Shown one piece after another: positions 1-64,000 of a stretch of 64,000 nucleotides of DNA (the first letter of the stretch is position 1; each line of letters starts with the position of its first letter). Below the pieces are notes generated by a model. It had not been told where the DNA came from. It did no database searches and saw nothing but the letters and a program-made list of their open reading frames with translations. The DNA lies in IMG/VR virus record IMGVR_UViG_3300048911_000095, positions 1,188-65,187 of that record, one strand, 5' to 3'. The translations under genes were made by a program, and so were the position numbers. This DNA is from a virus. Its lineage: Duplodnaviria; Caudoviricetes.

Positions 1-108
1 AGATCTGATATATTTCCGCTATCGTGGCATTCGCAGTTCGGGCTTCTTGCGCGTGAATCTCAGCTTCACTCCTAAGTCGCTCGATTAGATTTTGTTCCTT
101 CGTCGTGG

Positions 109-297
109 TCATTTCTTTGGCTCCTCTGCCCTTGAAAAATCAACGCCCCAATCTTGTAAAGTTTTAGCAACTTCCGTCATTAAAAGCTGGTCGCATTCTT
201 CCTTTTCGATCCTGCAAATCTCGCGCATGAGTAACATCGCGGTTTCTGGGGACGTTGTGTAAATTAGGTCACTCGTGGGTTCTTGCGTCTTCATCAT
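109..297 (-). CDS. hypothetical protein
   Basis: 62-aa ORF, co-oriented with the minus-strand replication block. Confidence 0.5.
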   Translation of the reverse strand: MMKTQEPTSDLIYTTSPETAMLLMREICRIEKEECDQLLMTEVAKTLQDWGVDFSRAEEPKK

Positions 298-539
298 GTT
301 TGTTCTTTCACTCCCCTGCTTATAGAAGATTTATTTTTTTCACTAGGTTAAGTTTCGGCTCGTTTCGTCGGATAATGGATATATGGCTAAATTCACACAA
401 CGAAAAGGCGGCTTGGGTATGAAGCCCTTAAACATAGCGCCAAACAAAGCAAGATGGCATGGCGTGAGTGGCTCCGCGAAGCCGCTGAAACGGGCTATTA
501 CAATGCCCTTTCCCCAGAAACTGAAGAGAATGAAGATGA

Positions 540-881
540 TTAACATTTATCCCTCCGTAGCGGCATCCACTTAATCACTTTCCATTCGCACCACGAGACC
601 GTATCCTCTTCCGTCCAGCGATCAGGATTCATTCTAAAATGAAATACTTGATAACGGCTGACATCATCCCGAAAGTGCTTTAATTCAACTAAATATTCGC
701 TGTCTACATCCGGCAATCGATCTGAACATTTCACCCATCCGTTCTCTTCGGAGCGGGCGTTCCAGCCAGCGTCATAGAGAGATATACACAAATTGTGGAA
801 CGCATCGATATCCTCGCTTCGTTCGTAAACATCCGTTAGCTGGTCAATGGCTCGTTCTCTTGCGTCTTGTTCAGTTGGCAT
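540..881 (-). CDS. DUF551-like phage protein
   Basis: C-terminal WVKCSDRLP...WMPL signature; start moved to ATG 881, which follows CAGGAGG. Confidence 0.7.
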   Translation of the reverse strand: MPTEQDARERAIDQLTDVYERSEDIDAFHNLCISLYDAGWNARSEENGWVKCSDRLPDVDSEYLVELKHFRDDVSRYQVFHFRMNPDRWTEEDTVSWCEWKVIKWMPLRRDKC

Positions 882-960
882 GTTTCCTCCTGCGACATTT
901 GCAGTAGTGATACGAGTACCCACATTTATGACATACTGTGTTTGATTCGGTTGTCGCCAT
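871..960 (-). CDS. 29-aa Cys/His-rich mini-protein (not in ORF track)
   Basis: MATTESNTVCHKCGYSYHYCKCRRRKHAN; GGAA/GAGG upstream; abuts both neighbouring genes. Confidence 0.4.
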   Translation of the reverse strand: MATTESNTVCHKCGYSYHYCKCRRRKHAN

Positions 961-1185
961 CTATTTCCACCTCTCAAAATAGTTATCAATCCTGAGCTTC
1001 CAGTACGAGCCATCTGCCGCGCAATCGAGATGATCCCACTGGCGAACATCTGTCAAAAGCCGCTCTGCGTCATCGAGTCGAGAGCGGAGATTGGTTACGC
1101 ATTCCCTTGAAGAATGTCCCGCCGTACTGCCTGCGGTTCCGCCGCAAATACTGCATTGAGTTATTGTTTGTCCACCGATTCCCAT
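961..1185 (-). CDS. small zinc-knuckle-like protein
   Basis: CSIC-x9-H-x4-C motif; GGAGG RBS. Confidence 0.55.
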   Translation of the reverse strand: MGIGGQTITQCSICGGTAGSTAGHSSRECVTNLRSRLDDAERLLTDVRQWDHLDCAADGSYWKLRIDNYFERWK

Positions 1186-1233
1186 TACTTTACCTCCAAT
1201 AGCTGCTTGATCGTTTCGCGTATATTCATATCT

Positions 1234-2505
1234 TTACCTCATTCCTACCAGGAAATCTCTGCCTCCAAATATAGGCTTTTTCGTTTGCACGTTGTAGGTA
1301 TATGAAACCTTGTTGTGCCATTGGACCATATCGCCGTTCGGGTTTTCGTTCCACAGTTCCCACAGGTTCTTATGGTTCTTGCTCATGCGGATAGATTCAA
1401 TGGTTCCCATCGTCTTACAGGTTCCGGTGAAGTCCATTACCGCGCACCTTGCTTTGCCCTCGGCTGTTCTGACTCCGCGGCCAAGCATCTGATAGTAAAG
1501 GATCAGCGATTTAGTTGGCCGGATAAGGACAATGCAATCGAGAGCCGGATGATCGAAACCAGTAGTAAGCACTCCAACGTTGAACACGATCTTGGTTTCA
1601 CCATCCCTGAAGCGTTCAATGATCGCGTCACGCAGCTTATCCGGTGTCTTGCCATCGACTGCCTCAGATCCAGGGACGGCCTGAGACATCCTGTGAGCCT
1701 GAGACACGCTAGAACAGAACACTAAAGTTGATTTGAAATAGTCCCGAGCCTTGATGCATTTATCGATCATCACAGGTTCGTGCTTCAGCATGTGCTTAGA
1801 TACTTTCTCACCATCGAAATCCGTTCTGGCTCTATTGAGCGGGAGATCCTTTTGATCGACCAAGCTGCGGTCGTGATAGGTAAGCGGTGCGAGGTATCCA
1901 GCTCCGGTCAATTGCCCTGGATTAATGTTATAGATGATCCGGTTCCAAAACCTCGGCGTGAGCCTTACCAGTATCTTTAGGCCGCGTCCTACCATTCCAT
2001 CCTTGCCACTGCATTGCATGTTCCGGTACGGCGTGGCTGTGAGGCCAAAAACTTTGATCGGATGCAAGCCTTGGACTTCTCTGGCACGGTTGATCGCTGT
2101 GATGAAAGACGTAAACATTGAATCGAACTTCTTAGGATTCATCGTGTGGGCTTCGTCGATTATAACGACGCCAATGTGATCGAACTTTTCAGGATAAAGA
2201 TAGATCGACTGGATGGTTGCAAAGGTATATTTCCGGACATCCTTTCGGTTGAACGATGCTGAGTAAACCCCTAGTTCCATCGGGTGGATATACTGCAACA
2301 GCTTCCGTGCGTTCTGGTCTAAAATTTCCTTTGACGGTTGCAGTATCAGGATTTCTTCGTTCCGGCGATTGGCAAATTCGGCAATAACGATCGACTTACC
2401 GGCTCCGGTAGGCAACACCACCAGAGAGTTGCCAGGTTCGTCGCAATCAGCAAGCATTTTCCCGATCGCATCCTCTTGGTATGGCCTCGGTTGAAATGGC
2501 ATCAA
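1234..2505 (-). CDS. superfamily 2 DEAD/DEAH-box helicase (RadD/YejH-like)
   Basis: LPTGAGKS (Walker A), IIDEAH, GLTATP, VLTTGFD, QMLGRGVR motifs. Confidence 0.92.
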   Translation of the reverse strand: MMPFQPRPYQEDAIGKMLADCDEPGNSLVVLPTGAGKSIVIAEFANRRNEEILILQPSKEILDQNARKLLQYIHPMELGVYSASFNRKDVRKYTFATIQSIYLYPEKFDHIGVVIIDEAHTMNPKKFDSMFTSFITAINRAREVQGLHPIKVFGLTATPYRNMQCSGKDGMVGRGLKILVRLTPRFWNRIIYNINPGQLTGAGYLAPLTYHDRSLVDQKDLPLNRARTDFDGEKVSKHMLKHEPVMIDKCIKARDYFKSTLVFCSSVSQAHRMSQAVPGSEAVDGKTPDKLRDAIIERFRDGETKIVFNVGVLTTGFDHPALDCIVLIRPTKSLILYYQMLGRGVRTAEGKARCAVMDFTGTCKTMGTIESIRMSKNHKNLWELWNENPNGDMVQWHNKVSYTYNVQTKKPIFGGRDFLVGMR

Positions 2506-2726
2506 TCCCCCTTATAATCCTCGTCATATTGCACGATCGGGATAACCAGATCGTCTTTATAAAAACTGGCTAGAACGCCACGACTGTTTCGACCGGAGAG
2601 GCATACAGCGTTAGAGCCGTTTCTGATATCTGTGAGTAACCCGACAGCAATTTTCACGTGCAATCTGCCTTTGCGGACGAATTGCTGGCCATCATTTAAG
2701 GCTTTGAACTTGATTTCTTTTGCCAT
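2502..2726 (-). CDS. hypothetical protein
   Basis: GGAGG RBS; stop overlaps the helicase start. Confidence 0.55.
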   Translation of the reverse strand: MAKEIKFKALNDGQQFVRKGRLHVKIAVGLLTDIRNGSNAVCLSGRNSRGVLASFYKDDLVIPIVQYDEDYKGD

Positions 2727-2949
2727 CCTTTTTAACCTCCGTGAATGTTACGATCCGCATTTCGACTTTATATCTCAACTTCCTATTAAAGTCATCGATC
2801 CACGCTTGGCAGTCTTTCTTACGAAAGAAAGCAATTACGTCCCTGTAGACATAAACAATCTCTGGCTTATCCACTGCGTATGTTTGTGCAGTCATGATAG
2901 TGAAAATATTGGTTACGTAGTCCTTTCTGACCGGAACATAAAGTTTCAT
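2692..2949 (-). CDS. hypothetical protein
   Basis: Start moved to ATG 2949 (GAGG RBS, directly behind the 17-bp palindrome). Confidence 0.55.
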   Translation of the reverse strand: MKLYVPVRKDYVTNIFTIMTAQTYAVDKPEIVYVYRDVIAFFRKKDCQAWIDDFNRKLRYKVEMRIVTFTEVKKDGKRNQVQSLK

Positions 2950-3172
2950 GTTTACCTCATTGTTGGGAACTGCCCAACACCAAAAAAGCAAGGGTGGCAT
3001 CCGGCAAATAGATACCACCCTTTCGGAGGCCGGGACAGCAAGGCAATGACGAAAAGCTGTCCCGGATCTTAATTTGTTCTAAGTAAAAATCTTTCAATGT
3101 TTGCCATTCAATTCCAACCTTTTTCGTGCCAATAAGTATATTCCAAGTTGAAAAGAAAGGTCAATGTTTATT

Positions 3173-3865
3173 TCAGTCCTGTATCAAAGCTTCGTACCAA
3201 TCGATAAGGCCGTTTCTGATCGGTATCGAGACGGCCACATTGGAATTATCCAGATCATCGATTGTCAAAGACTTCGGACCCTCTTTGTCCATCCTGATTC
3301 CGACCTCTTGCAAGAGCCTGATCTTATCGGCCGGGATATAGAACACTCTCTTATACTCGGCAAATTTGACCATGAAACCAGACACCTTGTAACCGCAAAG
3401 TCCTGCGATGTAGCTCTCTGTAGTTTGATGATCTTTGAAGCGTGAGAGAGCTATCCTATCGCCTTTCTCAACCGTCTTGGCATCGAACCGGACTGAGAAC
3501 GTCGATCCGCCACCGGAGAAGTCAACCATCGACCTGACCATGATGATATAAGATCCGGCCTCGGTCTTAGCTACCATGTTCTTACCCTTTGCAGTGCTTG
3601 CTATCTTGTGTGCGTTCTGAGGCGTTGTATAAGCCCACTCATTTTCGTTCCGGTGGACATCGGCCAGACGTTTCAGACGGTAGTAGTCATGAGTGGTTTT
3701 CAATTCGTTCTCAAACTCTTTTCCAAGGTTTGCTTTCGATGCTTTATACTGCGGTTTATTGGCTGTCAGTTCTTGAGCTACGGTCCCGCCGTCTTTTGTC
3801 ATTCGTTTTGCCAGATCAGGCGGGAGATCTGCAAGTGAGTTAAATCTTAGAGCCATCGTTTTCAT
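3173..3865 (-). CDS. RecU-like Holliday junction resolvase (PD-(D/E)XK nuclease)
   Basis: NLGKEFE, VDFSG, FDAK, FKDHQ motif order typical of RecU. Confidence 0.8.
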   Translation of the reverse strand: MKTMALRFNSLADLPPDLAKRMTKDGGTVAQELTANKPQYKASKANLGKEFENELKTTHDYYRLKRLADVHRNENEWAYTTPQNAHKIASTAKGKNMVAKTEAGSYIIMVRSMVDFSGGGSTFSVRFDAKTVEKGDRIALSRFKDHQTTESYIAGLCGYKVSGFMVKFAEYKRVFYIPADKIRLLQEVGIRMDKEGPKSLTIDDLDNSNVAVSIPIRNGLIDWYEALIQD

Positions 3866-3998
3866 CCTCCCATCCGTATGATAATCGAGACTTGCGAGAT
3901 CGCATCCTTTTAATGATCCAGATCAGCATTGATATCCACGTATCAATGATAAGGATCAGCAATAGACATTGCAGAATAAACAAAGCCATATTTCCTCC

Positions 3999-4436
3999 TT
4001 AGAATGGTGCTGGTTCGTCTGGATCTTCCTTGTAGATCTCAGCCCACATTCCATCTCGCAAGTTTGTCATCTTATTAGCAATGTCCTCGGCTGCGATATC
4101 TCTCAGGATTATCCTTGCAATGTCCTCGGCAATAATCAATCCGGCCTTGTGTGGTAATGCATCAACCGTGTTGAGGTAGGTTTCGATGGCATCAGGTGGA
4201 TTGTCCCAATGGCCACCGCTACTCATACCCCAATGCGTGATCGTAATGAGATCGTTGTTGCCAAAATCCAAGGTGTATTCGTCGCCGATGTCGATAAACG
4301 CACCGCAATCCGCGGCCGTTGTGGTTTCCGTGATGTCCTCGGGATCGTATTCATCGCTGAACTCAACCTCTCGATCGGGAAACGCCCGTTTCAGAAAGGC
4401 TAGGATGTTTTCGTTTCGTTGCTTGAATATTTCCAT
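3999..4436 (-). CDS. acidic hypothetical protein
   Basis: Start moved to ATG 4436 after GGAGAA. Confidence 0.55.
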   Translation of the reverse strand: MEIFKQRNENILAFLKRAFPDREVEFSDEYDPEDITETTTAADCGAFIDIGDEYTLDFGNNDLITITHWGMSSGGHWDNPPDAIETYLNTVDALPHKAGLIIAEDIARIILRDIAAEDIANKMTNLRDGMWAEIYKEDPDEPAPF

Positions 4437-4996
4437 CGTTTGTTTTCTCCGTCTGCCTCGTATTTTTTCACTTCCTCCATTATTTGCGGCATCTGTCGGC
4501 CTGAGATCGGCATTATCCATCCGCGGGTTTTGCCGTTCGCTGCGAACCGAACGCAATAAAAATCTCTATCATTTGGTTTCAGCGATACAAAGAATTTCGC
4601 ATTCGGATAGAGCGTTATGACCGCATCGTAATATCTCAGATCAATGGCGCTTTCGCCCTCGAACCAAACGAAAGCCGTTATGCGGTCGATGTTGTCCATG
4701 ACTCGGATTCTCTGTCCGATCTTATTCTTTTTTTCATCGTCCACCCGTTCGATGAACAGAGGCTTGATCGGTTTCGGACAGCCAGGAAACTTTTTAGTTG
4801 CGTCCGTCTTGTCGGCTATTCTGTCCCAGATCGGATCTGTCGCTGGTTTATATTTCCATTGCGGATTTTCGAGAAGCAAGATATGCGCATCAGACATTCC
4901 TTGGCCTCTGGCACCGCAATTTAGAACTTTAACTGGCCGGAACCAATGAGTTTCTTTAACCTCCGGTTTATGATCTTGGATCTGAATTATTTTCAT
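4400..4996 (-). CDS. hypothetical protein
   Basis: 198-aa ORF starting 4 nt after the dnaB stop. Confidence 0.6.
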   Translation of the reverse strand: MKIIQIQDHKPEVKETHWFRPVKVLNCGARGQGMSDAHILLLENPQWKYKPATDPIWDRIADKTDATKKFPGCPKPIKPLFIERVDDEKKNKIGQRIRVMDNIDRITAFVWFEGESAIDLRYYDAVITLYPNAKFFVSLKPNDRDFYCVRFAANGKTRGWIMPISGRQMPQIMEEVKKYEADGENKRWKYSSNETKTS

Positions 4997-5000
4997 TGCC

Positions 5001-6374
5001 TTATTCCCCCTTTGCCAAATTCTCGAATCGGCTGTACTCAGCCAGCCATGTTAGTTTCACCTTGCCTGTAGGTCCGTTGCGATTCTTAGCCACGATAACC
5101 TCACCAATACCCTGCACCGCCGGATCATCACGCTTATAGTAACCCTCTCGGTACATGAAAAGAACAATATCCGAATCTTCCTCGATAGAACCGGATTCTT
5201 TCAGATCCGACAACATCGGTATCGGCGGTTTTCGGTCCTCAACCTTACGCGATAGCTGACAAAGCAAGATGATCGGGACATCGAGATCCTTTGCCAGCGA
5301 TTTTAATATTTTCATGCTCTTGGAAATGCCGTGGTGTAGGTTCAGAATCTTGGGATCGTGTTTCATGAATCCCAAGTGATCTATCACTATAAGATCGAGG
5401 CGTTTCTTTTTCGTGGCAAGCTTTCTGGCCTTGGCCTTGATCTCTAAAGCCGATAGATAGGATTGGTCAGTGATATATAGACCGCGATCCTGAAAGTAAT
5501 TGACTGCGTATTGAACACGGCCAAATTCTGATCTAGCCATAAAGCCACGGCGCATGCGTCCTGAGTCAACTCTGGCCGTCATTGAGAGCAACCGACTAGC
5601 GATAGACTCTATTCCCATTTCAAGAGAGAAGAACGCTACCACCAAATCCCTGTCTGCCTCGATGGTCTGATCCATGATGTCCAAAGCGATAGCCGATTTA
5701 CCCATTGACGGCCTACCGCCTAAAGTTATGATCGACTTCTTTTCCAAGCCGCCGATCATATCGTCTAATCGTTTGAAGCCAGTGGAAATCCCGAGCAATG
5801 AATGTTCCGAATTGTCAGCAAGAGCACGGATCTTGATGGCCATCTGTTCGGTGACTATAGATGCTTTCTGGAAGTCCTCGCCTTGCGGTCCTTTAGACCT
5901 CAGTTCATAGATTCGTTGCTCATGTTCGTCAAGCAACGTGTCCGATTCGTCCGATTCAGCCAGGATGTCGCTGACTGTTCGGTTACACTCGATGATAAGC
6001 TGCCTGAGTCTCGATTTGTCGGCAACCGTCTTGATGTATTTATCGATGTTCGAAAAATGCGGAATACCATAGGCCAGGTTGGTGATCGTATTGATCCCGC
6101 CAATGCTTTCGATTGCCGATCCATCTTTCTTTAGTTCCTCGGCTATGAGGATCGCGTCGATGCTTGATCCGGCCTCAAAGAGCGAGATCATTGCACCGCA
6201 TACCCTCCGGTGAAGCGGCGAATAGAAGTCCTCGGGGGAAAGACTTCCTATCCAGTGAGAGATCAGATCGTTGTCCAGTAATACGGCACCGAGGACTATG
6301 CGTTCGGCGTCCGTATTACTAGGCAACGGCCTCTCTAAATATCTTTCCTGTCGGGGATAATTATCGTTTGCCAT
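5001..6374 (-). CDS. dnaB: replicative DNA helicase DnaB
   Basis: N-terminal AERIVLGAVLLD, GGRPSMGKS (Walker A), FSLEM, IVIDHL, QLSR, LKESGSIEEDSD, AKNRNGPTG. Confidence 0.96.
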   Translation of the reverse strand: MANDNYPRQERYLERPLPSNTDAERIVLGAVLLDNDLISHWIGSLSPEDFYSPLHRRVCGAMISLFEAGSSIDAILIAEELKKDGSAIESIGGINTITNLAYGIPHFSNIDKYIKTVADKSRLRQLIIECNRTVSDILAESDESDTLLDEHEQRIYELRSKGPQGEDFQKASIVTEQMAIKIRALADNSEHSLLGISTGFKRLDDMIGGLEKKSIITLGGRPSMGKSAIALDIMDQTIEADRDLVVAFFSLEMGIESIASRLLSMTARVDSGRMRRGFMARSEFGRVQYAVNYFQDRGLYITDQSYLSALEIKAKARKLATKKKRLDLIVIDHLGFMKHDPKILNLHHGISKSMKILKSLAKDLDVPIILLCQLSRKVEDRKPPIPMLSDLKESGSIEEDSDIVLFMYREGYYKRDDPAVQGIGEVIVAKNRNGPTGKVKLTWLAEYSRFENLAKGE

Positions 6375-6449
6375 TTGTTAAAAAGTCGCGGAGAAATTTC
6401 CAGAAAAAATTTAGGTGAAATGAAAAAACGTTGGACGGTTCCCAACATT

Positions 6450-6914
6450 TCAGAACGGAATATGTTGGTTTTTGCAATACTCGCTGCAAAAGATATCCGA
6501 TCCAAATTTCACAGGCTCAAGTGAAAAAGCTTGCTTGCATGATAGACAGGTAAATGTCTCTGTATATCCTTTGCGAATATCAGCAAAAATATCGCGAAGG
6601 GCGTCTACTAACGTTGCACGGCTCGGTGCAACCGGAACCTCGATCTTTTCAGGCATGGCTTTTGGCACGTTGATCTGGTTTTGAGTAATCAGATCGTTGA
6701 TGGCAAATTGCAACGGCGTCGATCCTCCAAATTGTCCATTCCCGTTACATTTAACGCATTTGTAATACAGATCTTTTTGATCTGGCATTAGACCACTGCC
6801 AGCCTTCAAAACTTCCTGCATCTTTTTGCGGATTTGCAAATCTTCTATCAGGCCAGTTCCCTTACATTGGTCGCATTGCTCTGTCCAAGCAACCGTGTAT
6901 TCCCTTTTTGCCAT
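6450..6914 (-). CDS. zinc-finger protein (CxxCxGxG repeats plus CxxC...FCS-x2-C)
   Basis: CDQCKGTG, CVKCNGNG, CLSC, FCSEYC. Confidence 0.65.
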   Translation of the reverse strand: MAKREYTVAWTEQCDQCKGTGLIEDLQIRKKMQEVLKAGSGLMPDQKDLYYKCVKCNGNGQFGGSTPLQFAINDLITQNQINVPKAMPEKIEVPVAPSRATLVDALRDIFADIRKGYTETFTCLSCKQAFSLEPVKFGSDIFCSEYCKNQHIPF

Positions 6915-6926
6915 TGTGTTTTCTCC

Positions 6927-8189
6927 TTATGAATTTATTCTCTGTATCTGTGTGAACGTAGCCGAGAATCCTTTGATCGTTTCCTCGACTGTCTCAGGGA
7001 TAACCGATCTAAATACTCGGCAACCCTCTTGTATGCATGCCGCCAAATAATCCTCGTCAACTATCCCGACTCCGGCGTCGCCGAGATCCGTGCGTGTCTT
7101 GCAGAACTCCAATATTTCGGCCCTGGAGCATTCGCTAATGAAGAAACCGGCTATCTGTCGAGCGAAAGCACGGTATCTCGGTGCATTCTGCGGTTCTACC
7201 TTTGGCTGGAATGCGGATTGTTGGCCATTAGAGGCCGTCTGAGCCTCTTTTGCGACCTTTTTGGCATACTGGCTAACACCGCCAGCTAAAAACGATTGTA
7301 GCTCGATTATAGCCTTATCCGATGTGATCCCTTTTGCTTCGGCATAACCTCGCATCTTTGCAAACTGAATCTCATTCCGGAAGATCAGCTCCATATCGTC
7401 ATAAACCTTGTCTTTATTGTTCTCGTGCCGTGCCTGGTGATAGTCGGATACGACACAACCGATGATGGCCTGTGCAGCGAGGTTCAGGCCGGGAACATCA
7501 CGCTTTGCCTTTAAGATAGTTTTCAATGGTCCTCGACGGCTCTTGTCGTAAATGTATGAAGCCGTCTTGCCGTGAATGTGGCTGTGGAACTTACAGAGCC
7601 AGTTGATCTGTTGTTCAAGCGGATCTTTGACGGCTTCCGGATCGCTTCCCGTCGATACATCGTCAATAGGTTCTGCTTCGGCCTGTTGCCTCGATCGTCT
7701 TTTTCTCTTGGTTGGTTGCCACTCGCTTATCCACGATTTCGGTATGTTGTCATCGATCCATTTGTTGATGAAATCGACCTCAAGCTTGTACCATCCGCAA
7801 TTCAGTGGATATGTGGCCTGAATGTCCTCCGGTACGTTGTCGGTAACGAATCCGCGCTTGACCAATAAAGCCAGGGCATCGGCTATGACATCGTTACCGC
7901 GTCCCCCGAGTAAACATTCCTGCAAGTAGGTGTTCGGGTACGGCATCCAATCACCGATTTGCTGCATACCTCGATGGCCTCTCTGATACCCGCGGTTGAT
8001 GATCTCAAACAGGATACGGTTTGCCAGTTTGTTATTAAAGTGAAACTCCATTACCGAAAGGATCTCGGCCGCACAGTGTGGAATGTCGGTCCGTCTTTTT
8101 CCTTTCGGAAGTTCACATGCTTTGACTTGCCAATCATGACGCCGGATGAAATAGCTTCCCTCTGGATGCCTAATAGCTGATGACTTCAT
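6927..8189 (-). CDS. putative phage replication initiator (O-like)
   Basis: Position upstream of dnaB; AIIGCVVSDYHQ...YDDMELIFR motif resembling initiator C-termini; basic/acidic linker. Confidence 0.55.
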   Translation of the reverse strand: MKSSAIRHPEGSYFIRRHDWQVKACELPKGKRRTDIPHCAAEILSVMEFHFNNKLANRILFEIINRGYQRGHRGMQQIGDWMPYPNTYLQECLLGGRGNDVIADALALLVKRGFVTDNVPEDIQATYPLNCGWYKLEVDFINKWIDDNIPKSWISEWQPTKRKRRSRQQAEAEPIDDVSTGSDPEAVKDPLEQQINWLCKFHSHIHGKTASYIYDKSRRGPLKTILKAKRDVPGLNLAAQAIIGCVVSDYHQARHENNKDKVYDDMELIFRNEIQFAKMRGYAEAKGITSDKAIIELQSFLAGGVSQYAKKVAKEAQTASNGQQSAFQPKVEPQNAPRYRAFARQIAGFFISECSRAEILEFCKTRTDLGDAGVGIVDEDYLAACIQEGCRVFRSVIPETVEETIKGFSATFTQIQRINS

Positions 8190-8503
8190 TTGCCTGTGTT
8201 CCTCGTTTTGTATTTCTTACATCGTTTGTCGTACTTCCTACCCATCTCGGATCGCTTTCCTCGCTTCCGTGGACGCCACCACTGCTTACGCAACTTGATA
8301 CCCAATCTTGCTAATCGGCGTGGACATTTAGGACTTTCGTCATCGCAGAAAAGCAATGTACAACTCAGACATTTGTCGATCAAATACTGCGGTTCTTTTC
8401 TCGGATGTTCCCAGTCAACGCTATCGGATGCGAGGTTGTATCGCTGTATGACTTCGCCGATTGTGTGCGATATAGACGGTATCTTTTGACGTGAATACAC
8501 CAT
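8186..8503 (-). CDS. basic Cys-containing hypothetical protein
   Basis: CLSC...C...C and Arg/Lys-rich tail; stop overlaps the initiator start. Confidence 0.55.
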   Translation of the reverse strand: MVYSRQKIPSISHTIGEVIQRYNLASDSVDWEHPRKEPQYLIDKCLSCTLLFCDDESPKCPRRLARLGIKLRKQWWRPRKRGKRSEMGRKYDKRCKKYKTRNTGK

Positions 8504-8624
8504 CTTGCGTTTATAATCCTTTTCGCTTATGCTTAATCACGGTCGCAAGGCCAAAATGTTTGAAACCTACCTATTACTTTGACGGTGATCTTAGATCATC
8601 GTTACAAGTCTTATGTGCCAGTTT

Positions 8625-8912
8625 TCAAACCTTTTTCGTGACACCCGGGTTTTGCCGCCCGGGTGTTATTATTTTGTCTTTCTTAGTTATCCGTTGGAAC
8701 GATCCCTGTTCATCGTAGATCTCCAGACTTTTAGCCGGAAAATAGAACTGGTCGATGCCCTGATCTCGATTGCCCCATTTAGGATCATGAACGCATCGGC
8801 ATTTATACATCAACGTTTCATTGTAAAACTCGATGACCTCGAACACATCGCCACCATATTGCCGATTCGTGATCTTGAACTGGTCAGTTGGCATTAACCG
8901 GATCTTGAGCAT
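8625..8912 (-). CDS. hypothetical protein
   Basis: GGAGG RBS. Confidence 0.55.
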   Translation of the reverse strand: MLKIRLMPTDQFKITNRQYGGDVFEVIEFYNETLMYKCRCVHDPKWGNRDQGIDQFYFPAKSLEIYDEQGSFQRITKKDKIITPGRQNPGVTKKV

Positions 8913-9138
8913 TTAGCCTCCGATTTATTTTGAGAGAAAAATATGGTGGCAAGGTCAAATCTAATTAAACCCCTTGCCACCTTTCCGGTGCCGATGTCCT
9001 ATAGCAACGGTCAATTGCTAACCTTGATTTAGCGCCCGGAACGCAAGAATCATTTTCAGGACATCGGCTTGCGTCGGGTTTAGGTTGATATTGCTATCAA
9101 GCTGTCCGTCCGCTATTGTGGCGCGTCCGCCACAATCC

Positions 9139-10674
9139 TTATGCTTTCTCGTACCGGATACGCTTGCCGTTAACCTCGATGTTAAGCAATGCACCCGAAT
9201 CCGCATCGATCTGCCAACGGCACTTACAACCCGTCTGGAATCGGCCTGTACCGATAGATAGGATTTTCGTGTTGCCGTGCCGACTGCAAACAATGCCCAG
9301 ATCTCCAGGCTCGCCCTTGAAATCTTCCATTGGCTCGGATCGCTTTGGCGGTGTGGCCGGAGCGTTGGTTTCTTCCCAACTCTTTTGTACCTCGCTGCGA
9401 ATGAGATCCGACTTGGCCATAAGGTTCTGAGCCGTCGATTCAATCACCTGTTCGCGGATGGCAGATAAAGCGATACCCTTTTTCTTGGCATCTTCGAGCG
9501 TGTATTGCTTACCGTCAACCTCAACCATACCGGACTGAATAACGTCCTTTAGCGTGTCGTGGAAGTTCTGAACAAATCGAGGCGTGATCTGTGCGTTGCC
9601 ATCCTTGTCTTTCGGTGCTACGTCAACCAGCAACCGCATCTGTTCCTTGATGATCGGCTTGAGATCTTCAAAGCCTTTCGTCTTGCCAATCCCCATCTCA
9701 GAGGCCAATTTGTTGACGCCCTGCATTAGCTCGGTTGTCGTATTGGCCGATAGCTGAAGCTGTTCGCTTTGCTTGATGCCCTCGATAGCCACGGTGTGGT
9801 ATCCGGAAAGCTGTGCAAGCAACTGGCCGTATGATCGGTTAATACCAAACTCTCGATCCATGTACTCGGCAAACGTCTGTGGCTTGCCATCCTTGCCGAT
9901 ACGATAGAGTTTCTTGGCTCTGACCGCATCGAGGATCGCACCCATCCTGTAAGGAGCTGAGTCAAAGGTCGATTTGATCTCGATCAATTCCTTTTCCAAT
10001 TCAGCTTTCTCGGCCTTTTCCTCTTTGGTCAAAGGTGCATCGTCGGCTGGGACTAACGCGGCCTCGGCGATCGCCTGTCGAACCAACGCTTGCTTTTTCT
10101 TGAAGCCTTCAGCCTGTGCCTCAGACGCAAGCACCCAACTCTTGGCAACGTACTTGACGGTTTTCTCTTTGCTGTCGTGGACATACGACACGTTCATCTT
10201 GCCGTTGTCGCCCTGGACGATCTCACCTAACAGGCTCTTATCGCGGTTAAAGACGATCGAGCCAAAGGTTGGATCATTCGTGATTACCGGCTTGCCTTTC
10301 TTGGAGTCGGGTATCGGACCGTTTTCACGCTTTACCTTGGCCAGTAATGACAGATCGGTTGAGTAAAAGAAGTCAGTCGAAAATACAACCTCGCCCTTAT
10401 CGATCATGGCCGTCGCGGTTTCTTCGGTGAATGCATCCGTCTTGAGGATGTCGGCCAGTGCATCTTTACGGCTTACCATTCTGGCCTCGCCTGATCCTTT
10501 CTGATCTAAGCGATAGACCTTTCCGCTCGGCGTGGTTGCTTGGCCTTTTGGAGCTGAACCTTTATCGGCACCGGAAGCTGCTTTTGCTGCCGATTTTGTT
10601 GCTTTGCCGGAATCGGCTTTTTTGTCTTTTGCCGTGCCTTTCTTGCTACCTTTTTCGTCTTTTTCATTTCTCAT
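9139..10674 (-). CDS. large putative DNA-binding protein (Lys/Ala-rich N-terminus, DUF3102-like HTH)
   Basis: Histone-like N-terminus; KKLYR...TFAEYMDREFGINRSYG motif. Confidence 0.55.
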   Translation of the reverse strand: MRNEKDEKGSKKGTAKDKKADSGKATKSAAKAASGADKGSAPKGQATTPSGKVYRLDQKGSGEARMVSRKDALADILKTDAFTEETATAMIDKGEVVFSTDFFYSTDLSLLAKVKRENGPIPDSKKGKPVITNDPTFGSIVFNRDKSLLGEIVQGDNGKMNVSYVHDSKEKTVKYVAKSWVLASEAQAEGFKKKQALVRQAIAEAALVPADDAPLTKEEKAEKAELEKELIEIKSTFDSAPYRMGAILDAVRAKKLYRIGKDGKPQTFAEYMDREFGINRSYGQLLAQLSGYHTVAIEGIKQSEQLQLSANTTTELMQGVNKLASEMGIGKTKGFEDLKPIIKEQMRLLVDVAPKDKDGNAQITPRFVQNFHDTLKDVIQSGMVEVDGKQYTLEDAKKKGIALSAIREQVIESTAQNLMAKSDLIRSEVQKSWEETNAPATPPKRSEPMEDFKGEPGDLGIVCSRHGNTKILSIGTGRFQTGCKCRWQIDADSGALLNIEVNGKRIRYEKA

Positions 10675-10756
10675 TTTTATTCAAGTTCTCCCTTTTTGGT
10701 TTTTGACTAGTCAGTAAAAAGGATGTCGGGAAGTTCCCAACATCCTGTGAGTATTG

Positions 10757-11377
10757 TTAACGGATGCGCAGATGCGTTCCCCGTGGTTCAAGGATCGCAA
10801 AACCGCCTAATTCAGAATCCAAGGTATTGAATTCGTTTTGCTGATCTGCGGTAAGTTTGTTGTAACCGATGGCTTTCAATTCAGCCAACCGCAATAAATC
10901 TTCTCGCATGTTATCGAGGTTTGGCTGAAATACAACGCGCCGATATTTTTCCGGTAATTCCTCGGGATATTTCTCAGCATATTCCGAGAGTTTTACTGGC
11001 ACGACACCGCCGTTGTTCTGAACATTGAAATTGAATCGAGGCGTTTTGATCGGTAAGGAGATCTGATCGCTCTGGCTGGTCAGAAAGCCTTTTACCCATT
11101 CCTTGATCCTTTTTGATTTGTGGCTGTCGGCCTTGGCCAGTGCCGTAAGTCGTGCAGCCTCGAAGTTCCGGCTCTCAACCCAATGATCGTATTCCTTGAC
11201 GATTGCACCGATACCGTCAAGCTTCAATTCGAGGTTCATCTGATTTTCGGCTTGCCACTTTTCAATGATCCCGGCAACCGCATCATCTGTAACATCGCCC
11301 TCGATTTCGTCAAGCAATGTTTCGAGTGTTTTGAAATCGTCGCCGATTTCGTAAAGTTTCCGTTCTACTTTTGCCAT
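10757..11377 (-). CDS. Siphovirus Gp157-like protein
   Basis: KLYEIGDDF N-terminus, coiled coil, C-terminal HLRIR. Confidence 0.75.
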   Translation of the reverse strand: MAKVERKLYEIGDDFKTLETLLDEIEGDVTDDAVAGIIEKWQAENQMNLELKLDGIGAIVKEYDHWVESRNFEAARLTALAKADSHKSKRIKEWVKGFLTSQSDQISLPIKTPRFNFNVQNNGGVVPVKLSEYAEKYPEELPEKYRRVVFQPNLDNMREDLLRLAELKAIGYNKLTADQQNEFNTLDSELGGFAILEPRGTHLRIR

Positions 11378-11396
11378 GTAACTTTCCTCCGTGTGT

Positions 11397-11666
11397 TTAT
11401 AATTGAACTAAAAATTGATGCAACCACACCGCCCTGGCTTGGTGGTAGCATGTTTGCTTTTGTAATGATCCTAAACAGGTGCAAGCAACGAAACACTGGC
11501 CGTCATCGGTTTGACCAATGCGGACCTCATAAGGTTCAGGCTTGGAACCTGTAACGAGATAGACGCCCGGTTCTTTCAATGTAATCCGCGGCCGTTTTTT
11601 GTCCGCTTTGAGCATTGAAGTCGCCAGCAAAGCCTCTAATTCCTTAAGGGTTTTTCCTTTAATCAT
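11397..11666 (-). CDS. SWIM zinc-finger protein
   Basis: YEVRI...CTC-x8-CYH; start moved to ATG 11666. Confidence 0.7.
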   Translation of the reverse strand: MIKGKTLKELEALLATSMLKADKKRPRITLKEPGVYLVTGSKPEPYEVRIGQTDDGQCFVACTCLGSLQKQTCYHQARAVWLHQFLVQL

Positions 11667-11698
11667 TTTGCCTATCAAACCTTTTTCGCGAATATCAC

Positions 11699-11726
11699 TT
11701 TATACCTCAGAGGTAAGATTGGTCAA
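11699..11726 (-). promoter_or_regulatory. sigma70-like promoter with a palindrome in the spacer
   Basis: TTGACC-N16-TATAAA on the minus strand; TACCTCAGAGGTA palindrome at 11703-11715. Confidence 0.55.
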
Positions 11727-12121
11727 GCGGTTTTAGATCGTTCGGCTTTTACCTCATGCCACCAGCCTAGAAGCGGTAAAAGATCATCTGGACTTGCAAA
11801 TGGAACGCTATCAAGTGAAACATCCAATCCGGCGGTCGCTGCATTCATGAAAGCGCTGAACTTTTTCAATGCATCGATGCTGGCGACGATCCTTTGGCCG
11901 TCCGGCGTTGACATACCGACATCCAGTAAGGCACCGCCGATGCCAGCCCTGAACAGTTCGTCATCGTCGGTTGTCATGAAATTACTATCCAAGACGGCTT
12001 TCATTGAAGCTTTGATTTTATTCTCTAAGCCATCAACCCCGGCCGCCGCCTGTTTTCCGAATGTTGAATTGACTGCTAATACCGTGTCGCGGTTATTCAT
12101 CTGTATTTTCCCTTTGGCCAT
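11723..12121 (-). CDS. hypothetical protein
   Basis: 132-aa ORF, co-oriented. Confidence 0.55.
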   Translation of the reverse strand: MAKGKIQMNNRDTVLAVNSTFGKQAAAGVDGLENKIKASMKAVLDSNFMTTDDDELFRAGIGGALLDVGMSTPDGQRIVASIDALKKFSAFMNAATAGLDVSLDSVPFASPDDLLPLLGWWHEVKAERSKTA

Positions 12122-12155
12122 TAGAGGCCGTCTGAGCCGTTTGTATCGGCAACCC

Positions 12156-12368
12156 TTAGTTAGAGGCGTATAAGTACCAGAAAAGCAGTGAGATCGCGAT
12201 TATGATGCAAATACAGCCTATTGCGAGACTGCCAGAACCTTGCCTTGGTCCGTATCCTTGCCGTTCCTGCCATTGCCTCACAAAATGCCGTGATCGATGC
12301 TCTTGATCTTCGACCCCTAGTGAATTTAGAAATTCATTTCGTTTACGCTGAAATTTATTTTGTTTCAT
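12156..12368 (-). CDS. small membrane protein
   Basis: C-terminal hydrophobic segment. Confidence 0.5.
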   Translation of the reverse strand: MKQNKFQRKRNEFLNSLGVEDQEHRSRHFVRQWQERQGYGPRQGSGSLAIGCICIIIAISLLFWYLYASN

Positions 12369-12636
12369 CGTTTTTCTCCACCGTGATTTCGTCTTTCTTG
12401 ATCCGGTTTATCGTATGTACTGCCCAACGAAAACCGCATCTCAAACTGCAAAACAAATTGCTATCGTCATAGCCGTATGTATCATAAAAAGCATATTCTG
12501 ATTCGTACTGACTTCTGGCCATGTGTACCTTTGTTTTGATTGGAGATCGCCCGAGATGCTTTGCCCAAAATTCATCGTTCGGATGCCAGTTGCCTACCAA
12601 TACTTTGCCGCAAGACTGACATTTAGGATTTGCCAT
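12355..12636 (-). CDS. zinc-finger hypothetical protein
   Basis: CQSC and FCSLRC; GGAGG RBS. Confidence 0.6.
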   Translation of the reverse strand: MANPKCQSCGKVLVGNWHPNDEFWAKHLGRSPIKTKVHMARSQYESEYAFYDTYGYDDSNLFCSLRCGFRWAVHTINRIKKDEITVEKNDETK

Positions 12637-12658
12637 TTTTTAACCTCCGAGAGAATAA

Positions 12659-12693
12659 GAAAGGCGGGAAGTAATTAGCTTTCGCCGCCTTTC
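12659..12693 (-). terminator. putative intrinsic terminator after the SSAP-like gene
   Basis: GAAAGGCGG/CCGCCTTTC 9-bp inverted repeat. Confidence 0.5.
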
Positions 12694-12739
12694 GGTTATG
12701 CGATTATAGGCTGCGTGACCTCTATCGCGATCTTGTAAG

Positions 12740-13933
12740 TTACCGTAGATTGTCAAGCCTCAATTCCAGATCCGATATCAACGTATCCCACTGACCTTGA
12801 TTGTCAAACGACCTCACACTGTCGGCAACCTCGAACATCGGGTTTACGTAATCGGCCAGTGTAATAGGTCCCCACTTCGTGGAATCACCGGCCGCGTTAA
12901 GATCACGCATCAACTCGACAACCCGAACAAGAGAATCAGGAAACTTGGCCATGATCTCTTTTTGTAAGTTCCTCTGTTCCCACGGCAGCTTTGCATCTGC
13001 CTCAATGTCGAATTGTGGTTGAGGCTCAACCGCCGGAGCTGTAGCTGGTGGCGGCGCATCTTTCGTCTTGGCGTTATTCCTTTGCCGTGGCGGTGCTTTC
13101 TGAGTTGATGTATTCGCCGGAGAAGTTTGACGGTTTTGCTGTGTGCTCTGTGCAGCCTGTCGATCAATGCCTACGGCGTCGGCAATGTGCGATTCGTCAA
13201 CGTCCTGTGTAAACAGTTCCGAGACTAACGGCAACTTTGTAGCCGCCGCCACGGATGCCCTTTTGTCCGACATCTTTATAACCGTGTTCCATAGGTCCGC
13301 AAGGTTCTCGTTTTCGATCTTACCAAGAACTTGCTCGGTTATGCGCTTATCATCAAAAGCGAAATTGGCACCGCATCCACCGGCCTTGTCGTAACAGTAA
13401 AATCCTGGCGGTTCGTCTGGATCGTGTTTGGGCGGGAACTTGCTCTTTTTGACCGTGCCTTTTCCTTTGCACTCGGGACATTCCCGATCGGCGTTCCTGT
13501 ATCGCCATTTACTTTCGTATGTAGTAGCCAAGCCGTCGCCAGTGGCAACGATGTTGCCGTTACGATCCACAAGGTTGACGCGAGTTGTAACCGTCAAATG
13601 ATCTGACCCTGGATGATAGACCTTTTCGACAATCGGCGGTGCCAATGTCACCTTGAACAGTGAGCACAGGTTAAGCGCACCTTCTTTCGAAATGGCTGGC
13701 CGTGTCGATCCTGATATCACGTAATAGTGATGATCTGGCTGCATGGCCTCTTTGGTGTACGTAACGATGATATTACGCATGGCCGTTTCTTTCTCGATCT
13801 GCTTGGCCAGCGTTTCCGGCGTCCAATCCAAATCCGCGGCCGTTGCCAACGCCCTGGTTTGTCCAACCTGTAAGGATGTATTACCGCTTTTCACGTCCTC
13901 AAATTCTGCATCTATTGGTTCGTTTTCTACCAT
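12740..13933 (-). CDS. putative single-strand annealing recombinase with an inserted zinc ribbon
   Basis: ESKWRY...CPEC...C-x5-C...NTVIKMSDKRASVAA...FTQD; lies near the Gp157-like gene. Confidence 0.5.
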   Translation of the reverse strand: MVENEPIDAEFEDVKSGNTSLQVGQTRALATAADLDWTPETLAKQIEKETAMRNIIVTYTKEAMQPDHHYYVISGSTRPAISKEGALNLCSLFKVTLAPPIVEKVYHPGSDHLTVTTRVNLVDRNGNIVATGDGLATTYESKWRYRNADRECPECKGKGTVKKSKFPPKHDPDEPPGFYCYDKAGGCGANFAFDDKRITEQVLGKIENENLADLWNTVIKMSDKRASVAAATKLPLVSELFTQDVDESHIADAVGIDRQAAQSTQQNRQTSPANTSTQKAPPRQRNNAKTKDAPPPATAPAVEPQPQFDIEADAKLPWEQRNLQKEIMAKFPDSLVRVVELMRDLNAAGDSTKWGPITLADYVNPMFEVADSVRSFDNQGQWDTLISDLELRLDNLR

Positions 13934-13982
13934 GTGTGTTTTCTCCCTTTTCCGTCTGTCTAAAATCAGGCTTGTAATTATA

Positions 13983-14210
13983 TCACCGTTTCGGCCTTGT
14001 GTTTATATCGTATGGTTCGAAAATCGTTCTGTAATGTTCCTCGCCATCCGCATCGACGGCCAAAGGATCGTCGCCCTCGCACCAGCCCTCTACATCGTAA
14101 TCATGTATCTCGACGGTGTAACCGTTCGGGACTCCGATAACAGTTTCAACAACGCCACCCTCAAGCCGGACGATGATCTTTTTGTTTGCCTTTGCTTTCT
14201 TATCTGCCAT
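13983..14210 (-). CDS. hypothetical protein
   Basis: IIVRLEGGVV...VEIHDYD small acidic phage protein. Confidence 0.6.
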   Translation of the reverse strand: MADKKAKANKKIIVRLEGGVVETVIGVPNGYTVEIHDYDVEGWCEGDDPLAVDADGEEHYRTIFEPYDINTRPKR

Positions 14211-14231
14211 TTTTCCTCCGTTGTTTTGTGC

Positions 14232-14609
14232 TTACGCCAAGACTGTAATTTGATACTCCAACTTTCTCGCCCTGTTCTCAATTTGCTGTGCGACCTCGGC
14301 GACCTTATCCCACTTTTCGTAACTGATCGCTATTTTTACGTCATCCGCAAGCTGATACAGTTCCGTTTTGACTTTCTTGTATTCCTCGCCGTGCCTCTCG
14401 ACGGCGTAAACCTTTTTCACAAGTCCAGATTCTAGCAGCTTGGTTTGCGTCTTTTCCGGCATGCCGTAGAACAGGACGCGCTTGTCTGGCCTTACTTCGG
14501 CCTCTTTTAATAGTCTTTGCTGTGCTGGTGTAAGATCCATTTTTCCTCCGTTTCGATCTGTAAAATAGGCGGGATCGCCCATACAATCCCGCCTTTGGAA
14601 CGTTCTCAC
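14232..14609 (-). CDS. hypothetical protein
   Basis: Co-oriented ORF; true start may be downstream. Confidence 0.5.
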   Translation of the reverse strand: MRTFQRRDCMGDPAYFTDRNGGKMDLTPAQQRLLKEAEVRPDKRVLFYGMPEKTQTKLLESGLVKKVYAVERHGEEYKKVKTELYQLADDVKIAISYEKWDKVAEVAQQIENRARKLEYQITVLA

Positions 14610-14792
14610 ATTTTAATCAAGTATTTACGTCCTTTTCATCCACTCACCTCCATTTTTAGTTTGTAAAATCCCGCCCTTTGTTCGTTCCCTCCCCTTGTTC
14701 GTTAAGCTGTGATTGTCGGCGCTGTATCTCGATCAGCATTTTAACGCTGGCTAGGATCATGGCCGACAATGAAATAAGTATGAATGTAATTC

Positions 14793-15323
14793 TCATGCGC
14801 CGACCTCGCTAGATAGATCAGCCCTTTGCCAGAGAATGGCGGCGTTGGCGTGGTATCGTTCGCGGTCGTTTGTCACCTGAAAATATTCGAGCTCTGGCCA
14901 TTTAATGCATTGAGGTAGGCTGGCATATTTCAAAACGTATGTATGGCCGCCTTGGTTGTAACAAGTCGGGTGCACGTAGTTTGTTTTGTACCAACCGCCT
15001 TGCTCGATGTATCGAGGCGCATACGTTTCGCCGTTCTCAAGTTTCCAAATTCCCTTGGCGACGTTTTCATCACGGATCAATTGTTCGACCTCGCTGCGGA
15101 GATCCGTGTAAATGCCAACCCGAACAAGTTCGTATCGATACCCGTTGATCTTAGCGTTACGGATCGCATTGCCGCCGCGTAAGTGTATGCCGTGATTCTT
15201 GCCACCGCATGAGCAACGGCAAATTTCCTCTTTTGCTTTCCAACATGAATCACCGCAAGTGATATCCGAGAAGTATGCACGGACGCGCGCCCGATCCATT
15301 TTTGTAACCGTTGTATTTTCCAT
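14793..15323 (-). CDS. Cys/His-rich early protein
   Basis: CGDSC...CRCSCGGKNHG; start moved to ATG 15323 after GGAGG. Confidence 0.6.
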   Translation of the reverse strand: MENTTVTKMDRARVRAYFSDITCGDSCWKAKEEICRCSCGGKNHGIHLRGGNAIRNAKINGYRYELVRVGIYTDLRSEVEQLIRDENVAKGIWKLENGETYAPRYIEQGGWYKTNYVHPTCYNQGGHTYVLKYASLPQCIKWPELEYFQVTNDRERYHANAAILWQRADLSSEVGA

Positions 15324-15366
15324 TTTGCCTTGTATCCTCCGAGAGTGTTGGGAACCGCCCAACAAG

Positions 15367-15915
15367 TTAAACCCAAGCCGATTCTGAGGCTTTGCCAATG
15401 ACGAAATACCGCCACGTTTCCTTTTCGTCCTGAGTCATCATAACGGCCAAGCCGTCTTTGCTGACTGTGAAGCCCTTTATCTCGTTTCCGAGGTAAAGAA
15501 ACTGGTTGTTTGTATTCCACAGCGCCGGTAACTCTGAACCGGATGTGTAAGGCAAGCCCAAATGTTCGTCAATATCCGACATTAAGCGAAACTCGCAAGC
15601 TTTGCCCTGGTGATTTGTCCAGATGCGTTGACCGTTGAAAAACTTTGAGATTGTACGGCGTAGAGATTTGATAAGCCGGTCCGACATCTCGGAAACCATA
15701 TCGTTATCGTTGGCCGGTATTTCGACAGAGTTTAGCGCTTGTGGAAAATCGTAGGGCTTGCCGTTAACCGCGACATTGCCGAATATTTCGTATTGATCGT
15801 AAAAAGCTTGCGCGAAATCTTTGTCATTGACTGCGCTTATTGTTTCCTCGATGCGGTAATATGTCCCGATCGCTCCGGCCTGTCGGCCTTTGAAAGTAAC
15901 GTTAAATGTTCTCAT
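15367..15915 (-). CDS. hypothetical early protein
   Basis: Start moved to ATG 15915 (ATGA overlap with the upstream stop). Confidence 0.6.
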   Translation of the reverse strand: MRTFNVTFKGRQAGAIGTYYRIEETISAVNDKDFAQAFYDQYEIFGNVAVNGKPYDFPQALNSVEIPANDNDMVSEMSDRLIKSLRRTISKFFNGQRIWTNHQGKACEFRLMSDIDEHLGLPYTSGSELPALWNTNNQFLYLGNEIKGFTVSKDGLAVMMTQDEKETWRYFVIGKASESAWV

Positions 15916-16550
15916 GATCTTTTTATCCTCCGTGCTGCCTGTTCTCTTTTGTCCCAATATGGATCGTAAGCGAAAGCAATTTCATACCATTGCTTTCCGT
16001 CGATCTGGCTTGTAAATTGTCGCAACGTCGATTTGTGGCCGTGAAGCTTTACCAGCTCCGCGCTTATAGCATTGACCGGAATATATAAATCGCTGCAATG
16101 GCTGGCGATCTCCAAGCCAGCTAAGACGGCCTTTTGATGTATCGATACGAAGCTATCGAAATAAGATCTCAAATCGGCCAAGCTATCAAAATACTTGATA
16201 TCATTTGACGGCGTATAGTTGACCATCTCGCGCCCTGGTATTTCGATCCCGTCAAAGCCACACGCTAAAACAGCTTGTTGCATCTGGTCAACGTCTGGAA
16301 AGTCCTGCCGGAAAATTTCAAGCGTGTTAGTCGTTTGAAACTTCTTAGGATTTAATGGCCGTGCGTTGAGCACAAAGTAAACCTTGCCGTAACTCTTTGC
16401 CATTGCCTTATTGCTCAAATGACACGTGTACAAACCTTTGCCCCATGATCCGAAAACGCCGTTCTCTGGCTGTAATTTGCCATTGCGCAATCCTCGCAAC
16501 GTGACGTTTTTCCGTTTCCATTTGTTGAATAGTGTATCTGTAAAATTCAT
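15912..16550 (-). CDS. putative ADP-ribosyltransferase (ART-PolyVal-like)
   Basis: TLRG / WGKGLY / AKSYGKVYFV / GFDGI...EMVNY-P motif order. Confidence 0.55.
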   Translation of the reverse strand: MNFTDTLFNKWKRKNVTLRGLRNGKLQPENGVFGSWGKGLYTCHLSNKAMAKSYGKVYFVLNARPLNPKKFQTTNTLEIFRQDFPDVDQMQQAVLACGFDGIEIPGREMVNYTPSNDIKYFDSLADLRSYFDSFVSIHQKAVLAGLEIASHCSDLYIPVNAISAELVKLHGHKSTLRQFTSQIDGKQWYEIAFAYDPYWDKREQAARRIKRS

Positions 16551-16569
16551 TGCCTTGCCTCCGATCTTT

Positions 16570-16896
16570 CTATAAATCCTTTTCCGTGGGAACGTCCACA
16601 ACCTCGAACACAAACTTGCCGCGGTTATCCATTACGAATTGATTAAAGGCGCTTTGATCTGAGTCAAAGCCGTTAATCAACGCGCCGTCATTCGACCAGT
16701 AACCCGCGGACTGTAGGACTTTGAAGCCCATTTGCCTGTAATAATCGCCATAACCGCCGTCAATGGTCGTTCCAAGGTGTTTGCCGTTAACGTAAACTGA
16801 AACGCTGGTGTAAGTATTTCCGGCGGATTTTCTAAACCAGCGCCGGCCAATCATCACGCACCATTGAATTTTCTTTATTCTTTTTGCCATTGTCAT
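16570..16896 (-). CDS. hypothetical early protein
   Basis: RWF...GNTYTSVSVYVNG...GYGDYY; GAGAGGCA RBS. Confidence 0.65.
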   Translation of the reverse strand: MTMAKRIKKIQWCVMIGRRWFRKSAGNTYTSVSVYVNGKHLGTTIDGGYGDYYRQMGFKVLQSAGYWSNDGALINGFDSDQSAFNQFVMDNRGKFVFEVVDVPTEKDL

Positions 16897-17082
16897 TGCC
16901 TCTCTTTTGTCTGATCTGTTAAACCGTTTCCGGCCTGTTAAAGAATTGCCTTATCTCGGATTGCTTTCTTGTCTGCATTGCTTCCAGTGTTTCGGCCAGC
17001 CAATTCGACCGGACCGGCTTTGCCTTTTCCTGGATCTCCACGGCTTGCAATTCGGCCGGGACCTGGTTTCGCTTAATGATCT

Positions 17083-17448
17083 TTATGCCTCGATTTTGCA
17101 TGTGTTTCTGTTTTTCCTTGTGTCCTTTGGATCGATTTGCGCCTTTTTGCCTGTAGGCTTTCGGAATAGCCATAAATCCTTAAACATGTCATCTAACTGG
17201 TACTGGTACTCAAACACGGCTGCCAATTCAGTCGGCAAATTTGGCACATAACCAACGCTTGAGTTTTCGTGCGTTATCCTGATCTTGCCAGCGCCTAAGT
17301 CCTCGATTATCCAAAGCCAGTTACCGTGATAACGGAAAATGATGTAATCGGCGTAATGCTTTTCTATCGAATATCCGAGGTAATGCGCCTCGATTGCCGC
17401 TTGGATTTTCCTCTTTGCGTATGTAAATAATTTACTTGCCATTGTCAT
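17083..17448 (-). CDS. hypothetical early protein
   Basis: GGAGGCA-ATG at 17448. Confidence 0.6.
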   Translation of the reverse strand: MTMASKLFTYAKRKIQAAIEAHYLGYSIEKHYADYIIFRYHGNWLWIIEDLGAGKIRITHENSSVGYVPNLPTELAAVFEYQYQLDDMFKDLWLFRKPTGKKAQIDPKDTRKNRNTCKIEA

Positions 17449-17662
17449 TGCCTCCGTTTTCAAGTTGGCAAAAGTCATACATAGCCCCCTGCCAGAGAAA
17501 ACAACCTTTATCTATGCCGATGGTTTGAACGTCGCCATCTTTTTGTGTGAAAAGGATGTAAGAATTTTGTTCGAAAAACGGCTCAAAATACACAACGTTT
17601 TCTATCAAAACTTTGCGAACGTTCTCGGTATCCACGATTTGTCTACGCAGTAATATATTCAT
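17432..17662 (-). CDS. hypothetical early protein
   Basis: GGAGGAAAAGG RBS. Confidence 0.55.
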   Translation of the reverse strand: MNILLRRQIVDTENVRKVLIENVVYFEPFFEQNSYILFTQKDGDVQTIGIDKGCFLWQGAMYDFCQLENGGNDNGK

Positions 17663-17804
17663 GATTTTTCCTTTTCCTCCGATTCTGCTAATAAGTTCAC
17701 TACTAAAACCGTGTTTTTGAGCGATTAGAGGCTCTACGGCACGGTTTTAGGTGTCAACTAGTAGTTTGGTAAGGATGTGAGAGTGTAAGAGGCTTAAAAC
17801 GGCT

Positions 17805-18731
17805 CTATTCGCTTTTCGCGATAACGCCGATTCTATCCAATTCCCTTGCAAGTTCTATTTGCTTTTCAAAGGTCAGATAGTTGCCGTCTTTAATCATGCC
17901 GCCAGTGTACAAATGTTTAAACACATCTAGTACGGCTGTAACTGCTTTTTGACTTGGCTGCGGTTTTGGCTGTGCATTTACCAAGTCCTCAAGGATGTTT
18001 GCACGTTCTGACATATCCGCAATTTCGCCACCGATCCGCGCAAAGCCTTTCCGCATTTCATCCGCCATTTGATCCGAGTCCGCCATTTCACTCTGTACTT
18101 CGCCATAATCCTGAATCGCTTGGCCGAATTCCTTTAGCGCCTGTTCGATGCTGTATCCGTATTGTGAAAAGATATCGCGCATATCAAACACGCGAGGATT
18201 AACGGTATTTGTCGGCGCGTCCTGATCCGTTATCGGCTTGTAGTGAGTTAGAAAATCATCTATTTGAAAAGCCATTCTTTCGGCCAATATTTCAATTGGC
18301 GTATCGGCGAAACTGTAATCAGTGTCAATGTAACCAAGGTCCGCGCCGTCTGGCGACGTGATAGACGCGCCCCATGTTTCGTTGTTATGTCCAAAGTCAA
18401 AATGCACGTCGGGAAAATCCTGACGTCTGACAAAGATCATATCCTGAAATTCGTGCGTAGCTGTAAAGCGACCGTAATTGTCGGCTATAAAGTCTGCTAG
18501 TTGCTCTGTCTTTTCTGAGATGTTCACCACGATTGCGTCCTTTCGCGCTTTGTACGCTTCAAACTCTGTGCATATCGAATCAACGATAATCACAGTTTCG
18601 AAAATGCACATCCTGATATTATGATTCACTGCTTCCACGTCTAATTGCCGTCCACCTTCTAACGTGTCGAAATAATCCTTTTCAGCCAATATTTCGTTTG
18701 TAATAGCTACTATTTCCGTGTCTGTTCTCAT
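17805..18731 (-). CDS. acidic hypothetical early protein
   Basis: Start moved to ATG 18731. Confidence 0.65.
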   Translation of the reverse strand: MRTDTEIVAITNEILAEKDYFDTLEGGRQLDVEAVNHNIRMCIFETVIIVDSICTEFEAYKARKDAIVVNISEKTEQLADFIADNYGRFTATHEFQDMIFVRRQDFPDVHFDFGHNNETWGASITSPDGADLGYIDTDYSFADTPIEILAERMAFQIDDFLTHYKPITDQDAPTNTVNPRVFDMRDIFSQYGYSIEQALKEFGQAIQDYGEVQSEMADSDQMADEMRKGFARIGGEIADMSERANILEDLVNAQPKPQPSQKAVTAVLDVFKHLYTGGMIKDGNYLTFEKQIELARELDRIGVIAKSE

Positions 18732-18750
18732 GATCTTTTTAACCTCTCTT

Positions 18751-19560
18751 TTATCTGACCTCTTTATACTTCCAAGCGCGTAAGGCAAACATTCGAATCT
18801 GTAAGGGTACGCGATTCTTGATGTAAACTTTTAGCTGTTCGATTCTTTCTCTCCGGCGTTGCTCTACCTCATAATCGATAAAACTTTTGGCCTCACTTAA
18901 AGCGTTATATTTACTGTCATAGTCGCCGAAAAAGCCGTAACAAGAATCTATTGTTTCGTTTTCTTCATCCTCGACGGCGTATCCGTAACAATTGCCAGTT
19001 ACCCAGTCACCAAAAAGGTCGATAGAACCTTTAAGATTGTCGGTATTTTGCCAGTATTCGGCATCGTTTCCGCATGCCTCTTGGAATTTCGGCGTTGCCA
19101 CGGCTAACACTTCCCAATAATCGCCTTGGCTGTATCCGCGCACGGATCGTAACAGAGCGGGTATGCCAGCCCACTTGTAAACATCCGCTAAAGCTTCCAA
19201 CCTGTCGGAATTGCCTAAATCATCGACGGCCTCAGTGATTCGGTCGTTGATAATTGGAACTAGGTTTACTGCAAAGCTAGAATCACGCAATTCGAACAAA
19301 CTCTTGGCTTCCAGGAATTTCAATATTTCGCCAAGGTTCGCTTTGATCTGTTCGCGCGTGAGGTCCGGTATCTCGTTAACGTTACCGTATTGTGTGGCAT
19401 ATTCCGTTATCGATGAACGGCTATGATCGTAACTAAGAACGGCTAAAGGCGGATTGCCGTCTTGAGTCTCAAACGGATTGTTATAAAATCCGTCAATATC
19501 CTGTTCTATGCGGATCGTAAAACCCTTGTACTGTTCGGTATAAACTTCATTTTCTGACAT
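18751..19560 (-). CDS. phage early protein of unknown function
   Basis: GNCYGYAVE...DSCYGFFG motif; GAGGAAAAGGCA RBS. Confidence 0.7.
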   Translation of the reverse strand: MSENEVYTEQYKGFTIRIEQDIDGFYNNPFETQDGNPPLAVLSYDHSRSSITEYATQYGNVNEIPDLTREQIKANLGEILKFLEAKSLFELRDSSFAVNLVPIINDRITEAVDDLGNSDRLEALADVYKWAGIPALLRSVRGYSQGDYWEVLAVATPKFQEACGNDAEYWQNTDNLKGSIDLFGDWVTGNCYGYAVEDEENETIDSCYGFFGDYDSKYNALSEAKSFIDYEVEQRRRERIEQLKVYIKNRVPLQIRMFALRAWKYKEVR

Positions 19561-19601
19561 TGCCTTTTCCTCTTTTCAGCCTTTTGCCTAGGCTGGTTGT
19601 C

Positions 19602-19787
19602 TTAGTTGCCTTTATGCGTTGATCGTTTTCGGTCAATTGAACTGGCATGATCTTTTTGTTTAGCCAGTAACGCGCTGGCTGATCCGGCTTGAACGATTTG
19701 CCAGCCGTGCGCCGTCATTACATCGATTCGCTTTTGATCGTATTCATTCCGAATTTGTACTTTTTGATATATCAGATTTTTTGCCAT
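19602..19787 (-). CDS. hypothetical early protein
   Basis: GAGGAAAAAGGCA RBS. Confidence 0.55.
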   Translation of the reverse strand: MAKNLIYQKVQIRNEYDQKRIDVMTAHGWQIVQAGSASALLAKQKDHASSIDRKRSTHKGN

Positions 19788-19980
19788 TGCCTTTTTCCTC
19801 CAAATTTTCTAGTTGTTTCAATTCTTGATACAGTTTTTCAGCCTGATAACGCATCCTGAAAAACTGGTATTGATTGCCGTCCGTGTCCGTCCAATTAACG
19901 AAAAATGACGGCTGGCTTTCTTGCAAGCGCCGTGCGCATGTGCCTTGATTAACATGGCGTATGTTTTGCCGTTTTTCCAT
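19744..19980 (-). CDS. hypothetical early protein
   Basis: GAGGTATAAGGCA RBS. Confidence 0.55.
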   Translation of the reverse strand: MEKRQNIRHVNQGTCARRLQESQPSFFVNWTDTDGNQYQFFRMRYQAEKLYQELKQLENLEEKGNGKKSDISKSTNSE

Positions 19981-19984
19981 TGCC

Positions 19985-20380
19985 TTATACCTCTTGATTT
20001 ATAATCGGTTCCACTTCGAAAAAGTCCTCGGGCAAATGATCCGATGTCACGTTATCGGCGTGGAATAGGCCAATCCAAGAATTATTGAACGGCATGCCGA
20101 CAAGCCATTCCCCTTGCTCTTGTATATAACCAGCCATAAGCCAAAGCATACGTCCTAAATTGGCGTCATTATCGGCTAATTCCTTATCATTCCATGCGCC
20201 GAATTCCGAAAGATATTGTCTGAGCTTATCCTGATCGTTAACCGCAAAAAACTCTTTAGCGCTTTCCACGTCCGAATCGCATTGGCCTTGGTGATGACAA
20301 GCCATTAACGCATCCTGATACTCAAGCGGTATATCATCCAAGGAATATTCATTGCCTATTTTAATTGTGATTTTTTCCAT
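19985..20380 (-). CDS. phage early protein of unknown function
   Basis: CHHQGQCD...FGAW..KELAD...N..RMLW motif. Confidence 0.65.
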   Translation of the reverse strand: MEKITIKIGNEYSLDDIPLEYQDALMACHHQGQCDSDVESAKEFFAVNDQDKLRQYLSEFGAWNDKELADNDANLGRMLWLMAGYIQEQGEWLVGMPFNNSWIGLFHADNVTSDHLPEDFFEVEPIINQEV

Positions 20381-20513
20381 TACCTTTTCCTCTTATTCGG
20401 AATTGTCCGAATCGTCATTGCCAGCCACCAGCCACATAAAGCCTATCAAGGCTATCAGCGCTAAATACCCGGGTACAATTTGCGTTATAAATTCCATTGC
20501 TTCATCCTCACTT

Positions 20514-20909
20514 TTAGCAATTGCAATCAACCTTATGTCCTGCTTCAATTTTGATTCCAGTGCCGTTACATTCAGAGCATTCTGGTCGATGATTCGGACA
20601 AAAGCCGTCTGAATCTATTAACACTTTGCCGTCTGTACGTGTGCAATCAACGTTTGCATCGTTACAGTGGAATTGAACGGATACACGGCGCAATTGTTCG
20701 ATGATTCTTTCGTCCGTGGTCATTCCGTTACCTTCCAAGTCTGATATGTCAAAACCGTAGCTTTCCAGTTTTTCAATAAAGCGATTCTCAGAGTCTATTT
20801 GCCTTTCAGACTGATAATCATCCTCGCTGGTTGGCATTGCCTCACGTCCAAGCGCCAATAGGTAATTCTTGACGCGCATGTTTTCTGCTTTTATTTCATC
20901 TATCGTCAT
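20514..20909 (-). CDS. Cys-rich early protein
   Basis: CPNHRPECSECNGTG and a C-terminal CNC. Confidence 0.6.
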   Translation of the reverse strand: MTIDEIKAENMRVKNYLLALGREAMPTSEDDYQSERQIDSENRFIEKLESYGFDISDLEGNGMTTDERIIEQLRRVSVQFHCNDANVDCTRTDGKVLIDSDGFCPNHRPECSECNGTGIKIEAGHKVDCNC

Positions 20910-21028
20910 TGCTTTTTACCTCTTAAGAGAAAACATGAAAGATTGCCAGTAGAACGCAATATGCGATTTCATCGATTCTTTCATTCGTAAGTCTCTCTTT
21001 TCCCATTTGCCTTTATCCTCTCGTTTTT

Positions 21029-21875
21029 AGTGTCCGATACTCTCATTTGAAACGGTTAGGATGCCGTCTTACGTTTAGCTTCTTACTTGCCTTTCGGCTT
21101 TGAAAGTTTGCGGATCGTGTTCTAACCGTTTCACTATGAAACTATCGAAAATGCCGAATGTTGGACACTTCCCAACATTGTTATCAAAACCCTTTTCTAT
21201 AATCCAAATTGCATGCATATCTAGCATGACTCACTTTGTTCGGAATGTGTTCAACCTCTTAACGCTTGCGGTAAGTTTCTGTCTACTATTCGATGCTAAC
21301 CGGATAATCAATTGTTAACACCACGGATACGAAACTTACTCTTATGTTATTGCAAGATTTGATGCACGTATTGTGCCGTCTGAACTACCAGCTCCAAAGG
21401 CCGATAGGTTGCGAATTATCCATTTTCGCGTTTTACCTTACGAGGATTTCTATCTGTCTGGCTTGCTATGATCTAAAGCAACTACCAACAGACGCTATTA
21501 ACCCTTTCGGAATTTGGTTGCTAACCGCTTTCCTACTTAGGCCATTCCAATTTTCAAACATCCAAGCCTTTCAGTGTTTACGCATCCACAATGCGATTTA
21601 CTTTCCATTCTCAGGAAACACCAAGCTAAGCTTTGAATAGCTTCGAATTTTCAATTTTCCCTTTGATCGTTAACTAACTGTCGAATCTCTATATTTCAAG
21701 TTTTGGCTTTATTTGGTTTGCCAGAGTTTTCAATGATTCAACCTTTTTCGTTTATATCAGGCTTACTCTTTATTTCGTCCTGATCGCTTTGAATACTGAC
21801 CTCAGTTAGCGAAGTGGCTTTATCCTCGCATTGTCCATAACCAAGGTTTTCAAATTGCCTTTCTTCAAAGCAATC
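21029..21875 (-). ncRNA. candidate large structured non-coding RNA (~850 nt), class unassigned
   Basis: No long minus-strand ORF; more than 15 nested helices found by hand, with irregular pairs resolving as G-U only on the minus strand; upstream TTGACA-N18-TAAGAT. Confidence 0.7.
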
Positions 21876-21877
21876 AC

Positions 21878-21907
21878 ATCTTAATCCTTTTTCATTTCTC
21901 TTGTCAA
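21878..21907 (-). promoter_or_regulatory. strong sigma70-like early promoter
   Basis: TTGACA (plus tgtcaa 21902-21907), N18, TAAGAT (plus atctta 21878-21883); AT-rich upstream. Confidence 0.75.
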
Positions 21908-22517
21908 TATCTAATTTTACTATTTTTTAATGTGCCTCTTATCCGAATCAACCAGCCTACCAATTAACACCTTTCCGTCCTCACCTTCCTATCCTTTACC
22001 AGCCTTTCTAACACTTACTCCTTTATATTTATTTCTTTTCTTAAGATTTAATCCTCTCTTCATGTCGTGAAAATGTTACACGGATATCCGTGGAAGGTGA
22101 AAAGTTTAAGCGTGGTATGTTCCACGGATAACCGTGGTAGTTATAGGCCGGTAATTACTGCCTTTCTATGGTTATTAGACACCTGTTTACCTATAGTGAC
22201 TAATCATCCAGGACGCACGGATAACTCATGATTCGATGTTGGATCATTGGATCATTCGGTTAGCCGGATGCGGTAAAAGATCATAGCTGAACACTGGCAA
22301 TTGATCGTCATTTCTGATCGTTGTTTGATCGTTAATCGATAAAGCCTCTCTGCTACTTACTTACTCACTAGGTAAGCCGAAACTACCTCTTTTGCCTGAA
22401 AACCAGCCAAAAAGCCTCTATTCGCACGCAGCAAGGCATATAAACACACTCATAACGGCCAATGTTGGACACTTCCCAACATTTCATTATTCAATGTTTT
22501 ATTGGTTAATAATGCGG

Positions 22518-22546
22518 TTTACTTAGCTAAGTAAGTTTGTTATCGT
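22518..22546 (+). promoter_or_regulatory. leaderless promoter overlapped by a perfect 16-bp palindrome
   Basis: TTTACT-N17-TATCGT-N7-ATG; TTACTTAGCTAAGTAA at 22519-22534. Confidence 0.55.
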
Positions 22547-22553
22547 CTATCTC

Positions 22554-22748
22554 ATGGCCATTACACACAAACAGGTAACAGTGAGGCTTTGCACGTGTGA
22601 GAGATGCGGACACGCTTGGATACCTCGAACACCTATAGCGCCGTCTATTTGTCCGCAATGCAAATCTAAGCTATGGAATACACCAAAGGATAATGATGCA
22701 TTGCCAGACGTGAAACAGATCATTCCAGACGATGACTTTGGCGCATGA
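22554..22748 (+). CDS. small zinc-ribbon protein, putative regulator
   Basis: CERCGHAW-PR...P..CPQCKSKLW. Confidence 0.7.
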   Translation: MAITHKQVTVRLCTCERCGHAWIPRTPIAPSICPQCKSKLWNTPKDNDALPDVKQIIPDDDFGA

Positions 22749-22900
22749 TCGTCTGTCGGATCATTGCCAGCCGGATCAATGATCGATCCAAAAAGGCATC
22801 GAAAAAAAAATCGAAATTGGTATAACCAGGCCCGGATTGGCTCATGTTAAAATCTGAGAAAAAATTTCTAAAAAAAATATAAATGGTTTAAGAATAGGAG

Positions 22901-22955
22901 GGTGGAGTATGGTGCATGAAATGTGGGTGGAGTATGGTGCATGAAATGTGGGTGG
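22901..22955 (+). repeat. 25-bp tandem duplication
   Basis: GGTGGAGTATGGTGCATGAAATGTG twice, plus GGTGG. Confidence 0.9.
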
Positions 22956-23161
22956 TGGTGGTGAATGGAACGGGGCAGATGTTGACGGCTGCTGGGAGTG
23001 GTACTAGCGAGGTTGGTTTGGCGAGGCAGTTTGGGAGTGAGGTGGAAGCGGTGGCGTGGTTGGATGGTGAATTTCGGGCGTTGGTGCCGGTGGATGATCG
23101 TCGGTATTACGGTGGGGTATTTGTGGTGGTGAAGTTGGCTGTTATGGATTGGGATGGTTGA
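22934..23161 (+). CDS. hypothetical protein
   Basis: ATG in the second repeat copy, preceded by GGAG. Confidence 0.45.
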   Translation: MVHEMWVVVVNGTGQMLTAAGSGTSEVGLARQFGSEVEAVAWLDGEFRALVPVDDRRYYGGVFVVVKLAVMDWDG

Positions 23162-23204
23162 GGGGATTTATGGGTTATGAGGACGAGGAATTTTGGGTTG
23201 GTGA

Positions 23205-23528
23205 TTGGATGGAGTGATGATGGGGAACGGTCGTAGTTCTGGTTTATTTGCGTCGATCGCATTTTGTCCGAGTTGTGGGTGTCGGGCGTTGCGGGAGGAT
23301 GATTACGGGCGATCTGGGAAGCGAGGGCGAAAGGGTCCGAGTGGTAAGAGGTCGTGGATCTGCGATTCGTGCGGTTTGGGGTTTCGTGTTTTGCCATCTC
23401 AGCGGCATGAGATGGCGATGTCGTTGATTCGGGATCACAGGGTTGGCCGGTACATGGATGACGCGAGGAATCGCGGTGGCACGTGGGCTGTGGAGGAAGT
23501 TGACAAAAACGGTCGAAAAATCGGCTAA
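23205..23528 (+). CDS. zinc-ribbon hypothetical protein
   Basis: CPSC...CDSC. Confidence 0.55.
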   Translation: MDGVMMGNGRSSGLFASIAFCPSCGCRALREDDYGRSGKRGRKGPSGKRSWICDSCGLGFRVLPSQRHEMAMSLIRDHRVGRYMDDARNRGGTWAVEEVDKNGRKIG

Positions 23529-23639
23529 TTTGAGAATTTTATTGATTTTTACTATTTTTTGTGATAAGGTAATCGGGCAATTTGGGATGGTCCTTGAGGG
23601 GATCGAGAACACGGAAAGGGATTTGAAAAATAGGAGCAT

Positions 23640-24068
23640 ATGAAAACTATGGTTACTGAGGAAGTTGGAAAGACGGTTAAGGGTGCACCGGCCAAGGCCG
23701 CGTCGAAGAAGGGTGGTTCCAAGAAAAAGGGATTGGGTAACGGGAAGGCGTTGGCGGACACGAATATTTCCGGTGCGCCGTATTTGCCGGATGACACGTT
23801 CAAGCCGACAGTGGTCAAGGAGCTGGATATTGCGGTGCGGAAGATCGAGAACGAGTTAAAACCGGCGTTTGCCGCGGCCAGGGATGCTCTTGTGAAGGCG
23901 CAGGAAGATCTGCTTGAGAAGTGCCACAAGCACAAGGCCGCGTTTGTTGAAGATCCGGTTACGAAGTCTCAGGTCTATGACGTTAACGGAGCGAAGATCG
24001 AGTTGCCGGTGATCCAGGACAAGATCAAGACGAGCCTGAAGAAACCGAAGGACGCGCAGGATGTTTGA
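23640..24068 (+). CDS. Lys-rich hypothetical protein
   Basis: AGGAG RBS; coiled-coil-like core. Confidence 0.65.
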   Translation: MKTMVTEEVGKTVKGAPAKAASKKGGSKKKGLGNGKALADTNISGAPYLPDDTFKPTVVKELDIAVRKIENELKPAFAAARDALVKAQEDLLEKCHKHKAAFVEDPVTKSQVYDVNGAKIELPVIQDKIKTSLKKPKDAQDV

Positions 24069-24141
24069 TCGGGATTTTCGGGGGTGGCCGGTCCAAATAG
24101 TGATGGGCTTGTCATGGTCGGTTTGCCCTTGAAAATGATGG

Positions 24142-24567
24142 ATGGCTGCTTACGGGGGAGTGGACAGCCATCCATTTTTAGGCTTTAGAAAAACGAAAAA
24201 GGTTGAGGTAAGGAAAATGGCAAGATATATGACAGACAAGGACACGGCAAAGGTCGTGGCCGGGAAGTTCGTGGCTCAATACAAAAAAGGTGCTGGTGAG
24301 ATCGATTTATGCTCAGATTTCCTTCTTTGGATGCAGGACAATTACGAGGCTGGTGTAACCGTCACTGTGCCGAACAGGAAAAGACAGCTTGGCTCGGCAT
24401 TTTCGTTGAGAAATTTGGTTACGGTGAAGGTGTCCGGGTTCACATTACCGCTTAAGAATATAACGTTTTGTGCTGGCGTCGACGCCAAGAGTTGCATATT
24501 GGAGATCCCGATCGATGCCGTTCTGATTGTCGAGGACGATGCGGAGGTGGACGATGGCAAGAAGTAA
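24142..24567 (+). CDS. hypothetical protein
   Basis: Probable start at MARYM after GAGGTAAGGA. Confidence 0.55.
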   Translation: MAAYGGVDSHPFLGFRKTKKVEVRKMARYMTDKDTAKVVAGKFVAQYKKGAGEIDLCSDFLLWMQDNYEAGVTVTVPNRKRQLGSAFSLRNLVTVKVSGFTLPLKNITFCAGVDAKSCILEIPIDAVLIVEDDAEVDDGKK

Positions 24568-24769
24568 ATTCGTTATATACCACACGGCTCTCAATGATGA
24601 TTGGGCATTCAGGCTGGAGAACGGCGAGGGGATTCCTATTTTGTCGCAGGAAGGATTTCCGACAATGGAAAAGGCTCTGGATCGGATCAAAGAGATCAAG
24701 CGGGTCGTTAACCGCTACACGTCCATATCGCTGCCAGATCCTAATTTTGATGGAGGACTTGAAAAATGA
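24527..24769 (+). CDS. YegP/DUF1508-like protein
   Basis: FVIY...W-FRL...G..I..QEGF-T...A..RI..IK pattern; probable start at MARSK. Confidence 0.55.
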   Translation: MSRTMRRWTMARSKFVIYHTALNDDWAFRLENGEGIPILSQEGFPTMEKALDRIKEIKRVVNRYTSISLPDPNFDGGLEK

Positions 24770-24975
24770 GTAAAGGACACTGCCGACACTGCGATAAGGA
24801 TTACGAGCTTAAGACCTCGCTGATAACCAGGAATTGCCCGGACTGCATTCGATCTGGCCATTCGTTCACCGGCGTTTGTAAGCGGTGCAAGGATGAAAAC
24901 GACGATATATCGCCAGACAAGCGCAACAAATCGCGAGTGACCATTCACGAACCTGAGTGGCCTGAAGTTGCATGA
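24766..24975 (+). CDS. small Cys-rich protein
   Basis: CRHC, CPDC and CKRC. Confidence 0.55.
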   Translation: MSKGHCRHCDKDYELKTSLITRNCPDCIRSGHSFTGVCKRCKDENDDISPDKRNKSRVTIHEPEWPEVA

Positions 24976-25227
24976 AAAAGTTCCATCGTCAATTATCGGG
25001 GACCGTGGCGCCGACAGAACAGTAATGGTACGAGATGCTTGTGATCGAAAAGCATTTTCCTGTTTTCGTCGGCTACATAGCTCACAAATGGAAAACCACG
25101 GAACAGGATATTTTTACCTATCTAATGGATTGGGCGATGGCCGACAACCTTTGGGTGGTCGAATCGCTTCATTTGATGATGAACACGGAATATCATCAGG
25201 CGAATTTTAAGAAGTTTTTACGAATCT

Positions 25228-25635
25228 ATGGCGTTAATTAAGTGTCCAGAGTGCAATGCGTCGGCCAGCGTCTATGCAACGCGCAATGATCCTATCGAGA
25301 TAGACGAGATCACATATCGTCGGTCGAAGAATTACAAATGTCACAATTACGATTGTCAGAACACTTTCACGACCTATGAGATCTTGAAGCCTGATTTCGA
25401 TAAGCTGACCAAGAAGCCGATCGCTTATCATTCCAGCGTTCCGGTAAAGAAGTTCATTGAAAGTCTTGTATCGGATGCTACATTTGTACTGTCCGGCGGG
25501 ATCAAGTTCGAAACCAAGGACGATCTGAAAGTGTTCCTTGAAAAGTTCCTTGCGTTCGCGGAGATGTTTCAGTACAAGAGGCAGTATGTGAGCAAAAAGG
25601 ACGGATCTATAAAAACATCTGGAGTAGAACAATGA
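25228..25635 (+). CDS. Ogr/Delta- or NrdR-like zinc-finger protein, putative transcription regulator
   Basis: KCPEC...YKCHNYDCQNTFTTYE. Confidence 0.55.
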   Translation: MALIKCPECNASASVYATRNDPIEIDEITYRRSKNYKCHNYDCQNTFTTYEILKPDFDKLTKKPIAYHSSVPVKKFIESLVSDATFVLSGGIKFETKDDLKVFLEKFLAFAEMFQYKRQYVSKKDGSIKTSGVEQ

Positions 25636-26012
25636 AAAATTCGACGCTTATAGTCGTGTGGATTCTCGGGATAGCTGCCGTTTATTACATCACTTGGAAC
25701 GTGTTGGATATTATGGACGGCCACGCATCGGTACAGGGAACGGTCAACGTTCAGGTCTATCCTGAAAAGACACCTACACCAAAGCGAGAGTGGAAAGAGC
25801 CAGAGGCCGGAATGTCGATGTCCGACTTTCTGGAGCTGTGCAACGATGGCCATGTGAACCAATACGACAAGGTTAGTGTTTACGAGAGCCAGAGGCATAA
25901 GATCACGACGATCCGGTTTGCCTATATGGATTCCAGGGTGCGGACCAATTGTTGGGGAACGTTTACCTTTGTCGATTTTCAGCTAGATTCGATCTTTCGA
26001 GGGGCGGTATGA
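25632..26012 (+). CDS. membrane-anchored protein
   Basis: N-terminal hydrophobic segment followed by a small soluble domain. Confidence 0.55.
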   Translation: MKNSTLIVVWILGIAAVYYITWNVLDIMDGHASVQGTVNVQVYPEKTPTPKREWKEPEAGMSMSDFLELCNDGHVNQYDKVSVYESQRHKITTIRFAYMDSRVRTNCWGTFTFVDFQLDSIFRGAV

Positions 26013-26275
26013 AACCGATTCAATTTCCAGAACAGAATTGCATCATGAAGGGCGATGACGGCGTTGGAGATCTGCCTGTGTTTATGTCGCAGAATTATGT
26101 TACGTCCAAGTGGGAACTGTCCCCCGAGGACATCAAGTTTATTCAGGAAATGGCTTCATCTATTTACTGATTTGGCTGCCATTTCAACCGCCGGTATTAG
26201 TCACGGCCAGCCATGTTTTCATGGATACCGAAATCAAGGCCGAAGATGACAAAATCTTAGAGGCACCGCCAGTAT

Positions 26276-26602
26276 TTGAGGATTAAGATCATGGCTCATC
26301 CCTGTTCAATGTTTCACACCAGCAAATATGCTTACAAGGCCAAACCGCGTCACTGCCTTAAGCTGTCGATCGGGAAAGTTGTCATTCCGACGGGCTTAAT
26401 CAGCGAAACCATAGCACCCTTTACCGAGATCGCTTTTGCGTGGATCTGTGCGGATCATAAGAGCTACCTCGACATCGCTAAAAATCAGGCAATTCTCGCT
26501 GCGGATGAAATGGTGAAGAAACACGCCGAGATCGAACAGCTATACAATGAGGCAAAGGCCAAAGCCGACAATTTGAAGAAAATCGTCCCTGCCAAAATGT
26601 GA
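26276..26602 (+). CDS. hypothetical protein
   Basis: Co-oriented ORF directly upstream of terS. Confidence 0.5.
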   Translation: MRIKIMAHPCSMFHTSKYAYKAKPRHCLKLSIGKVVIPTGLISETIAPFTEIAFAWICADHKSYLDIAKNQAILAADEMVKKHAEIEQLYNEAKAKADNLKKIVPAKM

Positions 26603-26641
26603 ACCTTGATAATTTCCGCGAATCTGAGTATTTTAGCAACT

Positions 26642-27313
26642 ATGAATTACTCGGACGAATGGAAATCCCTTGGAATCGCGATTGCGAAGCTTCCGGAAGA
26701 AACCAACGACAACTATCAAGCCTTTTTAGCCTTTGCATGGTTGCAGGGTAAAGAAAGGTCCTGCGAACTGGTAGCTGAAAGGACTGGATTCGGATTAGGA
26801 ACGTGCAAGATATGGCAAATGCAGTATCGCTGGTTAGAACGTGCGTCTGCGGTCGATGCCCAACGCTGGCTGCACGAACATTCCGAGCGTGAGAAGTTGC
26901 TGGCCAAGGATAACGAGGAATTTATCAACGCTAACCGCAAGGTCAAGCGGAAATCGCTTCAGTTGAGCAACAAAATGCTTGGTGTCGCTTCCAAACTCCT
27001 CGATGATGCCGAGATGTCCGGCAAGGTGACTGAAACCGGCATGATCGAAACCAAGGACGGTCGCATGGTGCCGACTCTTACGACTATCGAGATGAAGGCC
27101 AAGATCTCCGACATCCCGCGTCTTGTCGATACAGCCGTGAAAGTTGCCAGACTCGCTGCCGATCTGCCGACTGAGATCATCAACGATCTCGGTGTTCGGC
27201 CGGGAACCGATTTCAAGGATCTGTCGCTTGAGGAACTTCAAGAGCTACAGGCCAGTAACCGGAAAAGACTACTCGAAAACGGAGCGGTACAATCTCTCGG
27301 AGATGTTGATTAA
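26642..27313 (+). CDS. terS: terminase small subunit
   Basis: ETNDNYQAF...RS...VA...W...YRW..RA HTH pattern; immediately upstream of terL; ATG 26642 lies 7 nt after TTGATA-N17-TATTTT. Confidence 0.7.
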   Translation: MNYSDEWKSLGIAIAKLPEETNDNYQAFLAFAWLQGKERSCELVAERTGFGLGTCKIWQMQYRWLERASAVDAQRWLHEHSEREKLLAKDNEEFINANRKVKRKSLQLSNKMLGVASKLLDDAEMSGKVTETGMIETKDGRMVPTLTTIEMKAKISDIPRLVDTAVKVARLAADLPTEIINDLGVRPGTDFKDLSLEELQELQASNRKRLLENGAVQSLGDVD

Positions 27314-29082
27314 TGCCAGCGGGTTATAACGCACAATCGCTTGCCAGTTTACGTCAAAAAGAAAGAATCGAGGTCATGCAAGCCATTGATCTCGACCTTT
27401 CTATTGAGATCGAGAAACGGCGCCGAGCCGTCGAGGAAGAAGAACGAAAGAAACTCGATGTCAAGATCCAGCCTCAACACGTAGCCATCGTTTCGGCCTT
27501 TCCATTACGACAATTCATTTACGATACGTTTCAGATCCTTGAGCCAGGGCGACCGTACAAGGACAACTGGCACATCGACGCGATATCCGAGATGTTGCAA
27601 GCTGCTACGCTTGGGGAACTGAAGTTGATCTTAATCAACCTTCCACGCCGTTGCATGAAGTCCACCTTGATCTCGATAATGTGGTTTTGCTGGTCTTGGA
27701 CGTTCTTACCGCATACGCGCTGGCTATATGCCTCGTTTTCTGAAAAGTTTGCTTATAGAGACTCTAATGCGTGTAGAAAGATCATTGAATCGTACTACTA
27801 TCAACAAAAATGGAGCGAGATCTTTCGTCCGTCACTGAGAGAGTGGAAAGCCTCGAAATTCGCGAACAATAAGGGTGGTTTCCGAGCCTGTTTCGGCGTT
27901 ACCAAGGGAACAGGTGATGGTGGTGATTTCGTCATTGTTGACGATCCGCACCAGATCGATGAAGCCGAGTCGGATAAGAAGATCGATACCACGATCAACT
28001 GGTATTTCGAGACTTATTACAACAACGTTAATGATCCTGAAACCGCGGTCCGAGCGATCATGCACCAAAGGGTGGGCGAGAAAGATCTGACCGGCGAAAT
28101 ACTGGCCAGAGAGCTAGGATACGAATTGCTTTGCTTGCCGATGAAGTTCGAGGACGATCACCCACATAAAAATTCAGTTTCCAAGCCTTTGAAAATGGGT
28201 AAGGTGTCTCAGTTCGAGCACAACCAGACGCCAGAGATCGAAACCGGAGCTGAAAAGCTTTGGGTCGATCCGCGGGACAAAGAGGCACCTACGTTCGGAA
28301 ATAAGTGGTATCAGAACTGGTACAAAAAACACTATCTATCGCGAGATCTCCATTCGACAGGTGAAGGTGAGTTGCTTTGGCCGAATCGCATGCGTCAGGA
28401 ACATATCGACAACATGGTTGCTCACTTGCAAGCCTATGGTGAATCCTCGCAGCTTCAGCAACGTCCGATCCGGCGCGGTGGTAATTTCTTCAATTCGAAA
28501 GACTTTAAGCCGATAGAACGCGGTGCCGTCGATCTACGCAATTTGATCTTTGTCAGATATTGGGATAAAGCCGGAACACAGGGCGGTGGTGATTGGTCCG
28601 TAGGTATGCTCATGGGCAGAACGCAAAAGCGGCCGTTCGATCTCTATATCATCGATATTTTGCGAGATCAGTGGGGCTATTACGAGCGGATGCAGAACAT
28701 GAAAGATGCTGCCGAGGCCGATACACGTGATTACCTTACCGGCAATACGGAGTATACCGTTGCTATTGAATCTGAGGCCGCAAGCGCCGGCAAAGATCTG
28801 GCCACCATCGAAAAAGATTTTTTACAGGGACATCATGTTATTATCGACAAGCCGAGAGGAAAGAAGTCTTTCCGAGCCAAGCCAGCGAAAACGTTATCTG
28901 AGGCTGGCCGAATTTACATGGTCAAGGCACCCTGGAATTTGAATTTCGTTCGCGAGTTGGAAAAGTTTAATCCGGAAAAGGATAATCAGGTCGATGACCA
29001 GATCGATACTCTGAGCGGTTGCGTAAAGATACTGATTTTTGGCAACGTGACTCAGTTCCAATCCGCAAGCGGTACGATGTAG
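27313..29082 (+). CDS. terL: terminase large subunit
   Basis: NLPRRCMKST (Walker A), IVDDPH (Walker B), YWDKAG and DDQIDT nuclease acidic motifs. Confidence 0.93.
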   Translation: MPAGYNAQSLASLRQKERIEVMQAIDLDLSIEIEKRRRAVEEEERKKLDVKIQPQHVAIVSAFPLRQFIYDTFQILEPGRPYKDNWHIDAISEMLQAATLGELKLILINLPRRCMKSTLISIMWFCWSWTFLPHTRWLYASFSEKFAYRDSNACRKIIESYYYQQKWSEIFRPSLREWKASKFANNKGGFRACFGVTKGTGDGGDFVIVDDPHQIDEAESDKKIDTTINWYFETYYNNVNDPETAVRAIMHQRVGEKDLTGEILARELGYELLCLPMKFEDDHPHKNSVSKPLKMGKVSQFEHNQTPEIETGAEKLWVDPRDKEAPTFGNKWYQNWYKKHYLSRDLHSTGEGELLWPNRMRQEHIDNMVAHLQAYGESSQLQQRPIRRGGNFFNSKDFKPIERGAVDLRNLIFVRYWDKAGTQGGGDWSVGMLMGRTQKRPFDLYIIDILRDQWGYYERMQNMKDAAEADTRDYLTGNTEYTVAIESEAASAGKDLATIEKDFLQGHHVIIDKPRGKKSFRAKPAKTLSEAGRIYMVKAPWNLNFVRELEKFNPEKDNQVDDQIDTLSGCVKILIFGNVTQFQSASGTM

Positions 29083-29098
29083 TTTTTGGAGGACGAAT

Positions 29099-30718
29099 AT
29101 GCCCGTAAAAGCTGAATTAGATACTTACCAGGATTTGCAAGAGATCTTAGCAAAGATCCCAAAGAAAGAATTGCGACAGACGCAGTTATTTGTCGAGGGC
29201 GATCACTGGCAAGGCGGTGCTTGCTGGCATGGATGGCGCCCCGAATCGAACAGCCGAACGGCCATGTATCAATGGCGACTAGTTGAGGGTCTATTCAACT
29301 CTAAGAACGTTTGCGGCGGCATGGTCAAGCGTGTGATGGGCGCGATTCTAGGTAAGGAACCTGATTGGCAGATCATCGCAAAGAAAGCGAATGACGAATT
29401 GCCGCCGCCTCCACCTCCGGTCAATCCATTGAATCCTACTCCGGTTCCGGTCAAAGTTCCTGAATTAACGCCAGAGGAAAAATTCTGGAAAGACATCGAT
29501 GCTCAAGTGAGCAAATGGTGGGACAGCAAAAAGGTCCATAAGGCTCTCAAGACTTTCATTCACAATCGGGCAGCTTATGGTAAGGCCGCGATACGCATTT
29601 ACATCCCGGCAGGATATCTCACGCAATCAGGCTCAGAGGTCAAGCTGAAGGCAACCAGTTTCGAGGAAGTATTGAACAGGATCTATATCGATGTCCCGGG
29701 ATACGAATGTGCGATCGACGCTTATGATCCTGAATATGGCGACTGCTATACCATCGTTGAACAGCCGAGGCTCAAACCGGAAGATCAGCCGATCTACGAA
29801 GTCAATTATCTGGATGAAGATCGTAAAACATGGATCAGGCGAGTAGGTGAAACTGAGACCGGAGCGATCGGGATAGATCTCGGCGGATATTTGTTGACCT
29901 ACATCGATGGTGAGTATAAACAGGCCATGATTAGCGATTCGATCAAGAGGCAGCAAATGGCCGTCAACCATGCAAAGACAGGTGAGAATTTCGCCTTGGA
30001 AAATATCAACTTTCCAGAGGTTACTTTCATCAACGCGAACTTGCCGGTTGAAAAGGTCAAAGATGCAAGTGGTCAAATGGTCGATGTGCCGAAAGAGATG
30101 CATCAAGGTCCCGGCCGATGGAGATCTATCTTTGGCGTCATGCTCGAAAGCGTTACAGGTGGTCAGACGATCACAGATCCGAAGATCTATACGAGAGAGA
30201 ATGCCGATCCTCAGAAATTCGCACAGGTTGCCGACAACAACACGCGGGATATGCACCAAGAGGCTGGCATGCTTTATCTTTATCTGGCCGACTCGGAATA
30301 TGCTTCAGGAACGGCCAAGGTCGAATCGATGACCGATTATCTGATTCTCTTGGTCGATTACAAGACTATCGATGACACGATGGGAATGTGGTTGCTCAAT
30401 ACTGTGCCGAGATTAGCATTAGCCTTGAGTGGACAGTCCGACAAAATGGATCAGTTCGATGTCGTGTTTTCAAGCAAGATCACTATAGGCCGGATCTCAA
30501 ACGACGATAAGAAAACCATGATGGATGAAGTAAGCAAGGGTTTACGCTCGAAGAGAAGTTACATGGTCGTAGCCGAGGTAGCCGACGATCCCAATTCAGA
30601 GCTAAAGGTCATTGCCGCGGATGGACCTCTTAAGGACACTCCGCCACCGCCGATCATCACTCCACCGGCACCGTCGCCGAATGGTGGACCTAAGCCGAGT
30701 CCGGTATTGACAAATTAG
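29099..30718 (+). CDS. portal protein
   Basis: 539 aa directly after terL; Pro-rich insert and tail. Confidence 0.75.
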   Translation: MPVKAELDTYQDLQEILAKIPKKELRQTQLFVEGDHWQGGACWHGWRPESNSRTAMYQWRLVEGLFNSKNVCGGMVKRVMGAILGKEPDWQIIAKKANDELPPPPPPVNPLNPTPVPVKVPELTPEEKFWKDIDAQVSKWWDSKKVHKALKTFIHNRAAYGKAAIRIYIPAGYLTQSGSEVKLKATSFEEVLNRIYIDVPGYECAIDAYDPEYGDCYTIVEQPRLKPEDQPIYEVNYLDEDRKTWIRRVGETETGAIGIDLGGYLLTYIDGEYKQAMISDSIKRQQMAVNHAKTGENFALENINFPEVTFINANLPVEKVKDASGQMVDVPKEMHQGPGRWRSIFGVMLESVTGGQTITDPKIYTRENADPQKFAQVADNNTRDMHQEAGMLYLYLADSEYASGTAKVESMTDYLILLVDYKTIDDTMGMWLLNTVPRLALALSGQSDKMDQFDVVFSSKITIGRISNDDKKTMMDEVSKGLRSKRSYMVVAEVADDPNSELKVIAADGPLKDTPPPPIITPPAPSPNGGPKPSPVLTN

Positions 30719-30800
30719 CCTGTCGATGTTTCAATCATCACTGAACTTACATTCAATTGTCTGAATCTTAGCCCCTTTCCAAGAAGGGGCATTTTTTCGC

Positions 30801-30830
30801 TTGACACGCGAGATCGAGTATGTTTATTCT
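30801..30830 (+). promoter_or_regulatory. sigma70-like promoter
   Basis: TTGACA-N18-TATTCT. Confidence 0.6.
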
Positions 30831-30836
30831 GTCCGT

Positions 30837-30932
30837 GCAAATCGCATTAGATCGTTTCGGGTTTGCATTTCTGTTGTGTGACAACCTCCTTATGCCTGAG
30901 AAAAGCCCCGCGATAACATCAAGGGGTTTTTT
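30837..30932 (+). ncRNA. candidate ~95-nt sRNA with an anti-SD motif
   Basis: Bounded by the promoter and an AAAAGCCCC/GGGGTTTTT terminator-like hairpin; ACCTCCTTA at 30884-30892. Confidence 0.4.
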
Positions 30933-30956
30933 GTTGGGAACTTCCCAACAACGCAA

Positions 30957-30985
30957 TTGGACATTTCCGAAATCATCTGTATAAT
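30957..30985 (+). promoter_or_regulatory. sigma70-like promoter adjacent to a 17-bp palindrome
   Basis: TTGGAC-N17-TATAAT; palindrome at 30933-30949. Confidence 0.6.
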
Positions 30986-31046
30986 CCGAGTTGGTTGCTT
31001 AATGAGCGCAGTTGGTGCATTGAAAAAACCGAGTACCTTTAATTAG

Positions 31047-31076
31047 AAAACGGAAGCTGAAAAGTTTCCGTTTTTT
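31047..31076 (+). terminator. intrinsic terminator
   Basis: AAAACGGAAG/TTTCCGTTTT stem followed by T residues. Confidence 0.6.
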
Positions 31077-31217
31077 ATTGTTTATCATAAAACCGCTTGC
31101 ATTATTTTCTGACTTGTCTTATTTTCCCAATTGTCGGTTATTACTAATCGATCCTTTCGCTCTTAATTCTCTGCGAGAATTGGCCTTGATCTGCGATCAA
31201 GAGAAAAAAGGAAAAAT

Positions 31218-32066
31218 ATGCCAAAAGTAAAACTTTCATTTGCCAGCCCCGATGCAATTCCCGCGGAATTGAAGTCATTTGCTGGCGCAGATAACACGGT
31301 GGAAATATGGACAGGATCACAAGAGACTGTGGCTGCCGAATTGAATCCTGGCTTAGAAGCTAACCGTAATGCCTTGAAAACAGAAAAGGAACAGCTTCAA
31401 AGCAAGTACGACAATTTGCTAAAGTCATCGTCTGAAACATCCCAACAGCTCCAAGAGGCCAATGTGAAGCTTGCAAGCAACACAGGCGTTTCACCGGACG
31501 ATCTAAAGCTCCTCAATACTGTCAAACAGGCGGCGCCTGGAATGAAGCCAGAGGACATCAAAAACACGCTGACAGCCTTTCCTAACGTCAACGCCGAACT
31601 AACCACACTCAAAGCCGATCGGGAGAACGCCGAGATCTTTGGCGCTACAGGATTCAAGAACCAAAAGGTGTTCGTGGATCTGCTTGGCAACAAGACCAAG
31701 AATCCTAATCTGGAAAAGGTTGTGGTCAAAGAGGAAAAGGTTGACGATAAACCTGTGAAAAAGGCTTATGCGAACATCAAACAGGCCGATGGAACGATCA
31801 AAGAAATCGCTTTCGATGAATACGTGAAATCCAATCCTGAATGGAGTCCGTACATGCCGTCACTTTCTGACACCGCTAGTCAAGCTACATGGATTCAGCA
31901 GCAAGGCGGTGGCGCAGGCGGTGGAGGTGGAACGCCACCAACATCTGGCGAAAAAAGTCCGCTCGACTTAGCGATTGAACAGGCTAACCAGAAATCGAAA
32001 GCCATTGTTAATCCGCTTCGTCCGGCCACTCCAACGCCAGCAACTACTGAAGTGAAACAAAATTAA
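31218..32066 (+). CDS. capsid scaffolding protein
   Basis: Coiled coil, Gly/Pro-rich C-terminus, position before the decoration and MCP genes. Confidence 0.7.
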   Translation: MPKVKLSFASPDAIPAELKSFAGADNTVEIWTGSQETVAAELNPGLEANRNALKTEKEQLQSKYDNLLKSSSETSQQLQEANVKLASNTGVSPDDLKLLNTVKQAAPGMKPEDIKNTLTAFPNVNAELTTLKADRENAEIFGATGFKNQKVFVDLLGNKTKNPNLEKVVVKEEKVDDKPVKKAYANIKQADGTIKEIAFDEYVKSNPEWSPYMPSLSDTASQATWIQQQGGGAGGGGGTPPTSGEKSPLDLAIEQANQKSKAIVNPLRPATPTPATTEVKQN

Positions 32067-32086
32067 GATACGAGGTAAAAATCTCT

Positions 32087-32980
32087 ATGAATAGAACAAG
32101 TCAAGATCCGCGTCCATTGTCGCCGTTTGTTGATAACTATGCGATGAATCGGGGCATTGGCCGTCCTATCGATTGGACTAAGGTAAGTGCCTATTTCTAC
32201 GATGTGGGCAAATTTACAGTGAAACTAAACGGCGCGGCGGCAGTGGGTGCTACATCCTTGACTGTTGACGCGCTACCGGCAGACGTACCAAAAGGAACTG
32301 TTCTGCATTTCGGGGCATATGCCGCCGTTGTCGCAACGGTTGGTGTGGCCGGCGCGTTGGCCAACGCAACGTCAGTTCCCGTAGCTGCGTTGTCCGGTCC
32401 TATTCCATCCGGAACGATCTTGGACTTTACAGGCACAGGAAAGTTCGCGAAGTTGACGGCTGACGCCGCCGTCGGCGCTACTTCACTGGCCGTTGAAGCA
32501 TTGCCACAGGCTCTTGTTTCGACGGACGCGGCCACGTTCCCGGGTGGTGCCATTGATGCCGAAGTTACAGCCGACGCGCTTGCTGCGGCCACGACTTTGA
32601 CGGTTGCACCGCTTGAGTTCGCGATTGCAAATGATGCCGAGGCTTTGGTTGACGGTGCGCCGATTGTTACCAATGGCCGTCTAATTCCAAAGGGTACGAT
32701 TTTGTCACTTACGTCTGCCGGATTATTTATGCCGAGGCGTGATGGCGTATCTAGTTCGGAGATTCAGTCAGTCGGCTTCCTTGCTTCCGATGCGGTTGAA
32801 AACTCCAAGTCGGATGCGAAATCTGGCTATGGCCTTGTGATCGGTGGAACGCCGATTTACGAAAACCTTTGCCCCGATGCTGATAGCTCTGGTGATCTGC
32901 CATCGGCTTATAAGACCGAGCTTGCAGCAAACACGCTTGGATTCACGTATGAGGATTGGAGCGACACCCGCGTAGTGTAG
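32087..32980 (+). CDS. head decoration protein with four internal Ala-rich repeats
   Basis: Position between scaffold and MCP; AxxGATSLxVxAL modules. Confidence 0.6.
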   Translation: MNRTSQDPRPLSPFVDNYAMNRGIGRPIDWTKVSAYFYDVGKFTVKLNGAAAVGATSLTVDALPADVPKGTVLHFGAYAAVVATVGVAGALANATSVPVAALSGPIPSGTILDFTGTGKFAKLTADAAVGATSLAVEALPQALVSTDAATFPGGAIDAEVTADALAAATTLTVAPLEFAIANDAEALVDGAPIVTNGRLIPKGTILSLTSAGLFMPRRDGVSSSEIQSVGFLASDAVENSKSDAKSGYGLVIGGTPIYENLCPDADSSGDLPSAYKTELAANTLGFTYEDWSDTRVV

Positions 32981-33039
32981 GGTTAATGATGCTCTGTTTC
33001 TAAATTCTCTCGCAGAGAAGAAAAGACGAGGTTAAAATT

Positions 33040-34182
33040 ATGCAATTTAATTTTCAAGAGATCATCAACCAACTGAATCAAGGATTGCCGCAGTCCGACA
33101 ACTTCGCATTCAGAATGGCCAGGGCGGTAACGATTCCTGGTGACTACGTTCTGAATACGATCTTGCCACAGCAGGACAGACCGGACTTCCACGTTTCAGG
33201 CGCGACGATGAGCATTTACCCGACAATGTTGGGACAGGTCGCTATGGATACGGTTTACCCACCGATGGGTGCGATCAGCTCCAGTCAGTTTTTTGAGAAC
33301 ACGACCAAATTGGCCGGTCAGATTCCGCTTGATGAAAAAACTCAGCGTGACTTGATCGCGTGGGAAAATTCCCAGATCTCCGTTGCGTTTCGTGATGGCG
33401 TTCCTCAGAGTCAAATCGCCTCTGATATCAATGCCCGTCGTATGAATACCGTCATCGGATTTTCCTCGATGCTTCTCAAGTCTCATTGGGACACTTACGA
33501 ATGGCTGCGAGGCCAAGCGTTGACCACTGGTAAACTTGATTGGACGTTCGGCAAGATCCCGCTCAAGGTCGATTACAACGTGCCTACCGGAAACAAGAAA
33601 ACCAACTCCGGTAATAACCGTTACGGCGGTTCCACATCGAAGTTCTGGGATGATATGCGGTTCCTGAGTACCAAACTCAACAACTTCCGTATCATCACAA
33701 ATTCGAATACGTGGTACACGATCATCGATAACTCGGTGAACAATATCCGCGTTGTGGTCAATGACGGTTTGAATCGCGAGATCATCAAATTCGTCGGAAC
33801 CACTGAAACGAATTCGACCGATGCGCGTGATCGCGTCCGCATGACGATCTATGACAAATCGGGTACGGTCATTGATGCAAAAACAGGTGAGTTGACGGCA
33901 TTGCCGTTCATCCCGGACGGATACCTGATCGTTGTTGGTGAACAGAATCCCGACGGCTTCCAGTTGTCGCAAGGTTCCGTTGCCGATCCTGACAATCTAT
34001 TGCAGCTTGGCTATACGCATATAGCCCCGACAATTGAAGGTCAGGGACGCCCGGGCATCTGGTCACGGATTTACACGCCCGAAGGAAAGTCGATGCAGTT
34101 GTTGGCCGAAACCTGTGTGAATATGTTGCCGGTGATCTTAAACCCGAAAAAGCTGGTTATCTTGCAGACCGATATGGCCTAA
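33040..34182 (+). CDS. major capsid protein (Phage_cap_E-like, HK97 fold)
   Basis: EWLRGQALTTGK...VDYNVP motif; size and position. Confidence 0.85.
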   Translation: MQFNFQEIINQLNQGLPQSDNFAFRMARAVTIPGDYVLNTILPQQDRPDFHVSGATMSIYPTMLGQVAMDTVYPPMGAISSSQFFENTTKLAGQIPLDEKTQRDLIAWENSQISVAFRDGVPQSQIASDINARRMNTVIGFSSMLLKSHWDTYEWLRGQALTTGKLDWTFGKIPLKVDYNVPTGNKKTNSGNNRYGGSTSKFWDDMRFLSTKLNNFRIITNSNTWYTIIDNSVNNIRVVVNDGLNREIIKFVGTTETNSTDARDRVRMTIYDKSGTVIDAKTGELTALPFIPDGYLIVVGEQNPDGFQLSQGSVADPDNLLQLGYTHIAPTIEGQGRPGIWSRIYTPEGKSMQLLAETCVNMLPVILNPKKLVILQTDMA

Positions 34183-34202
34183 TTTCGGTTGGAGATCTAA
34201 CA

Positions 34203-34649
34203 ATGGCTCTACTCTTAACTACTGACCAGATCGACGCCGCCGCGGCCACGCTTGTTACCTCTGATAACAAGTTGACGGCTGGCATGGTAAGCGATCTGGT
34301 CAGTATCTTTCGCGGATATCTCGGACCACTGGCATCAAGCTATACGCTTAAAGACACTCTTGCTGCTCAACAAGATCTGCAAGAGAACGATGAGCGGATT
34401 GCTGCGAAGCTGGCGGCTTGCCTTGCTTTATTTCAAGAGAACCAATTTACGCCTGAGTCCGGTTTCGCTCCTACGGCAGCCAACCGGACAGGTTTCAATT
34501 ATTCTCTCGACGGCGAGGTTTACGAGATATTCAAATATGCCTTTGGATTGCTCTGGGACATCCCTGTAGAGTTGCCTACAGTGGCCACTACTGGCTCTGG
34601 GGGACGTTTTCAGCCGTCACAGGGTAGGTTCCATAGGCATCACCGTTAA
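34203..34649 (+). CDS. putative head-tail adaptor
   Basis: Synteny after MCP. Confidence 0.5.
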   Translation: MALLLTTDQIDAAAATLVTSDNKLTAGMVSDLVSIFRGYLGPLASSYTLKDTLAAQQDLQENDERIAAKLAACLALFQENQFTPESGFAPTAANRTGFNYSLDGEVYEIFKYAFGLLWDIPVELPTVATTGSGGRFQPSQGRFHRHHR

Positions 34650-34668
34650 AATCTAGCACAGAGCGTTT

Positions 34669-35094
34669 ATGGCAAATATACTTGATAAAGAGATCAAGCT
34701 GGCCAAAAAGAAATTTCAGATAATGACGCGAAAGACCTACCCGAAAGGCATCGCGTTATATTTTTTGAAAAGGGATGGCAGAGGCAAACCATTCACCGTT
34801 CTTGCTAAATTCGATTACTTTGGAGTCCAAGTTGATAATTTCCGGCACAGTCAATACATCGAGGTAGGCGTTGGATTAAGTGAACAGATCACTTTCGACG
34901 GTGCCACTCGATCCATGAAGCAAATTGCCGGAATGACAACGCATTTGGCTAATGTGCTTCCCTCGGGGGAAAGCCAAGTGTTCGCAACCAGGGATGGTGA
35001 AGATCTCGTACCGATCTGGATCAACGCCACTTATCGGTTCTACGTCAAGGAAGTTTCAGATAATTTTGTCTTAGCAGATAATCTTTCAACCTAA
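34669..35094 (+). CDS. putative head closure protein
   Basis: Synteny; beta-rich. Confidence 0.45.
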   Translation: MANILDKEIKLAKKKFQIMTRKTYPKGIALYFLKRDGRGKPFTVLAKFDYFGVQVDNFRHSQYIEVGVGLSEQITFDGATRSMKQIAGMTTHLANVLPSGESQVFATRDGEDLVPIWINATYRFYVKEVSDNFVLADNLST

Positions 35095-35450
35095 TGGCCA
35101 CATTGCCCGAAATAGATCAAAGGATTCAGAAATTCGTCCGCGGGTTTGAAACCCACTTGGACGATTTCGGCTATGAGCTAAAGACATCTGTGATTCGCGA
35201 GATCGTAAGGACCGGATCAATCGATACTGGCCGGATGATCCAAGCGATCGACTATCATCGTCAGGCCGTGGTCGATGGTGTTGGCTTTACGGTCGATGCT
35301 TCACGAGATCCGGAAGTGTTTTACGATGGTTTTGTGGAACGCCCGGGTGAAACAAGAAATTGGGAAGGTCGATTCTTTTATCAGCGCGGTATCGAGGGTG
35401 CGAATTTTGAAATGGTGATAGACGATATTGCACAAGAGGCTTTTGCGTAA
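35094..35450 (+). CDS. HK97 gp10-like tail completion protein
   Basis: IDTGRM...SI and YDGFVERPG...RFFY motifs. Confidence 0.6.
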   Translation: MATLPEIDQRIQKFVRGFETHLDDFGYELKTSVIREIVRTGSIDTGRMIQAIDYHRQAVVDGVGFTVDASRDPEVFYDGFVERPGETRNWEGRFFYQRGIEGANFEMVIDDIAQEAFA

Positions 35451-35974
35451 TGGGGATATCCGTAGCAGATTATCAGGCTTTGTTACTAGGTGTTGCCGAA
35501 ACGGTGAAAACGACGATCATTGCGCCGAATTCAACCGGATCTCATATTGAAACTCGGTATATTGCCAGTGAGGGCAGGGATGACGAATCGTGGCTAGGCT
35601 ATCTAAGAGATACGAACAATGTCGTTGATATCTGGCTAATCACATGCAATTACCTTGTCGGAGCGTCCGAAGAAAATGCTGAGAACCGAGCGGTTGGCAC
35701 GTTTAATAAACCTTACACCTTGACCGTGGACTACTTTGCGGATTATAAACAAGGTGTTGATTTCGTGGATACGGTTGCAACAAACACGGAACATGAATTT
35801 TTGAAAAAACTTTTTGCAGTGGACCTGGCCTTGGAAAAGAACCGTCATTGCCTCGGCAACAAACTGTATATTCAGACTTGGTCCTTTCGCACAAAACTAC
35901 GACGATTCCAGACAGCAACGACGCATTGGGCAAATGGAATCATTAACTTTGAGTTCGATGGAATAATTCTTTAG
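35450..35974 (+). CDS. putative tail terminator
   Basis: Synteny immediately before the major tail gene. Confidence 0.5.
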   Translation: MGISVADYQALLLGVAETVKTTIIAPNSTGSHIETRYIASEGRDDESWLGYLRDTNNVVDIWLITCNYLVGASEENAENRAVGTFNKPYTLTVDYFADYKQGVDFVDTVATNTEHEFLKKLFAVDLALEKNRHCLGNKLYIQTWSFRTKLRRFQTATTHWANGIINFEFDGIIL

Positions 35975-35992
35975 AAGCGAGGATAAATCATT

Positions 35993-37072
35993 ATGGCAAG
36001 ATTTAACGTCAGGGATGTCGTACAAGCCATCTCAATTGAAAATTTGGCAGTCAATGAGTACATCGTTGGCGATGACGGCGATCAGTTTAAGATCTTTCCA
36101 TCTGATGCTATCCCGCCTGTGATACCTACACGTACTCCGGTCGTGGACAATGCCGTTGGCGATGGTAAGGCTTACCCGAAACAAAGCAAGCCGTACTACT
36201 TCAATCCGATCAACTATCCGTATTCGATGGCTCTCAATAGCACGATGGGTCAACGTGTTCTCCGGATGTGGCTTGGCGGTACGATTGGAAACACGGCCAG
36301 AACACTTCCCGGCACAACGGATCAATTGATCCAGATGTTGAGTCCGGGACAACCGCCGATGGTTTGCAACCTGTTAAGGAAACTCGGTGGTGAAGGAAAC
36401 CTGTTCGGTGACTGCTATGTGCAGACGGTTGAGATCGCACAGCAGGGCGCCGGTGAGCCAAGGATCACGGCTCAATTCAATAATCCCGGCCACTTCATCA
36501 AGCTGGCCAATACTCTGATCGATCTGGCCGATGTAGCACCAATGGATTCGTACCTGAAATATCACGGTGCGAAAACCAAGCTGACATTTTCCGATGGCGT
36601 TGATTCATACGACTTCGCATCTGAAGGCCGATTGATCGACGTAACATTCTCTGGCAATCAGAACTGCGTTGTCGATCAGCTTCCAGGTGATGGATTTTAC
36701 GATCCCGCGGCAGAATGTAACGGAGCGATCGCCAAGAACTTTTTCATTGATCTGCAAACCGCCCAAATGACCGTCAAGGTCTACATGGACAATACGTTTG
36801 CTCAGTTCAATTCATGGTTGCCGAATCGCAAGCTTACGTCCGTGTCCTTGGTATTTTCATCCTGCGAGATCATTGGTCTTACAACCGATCACTCCGAGAT
36901 CGAGATCAAATTCCCGGTTGCACAGTTCAATTTGCAGGGCGATCAGCAAGGGAACTTTTCGGCTTACTCATTCACCATTGAGGCTATCGAAGGTGATTCG
37001 GTCACAGGATCGTTGGCCGAAATCAGACTGCGACGTGTTACCAGTGCTTTGATTGATGAAGTAGCTCCATAG
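35993..37072 (+). CDS. major tail (tube) protein
   Basis: 359 aa, beta-rich, followed by chaperones and tape measure. Confidence 0.75.
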   Translation: MARFNVRDVVQAISIENLAVNEYIVGDDGDQFKIFPSDAIPPVIPTRTPVVDNAVGDGKAYPKQSKPYYFNPINYPYSMALNSTMGQRVLRMWLGGTIGNTARTLPGTTDQLIQMLSPGQPPMVCNLLRKLGGEGNLFGDCYVQTVEIAQQGAGEPRITAQFNNPGHFIKLANTLIDLADVAPMDSYLKYHGAKTKLTFSDGVDSYDFASEGRLIDVTFSGNQNCVVDQLPGDGFYDPAAECNGAIAKNFFIDLQTAQMTVKVYMDNTFAQFNSWLPNRKLTSVSLVFSSCEIIGLTTDHSEIEIKFPVAQFNLQGDQQGNFSAYSFTIEAIEGDSVTGSLAEIRLRRVTSALIDEVAP

Positions 37073-37114
37073 TTCGAGCAAGTAAAATCTTTAGAAAGTT
37101 GAGGAAATAAAAAT

Positions 37115-37513
37115 ATGGCAGAAGATCTGAAAACTCAAAACGAAATGGAGCGGCAGTTTTATCTTGGTAAGACTGACAAGGTTCCCGGGTCCGACAAAAC
37201 CTTGAAAGACTTGAAGGCCGAATATCAGGCACAGGTAGCGAAAGACGCCAAGGCCAAAGAGGACAGACGTAAGAAATATTTGGATGGCCTTGCAAAAACA
37301 CAGGACGTAGAACCTCGCACATCTCTCGTTACTTTCGGCGTTTTGGCAGAGATCAATCCGCCGAAAGCAAGTGACTTGGTAAGCATTGCGACACCAGAGG
37401 ATAATCTTGTGATCGCTGGCCAGAAAGCCGCGGATGTGAAACCGCCAAGCGGTTCTGGTTCAACTAATGGTCCGTCAACGAGTGGTCCGGCTGGCGGGAG
37501 ATCGGGAACTTGA
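37115..37513 (+). CDS. hypothetical protein in the tail region
   Basis: GAGGAA RBS; Ser/Gly-rich tail. Confidence 0.6.
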   Translation: MAEDLKTQNEMERQFYLGKTDKVPGSDKTLKDLKAEYQAQVAKDAKAKEDRRKKYLDGLAKTQDVEPRTSLVTFGVLAEINPPKASDLVSIATPEDNLVIAGQKAADVKPPSGSGSTNGPSTSGPAGGRSGT

Positions 37514-37546
37514 TTATTACAAAATACTATTTTTGTGATATAAAAA

Positions 37547-37575
37547 AGGTGAGGTTTCGGCCTCACCTATTTTTT
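37547..37575 (+). terminator. intrinsic terminator
   Basis: AGGTGAGG-TTTCGG-CCTCACCT followed by ATTTTTT. Confidence 0.75.
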
Positions 37576-37600
37576 ACGAAAAAGGACACCTGAAAACAAT

Positions 37601-38509
37601 ATGAATGACACCCAACCGCCAAATATGCCCACACCGGACGACCCACAGTTAGACATTGCCCGTGCGGCCAATAACACTTGGACTTTCGAGGGTAAGGAAT
37701 ATGCGAAATACATGGCTAACCGTACCGGAACGATCGGGACTCCGATCATCCATCCGGTATCAAACAAGAAAGTCGGTATTTTGATTGCCGATTTCGCATG
37801 GAGTGAAGCCCAACCGTTTCTGGATCATCTCGATCTGAAACTGAAAGATGAACGTAACGTGCGCGAGGAAGTCACGGAGCGTAAACGTGCAAATCTCAGA
37901 TTGCAGAACGCGAATCTTTTCGATGCCACTGTCCAGCAAGGATCTATTGTCAAGCTTGATGAATTCGGCGATCAGTCGGAACCGATTCTCAAAAAGCGTG
38001 ATGCTATGCTTGCTTATCCGCCGGAGATCAAATCTGAGGCCGTCGATACCTGGCTTGGTGAGTTCCACATTGAGCGCTACTTTCACCCGGGAACGGATGA
38101 AGTGGAGTTGTTGTTAGCCGAGCCTGAGTCGATCTGGTTTACTGCCAAAGTCGGAGATTACAAGAATCCGGCACACATGCTTTTGTTTGAGTTCTCAACG
38201 CCGTCTCCGGATGCAAGACGTAACTATGAGAACGATACGTTCATTCCTGGCAGCAAGAATGAGCGCAACAAGATCACCACGTACTATTTTGTGAACAACA
38301 AAGCCAAGTTGAACTTTGCGAAAAAGTATTTCAAATCTGTCAGTGGTGCCGTGCTTGGCAAGGACGGTGAGATCGAGGTTGATACAGCCGATCTGAAACC
38401 GATACAGGATGCCGAGACAGTGAAACAATTCACCAAGGCGTTCAATCCGTATTGGTGGATTCAGTTCGCAGATGCGATTGCAGGAGCGTTCAGCATTGGG
38501 GGAAAGTAA
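37601..38509 (+). CDS. tail assembly chaperone (gpG-like)
   Basis: Ends G-GGA-AAG-TAA just upstream of the tape measure gene. Confidence 0.75.
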   Translation: MNDTQPPNMPTPDDPQLDIARAANNTWTFEGKEYAKYMANRTGTIGTPIIHPVSNKKVGILIADFAWSEAQPFLDHLDLKLKDERNVREEVTERKRANLRLQNANLFDATVQQGSIVKLDEFGDQSEPILKKRDAMLAYPPEIKSEAVDTWLGEFHIERYFHPGTDEVELLLAEPESIWFTAKVGDYKNPAHMLLFEFSTPSPDARRNYENDTFIPGSKNERNKITTYYFVNNKAKLNFAKKYFKSVSGAVLGKDGEIEVDTADLKPIQDAETVKQFTKAFNPYWWIQFADAIAGAFSIGGK

Positions 38510-38766
38510 CAGAGGAGCTTTTCGAGATTTTTCTTGAAATGCTCAAACAGGAAAATGTTGGAGACGATGGTTATATCCCGGCCGAATATCAACGGATCAT
38601 CCAGCAAACCCTGGATCTGCATAACGATCTGCAATTTGGGTATGCCTTTAATCGCGAACAGGCTTCATATACGGAGCTTTTAGGATCAAGGGCATACCAA
38701 CGTGCTATGAATCGCTTTGAGGCCGACAGAGCGAGAGAATGGAAGGAAAAGAATAACCAGACATAA
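38500..38766 (+). CDS. -1 programmed frameshift extension (gpGT-like)
   Basis: Slippery GGGAAAG at 38500-38506 (same heptamer as lambda G-T); the -1 frame reads GKVTEELF... to 38766. Confidence 0.85.
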   Translation, partial: GKVTEELFEIFLEMLKQENVGDDGYIPAEYQRIIQQTLDLHNDLQFGYAFNREQASYTELLGSRAYQRAMNRFEADRAREWKEKNNQT

Positions 38767-38768
38767 GG

Positions 38769-38824
38769 TTGACTAATTTCGCCTTTGTCTGGTATCTTTT
38801 TTGGGAAGTTGGGAACTGCCCAAC
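38769..38824 (+). promoter_or_regulatory. promoter plus 17-bp palindrome upstream of the tape measure gene
   Basis: TTGACT-N18-TATCTT, then GTTGGGAACTGCCCAAC at 38808-38824. Confidence 0.6.
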
Positions 38825-38847
38825 ATTTTTCTTTTTCTAATCCGAGA

Positions 38848-41800
38848 ATGTCAACCTATCGCTATAACGTAATTGTTGATGTCCAGATCAATACATCTGG
38901 CGCTCAAGGTGGTTTAGGTGGTGGATCTCCGGTCAAGGCATTGGAAAAGGATATGGATGCCGTCGAGAAGGCAACCGCTAAATCCGCAACAACATTCGGT
39001 ATCTGGGAAAGAGCATTCAAAGGGGCTTTCGTAGGATCAGTAGTCGGCCAAGTTACACGCACACTAATCGGCGGGATCGAGAATGTCATTTCCACGACAG
39101 AGGAATTGATAGCATCCTCTATCAAATTAGCAGCCCAACAGGAAATGACGATGAATGCGATGACGTTGTTTACCGGATCGGTTGTTAATGCCCGACAGGA
39201 ACTTGCCACACTCGATCAATTAGCCAGGAATACGCCCGGACTGCGCATGCTCGATGCCGAACAGGGTGCGACACGCCTTGCCGCCCTTGGTTTCCAGATG
39301 AAAACCATTGAGCAATTACAAGTAGGTCTGGCCAAGCAACGCCTCATATCCGGTGTCACAGATGAAGGTGCCATTAACCGCGTTATCGTCAACTTGCAGC
39401 AACTACGTGCAGGATCACCACAGATACAGCGAGACATCCAGCAGATGGTCCTCGCATTGCCGTCACTGTCTATCGAGATCACGAAAGCATTTGGCTCGAT
39501 CGACAAGTTCAAGGCGGCATTACGTCGAGATCCGGGCGATGCTATTGATAAATTCGCGGCGAGCATGGCGCAAGCAAAGGCACCAGCGGGTGGATTACAG
39601 AACGCAGTCGAGAAGCTAGAGGATGCAGTCATTGATGCCGGACGTACATTCGGCCAGCCATTACTTGAGCCTCTTACCAATGCCGCAGAAGATGCAACCA
39701 AGCGCATCTATGACAACAAATCAGCTATCGAGGAGTGGGGAAATTCCTTCGCATCCGTTATCAATCTTTTGAACACGCTTCAGGTTCCAAAGATTCTGCA
39801 AGCTGTGGCCACGATGACGGCTCTAAACGTACAAGCCGGGGTTGGCGGATCGTTGTTGTTGCTAGGACAGTTAGCAAATTTGGGCGGTGCTACCGGAATC
39901 GGTAGTGCATTGACTCAGGCCGGATTACCAGCGCCGGCAAGAGATCCGTTTGGAGAGGCATATCGCGTTGATCCGACATTGGGCGGACATTTTAATCCGA
40001 ACACATCTACCTTTGGTGGTAATTTGCGAGATCTAGGCAAGACACCGGACCAGCTAAATGTCGAACAGCTTCAGCGAAAGGAACTGGCACGGCAACATGA
40101 TCTGGTATCTAGTCAACTTTATTACAGCCAGGATAAAAAGTTGATGCAGGATAACTTTGCTGCGCAGGAAAAATCCTTGGACACGCATCATCGTTATACG
40201 ACCGCGCAAGAGATGTCTTTTCAGGATCGGCTGTTCAAAATGCAGCAGTCGCATTTACGACAGCAGTTGGATTTCGAGAACAAGGCCGCGGATAAGCAGA
40301 TCGCCTTGGCCGATGGTGACAAGGATAAGATCGAGGCTATCAATGCCAAACGTGCCGAAACTATTAGCGGTATTGATCGACAGATTTACGACAATGCTTT
40401 CGAGCACGAAAAGAAACTGTCTGACATGCGCGCTCAGATGGAGGAAGAACGCCGACAGGCAGCGATCAAGTCCAATGAACTTGAGCAACGTGCTATTCAG
40501 CAGATCACCGATAAACAGACTTTTGATATTCAGCAAAAGATCGATAAAACGCATGAGGGTTACGATGAACTGATCCGCGTGACCAATCAATCCTATGCTC
40601 AGTTAGAGGAACTTACATCCAAGCATTATGCTCTGGAATTGCAGGATCAAACCTTAACTTCCGAGCAAAGGATCAACGTTGAAAAAGAGATGAATTTGGC
40701 CATGCAAGATCTGGCCGAAAAGAATCGCGAGACTATTCAGCAGATCCAGGATAAAGCCAATGAGGAAATGGTTCGCAAGGCTCAAGCCCATGCGAACACC
40801 TTAAGCAATCTCTACCAGCAATCCGCGGGTGGTTTCCGGTCCATTCTTGAAGCCTTTCGGCCGGGAGCTGGTTTCGGAACTACATTGCCAGATGTCGGTC
40901 TGTTCTCTGCCTTTGGTTATCAGGGTGGAACGGACATCCGCGATTCTCAGCGTCAAGTGCAAGAGGGTACGCTATCCGTTTATCAGGCACAGGCAAATAT
41001 TCTTGAGAAGATCCATACACTCGAAACCGAACAGAGTCGAACGCAAAAGGATCTCCTAGATACGGAATTGTCACGAGGAACGATTTCACCGAAAGAATAC
41101 GAACAGCAGAAACGTATTCTTGAGTTGCAATACAGCCAGCTTCAGGTTTCACAAGCCATCGAAGGCAATTTACTCAAAGAATCTCTTGATCTCGGCAAAA
41201 TTAATGAGCTAACAAAGCAAATTAACGAGGGTAAGAAAGATGCGGTCATTATCGATGACAACCGAGTAAATGCGGCCAAGGATCTCCAAGCTGCCACAAC
41301 TGAATACAGATCTCAGGTTTTGGCCTTTGCTGATAAAAGTGTTATTTCGGCAGAGCGTGAAGCTGCGGCCTTAAAGACTGTAGTTGAACTTCGTCAGAAA
41401 GAACTTGATGCCCTTATCGAGATCGACAAGGACAATGCAATGTTGGCCGATCAACTGATCTTCCACAAGAACCAATCTGACGCAAAGGTATTGGATTTTC
41501 TGGCCTCGCAAAAGGGAATTACCGATATCGTTTCGGATGCGAAGATAGGTTTGATCTCGACTGCTTGGGATCAGATGGACGCAGCGATCGGGCGCGTAAC
41601 AGCCAAACTAGGCGTGTTCGGCAGTGTCATCAAGACGGTTCTATCCGATCTGTTACGGCTCATTACGAACAAATTGTTTCAGGGTTTGTTTGGTGGTGGA
41701 GGCGGTTTTGGTGGTGGAGGAGGCGGTGGCCGTGGCGGTATCTTCGGCTCTCTCGGTGGCAACGGTGGATTGTTTGGCGGTAGTTCTGGCGGTGCTGGCG

Positions 41801-43098
41801 GTTTGAATCTTGGTGGATTGTTCGGTGGAAATGCTGGCGGTGGAATATTTAACTTTGGTGCTGGCGCTGGCGGTGGATTTGCGAGTGGTGCGGCTGGTGG
41901 TGGATATCTGCCAAATCCCGCTGGCCTATCGCCTGGTGATTTCTCAGCGATGTTCGGACAGGATTTACTGTCGCCCGGAACGGCTGGCAGTGCGGCCGGT
42001 GGTATCGGTAGTGGTAGCAGTATCCTTTCTGGCCTTGGCGGTGCGTTGCCTATCCTCGGTGCTTCTCTTGGCGCCTCTGTCGGTGGATCTTCGATCAGTG
42101 GACAGATCTTAGGTGGTATCGGTGGAGCTGTCGGTGGTTTGGCCGTAGGAATCGGCACAGGCTTGCTTGGTGGAACCGTTGGCGGTATCGGTGGGTTTGC
42201 TACAGGGCTTGTTGGATTACTCGGGGGAACGTTGGCCGCTACGGGCGTGTTGGCCGGTGTTGCTGGCGTCTTGATCTTAGGTGCCTATTTGCTTGGCAGG
42301 GATAAGGCCAGAAAGCGCGATGAGAAAACGCGTAATCAGGCAATGATCGATGCGTTGGACGCTCTCAACAAACTGATTACCGGCGTCAACAATGACCAGA
42401 TCGACGGAGCGACGGCCTTACAGCAAGCGGCCTCGATCAGAGAGAACTATGTAACCAACATGGGTCAGTTGAAAGACAAGAAAACCCGTGGCATAGCTCT
42501 CAAGGATGTTTCGAGGTTGGATGCTCTTATTGGCCAGTTGAATACAGCCGTCACTAATCAGGTTTCGAGACAGCAACGCCAAGATCTGCTAGTGCCGACA
42601 TTTGCCGAGGGTGGACCTGTCGGATATCAGGATGGATTCGGTAGTGGAACAAGCGATAACTACATGGCCTTTTTCCCGGGTGCAGGACGATCTGCGATGT
42701 ACTCACCGACTGAATACATCCTCGACGCTGAGACAACGCGAAACATCGGTGTCCGCAATCTCAATACGATGCTCTCAAGCAAAGGTCGATCATTCCAGGA
42801 AATGCGGAATCAGATGGTACGGCCACGCTTTGCAACTGGTGGTGGTGTTGGGAGCTTCCCAACAGCCGAGGCCGCAGCTTCATCTGCAACGCAGGGTGGT
42901 CCGCCTGTTATCAATATCACTTTGCAAGTTGGATTGGCAGAGGAAGAATTTGTTAAGGTCATCGCGGCTACGATGAAAAGCAACAACGGTTCTCAGGAAC
43001 AGATCAATGCTATCGTCAAATCTCTTACCAACTCAGGACAGGATTCGACTGTCGCACAACTGGCAGAACTTCTTAAGCCGCGCATCACTGGTAAATAA
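38848..43098 (+). CDS. tail tape measure protein
   Basis: ~1416 aa, helical, Gly-rich hydrophobic C-terminal region, FAEGG...GTSD motif; start moved to ATG 38848. Confidence 0.92.
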   Translation: MSTYRYNVIVDVQINTSGAQGGLGGGSPVKALEKDMDAVEKATAKSATTFGIWERAFKGAFVGSVVGQVTRTLIGGIENVISTTEELIASSIKLAAQQEMTMNAMTLFTGSVVNARQELATLDQLARNTPGLRMLDAEQGATRLAALGFQMKTIEQLQVGLAKQRLISGVTDEGAINRVIVNLQQLRAGSPQIQRDIQQMVLALPSLSIEITKAFGSIDKFKAALRRDPGDAIDKFAASMAQAKAPAGGLQNAVEKLEDAVIDAGRTFGQPLLEPLTNAAEDATKRIYDNKSAIEEWGNSFASVINLLNTLQVPKILQAVATMTALNVQAGVGGSLLLLGQLANLGGATGIGSALTQAGLPAPARDPFGEAYRVDPTLGGHFNPNTSTFGGNLRDLGKTPDQLNVEQLQRKELARQHDLVSSQLYYSQDKKLMQDNFAAQEKSLDTHHRYTTAQEMSFQDRLFKMQQSHLRQQLDFENKAADKQIALADGDKDKIEAINAKRAETISGIDRQIYDNAFEHEKKLSDMRAQMEEERRQAAIKSNELEQRAIQQITDKQTFDIQQKIDKTHEGYDELIRVTNQSYAQLEELTSKHYALELQDQTLTSEQRINVEKEMNLAMQDLAEKNRETIQQIQDKANEEMVRKAQAHANTLSNLYQQSAGGFRSILEAFRPGAGFGTTLPDVGLFSAFGYQGGTDIRDSQRQVQEGTLSVYQAQANILEKIHTLETEQSRTQKDLLDTELSRGTISPKEYEQQKRILELQYSQLQVSQAIEGNLLKESLDLGKINELTKQINEGKKDAVIIDDNRVNAAKDLQAATTEYRSQVLAFADKSVISAEREAAALKTVVELRQKELDALIEIDKDNAMLADQLIFHKNQSDAKVLDFLASQKGITDIVSDAKIGLISTAWDQMDAAIGRVTAKLGVFGSVIKTVLSDLLRLITNKLFQGLFGGGGGFGGGGGGGRGGIFGSLGGNGGLFGGSSGGAGGLNLGGLFGGNAGGGIFNFGAGAGGGFASGAAGGGYLPNPAGLSPGDFSAMFGQDLLSPGTAGSAAGGIGSGSSILSGLGGALPILGASLGASVGGSSISGQILGGIGGAVGGLAVGIGTGLLGGTVGGIGGFATGLVGLLGGTLAATGVLAGVAGVLILGAYLLGRDKARKRDEKTRNQAMIDALDALNKLITGVNNDQIDGATALQQAASIRENYVTNMGQLKDKKTRGIALKDVSRLDALIGQLNTAVTNQVSRQQRQDLLVPTFAEGGPVGYQDGFGSGTSDNYMAFFPGAGRSAMYSPTEYILDAETTRNIGVRNLNTMLSSKGRSFQEMRNQMVRPRFATGGGVGSFPTAEAAASSATQGGPPVINITLQVGLAEEEFVKVIAATMKSNNGSQEQINAIVKSLTNSGQDSTVAQLAELLKPRITGK

Positions 43099-45161
43099 TG
43101 GCTCTCATTGCTCATACAGTTCACACCGATCCCTACAACACTACGACCGTCACAACGTCGCCAATAGATACTACTGGCGCGGAATTTATTGCTGTTTGTG
43201 TTTGTGGATATAACAACATTCCTTCAGCCGTCACGGATGCATATGGAAATACGTGGGTCGCCTTAACTACGAGGGTAGGCGGCGGCGGTTTGGGCGATGA
43301 AATGTACGCCCGCATTTTTTATTGCATCAATCCGACTGTCGGATCTGGTCATACCTTTTCTGTTAACGGTACGAGCATGCAATTAATCGTCGGCGTCCAA
43401 GCATTTGACGATTTAATTGCTTCATTTGATGCGGAAAGCGGATTTGGTAGCGTGGCAGCGGCGTCATCGGTTCAGCCAGGTAGCATATCTCCTGCGAATG
43501 ATGGCGAGCTATTTATTACATCTGTTTCAACGGATAGTTTAAGTGTCCCAACAATCGATTCCGGTTTCACTATTTCAGACACTTTAGCAAGTGGTCAGGT
43601 GGCTGGTTTTGCTTATAAGAAACAAACAGGAAGTGCGGCGGCAGAGAATCCGACTTGGACGTTAGCTGGTGGACCAAGAGGAATTGCTACTGCAATGGCC
43701 GCGTTTGCGATAGCTCCGCCACCGCCAACGATTACATCAACGTCCTTGCCGAATGGATTGCTTGGAACCGCTTACAGCGCAACGCCAACTGTCTCTGGTG
43801 GTGTAGGTTCGATAACGTGGAGCATTATATCTGGATCGCTCCCGCCAGGACTAAGCCTGAATACTTCAACAGGTGCTATTACCGGAACTCCGACAGTGGC
43901 CGGATCTTATAGCTTTACCTTACGTGCCACGGACACGACACCGAGTTTTGACGATCAGGCTTTCACATTACTTATCAACGATTTCAGTCCTCACGGATTG
44001 TTTAATCAGGTAAGAGAAAGTCCTGATGCGGTTTCGGTTTGGACGGTCAAGGTGACTTTTCCGGCCTTTGGTATCTTACCTGAGAGGATACTTACATGGT
44101 CCACGGTTGCGGATGTGGAGTTAGAGAATGGCGATATGTTCTCAAAGGCTCTGACCGATCCCCCGAAAATGCGTCATCAGCGAGATCGTGGAAATGATTA
44201 TGCTGAGTTCAGTGTGGCCGATCCAGGGAAGATATTTTATCAATCGATCTTGCCCTATGAGGATTTGATCGAAACTGCATCTGTCGAGATCCGAGAAGCT
44301 TATGAGGTTGTCGCAGGATATTTTGCATCTGAGATCAATTTCTATGGTTTCCTGAAAGACTTCCAGATCGATGATACGAATAATGTTTTAGGGTTTACTG
44401 TTCTGTCGGATATGTCACGCGGTGGTTTCTTTGCTGGCAACCGCATTCTTACCAGAGAACGATGTGGAACCGCATTTAACGTTAATGGTGTTCTTGCGCC
44501 AGAGGACAGTATTTGCGGCTGGCAAACCTCACAAGGCGGCAATGCTCTTTTCTGTTCCAAGTTGCTTCTCGGCGTCGATGGCTGTGCTGCACATCTCAAT
44601 ACACATCGATTCTATGCAGTAACGGCCTTATCAACATCCGCGGTCCAGATCATCGGCAATGAGATTCCCGGCTCTGGCGGTGGATGGGATTACGAAACCG
44701 GACCGTGCTTTGGTGAAAAGGTGTTCGTGGTCATGGGCGATGGTTCGATCATTCCGATCACCAAGGCCAAGCCAGGAATGAATGCTCTCGGCATTGATCT
44801 ATTCCGGAACGATGCCTTGGTTTATGACAATGAGATCTATCAGCAATTGGAAACGCCGGATCAGGAACTTTGGGAAGCTGAGTTTGACGATGCGGTGTTT
44901 CAGGTAAAGAAGAACCATTTGTTTTACGTAGGATCGCGATACTTTGCCCCTGTAGGGTTTTTAGGTGAAAGTCCTGCCTTGGGTATGGATTTGAGCGGAA
45001 AGCCCGTCATATCGCGTCTATTGAGCATTGAGAAGCTATCTGGGCTGTTCTCTGTGTATAATTTATGGACGGCCACAGGTAATTACGTGGTGACTGACGA
45101 AAACCGGACTTGGTTCGCAGTCGTGCATAATGACAAACCGATCGAAGCGCGTATGATCTAA
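43098..45161 (+). CDS. multidomain tail-tip protein: beta-rich N-domain, He_PIG-like Ig domain, Cys-containing gpL-like domain, C-terminal Hint domain
   Basis: SLPPGLSLNTSTGAITGTPT; C...C...C...C cluster; CFGEKVFV.MGDG ... VYNL ... VVHN. Confidence 0.75.
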   Translation: MALIAHTVHTDPYNTTTVTTSPIDTTGAEFIAVCVCGYNNIPSAVTDAYGNTWVALTTRVGGGGLGDEMYARIFYCINPTVGSGHTFSVNGTSMQLIVGVQAFDDLIASFDAESGFGSVAAASSVQPGSISPANDGELFITSVSTDSLSVPTIDSGFTISDTLASGQVAGFAYKKQTGSAAAENPTWTLAGGPRGIATAMAAFAIAPPPPTITSTSLPNGLLGTAYSATPTVSGGVGSITWSIISGSLPPGLSLNTSTGAITGTPTVAGSYSFTLRATDTTPSFDDQAFTLLINDFSPHGLFNQVRESPDAVSVWTVKVTFPAFGILPERILTWSTVADVELENGDMFSKALTDPPKMRHQRDRGNDYAEFSVADPGKIFYQSILPYEDLIETASVEIREAYEVVAGYFASEINFYGFLKDFQIDDTNNVLGFTVLSDMSRGGFFAGNRILTRERCGTAFNVNGVLAPEDSICGWQTSQGGNALFCSKLLLGVDGCAAHLNTHRFYAVTALSTSAVQIIGNEIPGSGGGWDYETGPCFGEKVFVVMGDGSIIPITKAKPGMNALGIDLFRNDALVYDNEIYQQLETPDQELWEAEFDDAVFQVKKNHLFYVGSRYFAPVGFLGESPALGMDLSGKPVISRLLSIEKLSGLFSVYNLWTATGNYVVTDENRTWFAVVHNDKPIEARMI

Positions 45162-45165
45162 CACA

Positions 45166-47133
45166 ATGCCTTTTGTCCTCAGAACAACCAACGATATCAA
45201 TAACCCTACCCTTGCCGGTGGGGTTTACGGTAAATACATCACGATCGGGCGCGGCATCTACTACCGCTATGATGGTTCGCAGACTCGGGGGATAATCTTC
45301 ATTTCGGATGGCGGCAAGTATGGCCTCGATTCGATTGATGAAGTTCTCTACAAAGGCTCTGATCTCACCGTTACGACCAATTACATTTTTCACCGCGGGA
45401 CACTGACCAAACAGATCTCTCCACGTGTTATTACTATCAATAGTTCAACCGATGTCGTGACCGATGCCAGCAATCCGTTTGCTAATGGAGATCTGGTAAG
45501 ATTCGGGACCGGTGAAGGCGTGTTGCCGCCAGAGATCAATGCTGATACCAGATATAAGATATCCGACAGGACATCCGGCAACTACAAGATCAAGGATGAA
45601 AGTGGATCGACCTACATAAATTTCTCTACCAATGGAACAGGAACGATCCGTATCTGGAAAGCCGACGCTGGCTTTGATGATCCAGATCAAGGTTTGCCGA
45701 CTTTCTGCCCAGAGGTCAATACCACGTTCAGCAATATTGCCTATATCGAATTCAAGTTGCCTAGCGGCGTATCAAGTCCAACCGATCCACCTGATTGGGA
45801 AGATTTTCGCATTATCGGAACCGGACGGCGATTAATGGATTATGACGATACAGGCGCAGAACTTGGTGTTATCACGGTTGCCGACGATCTTTCGAATTTA
45901 GCCTTGGAAGTTGTTGATAACGCTCTCAATAACTACAAGGTCAATCCGCTTCGCATAGATTGGCCAAGCTGGAAAACTTTCCGAGATGATTGCGATACTT
46001 TGATCTGGCAACGAATACCGCCGGGATCGGATGATACGCCGATAGCAGGATCATGGTCCGCAAGATATTACAGCGATGTCTTTTTCACTGATCTTGTGGT
46101 AACGACAAGCGAGGCAACGATCAATTTTAGTGGCCTTGGGAGCGGTGCAGGTCCAGCCCCGGGAGTGGCAGGGCAACCATTCAGCGCGATCTTCACGGCC
46201 AATATCATTCCGCTTTACACGGAACTATACACACTTAGCTCGCCAGGAATCGATGACACTATTGAATTGCGGATAGATGGCGTTCTAGTCATGAGCGGTT
46301 CGACTCCATCGAGTCCGTCAGTGAATTTTTCGATGGTAGCCGGACAAAGCTATGCATTCGAAGTGAGATGGCAGCAAAGCGGCGTCGGTGGTTCCAATCC
46401 ATATTTGATTCAATTGAAATGGCAGTCGGCATCTCAGGCATTAGAGATCATTCCTGCAACGGCCGCATCACCTACGGATGTTCAAGTGAAACGCTATGAA
46501 TGCCATACGGCTTTTCCAACTGCCACGGACTGTGCAGAGGTCCACGAAAGGTTAATGGAAAGAGCGCCAGGTTGGGATTGGACGGACGATGATGGTTTGA
46601 TTAAGTTTCTTCCACCGGATCGACCAGTGGTCTTTGCTTTCGTGTTCGACAAACTTGATGACGATAGCCGAGCTAATTTTGTCAAAGACACGTTCCAAAA
46701 GAAACGCAGGGCTATTACAGATCGTAAGAATTTCCTTCTATTTCGATACCGCGATGTTTTGAAAGACGGATTTCCATTTGTTTTTGTTCAGGCAGATCGG
46801 CCAGCCTTACGTGATCTCACCAATGGTGAGCCTACCAACGATCCGGCAAGCGATCTTGGTGTATCCACACGCAGCCTTGCCGAGCGAATGGGTGAAATGG
46901 AAATGGTGCTCAAGACCGATCCTACACATACGATCAATGTGTCTGGTTCCCGGCCGTCCTCGAAGCTGCGAAAGAATCAATTCGTGCATATGAGCTACTT
47001 CGATGTCGATGGAAATTTCGTGGCCGATGCTAAATATATGGTTACTTTCAGATCATGGGGATCGAAGGATAGCAGAAACGACTTTTCTTTATTACCGATT
47101 CCTGATATTTTCTATTCGGACGAACCTGTTTAA
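45166..47133 (+). CDS. tail tip/hub protein with an inserted PA14-like domain
   Basis: WSARYY...FSAIFTANI...DDTIELRIDG...YAFEVRWQQ...LKWQS. Confidence 0.7.
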   Translation: MPFVLRTTNDINNPTLAGGVYGKYITIGRGIYYRYDGSQTRGIIFISDGGKYGLDSIDEVLYKGSDLTVTTNYIFHRGTLTKQISPRVITINSSTDVVTDASNPFANGDLVRFGTGEGVLPPEINADTRYKISDRTSGNYKIKDESGSTYINFSTNGTGTIRIWKADAGFDDPDQGLPTFCPEVNTTFSNIAYIEFKLPSGVSSPTDPPDWEDFRIIGTGRRLMDYDDTGAELGVITVADDLSNLALEVVDNALNNYKVNPLRIDWPSWKTFRDDCDTLIWQRIPPGSDDTPIAGSWSARYYSDVFFTDLVVTTSEATINFSGLGSGAGPAPGVAGQPFSAIFTANIIPLYTELYTLSSPGIDDTIELRIDGVLVMSGSTPSSPSVNFSMVAGQSYAFEVRWQQSGVGGSNPYLIQLKWQSASQALEIIPATAASPTDVQVKRYECHTAFPTATDCAEVHERLMERAPGWDWTDDDGLIKFLPPDRPVVFAFVFDKLDDDSRANFVKDTFQKKRRAITDRKNFLLFRYRDVLKDGFPFVFVQADRPALRDLTNGEPTNDPASDLGVSTRSLAERMGEMEMVLKTDPTHTINVSGSRPSSKLRKNQFVHMSYFDVDGNFVADAKYMVTFRSWGSKDSRNDFSLLPIPDIFYSDEPV

Positions 47134-47155
47134 GATTTTCCAAGTGTAAATTGCT

Positions 47156-48340
47156 ATGGCATTAGCAGCCTCGATCACGCCAGACAGATTCCGGTTTGAT
47201 TCTTATGGATCTCCGGTTATAACTTTCTCTGGCGTTACTAATATTCCGGTCCTCATGCGTTCGGATTGGGACTATTTTTATAATCCGACAAGTCCGTTTG
47301 ATCTGCCTCCGCGTAATAGAACTAAGTTTGATTGCCCATTAATGTTGCGAAACGTTTTCTTTCCGGCTACGTGGGTATTAGGTACAGATATTTCTCAGGA
47401 CACGCCAACACAGGCTTTTACGAATATTGGTGTCGATGCTCTCGACGGGGCTGTTTATGGTACGGTATTGAGCGCAGTACATTCAGCTATCACGGCTCGA
47501 TCGCTCACAGCCCATGATGTCGTAGGTATTTCATTGCAAGATTCGTCCGGTACGATTCATCATGACTATTCGATGTCCACGGTAGCCCATGCAATTGTGC
47601 TAGGAATGAATGGCCTTGGATCGATCTATGAACTTGGCAGCAAACTAAAGACAGTGGATTTTCCATATGAAGCCGGTGACTCGGCTATGATCGAATTACA
47701 AGGTTCACTAATCAGGTATTTTCTTATTAAGGTCGATGGCACCTTAGTTAAACTCCGCGCTACACGCTCGAAACTTACAACAACGCCAAAAGCAGAGGTT
47801 CAGATTTTCACAGCCGGAGCGTCCGCAGATCAAGTTCATATTTTCAATAATGAGGAATACGATTTCACTTACGACAGCATCGGCGTCCTTGAAAACTTCC
47901 AGGATTGGGTGAATGATTTTTCGCATGTATCAACGGCAGATCCTATCCAGATGGCCGACAATATTCCCGAGTACACTTTCCCGAACAGCAAGCGGATCTT
48001 GAGATCGTTATCTCCAAATCTCAACATGCGGGTAAAGGCCGATCGGGATGATTTCTTAGATTTCTTTGAATATCACAATTACGACAAAGATTTCTTATTT
48101 ATCGATAATGCCCACTTAGATCGAGATGGCAACTCCACGGAGTTTTGGGCAAACTTCACATCGCCGTTCGGCGATAAGGTCCGCAACAACTGCCTCGCTC
48201 AGTTAGGTACGCAGATCTTGGAGAGCTACCGGAAAGATTTTATTCTTAAAATCTTACCGCCTACTAGTGGATTGATGGTTGACGGATCTGGATTTGCAAT
48301 TGTTGATGGCAGCGGTCTTGGTATAGAAGTTTTCGTATAG
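47156..48340 (+). CDS. minor tail protein
   Basis: Synteny between hub and spike genes. Confidence 0.55.
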   Translation: MALAASITPDRFRFDSYGSPVITFSGVTNIPVLMRSDWDYFYNPTSPFDLPPRNRTKFDCPLMLRNVFFPATWVLGTDISQDTPTQAFTNIGVDALDGAVYGTVLSAVHSAITARSLTAHDVVGISLQDSSGTIHHDYSMSTVAHAIVLGMNGLGSIYELGSKLKTVDFPYEAGDSAMIELQGSLIRYFLIKVDGTLVKLRATRSKLTTTPKAEVQIFTAGASADQVHIFNNEEYDFTYDSIGVLENFQDWVNDFSHVSTADPIQMADNIPEYTFPNSKRILRSLSPNLNMRVKADRDDFLDFFEYHNYDKDFLFIDNAHLDRDGNSTEFWANFTSPFGDKVRNNCLAQLGTQILESYRKDFILKILPPTSGLMVDGSGFAIVDGSGLGIEVFV

Positions 48341-48359
48341 ATTTTCACGGGGTAAATTT

Positions 48360-50021
48360 ATGTCTGATTTTACAGCCTTTCCAGTTCACACTGTGCCGCT
48401 TGCTGGCATGGATCGGACACTGTTTGAGTATTCGCTATCGAATTCGTATGCGAACGATCTGGTGGGAGCGATAGCAGCGATTGGCTCGAATCCGGTTGTA
48501 TTGCCGATCACGGAGCCGTGTACGATTTCAGATGATCTCACAATACCATTCAATGTAACGTTGGATATACGCCGCGGTGGAATGATAACAATTGCCGCCG
48601 GTAAGACGCTCCAGATTACGAACATGCTGGACGCTGGCAATAGAAAGATATTTACACTGGCCAGCGCAGGATCGCATGTTGTCTTTCATCGGATCGCGGT
48701 AAATTGGATGAATGTAGCCTGGATAGCCGGTAACGTCGGCGGTGACATCACGAGGGCGTTGAACGAATATTTTGCGTCGATCAGTTATGCACAGGGTGGC
48801 GGTGTGGTAGTGATACCTAACTCACAAACTCCGTGGACTACGACCGGAGGTCACTTAGTTCCTTACGGAACGACGATCAAGGGGATCAGCATGGATTCAG
48901 ATGCCCTCGCCGGTCCGAGAATTAACATGATGTCATCGAATACGTTCATGTTTAAGATATCGGATAGCGTTTTTAATACACAGTTTCAACACATAAATCT
49001 GCACAACAACGGCCAGACGAATAATGCTGGAGTGCTGTTTGAAGGGACCACGAACGCGACGTTTAACCATTACTTCAAATACTGTGCGTTCGTCGGCTTT
49101 AAGCGTGGAGTATCCGGCGTGCCGACAAGTGGTTTTGGGTGGATGATTAACCAGGTCGTATTCGATCAATGTGCGTTTGTGACAAATACGGAGGCCGCGA
49201 TCTATTGGTACTCGATCAACGGTGTCGTAAATATAAAGAACTGCTCTTTCCAAATGAGTTCGGGGCAGTGGGGCTTGATCCTGCAACATGCCGGAGTTTG
49301 GAACGTTGAACAAAACGAAATTGCCGGTGGCGGTATTTCGGATGGAGCTGGTTGGGCTTGGCTGAGAGCGGATTATGTTGCATTAAATTTCAACGGCAAT
49401 GAGGATGAGAATGCGAACTACACGATCCTTGATGAAGCGATCTGTACCAACGGCACGGTGAATCTGAACGGGAATATATTGCAGGGCGATTTGATGATGA
49501 ACGGCAATAATACGACCTATTTCACTAAGGGTAATTTCTATCCAACATCATCGGGTCAATGGAAGGATAAGAATACGCCGAACACCACGCCAGACGCAGT
49601 TGTTTATTCATGGGATCGGGCAACCTCGGCAGTGTTTACGCACGGATGTACGTTCAAGCCGATGGTGACACGTGACAGCACGGATACATTCACGAATAAA
49701 CGAATCACGCCAAGAACAGTCGGATTGATAGCGGCTGGTGTTATTGGATCTTGGCAGGATGCGTTTGATCTCGTAACGCTCTCGGCGCAAGATCAGGCGC
49801 TTACCGTGGGATCTCCAGGCGGCTCGCCAACCGAGGGACAACCTCTAGGACTTCGGTTCAAGGATGATGGCTCGGCTCGGGCTATTACTTGGAATGGTAT
49901 TTACCGGAGCATCGCGACACTACCGACAACGACGGTAGCGGGGAAAGTGATGTATATATTTTTCAGGTATAACGCGCAGGATTCGAAGTGGGATTGTCTT
50001 GACGTAAAGACACAGCCATAA
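48360..50021 (+). CDS. tail spike / receptor-binding protein with a pectin-lyase-like beta-helix
   Basis: GGGVVVIP, Asn/Gly-rich repeating strands, C-terminal GQPLGLRFKDDG...YNAQDSKWD domain. Confidence 0.7.
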   Translation: MSDFTAFPVHTVPLAGMDRTLFEYSLSNSYANDLVGAIAAIGSNPVVLPITEPCTISDDLTIPFNVTLDIRRGGMITIAAGKTLQITNMLDAGNRKIFTLASAGSHVVFHRIAVNWMNVAWIAGNVGGDITRALNEYFASISYAQGGGVVVIPNSQTPWTTTGGHLVPYGTTIKGISMDSDALAGPRINMMSSNTFMFKISDSVFNTQFQHINLHNNGQTNNAGVLFEGTTNATFNHYFKYCAFVGFKRGVSGVPTSGFGWMINQVVFDQCAFVTNTEAAIYWYSINGVVNIKNCSFQMSSGQWGLILQHAGVWNVEQNEIAGGGISDGAGWAWLRADYVALNFNGNEDENANYTILDEAICTNGTVNLNGNILQGDLMMNGNNTTYFTKGNFYPTSSGQWKDKNTPNTTPDAVVYSWDRATSAVFTHGCTFKPMVTRDSTDTFTNKRITPRTVGLIAAGVIGSWQDAFDLVTLSAQDQALTVGSPGGSPTEGQPLGLRFKDDGSARAITWNGIYRSIATLPTTTVAGKVMYIFFRYNAQDSKWDCLDVKTQP

Positions 50022-50037
50022 GTTATACGGATACAGT

Positions 50038-50096
50038 TTGACAGGCGCGACGAATCCACACTATTCTTTCTACGTTTAAGTTGGGAGCTACCCAAC
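50038..50096 (+). promoter_or_regulatory. promoter plus 17-bp palindrome heading the accessory virion operon
   Basis: TTGACA-N18-TATTCT; GTTGGGAGCTACCCAAC at 50080-50096. Confidence 0.65.
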
Positions 50097-50115
50097 ATTC
50101 CACCCGGGAGGATCT

Positions 50116-50730
50116 ATGATTAAAAAATGGTTGCCAGAATTAGATTATTTTACATGGCTGTTTAATGGTCAGAAGGTACTTGAAGCTGCAACGTTCGATT
50201 GGCAATCCGATCATGGAACAGCCACCGGATCTCCGCCAAAGGGTACGACACGATCGACAGGCCGGACGGATTATAATCACAAAAATATCGATGATGCCAC
50301 TACGGCTTATTCATCCTCACCGATTACAGACGGCAATAATAGTTTTGAGATCTGGGGATTCGGTAAATTCACCGGAACCTTTAACCAGATTCTTTCTGGA
50401 TTGTTCGCTCATACGGCTGGCACGATTTCGACAGGTTGCACATTAAAAGGTCCGCCAGCGATGACCGCGGACGGTGACAACCGCACATATACCACGCCAT
50501 CGACCACGACCAATGCCAATCTCACAAATAACATGAGCTCCACTATAGCCATTGGTTCAGGTGTGGCAGTATGGTTTGGAGCGACAGGACCGGAAGCAAC
50601 TGGTAAAGCAACGTCGAGCACGAATGCCACGACCTATACGAATTGGCTGGTAACTCAGCTTCAAACATCTGGAGCGGCGGCCGGTGATACAACGCAGATG
50701 ACGTTAACTTTGCAGTATCAGGAAAACTAA
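50116..50730 (+). CDS. putative virion protein
   Basis: Thr/Gly-rich beta protein; GGGAGG RBS. Confidence 0.55.
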   Translation: MIKKWLPELDYFTWLFNGQKVLEAATFDWQSDHGTATGSPPKGTTRSTGRTDYNHKNIDDATTAYSSSPITDGNNSFEIWGFGKFTGTFNQILSGLFAHTAGTISTGCTLKGPPAMTADGDNRTYTTPSTTTNANLTNNMSSTIAIGSGVAVWFGATGPEATGKATSSTNATTYTNWLVTQLQTSGAAAGDTTQMTLTLQYQEN

Positions 50731-50751
50731 GCCTCGATTTCGAGAGAAAAT

Positions 50752-51060
50752 TTGTCAGGGAGAATAGTTATGGCGAAATTTGTAAAGATCATGTTTGATG
50801 GTGTCGAAAAGGAGTGCTTGGTCCAGGTCGATCAGAACAAGGAATATGTTTGCATTGCCAGAGATGGCCAGTTCGTTAAGTTTGCCGCAGCAGCAGACGG
50901 CGAGGATGCGGACAAATATCTCACATCTCAAGTGGATGCCCACAATGCCGATACGTCAAATATTATCGTTCCGGTTTCCGGCGAAGCTGAAGCACAGAAA
51001 AAAGCTGAACTGGATGATTGGCTAACCGACGAAGCAAAGGCGCAACGGACTTCAACCTAA
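50752..51060 (+). CDS. hypothetical protein
   Basis: Probable start at MAKFV. Confidence 0.55.
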   Translation: MSGRIVMAKFVKIMFDGVEKECLVQVDQNKEYVCIARDGQFVKFAAAADGEDADKYLTSQVDAHNADTSNIIVPVSGEAEAQKKAELDDWLTDEAKAQRTST

Positions 51061-51116
51061 AATTTCGGATAATTTAATTCCGATCTCAATACAATGAGGA
51101 GGCGAATACAATCGCT

Positions 51117-51593
51117 ATGGAAGTATCAAATACACACTATTTCAAGGCTATCTATAAGCCAGAGGGCGATCAGATTCCCGAATACGTTCAAGGGGAAGAT
51201 GATCGCTCACTTTTCGTTAAGGATAAGAATGCATTTTACGATGTGTTTTATAATCCGTGGAAGCCTCTTGAGCTTCTACAACGTTTTGAACTTTGGCCAG
51301 CCAGTGGTCAAGGCTCGATCTATGCCGTAGATCTTACTGACGGCCATTTCGAGATCAATGGAGTTCCATTCTTTCAACACAATACCGTTAAGCCAGACAA
51401 GAACGGAAACGATACGGCTTTAGTGTTGAGGAACTTTCGTTTGATCTATCGCCGGATCGTTAATGCTCATGCCACGGTGAGAACGGACTCTAAGCGTATG
51501 ACCGTTGAGAGTTTGGAACTGGCCGGTTATATACTCGGCTTTCAGGCTAACGATCAGGACGATGAAAATCATACTCATTTCATCAGGACTTAA
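51117..51593 (+). CDS. hypothetical protein
   Basis: Co-oriented ORF. Confidence 0.6.
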   Translation: MEVSNTHYFKAIYKPEGDQIPEYVQGEDDRSLFVKDKNAFYDVFYNPWKPLELLQRFELWPASGQGSIYAVDLTDGHFEINGVPFFQHNTVKPDKNGNDTALVLRNFRLIYRRIVNAHATVRTDSKRMTVESLELAGYILGFQANDQDDENHTHFIRT

Positions 51594-51614
51594 AATTTCA
51601 AATAAGGAGAATCT

Positions 51615-51977
51615 ATGAAAAAACTTGTTGGTTTAATGCTTGTATTTATGGCTTGCTGTTTTACGGCATCGGCTCAAGAGTACGATGTGGCCGTACAGGT
51701 CAGTTACGGTACGACTATTTATTCGACCAGCGTACCTCTCGGATCGACGTACCTGTATTTTGAACAAGACAGCGCGACCGATGCCGCGATCTATTACGAG
51801 CCATCGATGTCACAACAACTTCAGGACTTGATAATCGCCGCCGTGCCACGAGGTAAAAAACCGCCAAGGTTAAACGGCTATACATCCGTTAAGCTGAATT
51901 GTTTCGACTTCGACGGCTTCATCTATGCCGATCCTTTTAGCGGAAAGGTTTGCGGCTATTACTATATTTCTGGCTAA
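51615..51977 (+). CDS. secreted hypothetical protein
   Basis: Signal-peptide-like N-terminus ending in ASA. Confidence 0.6.
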   Translation: MKKLVGLMLVFMACCFTASAQEYDVAVQVSYGTTIYSTSVPLGSTYLYFEQDSATDAAIYYEPSMSQQLQDLIIAAVPRGKKPPRLNGYTSVKLNCFDFDGFIYADPFSGKVCGYYYISG

Positions 51978-52702
51978 CTACAATGTCCGTCGCTCCATCA
52001 TTCATACAGTCATCGGGATCAATTGCAACTGATCTATCAGGAGGAGCGAGCACGTCGCCAACGATGCCGCTTCATCAGGTAGACGACATCCTGATAGCGG
52101 TGTCAGTCAATCAGCCAGGTGCAACGCAGTCTGCGTCTGGCTGGACTCCGATCTGTTCAACCACTACACCGAATGTTTCTTTTTGGTGGAAAAGAGCGAC
52201 AGCCACAAATGATGCCGGTCCGACAATAACCGCAGCATCAACCGATCAATTTTCAATCTGCTACATCATTCGCAATTGCATCAAGACGGGAACGCCTTGG
52301 GAAGATGCACGAGTTAATGGCAATCCGATCACGACGCCTCCGCTTACTGGAGCCTTGCCACAGACAGATACGACGCCGACAACCGATTTTGCAACGGTAA
52401 GCGGTCCTAACAGGCTGGTCATTGCGTTTGGTGCGGCCGATAGCAATGCAACATGGGCAAGCGGCAATCCTCCGGCTGGCTGGACACAGGACAACATATA
52501 CAGCGCGTCAGGTACGACGGCGGGATTTTGGGTGATCTATAAGTCTGCAAGTGCTAATGTTAGCGGTCTTAACATGGGTACACTGACGGGAGCGAATAAT
52601 TCAGGCGTGCTTACACTGTCGTTATTGCCAATACCGGATACGTTCAAGCAGAATATTGTTTCAGTAGGACCAATGGCGGTGAAGCGAGCCGCATCTTTTT
52701 AA
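51950..52702 (+). CDS. putative virion/fibre-associated beta protein
   Basis: Ser/Thr-rich beta-sandwich-like sequence. Confidence 0.55.
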   Translation: MRLLLYFWLTTMSVAPSFIQSSGSIATDLSGGASTSPTMPLHQVDDILIAVSVNQPGATQSASGWTPICSTTTPNVSFWWKRATATNDAGPTITAASTDQFSICYIIRNCIKTGTPWEDARVNGNPITTPPLTGALPQTDTTPTTDFATVSGPNRLVIAFGAADSNATWASGNPPAGWTQDNIYSASGTTAGFWVIYKSASANVSGLNMGTLTGANNSGVLTLSLLPIPDTFKQNIVSVGPMAVKRAASF

Positions 52703-52714
52703 GGAGAAAAAACT

Positions 52715-53236
52715 ATGGGGTTATATCTTTTACAGAGCGGCGCAATGCCGACAACGGCAGGTCTGGTAGCGGTAGCCACAAGTGCGGCTATTAAAACTAT
52801 CATGCAAGTCAAGCTTGGTGGATCTACAAATCAAACTGCCAAGATCGCTGAATGGGGGATTAGTTTCGACGGATCGGCAGCAGCTACTCCGGGCAAGGTG
52901 GAATTACTAAGCACAAAGACCGTTGGAGCGACGATCACGGAATATGTTGCGGCTGACATTATCAACCTTTTAGATCCGAACGCCAGCGCGGTCACAGACG
53001 ATTTCCCGTTTGCATTTACGGCTGCCGGTGACGAGTCTGGTTATAACGCGACCGCCGAGGGAACGATCACTGCCACTAGGCCGTTTGATAGTCAGTTGAT
53101 CGCTCCGACAAATCAGTACATTAAACAATTTCCACTCGGGCGTGAGCCGAACTTTCGACAGGATGAATTTGTCCGCATCCGTACAACGTTTGGCGCTGGC
53201 ATTAATTGCTATGCGTATATGGTGATTGACGTTTAA
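52715..53236 (+). CDS. putative virion protein
   Basis: AAGGAG RBS. Confidence 0.55.
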   Translation: MGLYLLQSGAMPTTAGLVAVATSAAIKTIMQVKLGGSTNQTAKIAEWGISFDGSAAATPGKVELLSTKTVGATITEYVAADIINLLDPNASAVTDDFPFAFTAAGDESGYNATAEGTITATRPFDSQLIAPTNQYIKQFPLGREPNFRQDEFVRIRTTFGAGINCYAYMVIDV

Positions 53237-53242
53237 TAAAAC

Positions 53243-54748
53243 ATGGCTCGCCTTGGTCGTGGACAACCTTTCCCACCGCATATAAAAAGACCGCCTGTAG
53301 TTGGGGCGACTCTTGTTACTACTACGCAGACAATTCAGGCGAAGTCTCGGATCACTGCGACCACGACAAAGACGATCACTGCGAAGTCGGCTATCCGTAA
53401 GACCACAACGCAGACAATTCCCGCTATTTCTCGGATTCGGAAAGTGGTCAACCAGACCATTACGGCAGTTTCGAGACTCAGGGTTACAGCTACAAGGACC
53501 ATCCCTGCCAAGTCTCGAATCCAAGTCACCACGACGCGGACTATTACTGCCAAAACCCGTATTCAAAAGGTGGTCAATAAGACCATCACTGCGATATCCA
53601 GAATTGCAAAGATCGTTGCTCAAACGATTCTTGCCAAGTCGAGGATCACGGCCAGAACAACTCAGACGATTCTTGCCAAATCTCGGATACGGGTTACTGC
53701 GACTAAAACCATTACCGCAAAATCCCGGATCTCGATAATCACAACGAAAACGATTACCGCTATCTCGCGCATTCGCAAGGTAGTTAATCAAACGATCACT
53801 GCTAAGTCTCGGATCACTGCGACCACAACGAAAACGATTCCAGCTAAGTCTCGAATCACCGCGACAACTCTAAAGACCATTCTTGCGAAATCGCGGATTC
53901 AGAAAATAGTTGCCCAAACTATCACTGCGAAGTCGAATATCCTCGTCACGGCTGCGACGAATAAAGTCATCACGGCTATATCACGGATTCGTAAGACAGC
54001 AAGTCAAACCATTACGGCCAAGTCCCGTATCCAGAAAGTAGTATTAGCTACGATCACAGCGAAGTCCCGGATTGCCAAGATCGTTCAGCAAACAATTACT
54101 GCGGTTTCCAGGATCACGGCGTCGACGCCTCGGACCATTACAGCAAAATCACGTATAAGGGTTTCTGCTACTCGAACCATTACTGTCCGGTCAAGGATAG
54201 GCGTTGTTGTCAACAAAACGATCACAGCCATTTCCAGAGTCAGAGCGACAGCAACTAAGACCATAACCTCGATCTCAAAGATCGTGTTGCAGGGTACGAG
54301 CAATGCGTTCATCACAGCCCGATCGAACATTCGTGCAACCACGACAAGGACCATCCCTGCCAAATCACGGATTCAATTGGTGAGATCACAAACGATATCG
54401 GCAAGATCCCGGATTGGAAAGATCGTCAGTAAAAATATAACGGCTATTTCCCGGGTAAGAACAACGGTACTGGCCAGCATATTAAGCAAGGCCAGGATCA
54501 GAAGAATCGTTGTTCAAACGATATCTTCAAAAAGCAGGTTGAGGCGTGTTGCAACGCAGACGATCACGGCTCGATCGCTTGTGTCCGGCACACTAAATAA
54601 AAATATCACGTGTCAATCGAGGATTATTCGTTTTATCAAACCGCCTGTCTACGGTCCGCTTACCAATGATTTCCTTGACAGTGCAGGGTTATTCACGCAA
54701 AATGACTCGGACGATCTGACCACATCGGTAAGAGAGGATTATGGCTGA
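53243..54748 (+). CDS. 14-aa-repeat basic Thr/Ile-rich fibre-like protein
   Basis: 31 repeats of xxxxxxTIxAxSRI. Confidence 0.75.
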   Translation: MARLGRGQPFPPHIKRPPVVGATLVTTTQTIQAKSRITATTTKTITAKSAIRKTTTQTIPAISRIRKVVNQTITAVSRLRVTATRTIPAKSRIQVTTTRTITAKTRIQKVVNKTITAISRIAKIVAQTILAKSRITARTTQTILAKSRIRVTATKTITAKSRISIITTKTITAISRIRKVVNQTITAKSRITATTTKTIPAKSRITATTLKTILAKSRIQKIVAQTITAKSNILVTAATNKVITAISRIRKTASQTITAKSRIQKVVLATITAKSRIAKIVQQTITAVSRITASTPRTITAKSRIRVSATRTITVRSRIGVVVNKTITAISRVRATATKTITSISKIVLQGTSNAFITARSNIRATTTRTIPAKSRIQLVRSQTISARSRIGKIVSKNITAISRVRTTVLASILSKARIRRIVVQTISSKSRLRRVATQTITARSLVSGTLNKNITCQSRIIRFIKPPVYGPLTNDFLDSAGLFTQNDSDDLTTSVREDYG

Positions 54749-55079
54749 AACTTTCTACATCAAACAGGGTGCCAACCTTCCAACTCTAGTCAATACATTT
54801 AGCGCTAACGGCCAGCCGATAGTTCTAACCGGAACAGGCCAGATAGTCATGCGACATCAATTCGGATCGATGTTTTCAAAGATCTATGATCTATTCGATC
54901 AGATCACACTGCCCGGACAGATAGAGGTCCAATGGGCTATCTTTGAAACCACAGCCTTTGAACTTGGTATTCATTACGTTGAATATCATCATACTTTTGA
55001 AAATGGAGATCTTGCCATCTTCCCGACGGATGGTGATGTTCTTTACGACAGGATCGTAGTTCTTCCGCCTCTCGCATAA
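54741..55079 (+). CDS. BppU N-terminal-like protein
   Basis: YIKQGANLP...GQPIVLTG...EYHHTFENG...IFPTDG. Confidence 0.55.
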   Translation: MAETFYIKQGANLPTLVNTFSANGQPIVLTGTGQIVMRHQFGSMFSKIYDLFDQITLPGQIEVQWAIFETTAFELGIHYVEYHHTFENGDLAIFPTDGDVLYDRIVVLPPLA

Positions 55080-55117
55080 TTGTTGGGTACTTCCCAACTT
55101 TCAATAGGAGATCTTTA

Positions 55118-56434
55118 ATGGCCAAGCTTACCGATGCCTTTTTCAAGCAGATCGCTCCGGCAGTATCCCCCGAGTTACGCGCTGAATATGCCAAGTGGTT
55201 CAACAAGTATCTCTTTGAATTTGGGATCACGACAGAGCGACGCATAGCGTGTGCCTTTGGCCAATTCATTCCTGAATCCGGGAACCTCACAAGGACCGAG
55301 GAAAATCTTAACTATTCGGCTCGGCGGCTTATGGTTGTCTGGCCGAAACGGTTTAAGACCTTGGATTTTGCTAAACAGTACGAACACAATCCACAGAAAC
55401 TAGCTAACTATGTTTATGACGGCAGGAATGGTAACAGGCCGGGAACTAATGATGGTTGGGATTTTCGCGGTGCTGCGTTGGATCAAGAGACAGGCCGTTC
55501 GAATTACATCAAGTCCGGTAAATTGGTTGGAGCTGATTTCATAGCCCATCCGGAGTTGCTTCGTACGCCTGAGTATGCGGTTAAGGTTGCCTGTGCCGGT
55601 TTCAAATCCCGCGGTTGTAATGAACTGGCCGACAGCCTGTCAATAACCGCGATCTCGGAAAGGATCAATGGTGGTCATAACGGTCTGGCCGATAGAAAGT
55701 TTTGGACGAACCAATGCATGGCCTTGTTGCCAGACGGGTTTGAGTTGGATACTGCAACTTCGGTCAAGCGTACAGAGCTATCAACCACACCTATCGAGAT
55801 GATTCACATGCCGGATGAGGGAACGCCAGGATTCTTGCCGCATGATGAAATGGACAATAACGAGCCTGTAGCTGCTTCAAATACTCAAGAGGCACCAGAG
55901 CTAGGGGGAACGGCTGAAACAGGCTCAGAGGGGCAGGAAACGCAAGAAAACAGCCAATCTCAGACCGTGAAAGCCTCGATAACTCCCGAAGGTGGCGTAA
56001 ACTTGGAAAGCAACACACAAAAAGCCGGTCCTCAAGAGCGTGTGGCCGTTGTCGCTCCGCTCAAGAAAAAGTGGTATCAAGGACTTGGTACGAAGATCGG
56101 AACGTTCGTAACTGGTAATGCGGTGTTTCAGTGGATCTGGGGGCAACTCGATACGATCCAGGGACTTCATATACCAGTTGCGGTTTGGTACATAATCAGT
56201 GGCAGCGTCGTGGTAGGCGGTTTGGTGTGGATTATCAGTGAGTGGAAAGACACGGCGAAAGAGAATGATCGGCAGAAAGAACTGACCGCGTTGCTGGTCG
56301 AACAAAATTCAACACAGGATAATTTGGCTCAAGTTATCCCGGCCGATGAAGTCGATCTTTACAGAGCAAGGAAATTCAAGATCATTACACGCGGTGACTC
56401 GGTCCCTCAACCGGCACCGCCTGATAATGGTTAG
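55118..56434 (+). CDS. glycoside hydrolase family 19 endolysin with an acidic linker and C-terminal hydrophobic segments
   Basis: PESGNLTRTEENLNYSA, DGWDFRG, INGGHNGLADR. Confidence 0.88.
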   Translation: MAKLTDAFFKQIAPAVSPELRAEYAKWFNKYLFEFGITTERRIACAFGQFIPESGNLTRTEENLNYSARRLMVVWPKRFKTLDFAKQYEHNPQKLANYVYDGRNGNRPGTNDGWDFRGAALDQETGRSNYIKSGKLVGADFIAHPELLRTPEYAVKVACAGFKSRGCNELADSLSITAISERINGGHNGLADRKFWTNQCMALLPDGFELDTATSVKRTELSTTPIEMIHMPDEGTPGFLPHDEMDNNEPVAASNTQEAPELGGTAETGSEGQETQENSQSQTVKASITPEGGVNLESNTQKAGPQERVAVVAPLKKKWYQGLGTKIGTFVTGNAVFQWIWGQLDTIQGLHIPVAVWYIISGSVVVGGLVWIISEWKDTAKENDRQKELTALLVEQNSTQDNLAQVIPADEVDLYRARKFKIITRGDSVPQPAPPDNG

Positions 56435-56510
56435 GCAAAATAGTAGGTAAACACGTTTCGCCCACATATTTAATCCGGAGGCTGTGCGGATCGCAGCCAG
56501 TGGAGAAGAA

Positions 56511-56948
56511 ATGAAAAGGGTCTTGATGGTTCTGATTGCTTATGACAAGCATATTATTGAAATTCAAAATTCAATCCTCGCGATAACTGTAGGGCTGGTA
56601 TTTATTGTGAATTACTTATTGGTTAACGACATCTACGACCGCTTGGCCGACAGATACCAGTACATGGATTGGCTGCCAGGAATCGTTTGGGGTATCGTCT
56701 TTCTCAGTACCGGGATTGCACACCTGTTATCGATCTATACGAATTGGCGCTATATAAGAAAGCAGATCTTATTAATCAAAAGTTCCTTGTGGGTGTTCTT
56801 TGCAGTAAGCATCTTGAGCGCGGATCACTATGCTTTTAGCGGATACTTTTATATCATCTTTGCTGTAGTGGCTTTCAAGTCGTTCTTACGCATTAAATTA
56901 CTCCCGCCGGATCTGACGCCGAATTATGCTACTGTTAATGTATGTTGA
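56511..56948 (+). CDS. putative holin (multi-TM)
   Basis: About four hydrophobic segments; directly after the endolysin. Confidence 0.55.
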   Translation: MKRVLMVLIAYDKHIIEIQNSILAITVGLVFIVNYLLVNDIYDRLADRYQYMDWLPGIVWGIVFLSTGIAHLLSIYTNWRYIRKQILLIKSSLWVFFAVSILSADHYAFSGYFYIIFAVVAFKSFLRIKLLPPDLTPNYATVNVC

Positions 56949-57519
56949 AGCTGTTAGAGCCTTACTCTCAACCATTGTATCCATTCTAAGCGGATTGATG
57001 GTTGCATTTGCGTATCGATTCCTTTTCCAAGTTCCCAACCCAACTGTTCCAAATTGGTACGAGCAACCGGTCATCATAGCGGCCGGCGCTTCTATCGCTA
57101 CGATCATTATCGGCAAGATACTGGATCGGTACATGAAGCGCATGGAACGCGAGGACGATCGGGAAGATGAAAATGATGCCCGTATCTTGGCCCTGTCGGA
57201 AAAGAAAGCAGAACTGACTCAACAAGAATGGGTGGAGCTGTTAAACCGTCGAGACAGGCTGCATGAGCGAGAGATCACCTACTTACAAAATGCTCACATA
57301 ACGATCAAGATAGATCTGTTCAGATCGAGAGGCGAAAAGCATCGGGCATTGAATGAGATCACACGCTTGCACGGCTACATTCGGGAAATGGAAAAAGCAT
57401 TTATCAGGATAGGGCATGAGACACCGCATTTTAATCTGAAATACTACGAGGAAATGATGGAGGGCTTGGACGATCTGGTAGTGAAATATCAGGAAAGTTT
57501 AGAGCAAGTAAAATTATGA
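56926..57519 (+). CDS. membrane protein with a coiled coil (lysis module)
   Basis: Hydrophobic segment followed by a charged helix. Confidence 0.5.
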   Translation: MLLLMYVEAVRALLSTIVSILSGLMVAFAYRFLFQVPNPTVPNWYEQPVIIAAGASIATIIIGKILDRYMKRMEREDDREDENDARILALSEKKAELTQQEWVELLNRRDRLHEREITYLQNAHITIKIDLFRSRGEKHRALNEITRLHGYIREMEKAFIRIGHETPHFNLKYYEEMMEGLDDLVVKYQESLEQVKL

Positions 57520-57920
57520 TTAAACTGGATTGGGAAGCAATATTTAAGTCGAGGATTCTTTGGATCGCGGTTGGCTTGGTAGTTCTGATAGTGGTCGTAG
57601 CATTTACGATCGACAGGTGTGATACGTGGCGAGAGAATAGAGGTATCGCGAAAGATAAAAAGGTGATTGCGAATCTGGCAAATGAGATCGCTAATCAGTC
57701 GGCCAACATCAATGCGATGGCAGCGAACCGGGATGAAAAGATCGGTGAGTTGCATGTGCTCACCGACAACCTTGCTAACGCATCGAACGCGGATGCTCAA
57801 GCCAGAGCCGAGGCCGATCAAGCTATTGCCAATTTAGAGAAAGCCAGGAATAGCAATTCAAACGTCAATGCGGCGGCTCAAGATGTGGTTAATAAACTGG
57901 ATAAGCTAGATATTCACTAG
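57516..57920 (+). CDS. i-spanin-like protein
   Basis: N-terminal TM plus Ala/Asn-rich coiled coil. Confidence 0.45.
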   Translation: MIKLDWEAIFKSRILWIAVGLVVLIVVVAFTIDRCDTWRENRGIAKDKKVIANLANEIANQSANINAMAANRDEKIGELHVLTDNLANASNADAQARAEADQAIANLEKARNSNSNVNAAAQDVVNKLDKLDIH

Positions 57921-57930
57921 GAGTGGAAAT

Positions 57931-58449
57931 ATGAAAAAGGTTTTGATGTTACTGGCTTTGCTCTTGCTGGCTGTACTGGTTGAGAAACCGCAAACGATTT
58001 CTAATTGTCCGGCGGGAACTGTGTGCTTTACACAGGAACAGGCTAACCGGATCAATAAGGCTCTCGATGAACTGGTAGCCTTGCGAGATGCCTATAATAA
58101 ATTACTGGTCGAACGTGGAACGTCCGATGCAAAAGCTTCCGCATCTCAGGCCGTCATCGACACACAAAATGAGGTTATCGCTCTCGATGTGAAGATGTTC
58201 GCCACCTATGAGCAAGTGGTAGCTCTCTATCAAAAGACGCTGGCCGTGTACGCGGATCTCGTACAGAAGATGGCCGATAAGATCAATAAGCCTAAGTCGG
58301 CTTGGCAAAAGATTCTCGATGCTGCAAAGGTTGTTATTGAAGTGTTGGCCGGAATAGCCATTGGCAGGGCAATAGGTCAAGTGGTTTTCGATCCAGATGT
58401 TGGGAAGTTCCCAACTATGAGGTTTGAATTATTAGGGAGTGAGATATGA
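57931..58449 (+). CDS. spanin-like secreted coiled-coil protein
   Basis: Signal-like N-terminus, coiled coil; no canonical lipobox. Confidence 0.4.
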   Translation: MKKVLMLLALLLLAVLVEKPQTISNCPAGTVCFTQEQANRINKALDELVALRDAYNKLLVERGTSDAKASASQAVIDTQNEVIALDVKMFATYEQVVALYQKTLAVYADLVQKMADKINKPKSAWQKILDAAKVVIEVLAGIAIGRAIGQVVFDPDVGKFPTMRFELLGSEI

Positions 58450-58616
58450 CAATTTTGATCGTCTGGTTACTATGCGGACTCTTGTTCGTTTTGTTTTCAT
58501 TACCGCCGCGGTCACAACCCGGGCGGTTTGATTTCGTTGTCGGCGCTTTCAAGGAACTGGCTGGCTATGCGTTCCTCGCTGCGTCGATCATTCTGTTTTA
58601 CGTTACTTTCAAATGA
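58446..58616 (+). CDS. 56-aa membrane protein (not in ORF track)
   Basis: MTILIVWLLCGLLFVLFS...; GGGAG upstream; ATGA overlap. Confidence 0.45.
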   Translation: MTILIVWLLCGLLFVLFSLPPRSQPGRFDFVVGAFKELAGYAFLAASIILFYVTFK

Positions 58617-58771
58617 CATTTTTGTTAATCGCTTGCAATTCGCTGGTCGATTAACTTATCATCGTTACCGCTATGTGGCAAAAAGAAGTTACAAGGCGTC
58701 TGTTATATCCCATATTCCCGCTTATCGCGTGGGCGTATGATCTGAAAACTACATTTCCAGGAGTGAAAATT

Positions 58772-59134
58772 ATGATTCGAGTCAAAGATGATAATCCAGA
58801 TGTTCCCGTGATCGTGGATCTCGGCGATGGTGTGGATGCTGAGGGATCGGTTGTCCCTGCCAGCGATGGTTCGTACAAGGCAACGCCGTATGCTTCGGAT
58901 AACGAAAGTTCGGTATCGTTGCTAGATGACGGCAACGGTGGTCAGACGGCACATTTCGGTTCGCCGAATGCAGACGGTTCGCCTTCGACGGCCAACCTGA
59001 CGGCACAGGTTATCGAAACCGAAACCGGTAACGTTGTTGGGAACCTCCCGACAGTCTCGGTTGAGGTATCGCATGGTGCGGCGGTGTCGTTTCCCAATGC
59101 GACTACTAAATTGGGTGATCTCACTGATAGTTAA
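58772..59134 (+). CDS. acidic beta-rich (Ig-like) protein with its own promoter
   Basis: TTGCAA-N18-TATCAT at 58633-58662; CAGGAG RBS; start moved to ATG 58772. Confidence 0.55.
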   Translation: MIRVKDDNPDVPVIVDLGDGVDAEGSVVPASDGSYKATPYASDNESSVSLLDDGNGGQTAHFGSPNADGSPSTANLTAQVIETETGNVVGNLPTVSVEVSHGAAVSFPNATTKLGDLTDS

Positions 59135-59174
59135 GTTGAAAAGCTGGCTGTTGGGTTGAGTTTTCTTAGAGCAG

Positions 59175-59203
59175 AAAGAGACAGTTTAGGCTGTCTCTTT
59201 TTT
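59175..59203. terminator. probable bidirectional terminator where the arms converge
   Basis: AAAGAGACAG-TTTAGG-CTGTCTCTTT followed by a T run. Confidence 0.7.
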
Positions 59204-59376
59204 ATTTTTCGATGCTACGAATCTGGTGTAGTAGATATCCGGAAAGCGTTCCATGTGCCGGTCCACTTGAAGTAAGGCGGTTGCGAGAGCCTTGATCTCG
59301 GATGGTGGAATGATCTTTGGTGCGTCATCATCCTCTACCTGTTTCTTTTTCGGCTTGCGTTTTGCTGGCATGGTTA

Positions 59377-59630
59377 TTATGGCCGTCCTAGATCATCCCA
59401 AATCTCGTCAATGTAGTATTCCAATTTAGGATTCTTAACGATGAACCAAGTCGGCACGGTGAAATATAGAATCTTGCCTTGCTCATTTCGCTGTTCGAGT
59501 ATCAGGGATTAGGTATCCAGATTTGCAGATCGTCATCCTGAATAAGTAAGGCTCTCGGTGTTTCCCGTTCGATCAGTTCGGCCGGGAATTGCAGATGAAA
59601 TGTTGATTGGCTTGTGTATGCTGTTTCCAT
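59377..59630 (-). pseudogene. frameshifted tandem paralog of 59633..59923
   Basis: 254 nt; adding one A near 59510 restores IWIPKS...WFI.KN..L..YID..WD..GRP. Confidence 0.65.
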
Positions 59631-59632
59631 AA

Positions 59633-59923
59633 TCAGTCTGGCCGTCCGGCTTCATCCCATCTTTGATCTATGTACTCGGTCAAAGCTTCGTTCTTCTCGA
59701 TGAACCACATCGGCAACGTCATTGACACGATACCGCTATCCTCATTCTCGAAAAGGATCTGCGATTTCGGTATCCAGATCTTCAGGTTGCCGTCATCCAG
59801 CAGCTTTGCCTTTTCGCTTTCTACCTTGATGACGGCCTTGGGGATCTCCAGGAAGAAAGGTTGATTACCCTGTGCGTATTGTCTCTGTCGTGCGTAGTAT
59901 TTTTGTCGTGTTGCTTTGCTCAT
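59633..59923 (-). CDS. hypothetical protein
   Basis: ESEKAKLL...IWIPKSQI motif. Confidence 0.65.
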   Translation of the reverse strand: MSKATRQKYYARQRQYAQGNQPFFLEIPKAVIKVESEKAKLLDDGNLKIWIPKSQILFENEDSGIVSMTLPMWFIEKNEALTEYIDQRWDEAGRPD

Positions 59924-60151
59924 TTATCTTTTCAAAGGTAGTAAGGCCAGATCGTTCATTTGTTGAATCCATTCTTGGATCTCTGGCATTTTCATAATCG
60001 AAAGAAAGGCTATCCGATCCGCGGGATGGCCATTTGGAGATAGAAATTCTTCGGCATGGATAAGAGCCGATCCGAGATTCACTAACAATGTTCCGTTAGG
60101 TTCAAGCGGATCGCCCTTTCTGACAATCGACATCGTTGTTCGTTTTTTCAT
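59924..60151 (-). CDS. hypothetical protein
   Basis: ATGA overlap with the methyltransferase stop. Confidence 0.55.
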   Translation of the reverse strand: MKKRTTMSIVRKGDPLEPNGTLLVNLGSALIHAEEFLSPNGHPADRIAFLSIMKMPEIQEWIQQMNDLALLPLKR

Positions 60152-61362
60152 CGAAATAACCTCTCTTGCGGTATTCCGCCAGGTGCTTTTAATTCGTCCA
60201 AACGCTTTAAGGAACCTATGTAATAGTTCTCAAGCAATTCAGAACCAATATAGGATCGTCCGAGTCGCCATGCACAAACAGCCGTGGAACCAGTTCCCAT
60301 GAAAGGATCATAGACGATACCGCCGACAGGACATCCAGCCTTAATCATCCTTTCAGTCAGATCGGTAGGAAAGGCCGCGAAATGTTGAACCTCTCGCTTT
60401 TCACCATTGGCCGTATTGACATTCCAAGTTGTGGTTGAAGGCGTTTCCGATGGCCATTCGAAATTTAATTCGTAGGTGTCCCATGTTGTTCGAATATTTC
60501 GTTGGCTATCATCGCCCTCGATCACAGTGTTACCGGCTCGGTTATAAGGCACCGAGATATTAGTTTCGCTGTCGTGTAACATCTTTGTTACCCGTGGCTG
60601 AATTGTCTGAGCCTTTTCCAGTTGTTGCTCGAAGTAATATTTCTTCGATTTGGTGAAAAAGAATACTGTCTCATTATCGATGGTAAACCGATCCTTTGCA
60701 GAGGACGGCATGGTCGAACGTTTCCACCAATTACACCAATTACGTTGTATGAATCCAAGTTCGTCGGTCATTACAATCGCCAGCCTTGCAGGAATATTCA
60801 TCAACGATTTTTGTTTAAGTTTAATGTCTTTCGGCAGTAATTTATCGATCACGAACTTTCCACCGCCTCGAACCTTTCCCCCGAGGGATTCAGTTGCACC
60901 GTTACGATTAGAGTTTCGAGCGCCGGCGTATGAGTCCGCGATGTTCACCCACAGCGTTCCGGTCTTTTTGAGAACACGGTGACATTCCGCAAAGATCTGA
61001 ACAAGGTGTTTGATGTAATCCCGGAAGTCAGGTTCCAAACCTAGCTCACCTTTCCATGCTTTGCATTTAATGCACCATTCGGACCTGGTCCTCCGATCTT
61101 TATAACCGACGTATCGTGATCCTTGCCCTTCGGTGTAGGTGATATCGGTAGTTCCCTGTCCACCAGAGCCGTTCGGCCGGGATGTGTATTCTTCCTGCCA
61201 TTCATGCTCACAATCAGCTTTGGCATCCCAGATCTGAGGCTCAGTTCCGTAACATCGGAGGGCATAGTAAGGCGGCGAAGTGATAATGCAGTCGATCGAG
61301 TTATCAGGGAACTTCTTTAACGTGGTCAGGCAAGGCTCATTCCAGATTTTATCTAGTTCCAT
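60148..61362 (-). CDS. N4-cytosine/N6-adenine DNA methyltransferase (beta class)
   Basis: ITSPPY catalytic motif N-terminal to DPFMGTGST. Confidence 0.9.
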   Translation of the reverse strand: MELDKIWNEPCLTTLKKFPDNSIDCIITSPPYYALRCYGTEPQIWDAKADCEHEWQEEYTSRPNGSGGQGTTDITYTEGQGSRYVGYKDRRTRSEWCIKCKAWKGELGLEPDFRDYIKHLVQIFAECHRVLKKTGTLWVNIADSYAGARNSNRNGATESLGGKVRGGGKFVIDKLLPKDIKLKQKSLMNIPARLAIVMTDELGFIQRNWCNWWKRSTMPSSAKDRFTIDNETVFFFTKSKKYYFEQQLEKAQTIQPRVTKMLHDSETNISVPYNRAGNTVIEGDDSQRNIRTTWDTYELNFEWPSETPSTTTWNVNTANGEKREVQHFAAFPTDLTERMIKAGCPVGGIVYDPFMGTGSTAVCAWRLGRSYIGSELLENYYIGSLKRLDELKAPGGIPQERLFR

Positions 61363-61521
61363 ATTGTTTACTTTTCTTCTCTACAAACTTTTGGTATTCC
61401 TTGAGGATATCCCGCCGTGCTTGCTCATGAACCGGAAGCTTTGCAAATTCCTCTATGAATTCATCGACCGTCCTTTGCAACTTCGCACGTTGTAATTTAA
61501 CTCTTACCGTGATCTCATTTT

Positions 61522-62979
61522 TCATAGTTCTTCATCGCAACATTTGATTGTCAGCATCCGGTACATGATCGCTCGGATTACAGTTGTCGTAACCGCATTT
61601 CCGGTTGTCTTATAGCGTTGCGTGGCAGAGATCTTTTTGATCTTGCCATCGGGAAAGCGGCCGTATTCCGTCCAATTGTCCTCGAATCCTTGAAGCCTCT
61701 CACATTCTATTTCGGTAAGCCGTCTGAGGCGATCGCCGTCATAGATCCCGGGTTGTTCTTGAGCCGTGACAGCAAAGGATGGATCACCATCCTCTTTGAC
61801 CTGTCGGCCATTCTGAGACTTCTTTTTCCGTTCAGGTGTTTGAACCGATATGGCTATCACGGCCTGACCAGATCCGTCCTCTCTTGCCCTTGCTGGCAAC
61901 GTTGGTGCAAGATCACCTTTGACCTCGCGAAAGCCCTTGCCGTCATTATGCGTCCGGAGTGTGCCAACCCTGATATCGTCGGCAGTTCTCATGCCCTTTT
62001 TCGTGCTGTCATTGACTATCTGTCGCTTCATGCCTGATTCCATATCGGACGGTGCAGCGCCTTTGTGATAGTTCGCATCCAGCGAGAAACTTATATCTTG
62101 GCCAACAATGGTAGTTCCACCGTCAAATTGACATTGCGGACCTTGGTTTTTTGTTGAGATCGTACCAGATACACATCCGATTGATCCCGATCGATCAACC
62201 TCTGGATCGCCGTCTCCGAAAGGAAATACCGTTCGGCTGGGCATTCTTCCAAAATGTCCGATAATGAACACACGTTCGCGGTTCTGGGGAACTCCGTGGA
62301 ATTGCGAGTTAACACAAGTCCATTCCACGCAATACCCGATTTCTGTAAGCGCAAGGATGATTCGCTTAAGAGCGGTTCCGTCCTGGCTAGAAAAAAGTCC
62401 GGGGACGTTTTCGAGAAAAAAGTGTTTAACGGCTTTCCCCATTTTTTTCCTGGCAACCAGAATCCGAACGATTTCATAAAAGAGGCTACCTCGAAACCCG
62501 TCAAGTCCTGCCCCAGCTCCAGCAATTGAAAAATCCTGGCAAGGAAATCCACCGCACAGAAGATCAAAGTCGGGGATATCTTCTGGAATAAGTCTGGTTG
62601 CGTCTCCAAAGTTTCGATGCTGTGGAAAGTGATACTGCGTGATGGCGTCTGCAAACTGGTCGATCTCGGAGTATCCGACACAAGAGGCGTGTTGTCGCCG
62701 CGGTTTCCGCCTCTTAACGTCCTTACCTGTCCGTCTGTGTGAACTCGGGTTTTCGTTTTGCCCTTGTTCCTCGCTCCGTTGCTGTCCACTATCAGAGGCA
62801 CCCTGTGACCGACTCCCCCTTGATGGTTTCCTGTCTTTCCTACGGACAGCAGCGTTGGGCTTAGTTCCTTGGCTATCCGGTTGTCCGTTTTGCGTCCTTT
62901 CTTCTTGGTATTTTTCATAAGCTTGTTTAATGCCGACAGTAAAGCCGGATATGCCGCAATACATTTCAAAATAGTTCAT
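61522..62979 (-). CDS. C5-cytosine DNA methyltransferase
   Basis: Motif I EMYCGISG, II SEID, IV GFPCQ, VI LENV, VIII QNRERVF, IX RRLT...LQGF, X GNAV. Confidence 0.92.
   Translation of the reverse strand: MNYFEMYCGISGFTVGIKQAYEKYQEERTQNGQPDSQGTKPNAAVRRKDRKPSRGSRSQGASDSGQQRSEEQGQNENPSSHRRTGKDVKRRKPRRQHASCVGYSEIDQFADAITQYHFPQHRNFGDATRLIPEDIPDFDLLCGGFPCQDFSIAGAGAGLDGFRGSLFYEIVRILVARKKMGKAVKHFFLENVPGLFSSQDGTALKRIILALTEIGYCVEWTCVNSQFHGVPQNRERVFIIGHFGRMPSRTVFPFGDGDPEVDRSGSIGCVSGTISTKNQGPQCQFDGGTTIVGQDISFSLDANYHKGAAPSDMESGMKRQIVNDSTKKGMRTADDIRVGTLRTHNDGKGFREVKGDLAPTLPARAREDGSGQAVIAISVQTPERKKKSQNGRQVKEDGDPSFAVTAQEQPGIYDGDRLRRLTEIECERLQGFEDNWTEYGRFPDGKIKKISATQRYKTTGNAVTTTVIRAIMYRMLTIKCCDEEL
62091..62969 (-). 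CDS. overlapping alternative-frame protein inside the C5 methyltransferase gene
   Basis: 292 open codons on the same strand; SLSDILE...RYFLS and TRD-like SPTL / RTLRGG...PLV motifs. Confidence 0.55.
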   Translation of the reverse strand: MKCIAAYPALLSALNKLMKNTKKKGRKTDNRIAKELSPTLLSVGKTGNHQGGVGHRVPLIVDSNGARNKGKTKTRVHTDGQVRTLRGGNRGDNTPLVSDTPRSTSLQTPSRSITFHSIETLETQPDLFQKISPTLIFCAVDFLARIFQLLELGQDLTGFEVASFMKSFGFWLPGKKWGKPLNTFFSKTSPDFFLARTEPLLSESSLRLQKSGIAWNGLVLTRNSTEFPRTANVCSLSDILEECPAERYFLSETAIQRLIDRDQSDVYLVRSQQKTKVRNVNLTVELPLLAKI

Positions 62980-63006
62980 ATTGTTTTTGTTGGGTGGTTC
63001 CCAACT

Positions 63007-63297
63007 TTACCGATAGAGGTTTTTATAACCCAATTCGATGGCTACTATTTCAGCCTCGATCAGATCTTGGCGGCGCCACTCACAGGCTTTGATTATAAGA
63101 GGCACCAGATCTTCCGGAATACCGTGCTTTACCAGTTCTTCGGCCAGCCATGAGACATCTTCCAGTTCTATCAAAGCCTTGTCAGCCTGTAGTCTGGCTG
63201 ACCGCTTAAATCTGGCCATAACAATATCGTAGATATCCGGATTACGGCCTATTGCGAACGCTTGTAGCTCTTTTTCAGAGAAATAGGTATCAGACAT
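63007..63297 (-). CDS. hypothetical protein
   Basis: Co-oriented ORF. Confidence 0.55.
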   Translation of the reverse strand: MSDTYFSEKELQAFAIGRNPDIYDIVMARFKRSARLQADKALIELEDVSWLAEELVKHGIPEDLVPLIIKACEWRRQDLIEAEIVAIELGYKNLYR

Positions 63298-63329
63298 AGG
63301 GTTTGAGGTTTTTAATCAGTACAGAGCCT

Positions 63330-63920
63330 TTATTCGTTTTTCATGCAATGCTCACAATGAGCTACTTTTCCAAGTTTCTGAGCCAAGCCACAGTTCGGGC
63401 ATTCGGGATCAGGTTCTTTCTTGACGCGCTTGGCATTGGCAGTCTGTCTTTGGATCTGCGGACCGGTGGCTTTTGGCCGTGGCCGTTCTCTATAGATCTT
63501 TTCAATGATCGGCCGGGACTTCATTTTAGGCGGCTTGATCTCAGCCTTGGCCGTTGGAAATACCTTCTCACAATTCATCGCGGCTTCCCTGATCGGCATG
63601 TGGACAAACTGTTCATCGCCAAGTCTGATATCAGGGTAATCCGAACCGCCAAAATCGTCCGGTCCCATGTTGGAGATCCTTTCTATGTCTGCCTTTAATA
63701 GATCATCGGCAACTTCATCTATGATCTGTTCAACCGGATCTGGAATCTTATCGGTACAGCATTGCTCGGCTTGGACTTTCATCTCATGCTGAGAATCGCA
63801 TACCTCGCAATGGAAGTTCTGCTTTAACGGCTGTCCGCAACACTCGGACTTACGATCTTCGAATGAGTATTCCGTAAAGCATTCGTCACACTCGAAAACT
63901 ACTTTGTATTTATTTGCCAT
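63330..63920 (-). CDS. multi-CxxC zinc-finger protein
   Basis: CDEC, CCG, CEVC, CPNC, CEHC; AAGGAGG RBS. Confidence 0.7.
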   Translation of the reverse strand: MANKYKVVFECDECFTEYSFEDRKSECCGQPLKQNFHCEVCDSQHEMKVQAEQCCTDKIPDPVEQIIDEVADDLLKADIERISNMGPDDFGGSDYPDIRLGDEQFVHMPIREAAMNCEKVFPTAKAEIKPPKMKSRPIIEKIYRERPRPKATGPQIQRQTANAKRVKKEPDPECPNCGLAQKLGKVAHCEHCMKNE

Positions 63921-64000
63921 CTTGTTCCTCCTTGGGTTGGCGATACGGAATTTCGCGCCAATATGCTACTTCCGAAAGTTCAAAATCGTATTCATCGCTG

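Follow-up and report, generated by a model that had tools for sequence, protein, structure and literature searches.

The 65-kb genome of an uncultivated tailed phage (Duplodnaviria; Caudoviricetes; IMG/VR record IMGVR_UViG_3300048911_000095) carries one short palindrome in 15 copies. The window, by which we mean the whole stretch of DNA analysed here, comprises 64,000 nucleotides (positions 1,188 to 65,187 of the record), and a search of it with GTTGGGAASTTCCCAAC at three or fewer mismatches returned exactly 15 matches, which are listed here with their surroundings (no strand is assigned to the palindromes):

2962..2978, palindrome copy, directly after the minus-strand terminator 3022-2990; ends 12 nt before ATG 2949
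6430..6446, palindrome copy, 3 nt past the stop of gene 6450-6914; 55 nt before dnaB
9364..9380, marginal palindrome copy (18.7 bits), internal to a 511-aa gene whose 3' end is 225 nt away
10725..10741, palindrome copy, intergenic, ahead of gene 10674
15347..15363, palindrome copy, 3 nt past the upstream stop; 23 nt before ATG 15323
21160..21176, left hub copy, inside the 23-bp AATGTTGGACACTTCCCAACATT
22464..22480, right hub copy, its 23 bp identical to the AATGTTGGACACTTCCCAACATT at 21160; 73 nt before gene 22554
30933..30949, perfect copy, directly past terminator 30903-30932
38808..38824, palindrome copy, 23 nt before the likely tape-measure start 38848
42847..42863, palindrome copy, inside the tape-measure coding sequence, whose 3' end lies 250 nt away
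50080..50096, palindrome copy, 19 nt before ATG 50116
55082..55098, palindrome copy, 2 nt past the upstream stop; the endolysin ATG 55118 follows after 19 nt
58399..58415, perfect copy, within the final 17 codons of gene 57931-58449
59036..59052, palindrome copy, within the plus-strand ORF 58673-59134, 98 nt from its end
62989..63005, palindrome copy, occupying the 27-nt space ahead of the C5 methyltransferase start (ATG 62979)

A first reading made from the sequence alone had proposed 15 copies genome-wide of a 17-bp palindrome, and all of them were recovered at their places, 9364 weakly. Shuffled sequence searched in the same way yielded 0.19 matches on expectation and 2 at most, so the motif is not as dense in random sequence, a possibility that had been raised with that reading. 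In a weight-matrix scan of the genome, 14 copies scored 26-33 bits and 9364 scored 18.7 bits, with nothing in between; since the latter score is close to the top score among 20 shuffles, we treat this copy as marginal and the other 14 as strong. The 1187 genome bases outside the window hold no further copy, and lone half-sites are not enriched (one extra copy). The outer arms, GTTGG-N7-CCAAC, are exact in 13 of the 15 copies, and the central base is C or G in every one. Because a T at -1 or an A at +1 accompanies 22 of 30 half-sites, the palindrome first described as 17 bp is real but belongs to a longer element, the 19-bp palindrome TGTTGGGAASTTCCCAACA. When we looked for other dispersed repeats or shared promoter motifs, none emerged except ribosome-binding-site contexts, and a tRNA scan was empty.

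Eleven of the 15 copies are intergenic, although non-coding sequence makes up just 9.3% of the window (P = 4e-9). Their placement is nevertheless mixed. Only two copies occupy classical, lacO-like operator positions downstream of strong predicted sigma-70 promoters: 38808, centred at about +12 from the tool-predicted promoter TTGACT-18-TATCTT (38769-38798), and 50080, centred at about +15 from the tool-predicted promoter TTGACA-18-TATTCT (50038-50067). Since ATG 38848 is the likeliest start of the tape-measure gene, 38808 counts as intergenic. Two copies (2962 and 30933) lie directly past terminators, several separate a stop codon from the ribosome-binding site that follows, and 10 sites in total have a start codon 9-73 nt downstream, which places them in a 5' UTR or between cistrons. 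The copy at 58399 lies 30 nt ahead of a small overlapping ORF (ATG 58446), which is hydrophobic and was read by eye, being shorter than the 60-aa limit of the ORF listing. The positions given in the sequence-only reading agree with this picture: copies just upstream of genes 2949 and 15323, the endolysin and the C5 methyltransferase end 9-23 nt from the start codons 2949, 15323, 55118 and 62979, those assigned to the gaps before dnaB and gene 10674 are indeed there, 38808 and 50080 fall just downstream of predicted transcription starts, and the copy described as abutting a -35 box (30933) lies upstream of the TGGACA-16-TATAAT promoter (30958-30985), 8 nt short of its -35, which puts the centre of the copy at about -51. 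The centre of 22464, judged from an AATAAT -10-like hexamer, lies at about -48.

Variation among the copies bears directly on what reads them. The outer GTTGG/CCAAC is the constant part, while the inner bases and the centre vary; every departure from the consensus is confined to one arm, with no compensatory pair in 15 copies, and at least one perfect GTTGGGAA half is kept at 14 of the 15 sites. This perfect half is the 5' half at seven sites and the 3' half at five, with no bias relative to transcription. Constant outer bases, one-sided changes and one intact half-site are better explained by a protein that binds DNA as a dimer than by an RNA hairpin.

The copies might instead act as transcribed hairpins with a 5-8 bp stem that punctuate polycistronic mRNAs, whether by stabilising an end (5' or 3'), directing processing, pausing or weakly terminating transcription, or loading a phage protein in the manner of a nut site, and we regard this as fairly unlikely. 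The 10 sites ahead of start codons would be transcribed as leaders or intercistronic segments, and two would fall at +4 and +7 of the predicted transcripts, a position in which a 5' hairpin shields mRNA. A G+C-rich hairpin with a T-run directly after it on the sense strand is present at 10725, 6430 and 38808, all of which score as terminators, and weakly at 22464; 6430 with its flanks folds, on the minus (sense) strand, into an 11-pair hairpin with a T-run after it, and the extended 12-pair stem and TTTTT of 10725 resemble an intrinsic terminator on the sense strand. These T-runs leave room for an RNA role at three sites, but the other sites have none, and the array as a whole is therefore not a set of intrinsic terminators. 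The sequence-only reading had taken G-U pairing as a pointer to an RNA signal. Single transitions at 6430, 10725 and 59036 do give a G-U pair on the sense strand, and the four largest differences in fold energy between sense and antisense strands all favour the sense strand; that argument is selective, however, since 22464, with the same sequence as 21160, has an A-C mismatch on its sense strand, and across the 15 sites the sign test of sense against antisense stands at 8 to 7. In protein-read hairpins such as boxB and the MS2 operator, the loop or bulge is conserved and the stems are kept by covariation. The 15 copies have neither a conserved loop nor covarying stems, and the reverse holds, with the loop-equivalent centre most variable and the stem ends constant; moreover, the dyad symmetry extends to positions 8 and 10, which cannot pair over a one-base loop. 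The copies at 2962 and 30933 lie just past strong terminators and would often go untranscribed, which argues against a function in RNA, a purely structural hairpin would need no common sequence at 15 places, and an Rfam scan gave no match. Taken together, these observations weaken the RNA alternative.

The array is private to this genome. Known phages gave no DNA match and at most 31% terminase identity, scans of IMG/VR terminases gave nothing above 38% identity, and a genome-contig scan for terminase gave matches of 23-29% only. Terminase relatives at 46-71% identity lie on 64-69 kb contigs, and GTTGG-N7-CCAAC is absent from 1.7 Mb of terminase-relative loci. The exact motif occurs in only two other IMG/VR records, in one copy each, which we take as chance. 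In 401 Pseudomonadota genomes there were four single matches against five for the reversed control, and none of these sampled genomes showed the enrichment that a host-density check had been suggested to look for. The array first noted is thus genuine; it is also specific to this genome and strongly intergenic.

A metagenome scan recovered at least two short relatives, L090 and L091, and the comparison with relatives draws on these two short contigs only. L091, whose TerL is 51% identical, carries a different palindrome, AGTAAGT-N5-ACTTACT, with copies in opposite orientations at the terL and portal stop codons, the second of which is syntenic with 30933. A different palindrome at matching junctions suggests that factor and sites evolve together, and it argues against a conserved host factor. 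Degenerate forms of both motifs, this phage's and that of L091, gave single matches in IMG/VR among the matches listed. One IMG/VR record with two L091-type copies was considered and is not convincing as a relative array.

We think it improbable that the sites have a role outside transcription, be it ParB/KorB-type partition or condensation, recombination hot spots, a tiny mobile palindrome moved by a nuclease or transposase, or the target of a host protein. The copies are spaced 0.6-8.5 kb apart all round the circle, often at module borders, as such a role might lead one to expect, and recombination between palindrome copies in Cluster O mycobacteriophages has made insertions and deletions (PMC4351075). 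A Pfam domain search covering both leftward-transcribed blocks, the right-arm genes upstream of terminase, the 1187 outside bases and, in part, the structural genes found no HTH, integrase, transposase, partition, ParB or HNH domain among these proteins, although divergent proteins may escape such a search; this agrees with the earlier statement that no CI-type HTH repressor is visible. A ParB-type array was rejected in that no protein searched (structural genes only in part) gave a ParBc match; the N6/N4 methyltransferase matches the methylase domain only and has no ParB domain, and the strong intergenic bias is unlike ParB arrays, which run through genes. Against a host protein stand the lack of enrichment in any of the 401 bacterial genomes sampled and the other motif that L091 has at the same junctions. 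No other lysogeny gene was found either, and with neither an integrase nor any such gene a silencing role lacks an obvious setting.

Among the phage's own proteins, one candidate binder stands out:

25228..25635, plus strand, gp25228, candidate binder with an N-terminal CX2C-X28-CX4C zinc ribbon of Ogr/Delta or NrdR type

Its gene lies among the right-arm genes upstream of terminase. Zinc ribbons of the Ogr/Delta and NrdR class bind dyad-symmetric DNA, and NrdR acts as a repressor on palindromic boxes that overlap promoters. In a single BLASTP comparison gp25228 is 31% identical to P2 Ogr (E = 2e-6), with all four cysteines and the TF-TYE motif matched; it reads CX2C-X28-CX4C-QNTFTTYE, a six-residue insertion relative to the Ogr/Delta pattern CX2CX22CX4C followed by TF-TYE. 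Curated scores do not place it in the family: its sole NCBIfam match, PRK09678 (E = 1.3e-3), reaches 19.2 bits against a cut-off of 116, and Pfam Ogr_Delta 11.6 bits against 26.3. It also matches PHROG 603 ('transcriptional regulator') at E = 1.6e-3. A single-sequence model, confident for residues 1-53 only, aligned best among solved structures with the NrdR zinc ribbon (7p37 and 9fzf; rmsd 1.7 Å over 44 residues, with a Z of 5.9 that is under the tool's trust level), and its BFVD neighbours are labelled NrdR-like or Ogr/Delta-type. The C-terminal part of about 85 residues has no match, and two large protein libraries, including one of 1.8 billion representatives, contain no homologue of gp25228. 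The protein has no ATP-cone domain, and NrdR boxes are tandem pairs at nrd promoters only, unlike the 15 dispersed sites here. The sequence-only reading had named two zinc-finger candidates, gp22554 and gp25228; the second proves to have a ribbon of Ogr/Delta or NrdR type, while gp22554 resembles no DNA-binding family and, as a control comparison, showed no similarity to P2 Ogr.

On balance, we lean towards TGTTGGGAASTTCCCAACA being a putative double-stranded DNA site at which a regulator encoded by the phage binds as a symmetric dimer or a larger complex, with gp25228 as the best candidate. The variation among copies fits the one dimeric factor proposed at the outset, but control of nearly all operons by it goes further than the placement, with a classical operator position at two sites only. 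If a protein binds the sites, it would prevent initiation or promoter escape when bound near +12 and +15 at the tape-measure and accessory-operon promoters, and where a site separates a stop codon or terminator from the following ribosome-binding site, it would stop read-through transcription; at the two sites near -50 (30933 and 22464), Ogr-like activation is possible. With all these sites, one protein could set the timing of each transcription module of the genome, or silence it. To our knowledge, the Ogr/Delta class of P2-like phages is known only as an activator, acting at four late promoters. A bolder version, in which a zinc-ribbon protein of Ogr/Delta or NrdR type would be the genome-wide regulator of all 15 palindromes, repressing or blocking at most, activating at one or two, and changing together with a private site in each lineage at the same junctions, we consider rather doubtful.

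Several known systems resemble this array. The stoperators of mycobacteriophages L5 and Bxb1 likewise place many copies of one site in short intergenic gaps genome-wide, where they are thought to block elongating RNA polymerase; they are reportedly asymmetric, 13-14 bp long, oriented with transcription and bound by the HTH repressor of a temperate phage. The site described here differs in being symmetric, with its perfect half on either side, and in the absence of an HTH or integrase domain among the proteins searched. The conserved inverted repeats of phiC31, a symmetric precedent, are said to number about 18, to be 17 bp long and intergenic, some beside promoters or terminators, and to be bound by repressor c. 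The difference is that phiC31 belongs to the temperate actinophages and its repressor gene is known. The stoperators had been cited as asymmetric precedents, correctly for L5 and Bxb1, but symmetric ones exist: Cluster O mycobacteriophages carry the 17-bp palindrome TGTTCGGNNNCCGAACA, for which a dimeric binder was proposed (Cresawn et al. 2015, PMC4351075). In those siphophages, whose genomes are of similar size, a single 17-19 bp repeat with dyad symmetry is likewise dispersed, with invariant arms and a variable centre, mostly in short intergenic gaps with some copies in genes, and absent from the host and other phages (for our phage, from the genomes sampled). Even the arms are alike, TGTTCGG in Cluster O and TGTTGGG here. 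The Cluster O phages are, however, unrelated to this phage and have different hosts, their spacer is 3 bp against our 1-bp centre, Corndog has 34 copies against 15, and their candidate binders are predicted DNA-binding proteins rather than a zinc ribbon. On plasmid RK2, a replicon of about 60 kb, a short palindrome is present a dozen times (the KorB OB and KorA OA operators) at varied promoter distances under one global regulator, but KorB is a ParB-family CTP-dependent clamp (PMC11790492), and no ParB-like protein was detected in this phage.

The Ogr/Delta/B late activators of P2, P4 and 186 recognise TGT-N12-ACA (PMC3931495; P2 record AF063097), a dyad of almost the length of the TGT-N13-ACA seen here, and the position of 30933, centred about -51 from a head-gene promoter, has similar geometry. 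There are four Ogr sites against 15 in this phage, and gp25228 differs from Ogr in its cysteine spacing (X28 against X22) and in being about 85 residues longer. An Ogr-type activator cannot work at most sites here, which are downstream of promoters or intercistronic: a -10-like hexamer at Ogr-type distance accompanies only 30933 (about -51, with a near-consensus -35) and 22464 (about -48), and in five cases a start codon follows 9-23 nt after the end of the site. The array is thus not a set of TGT-N12-ACA sites centred around -55 at late promoters whose -35 is weak.

A dispersed, phage-wide palindrome is an arrangement already known in other phages, and this array is a further case. The Cluster O mycobacteriophages are a published example of dispersed phage palindromes without an assigned function. 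The array described here is small and almost wholly intergenic, and comes without an HTH or ParB protein having been found, yet with one testable candidate. If gp25228 binds, a single small regulator would time or silence every transcription module, extending the known roles of the Ogr family, and if sites and factor do evolve together, this phage family would be a good system in which to follow changes in DNA recognition.

All 15 copies of the palindrome that the sequence-only reading had located in the window are present at their positions, against 0.19 expected, and the core GTTGG-N7-CCAAC is exact in 13 of them. Including flanks, the element is a 19-bp palindrome, TGTTGGGAASTTCCCAACA, with C or G at the centre of every copy. 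A weight-matrix scan returned 14 strong sites at 26-33 bits, with no score between these and the marginal site 9364, which at 18.7 bits about equals the best score in 20 shuffles. GTTGG-N7-CCAAC is absent from 1.7 Mb of loci gathered as terminase relatives; an exact copy occurs in each of two other IMG/VR records (one per record), and across 401 Pseudomonadota genomes, allowing up to one mismatch, the motif gave four matches, one per genome, versus five for a reversed control. These searches mark the motif as specific to this genome.

The virus record totals 65,187 bp, of which the window covers bases 1188-65187, and a 127-bp terminal repeat marks the assembly as circular. Leftward genes run from about 20909 down to 1 and continue round the circle to about 59186, rightward genes run from 22554 to about 59134, and a 1.6-kb non-coding hub separates the two arms. 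Among the gene products, DnaB, a RecU-like protein, a Gp157-like protein, a helicase, two DNA methyltransferases, both terminase subunits (small and large) and an endolysin were recognised; most other proteins match nothing. No known phage has a large terminase more than 31% identical to this one, and on that comparison we regard the phage as an orphan siphophage. The hub (20909-22554) has no convincing ORF and an extreme GC skew, and carries iteron-like repeats of CACGGATAWCCGTGG (at about 21321, 22079, 22124 and 22217), GATC sites clustered at 22230-22340 and a leftward promoter, TTGACA-18-TAAGAT (21907-21878); it resembles a replication origin. A 13-pair hairpin flanked on each side by T-runs (59173-59202) lies where the plus and minus gene blocks converge; it is probably a bidirectional terminator and places the convergence near 59180, not 58450. 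Repeats of other kinds include some 30 tandem 42-nt (14-aa) units that make up gene 53243-54748, and a 25-bp sequence, GGGTGGAGTATGGTGCATGAAATGT, perfectly duplicated in tandem at 22900-22949, at the start of ORF 22916-23161.

Eleven of the 15 copies are intergenic, versus 9.3% of the window that is non-coding (P = 4e-9), and the four intragenic copies each fall within the final 50-250 nt of their gene. For 10 sites, the end of the site lies 9-73 nt from the downstream start codon. Individual copies are placed as follows.

38808: centre about +12 from a predicted strong sigma-70 promoter, TTGACT-18-TATCTT
50080: centre about +15 from a predicted strong sigma-70 promoter, TTGACA-18-TATTCT
30933: immediately after the strong intrinsic terminator of a short promoter-terminator cassette; ends 8 nt 5' of the -35 of TGGACA-16-TATAAT, centre near -51
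2962: immediately after the strong intrinsic terminator of a short promoter-terminator cassette
10725: with flanks, has a terminator score on the sense strand
6430: with flanks, has a terminator score on the sense strand
15347, 55082 and 62989: occupy the few bases from a stop codon to the ribosome-binding site or start codon that follows
21160 and 22464: identical 23-bp copies on either side of the hub

There are three short promoter-to-terminator cassettes, at 30801-31077 and, on the minus strand, 3164-2980, and a palindrome copy follows two of the three. Two of the short cassette transcripts contain a CCUCC (anti-Shine-Dalgarno-like) stretch, and one of these, 3128-2982, also carries a 12-codon ORF.

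How the copies vary points to a site read in DNA. In each arm the outer five bases stay fixed while the inner three vary; departures are always one-armed, none of the 15 copies having a compensatory change; 14 of the 15 sites retain a perfect 8-base half on at least one arm; the symmetry includes positions 8 and 10, which could not pair across a one-base loop; and the perfect half is unrelated to transcription direction (7 versus 5). Lone half-sites show no enrichment. Protein-read hairpins usually behave in the opposite way, with conserved loops and covarying stems. The sequence-only reading had offered an RNA hairpin as its alternative, on the grounds that arm substitutions give G-U pairs on the sense strand; this stands at 6430, 10725 and 59036, but fails at 22464, a copy on the opposite arm whose sequence is identical to that of 21160. 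Folding energies of the sense and antisense strands split 8 to 7, the four largest differences favouring the sense strand, and an Rfam scan gave no match. These patterns leave the RNA reading weakened, and we consider action in RNA rather unlikely, although 10725, 6430 and 38808 may double as site and terminator stem.

Other DNA-level roles seem to us improbable; a reading as ParB-type sites gained no support when tested, and Pfam finds no ParB domain, nor any HTH, integrase or transposase domain, among the proteins encoded by both leftward blocks, by the part of the right arm that precedes the terminase and by the 1187 bases of the record beyond the window. The earlier observation that no classical CI-type HTH repressor is visible thus holds for the proteins searched. 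On balance we lean towards the element being an operator in DNA to which a regulator encoded by the phage binds.

Two zinc-finger proteins had been put forward as binders, and one of them, gp22554, used as a control, gave no alignment with P2 Ogr. The other, gp25228 (25228-25635, 135 aa), has an N-terminal CX2C-X28-CX4C followed by TFTTYE; a 59-residue alignment with P2 Ogr shows 31% identity and matches all four cysteines (E = 2e-6 in a single comparison). Its family scores all lie under curated cut-offs: NCBIfam yields a single match, to the Ogr model PRK09678 (E = 1.3e-3), PHROG 603 'transcriptional regulator' matches at E = 1.6e-3, and in Pfam the NrdR-type and Ogr_Delta zinc ribbons stay under the threshold. 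A single-sequence structure model is confident in residues 1-53 only; the solved structure that it matches best is the NrdR zinc ribbon (Z 5.9, rmsd 1.7 Å, 44 residues), and its viral structural neighbours carry NrdR-like or Ogr/Delta-type names. In public annotation this ORF (P0122, 83 aa) begins at residue 53, so that the zinc finger is excluded. P2 Ogr works via TGT-N12-ACA dyads near -55 (PMC3931495; P2 record); the element here reads TGT-N13-ACA. The Ogr geometry is absent at most sites. With scores below cut-off, no homologue of gp25228 in two large protein libraries and most sites lacking that geometry, the link to the palindrome is suggestive only, and it is doubtful that gp25228 is the regulator.

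Terminase relatives on long contigs are 46-71% identical; two short contigs among the matches listed, L090 and L091, were examined for palindromes. L091 (51% identity) carries a different 19-bp palindrome, AGTAAGT-N5-ACTTACT, at 2346-2364, across the terL stop codon, and at 4276-4294, across that of the portal gene, with oppositely oriented centres; the second copy is syntenic with window site 30933. L090 (63% identity) carries overlapping AAATGCA-type palindromes just past a terminator, in the same place as 30933. This little sequence, from two short contigs, suggests a private palindrome in each lineage at shared junctions, as would be expected if sites and a phage factor coevolve. The leader of gene 31218 (31160-31220) is also conserved in DNA in L090 (4140-4200), and the conserved part contains a hairpin, CTTGATCTGCGATCAAG, just 5' of the ribosome-binding site. 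Intein/Hint domains occur in the 780-990-aa large terminases of several relatives (P0017, P0021, P0022, P0025, P0029, P0033; L091 2-2347); the window's own large terminase has none.

Analogues of this array include the stoperators of L5 and Bxb1, which are asymmetric, and, in phiC31, inverted repeats of 17 bp. The RK2 KorB and KorA operators are a further analogue (PMC11790492). The nearest published case is the Cluster O mycobacteriophage palindrome (17 bp, TGTTCGGNNNCCGAACA, 34 copies), which is partly intergenic, does not occur in the host and has no known function (PMC4351075). The array is real and is another case of a known, poorly understood kind, distinguished by the absence of HTH and ParB domains from the proteins searched, by a zinc-ribbon candidate and by its strong intergenic bias.
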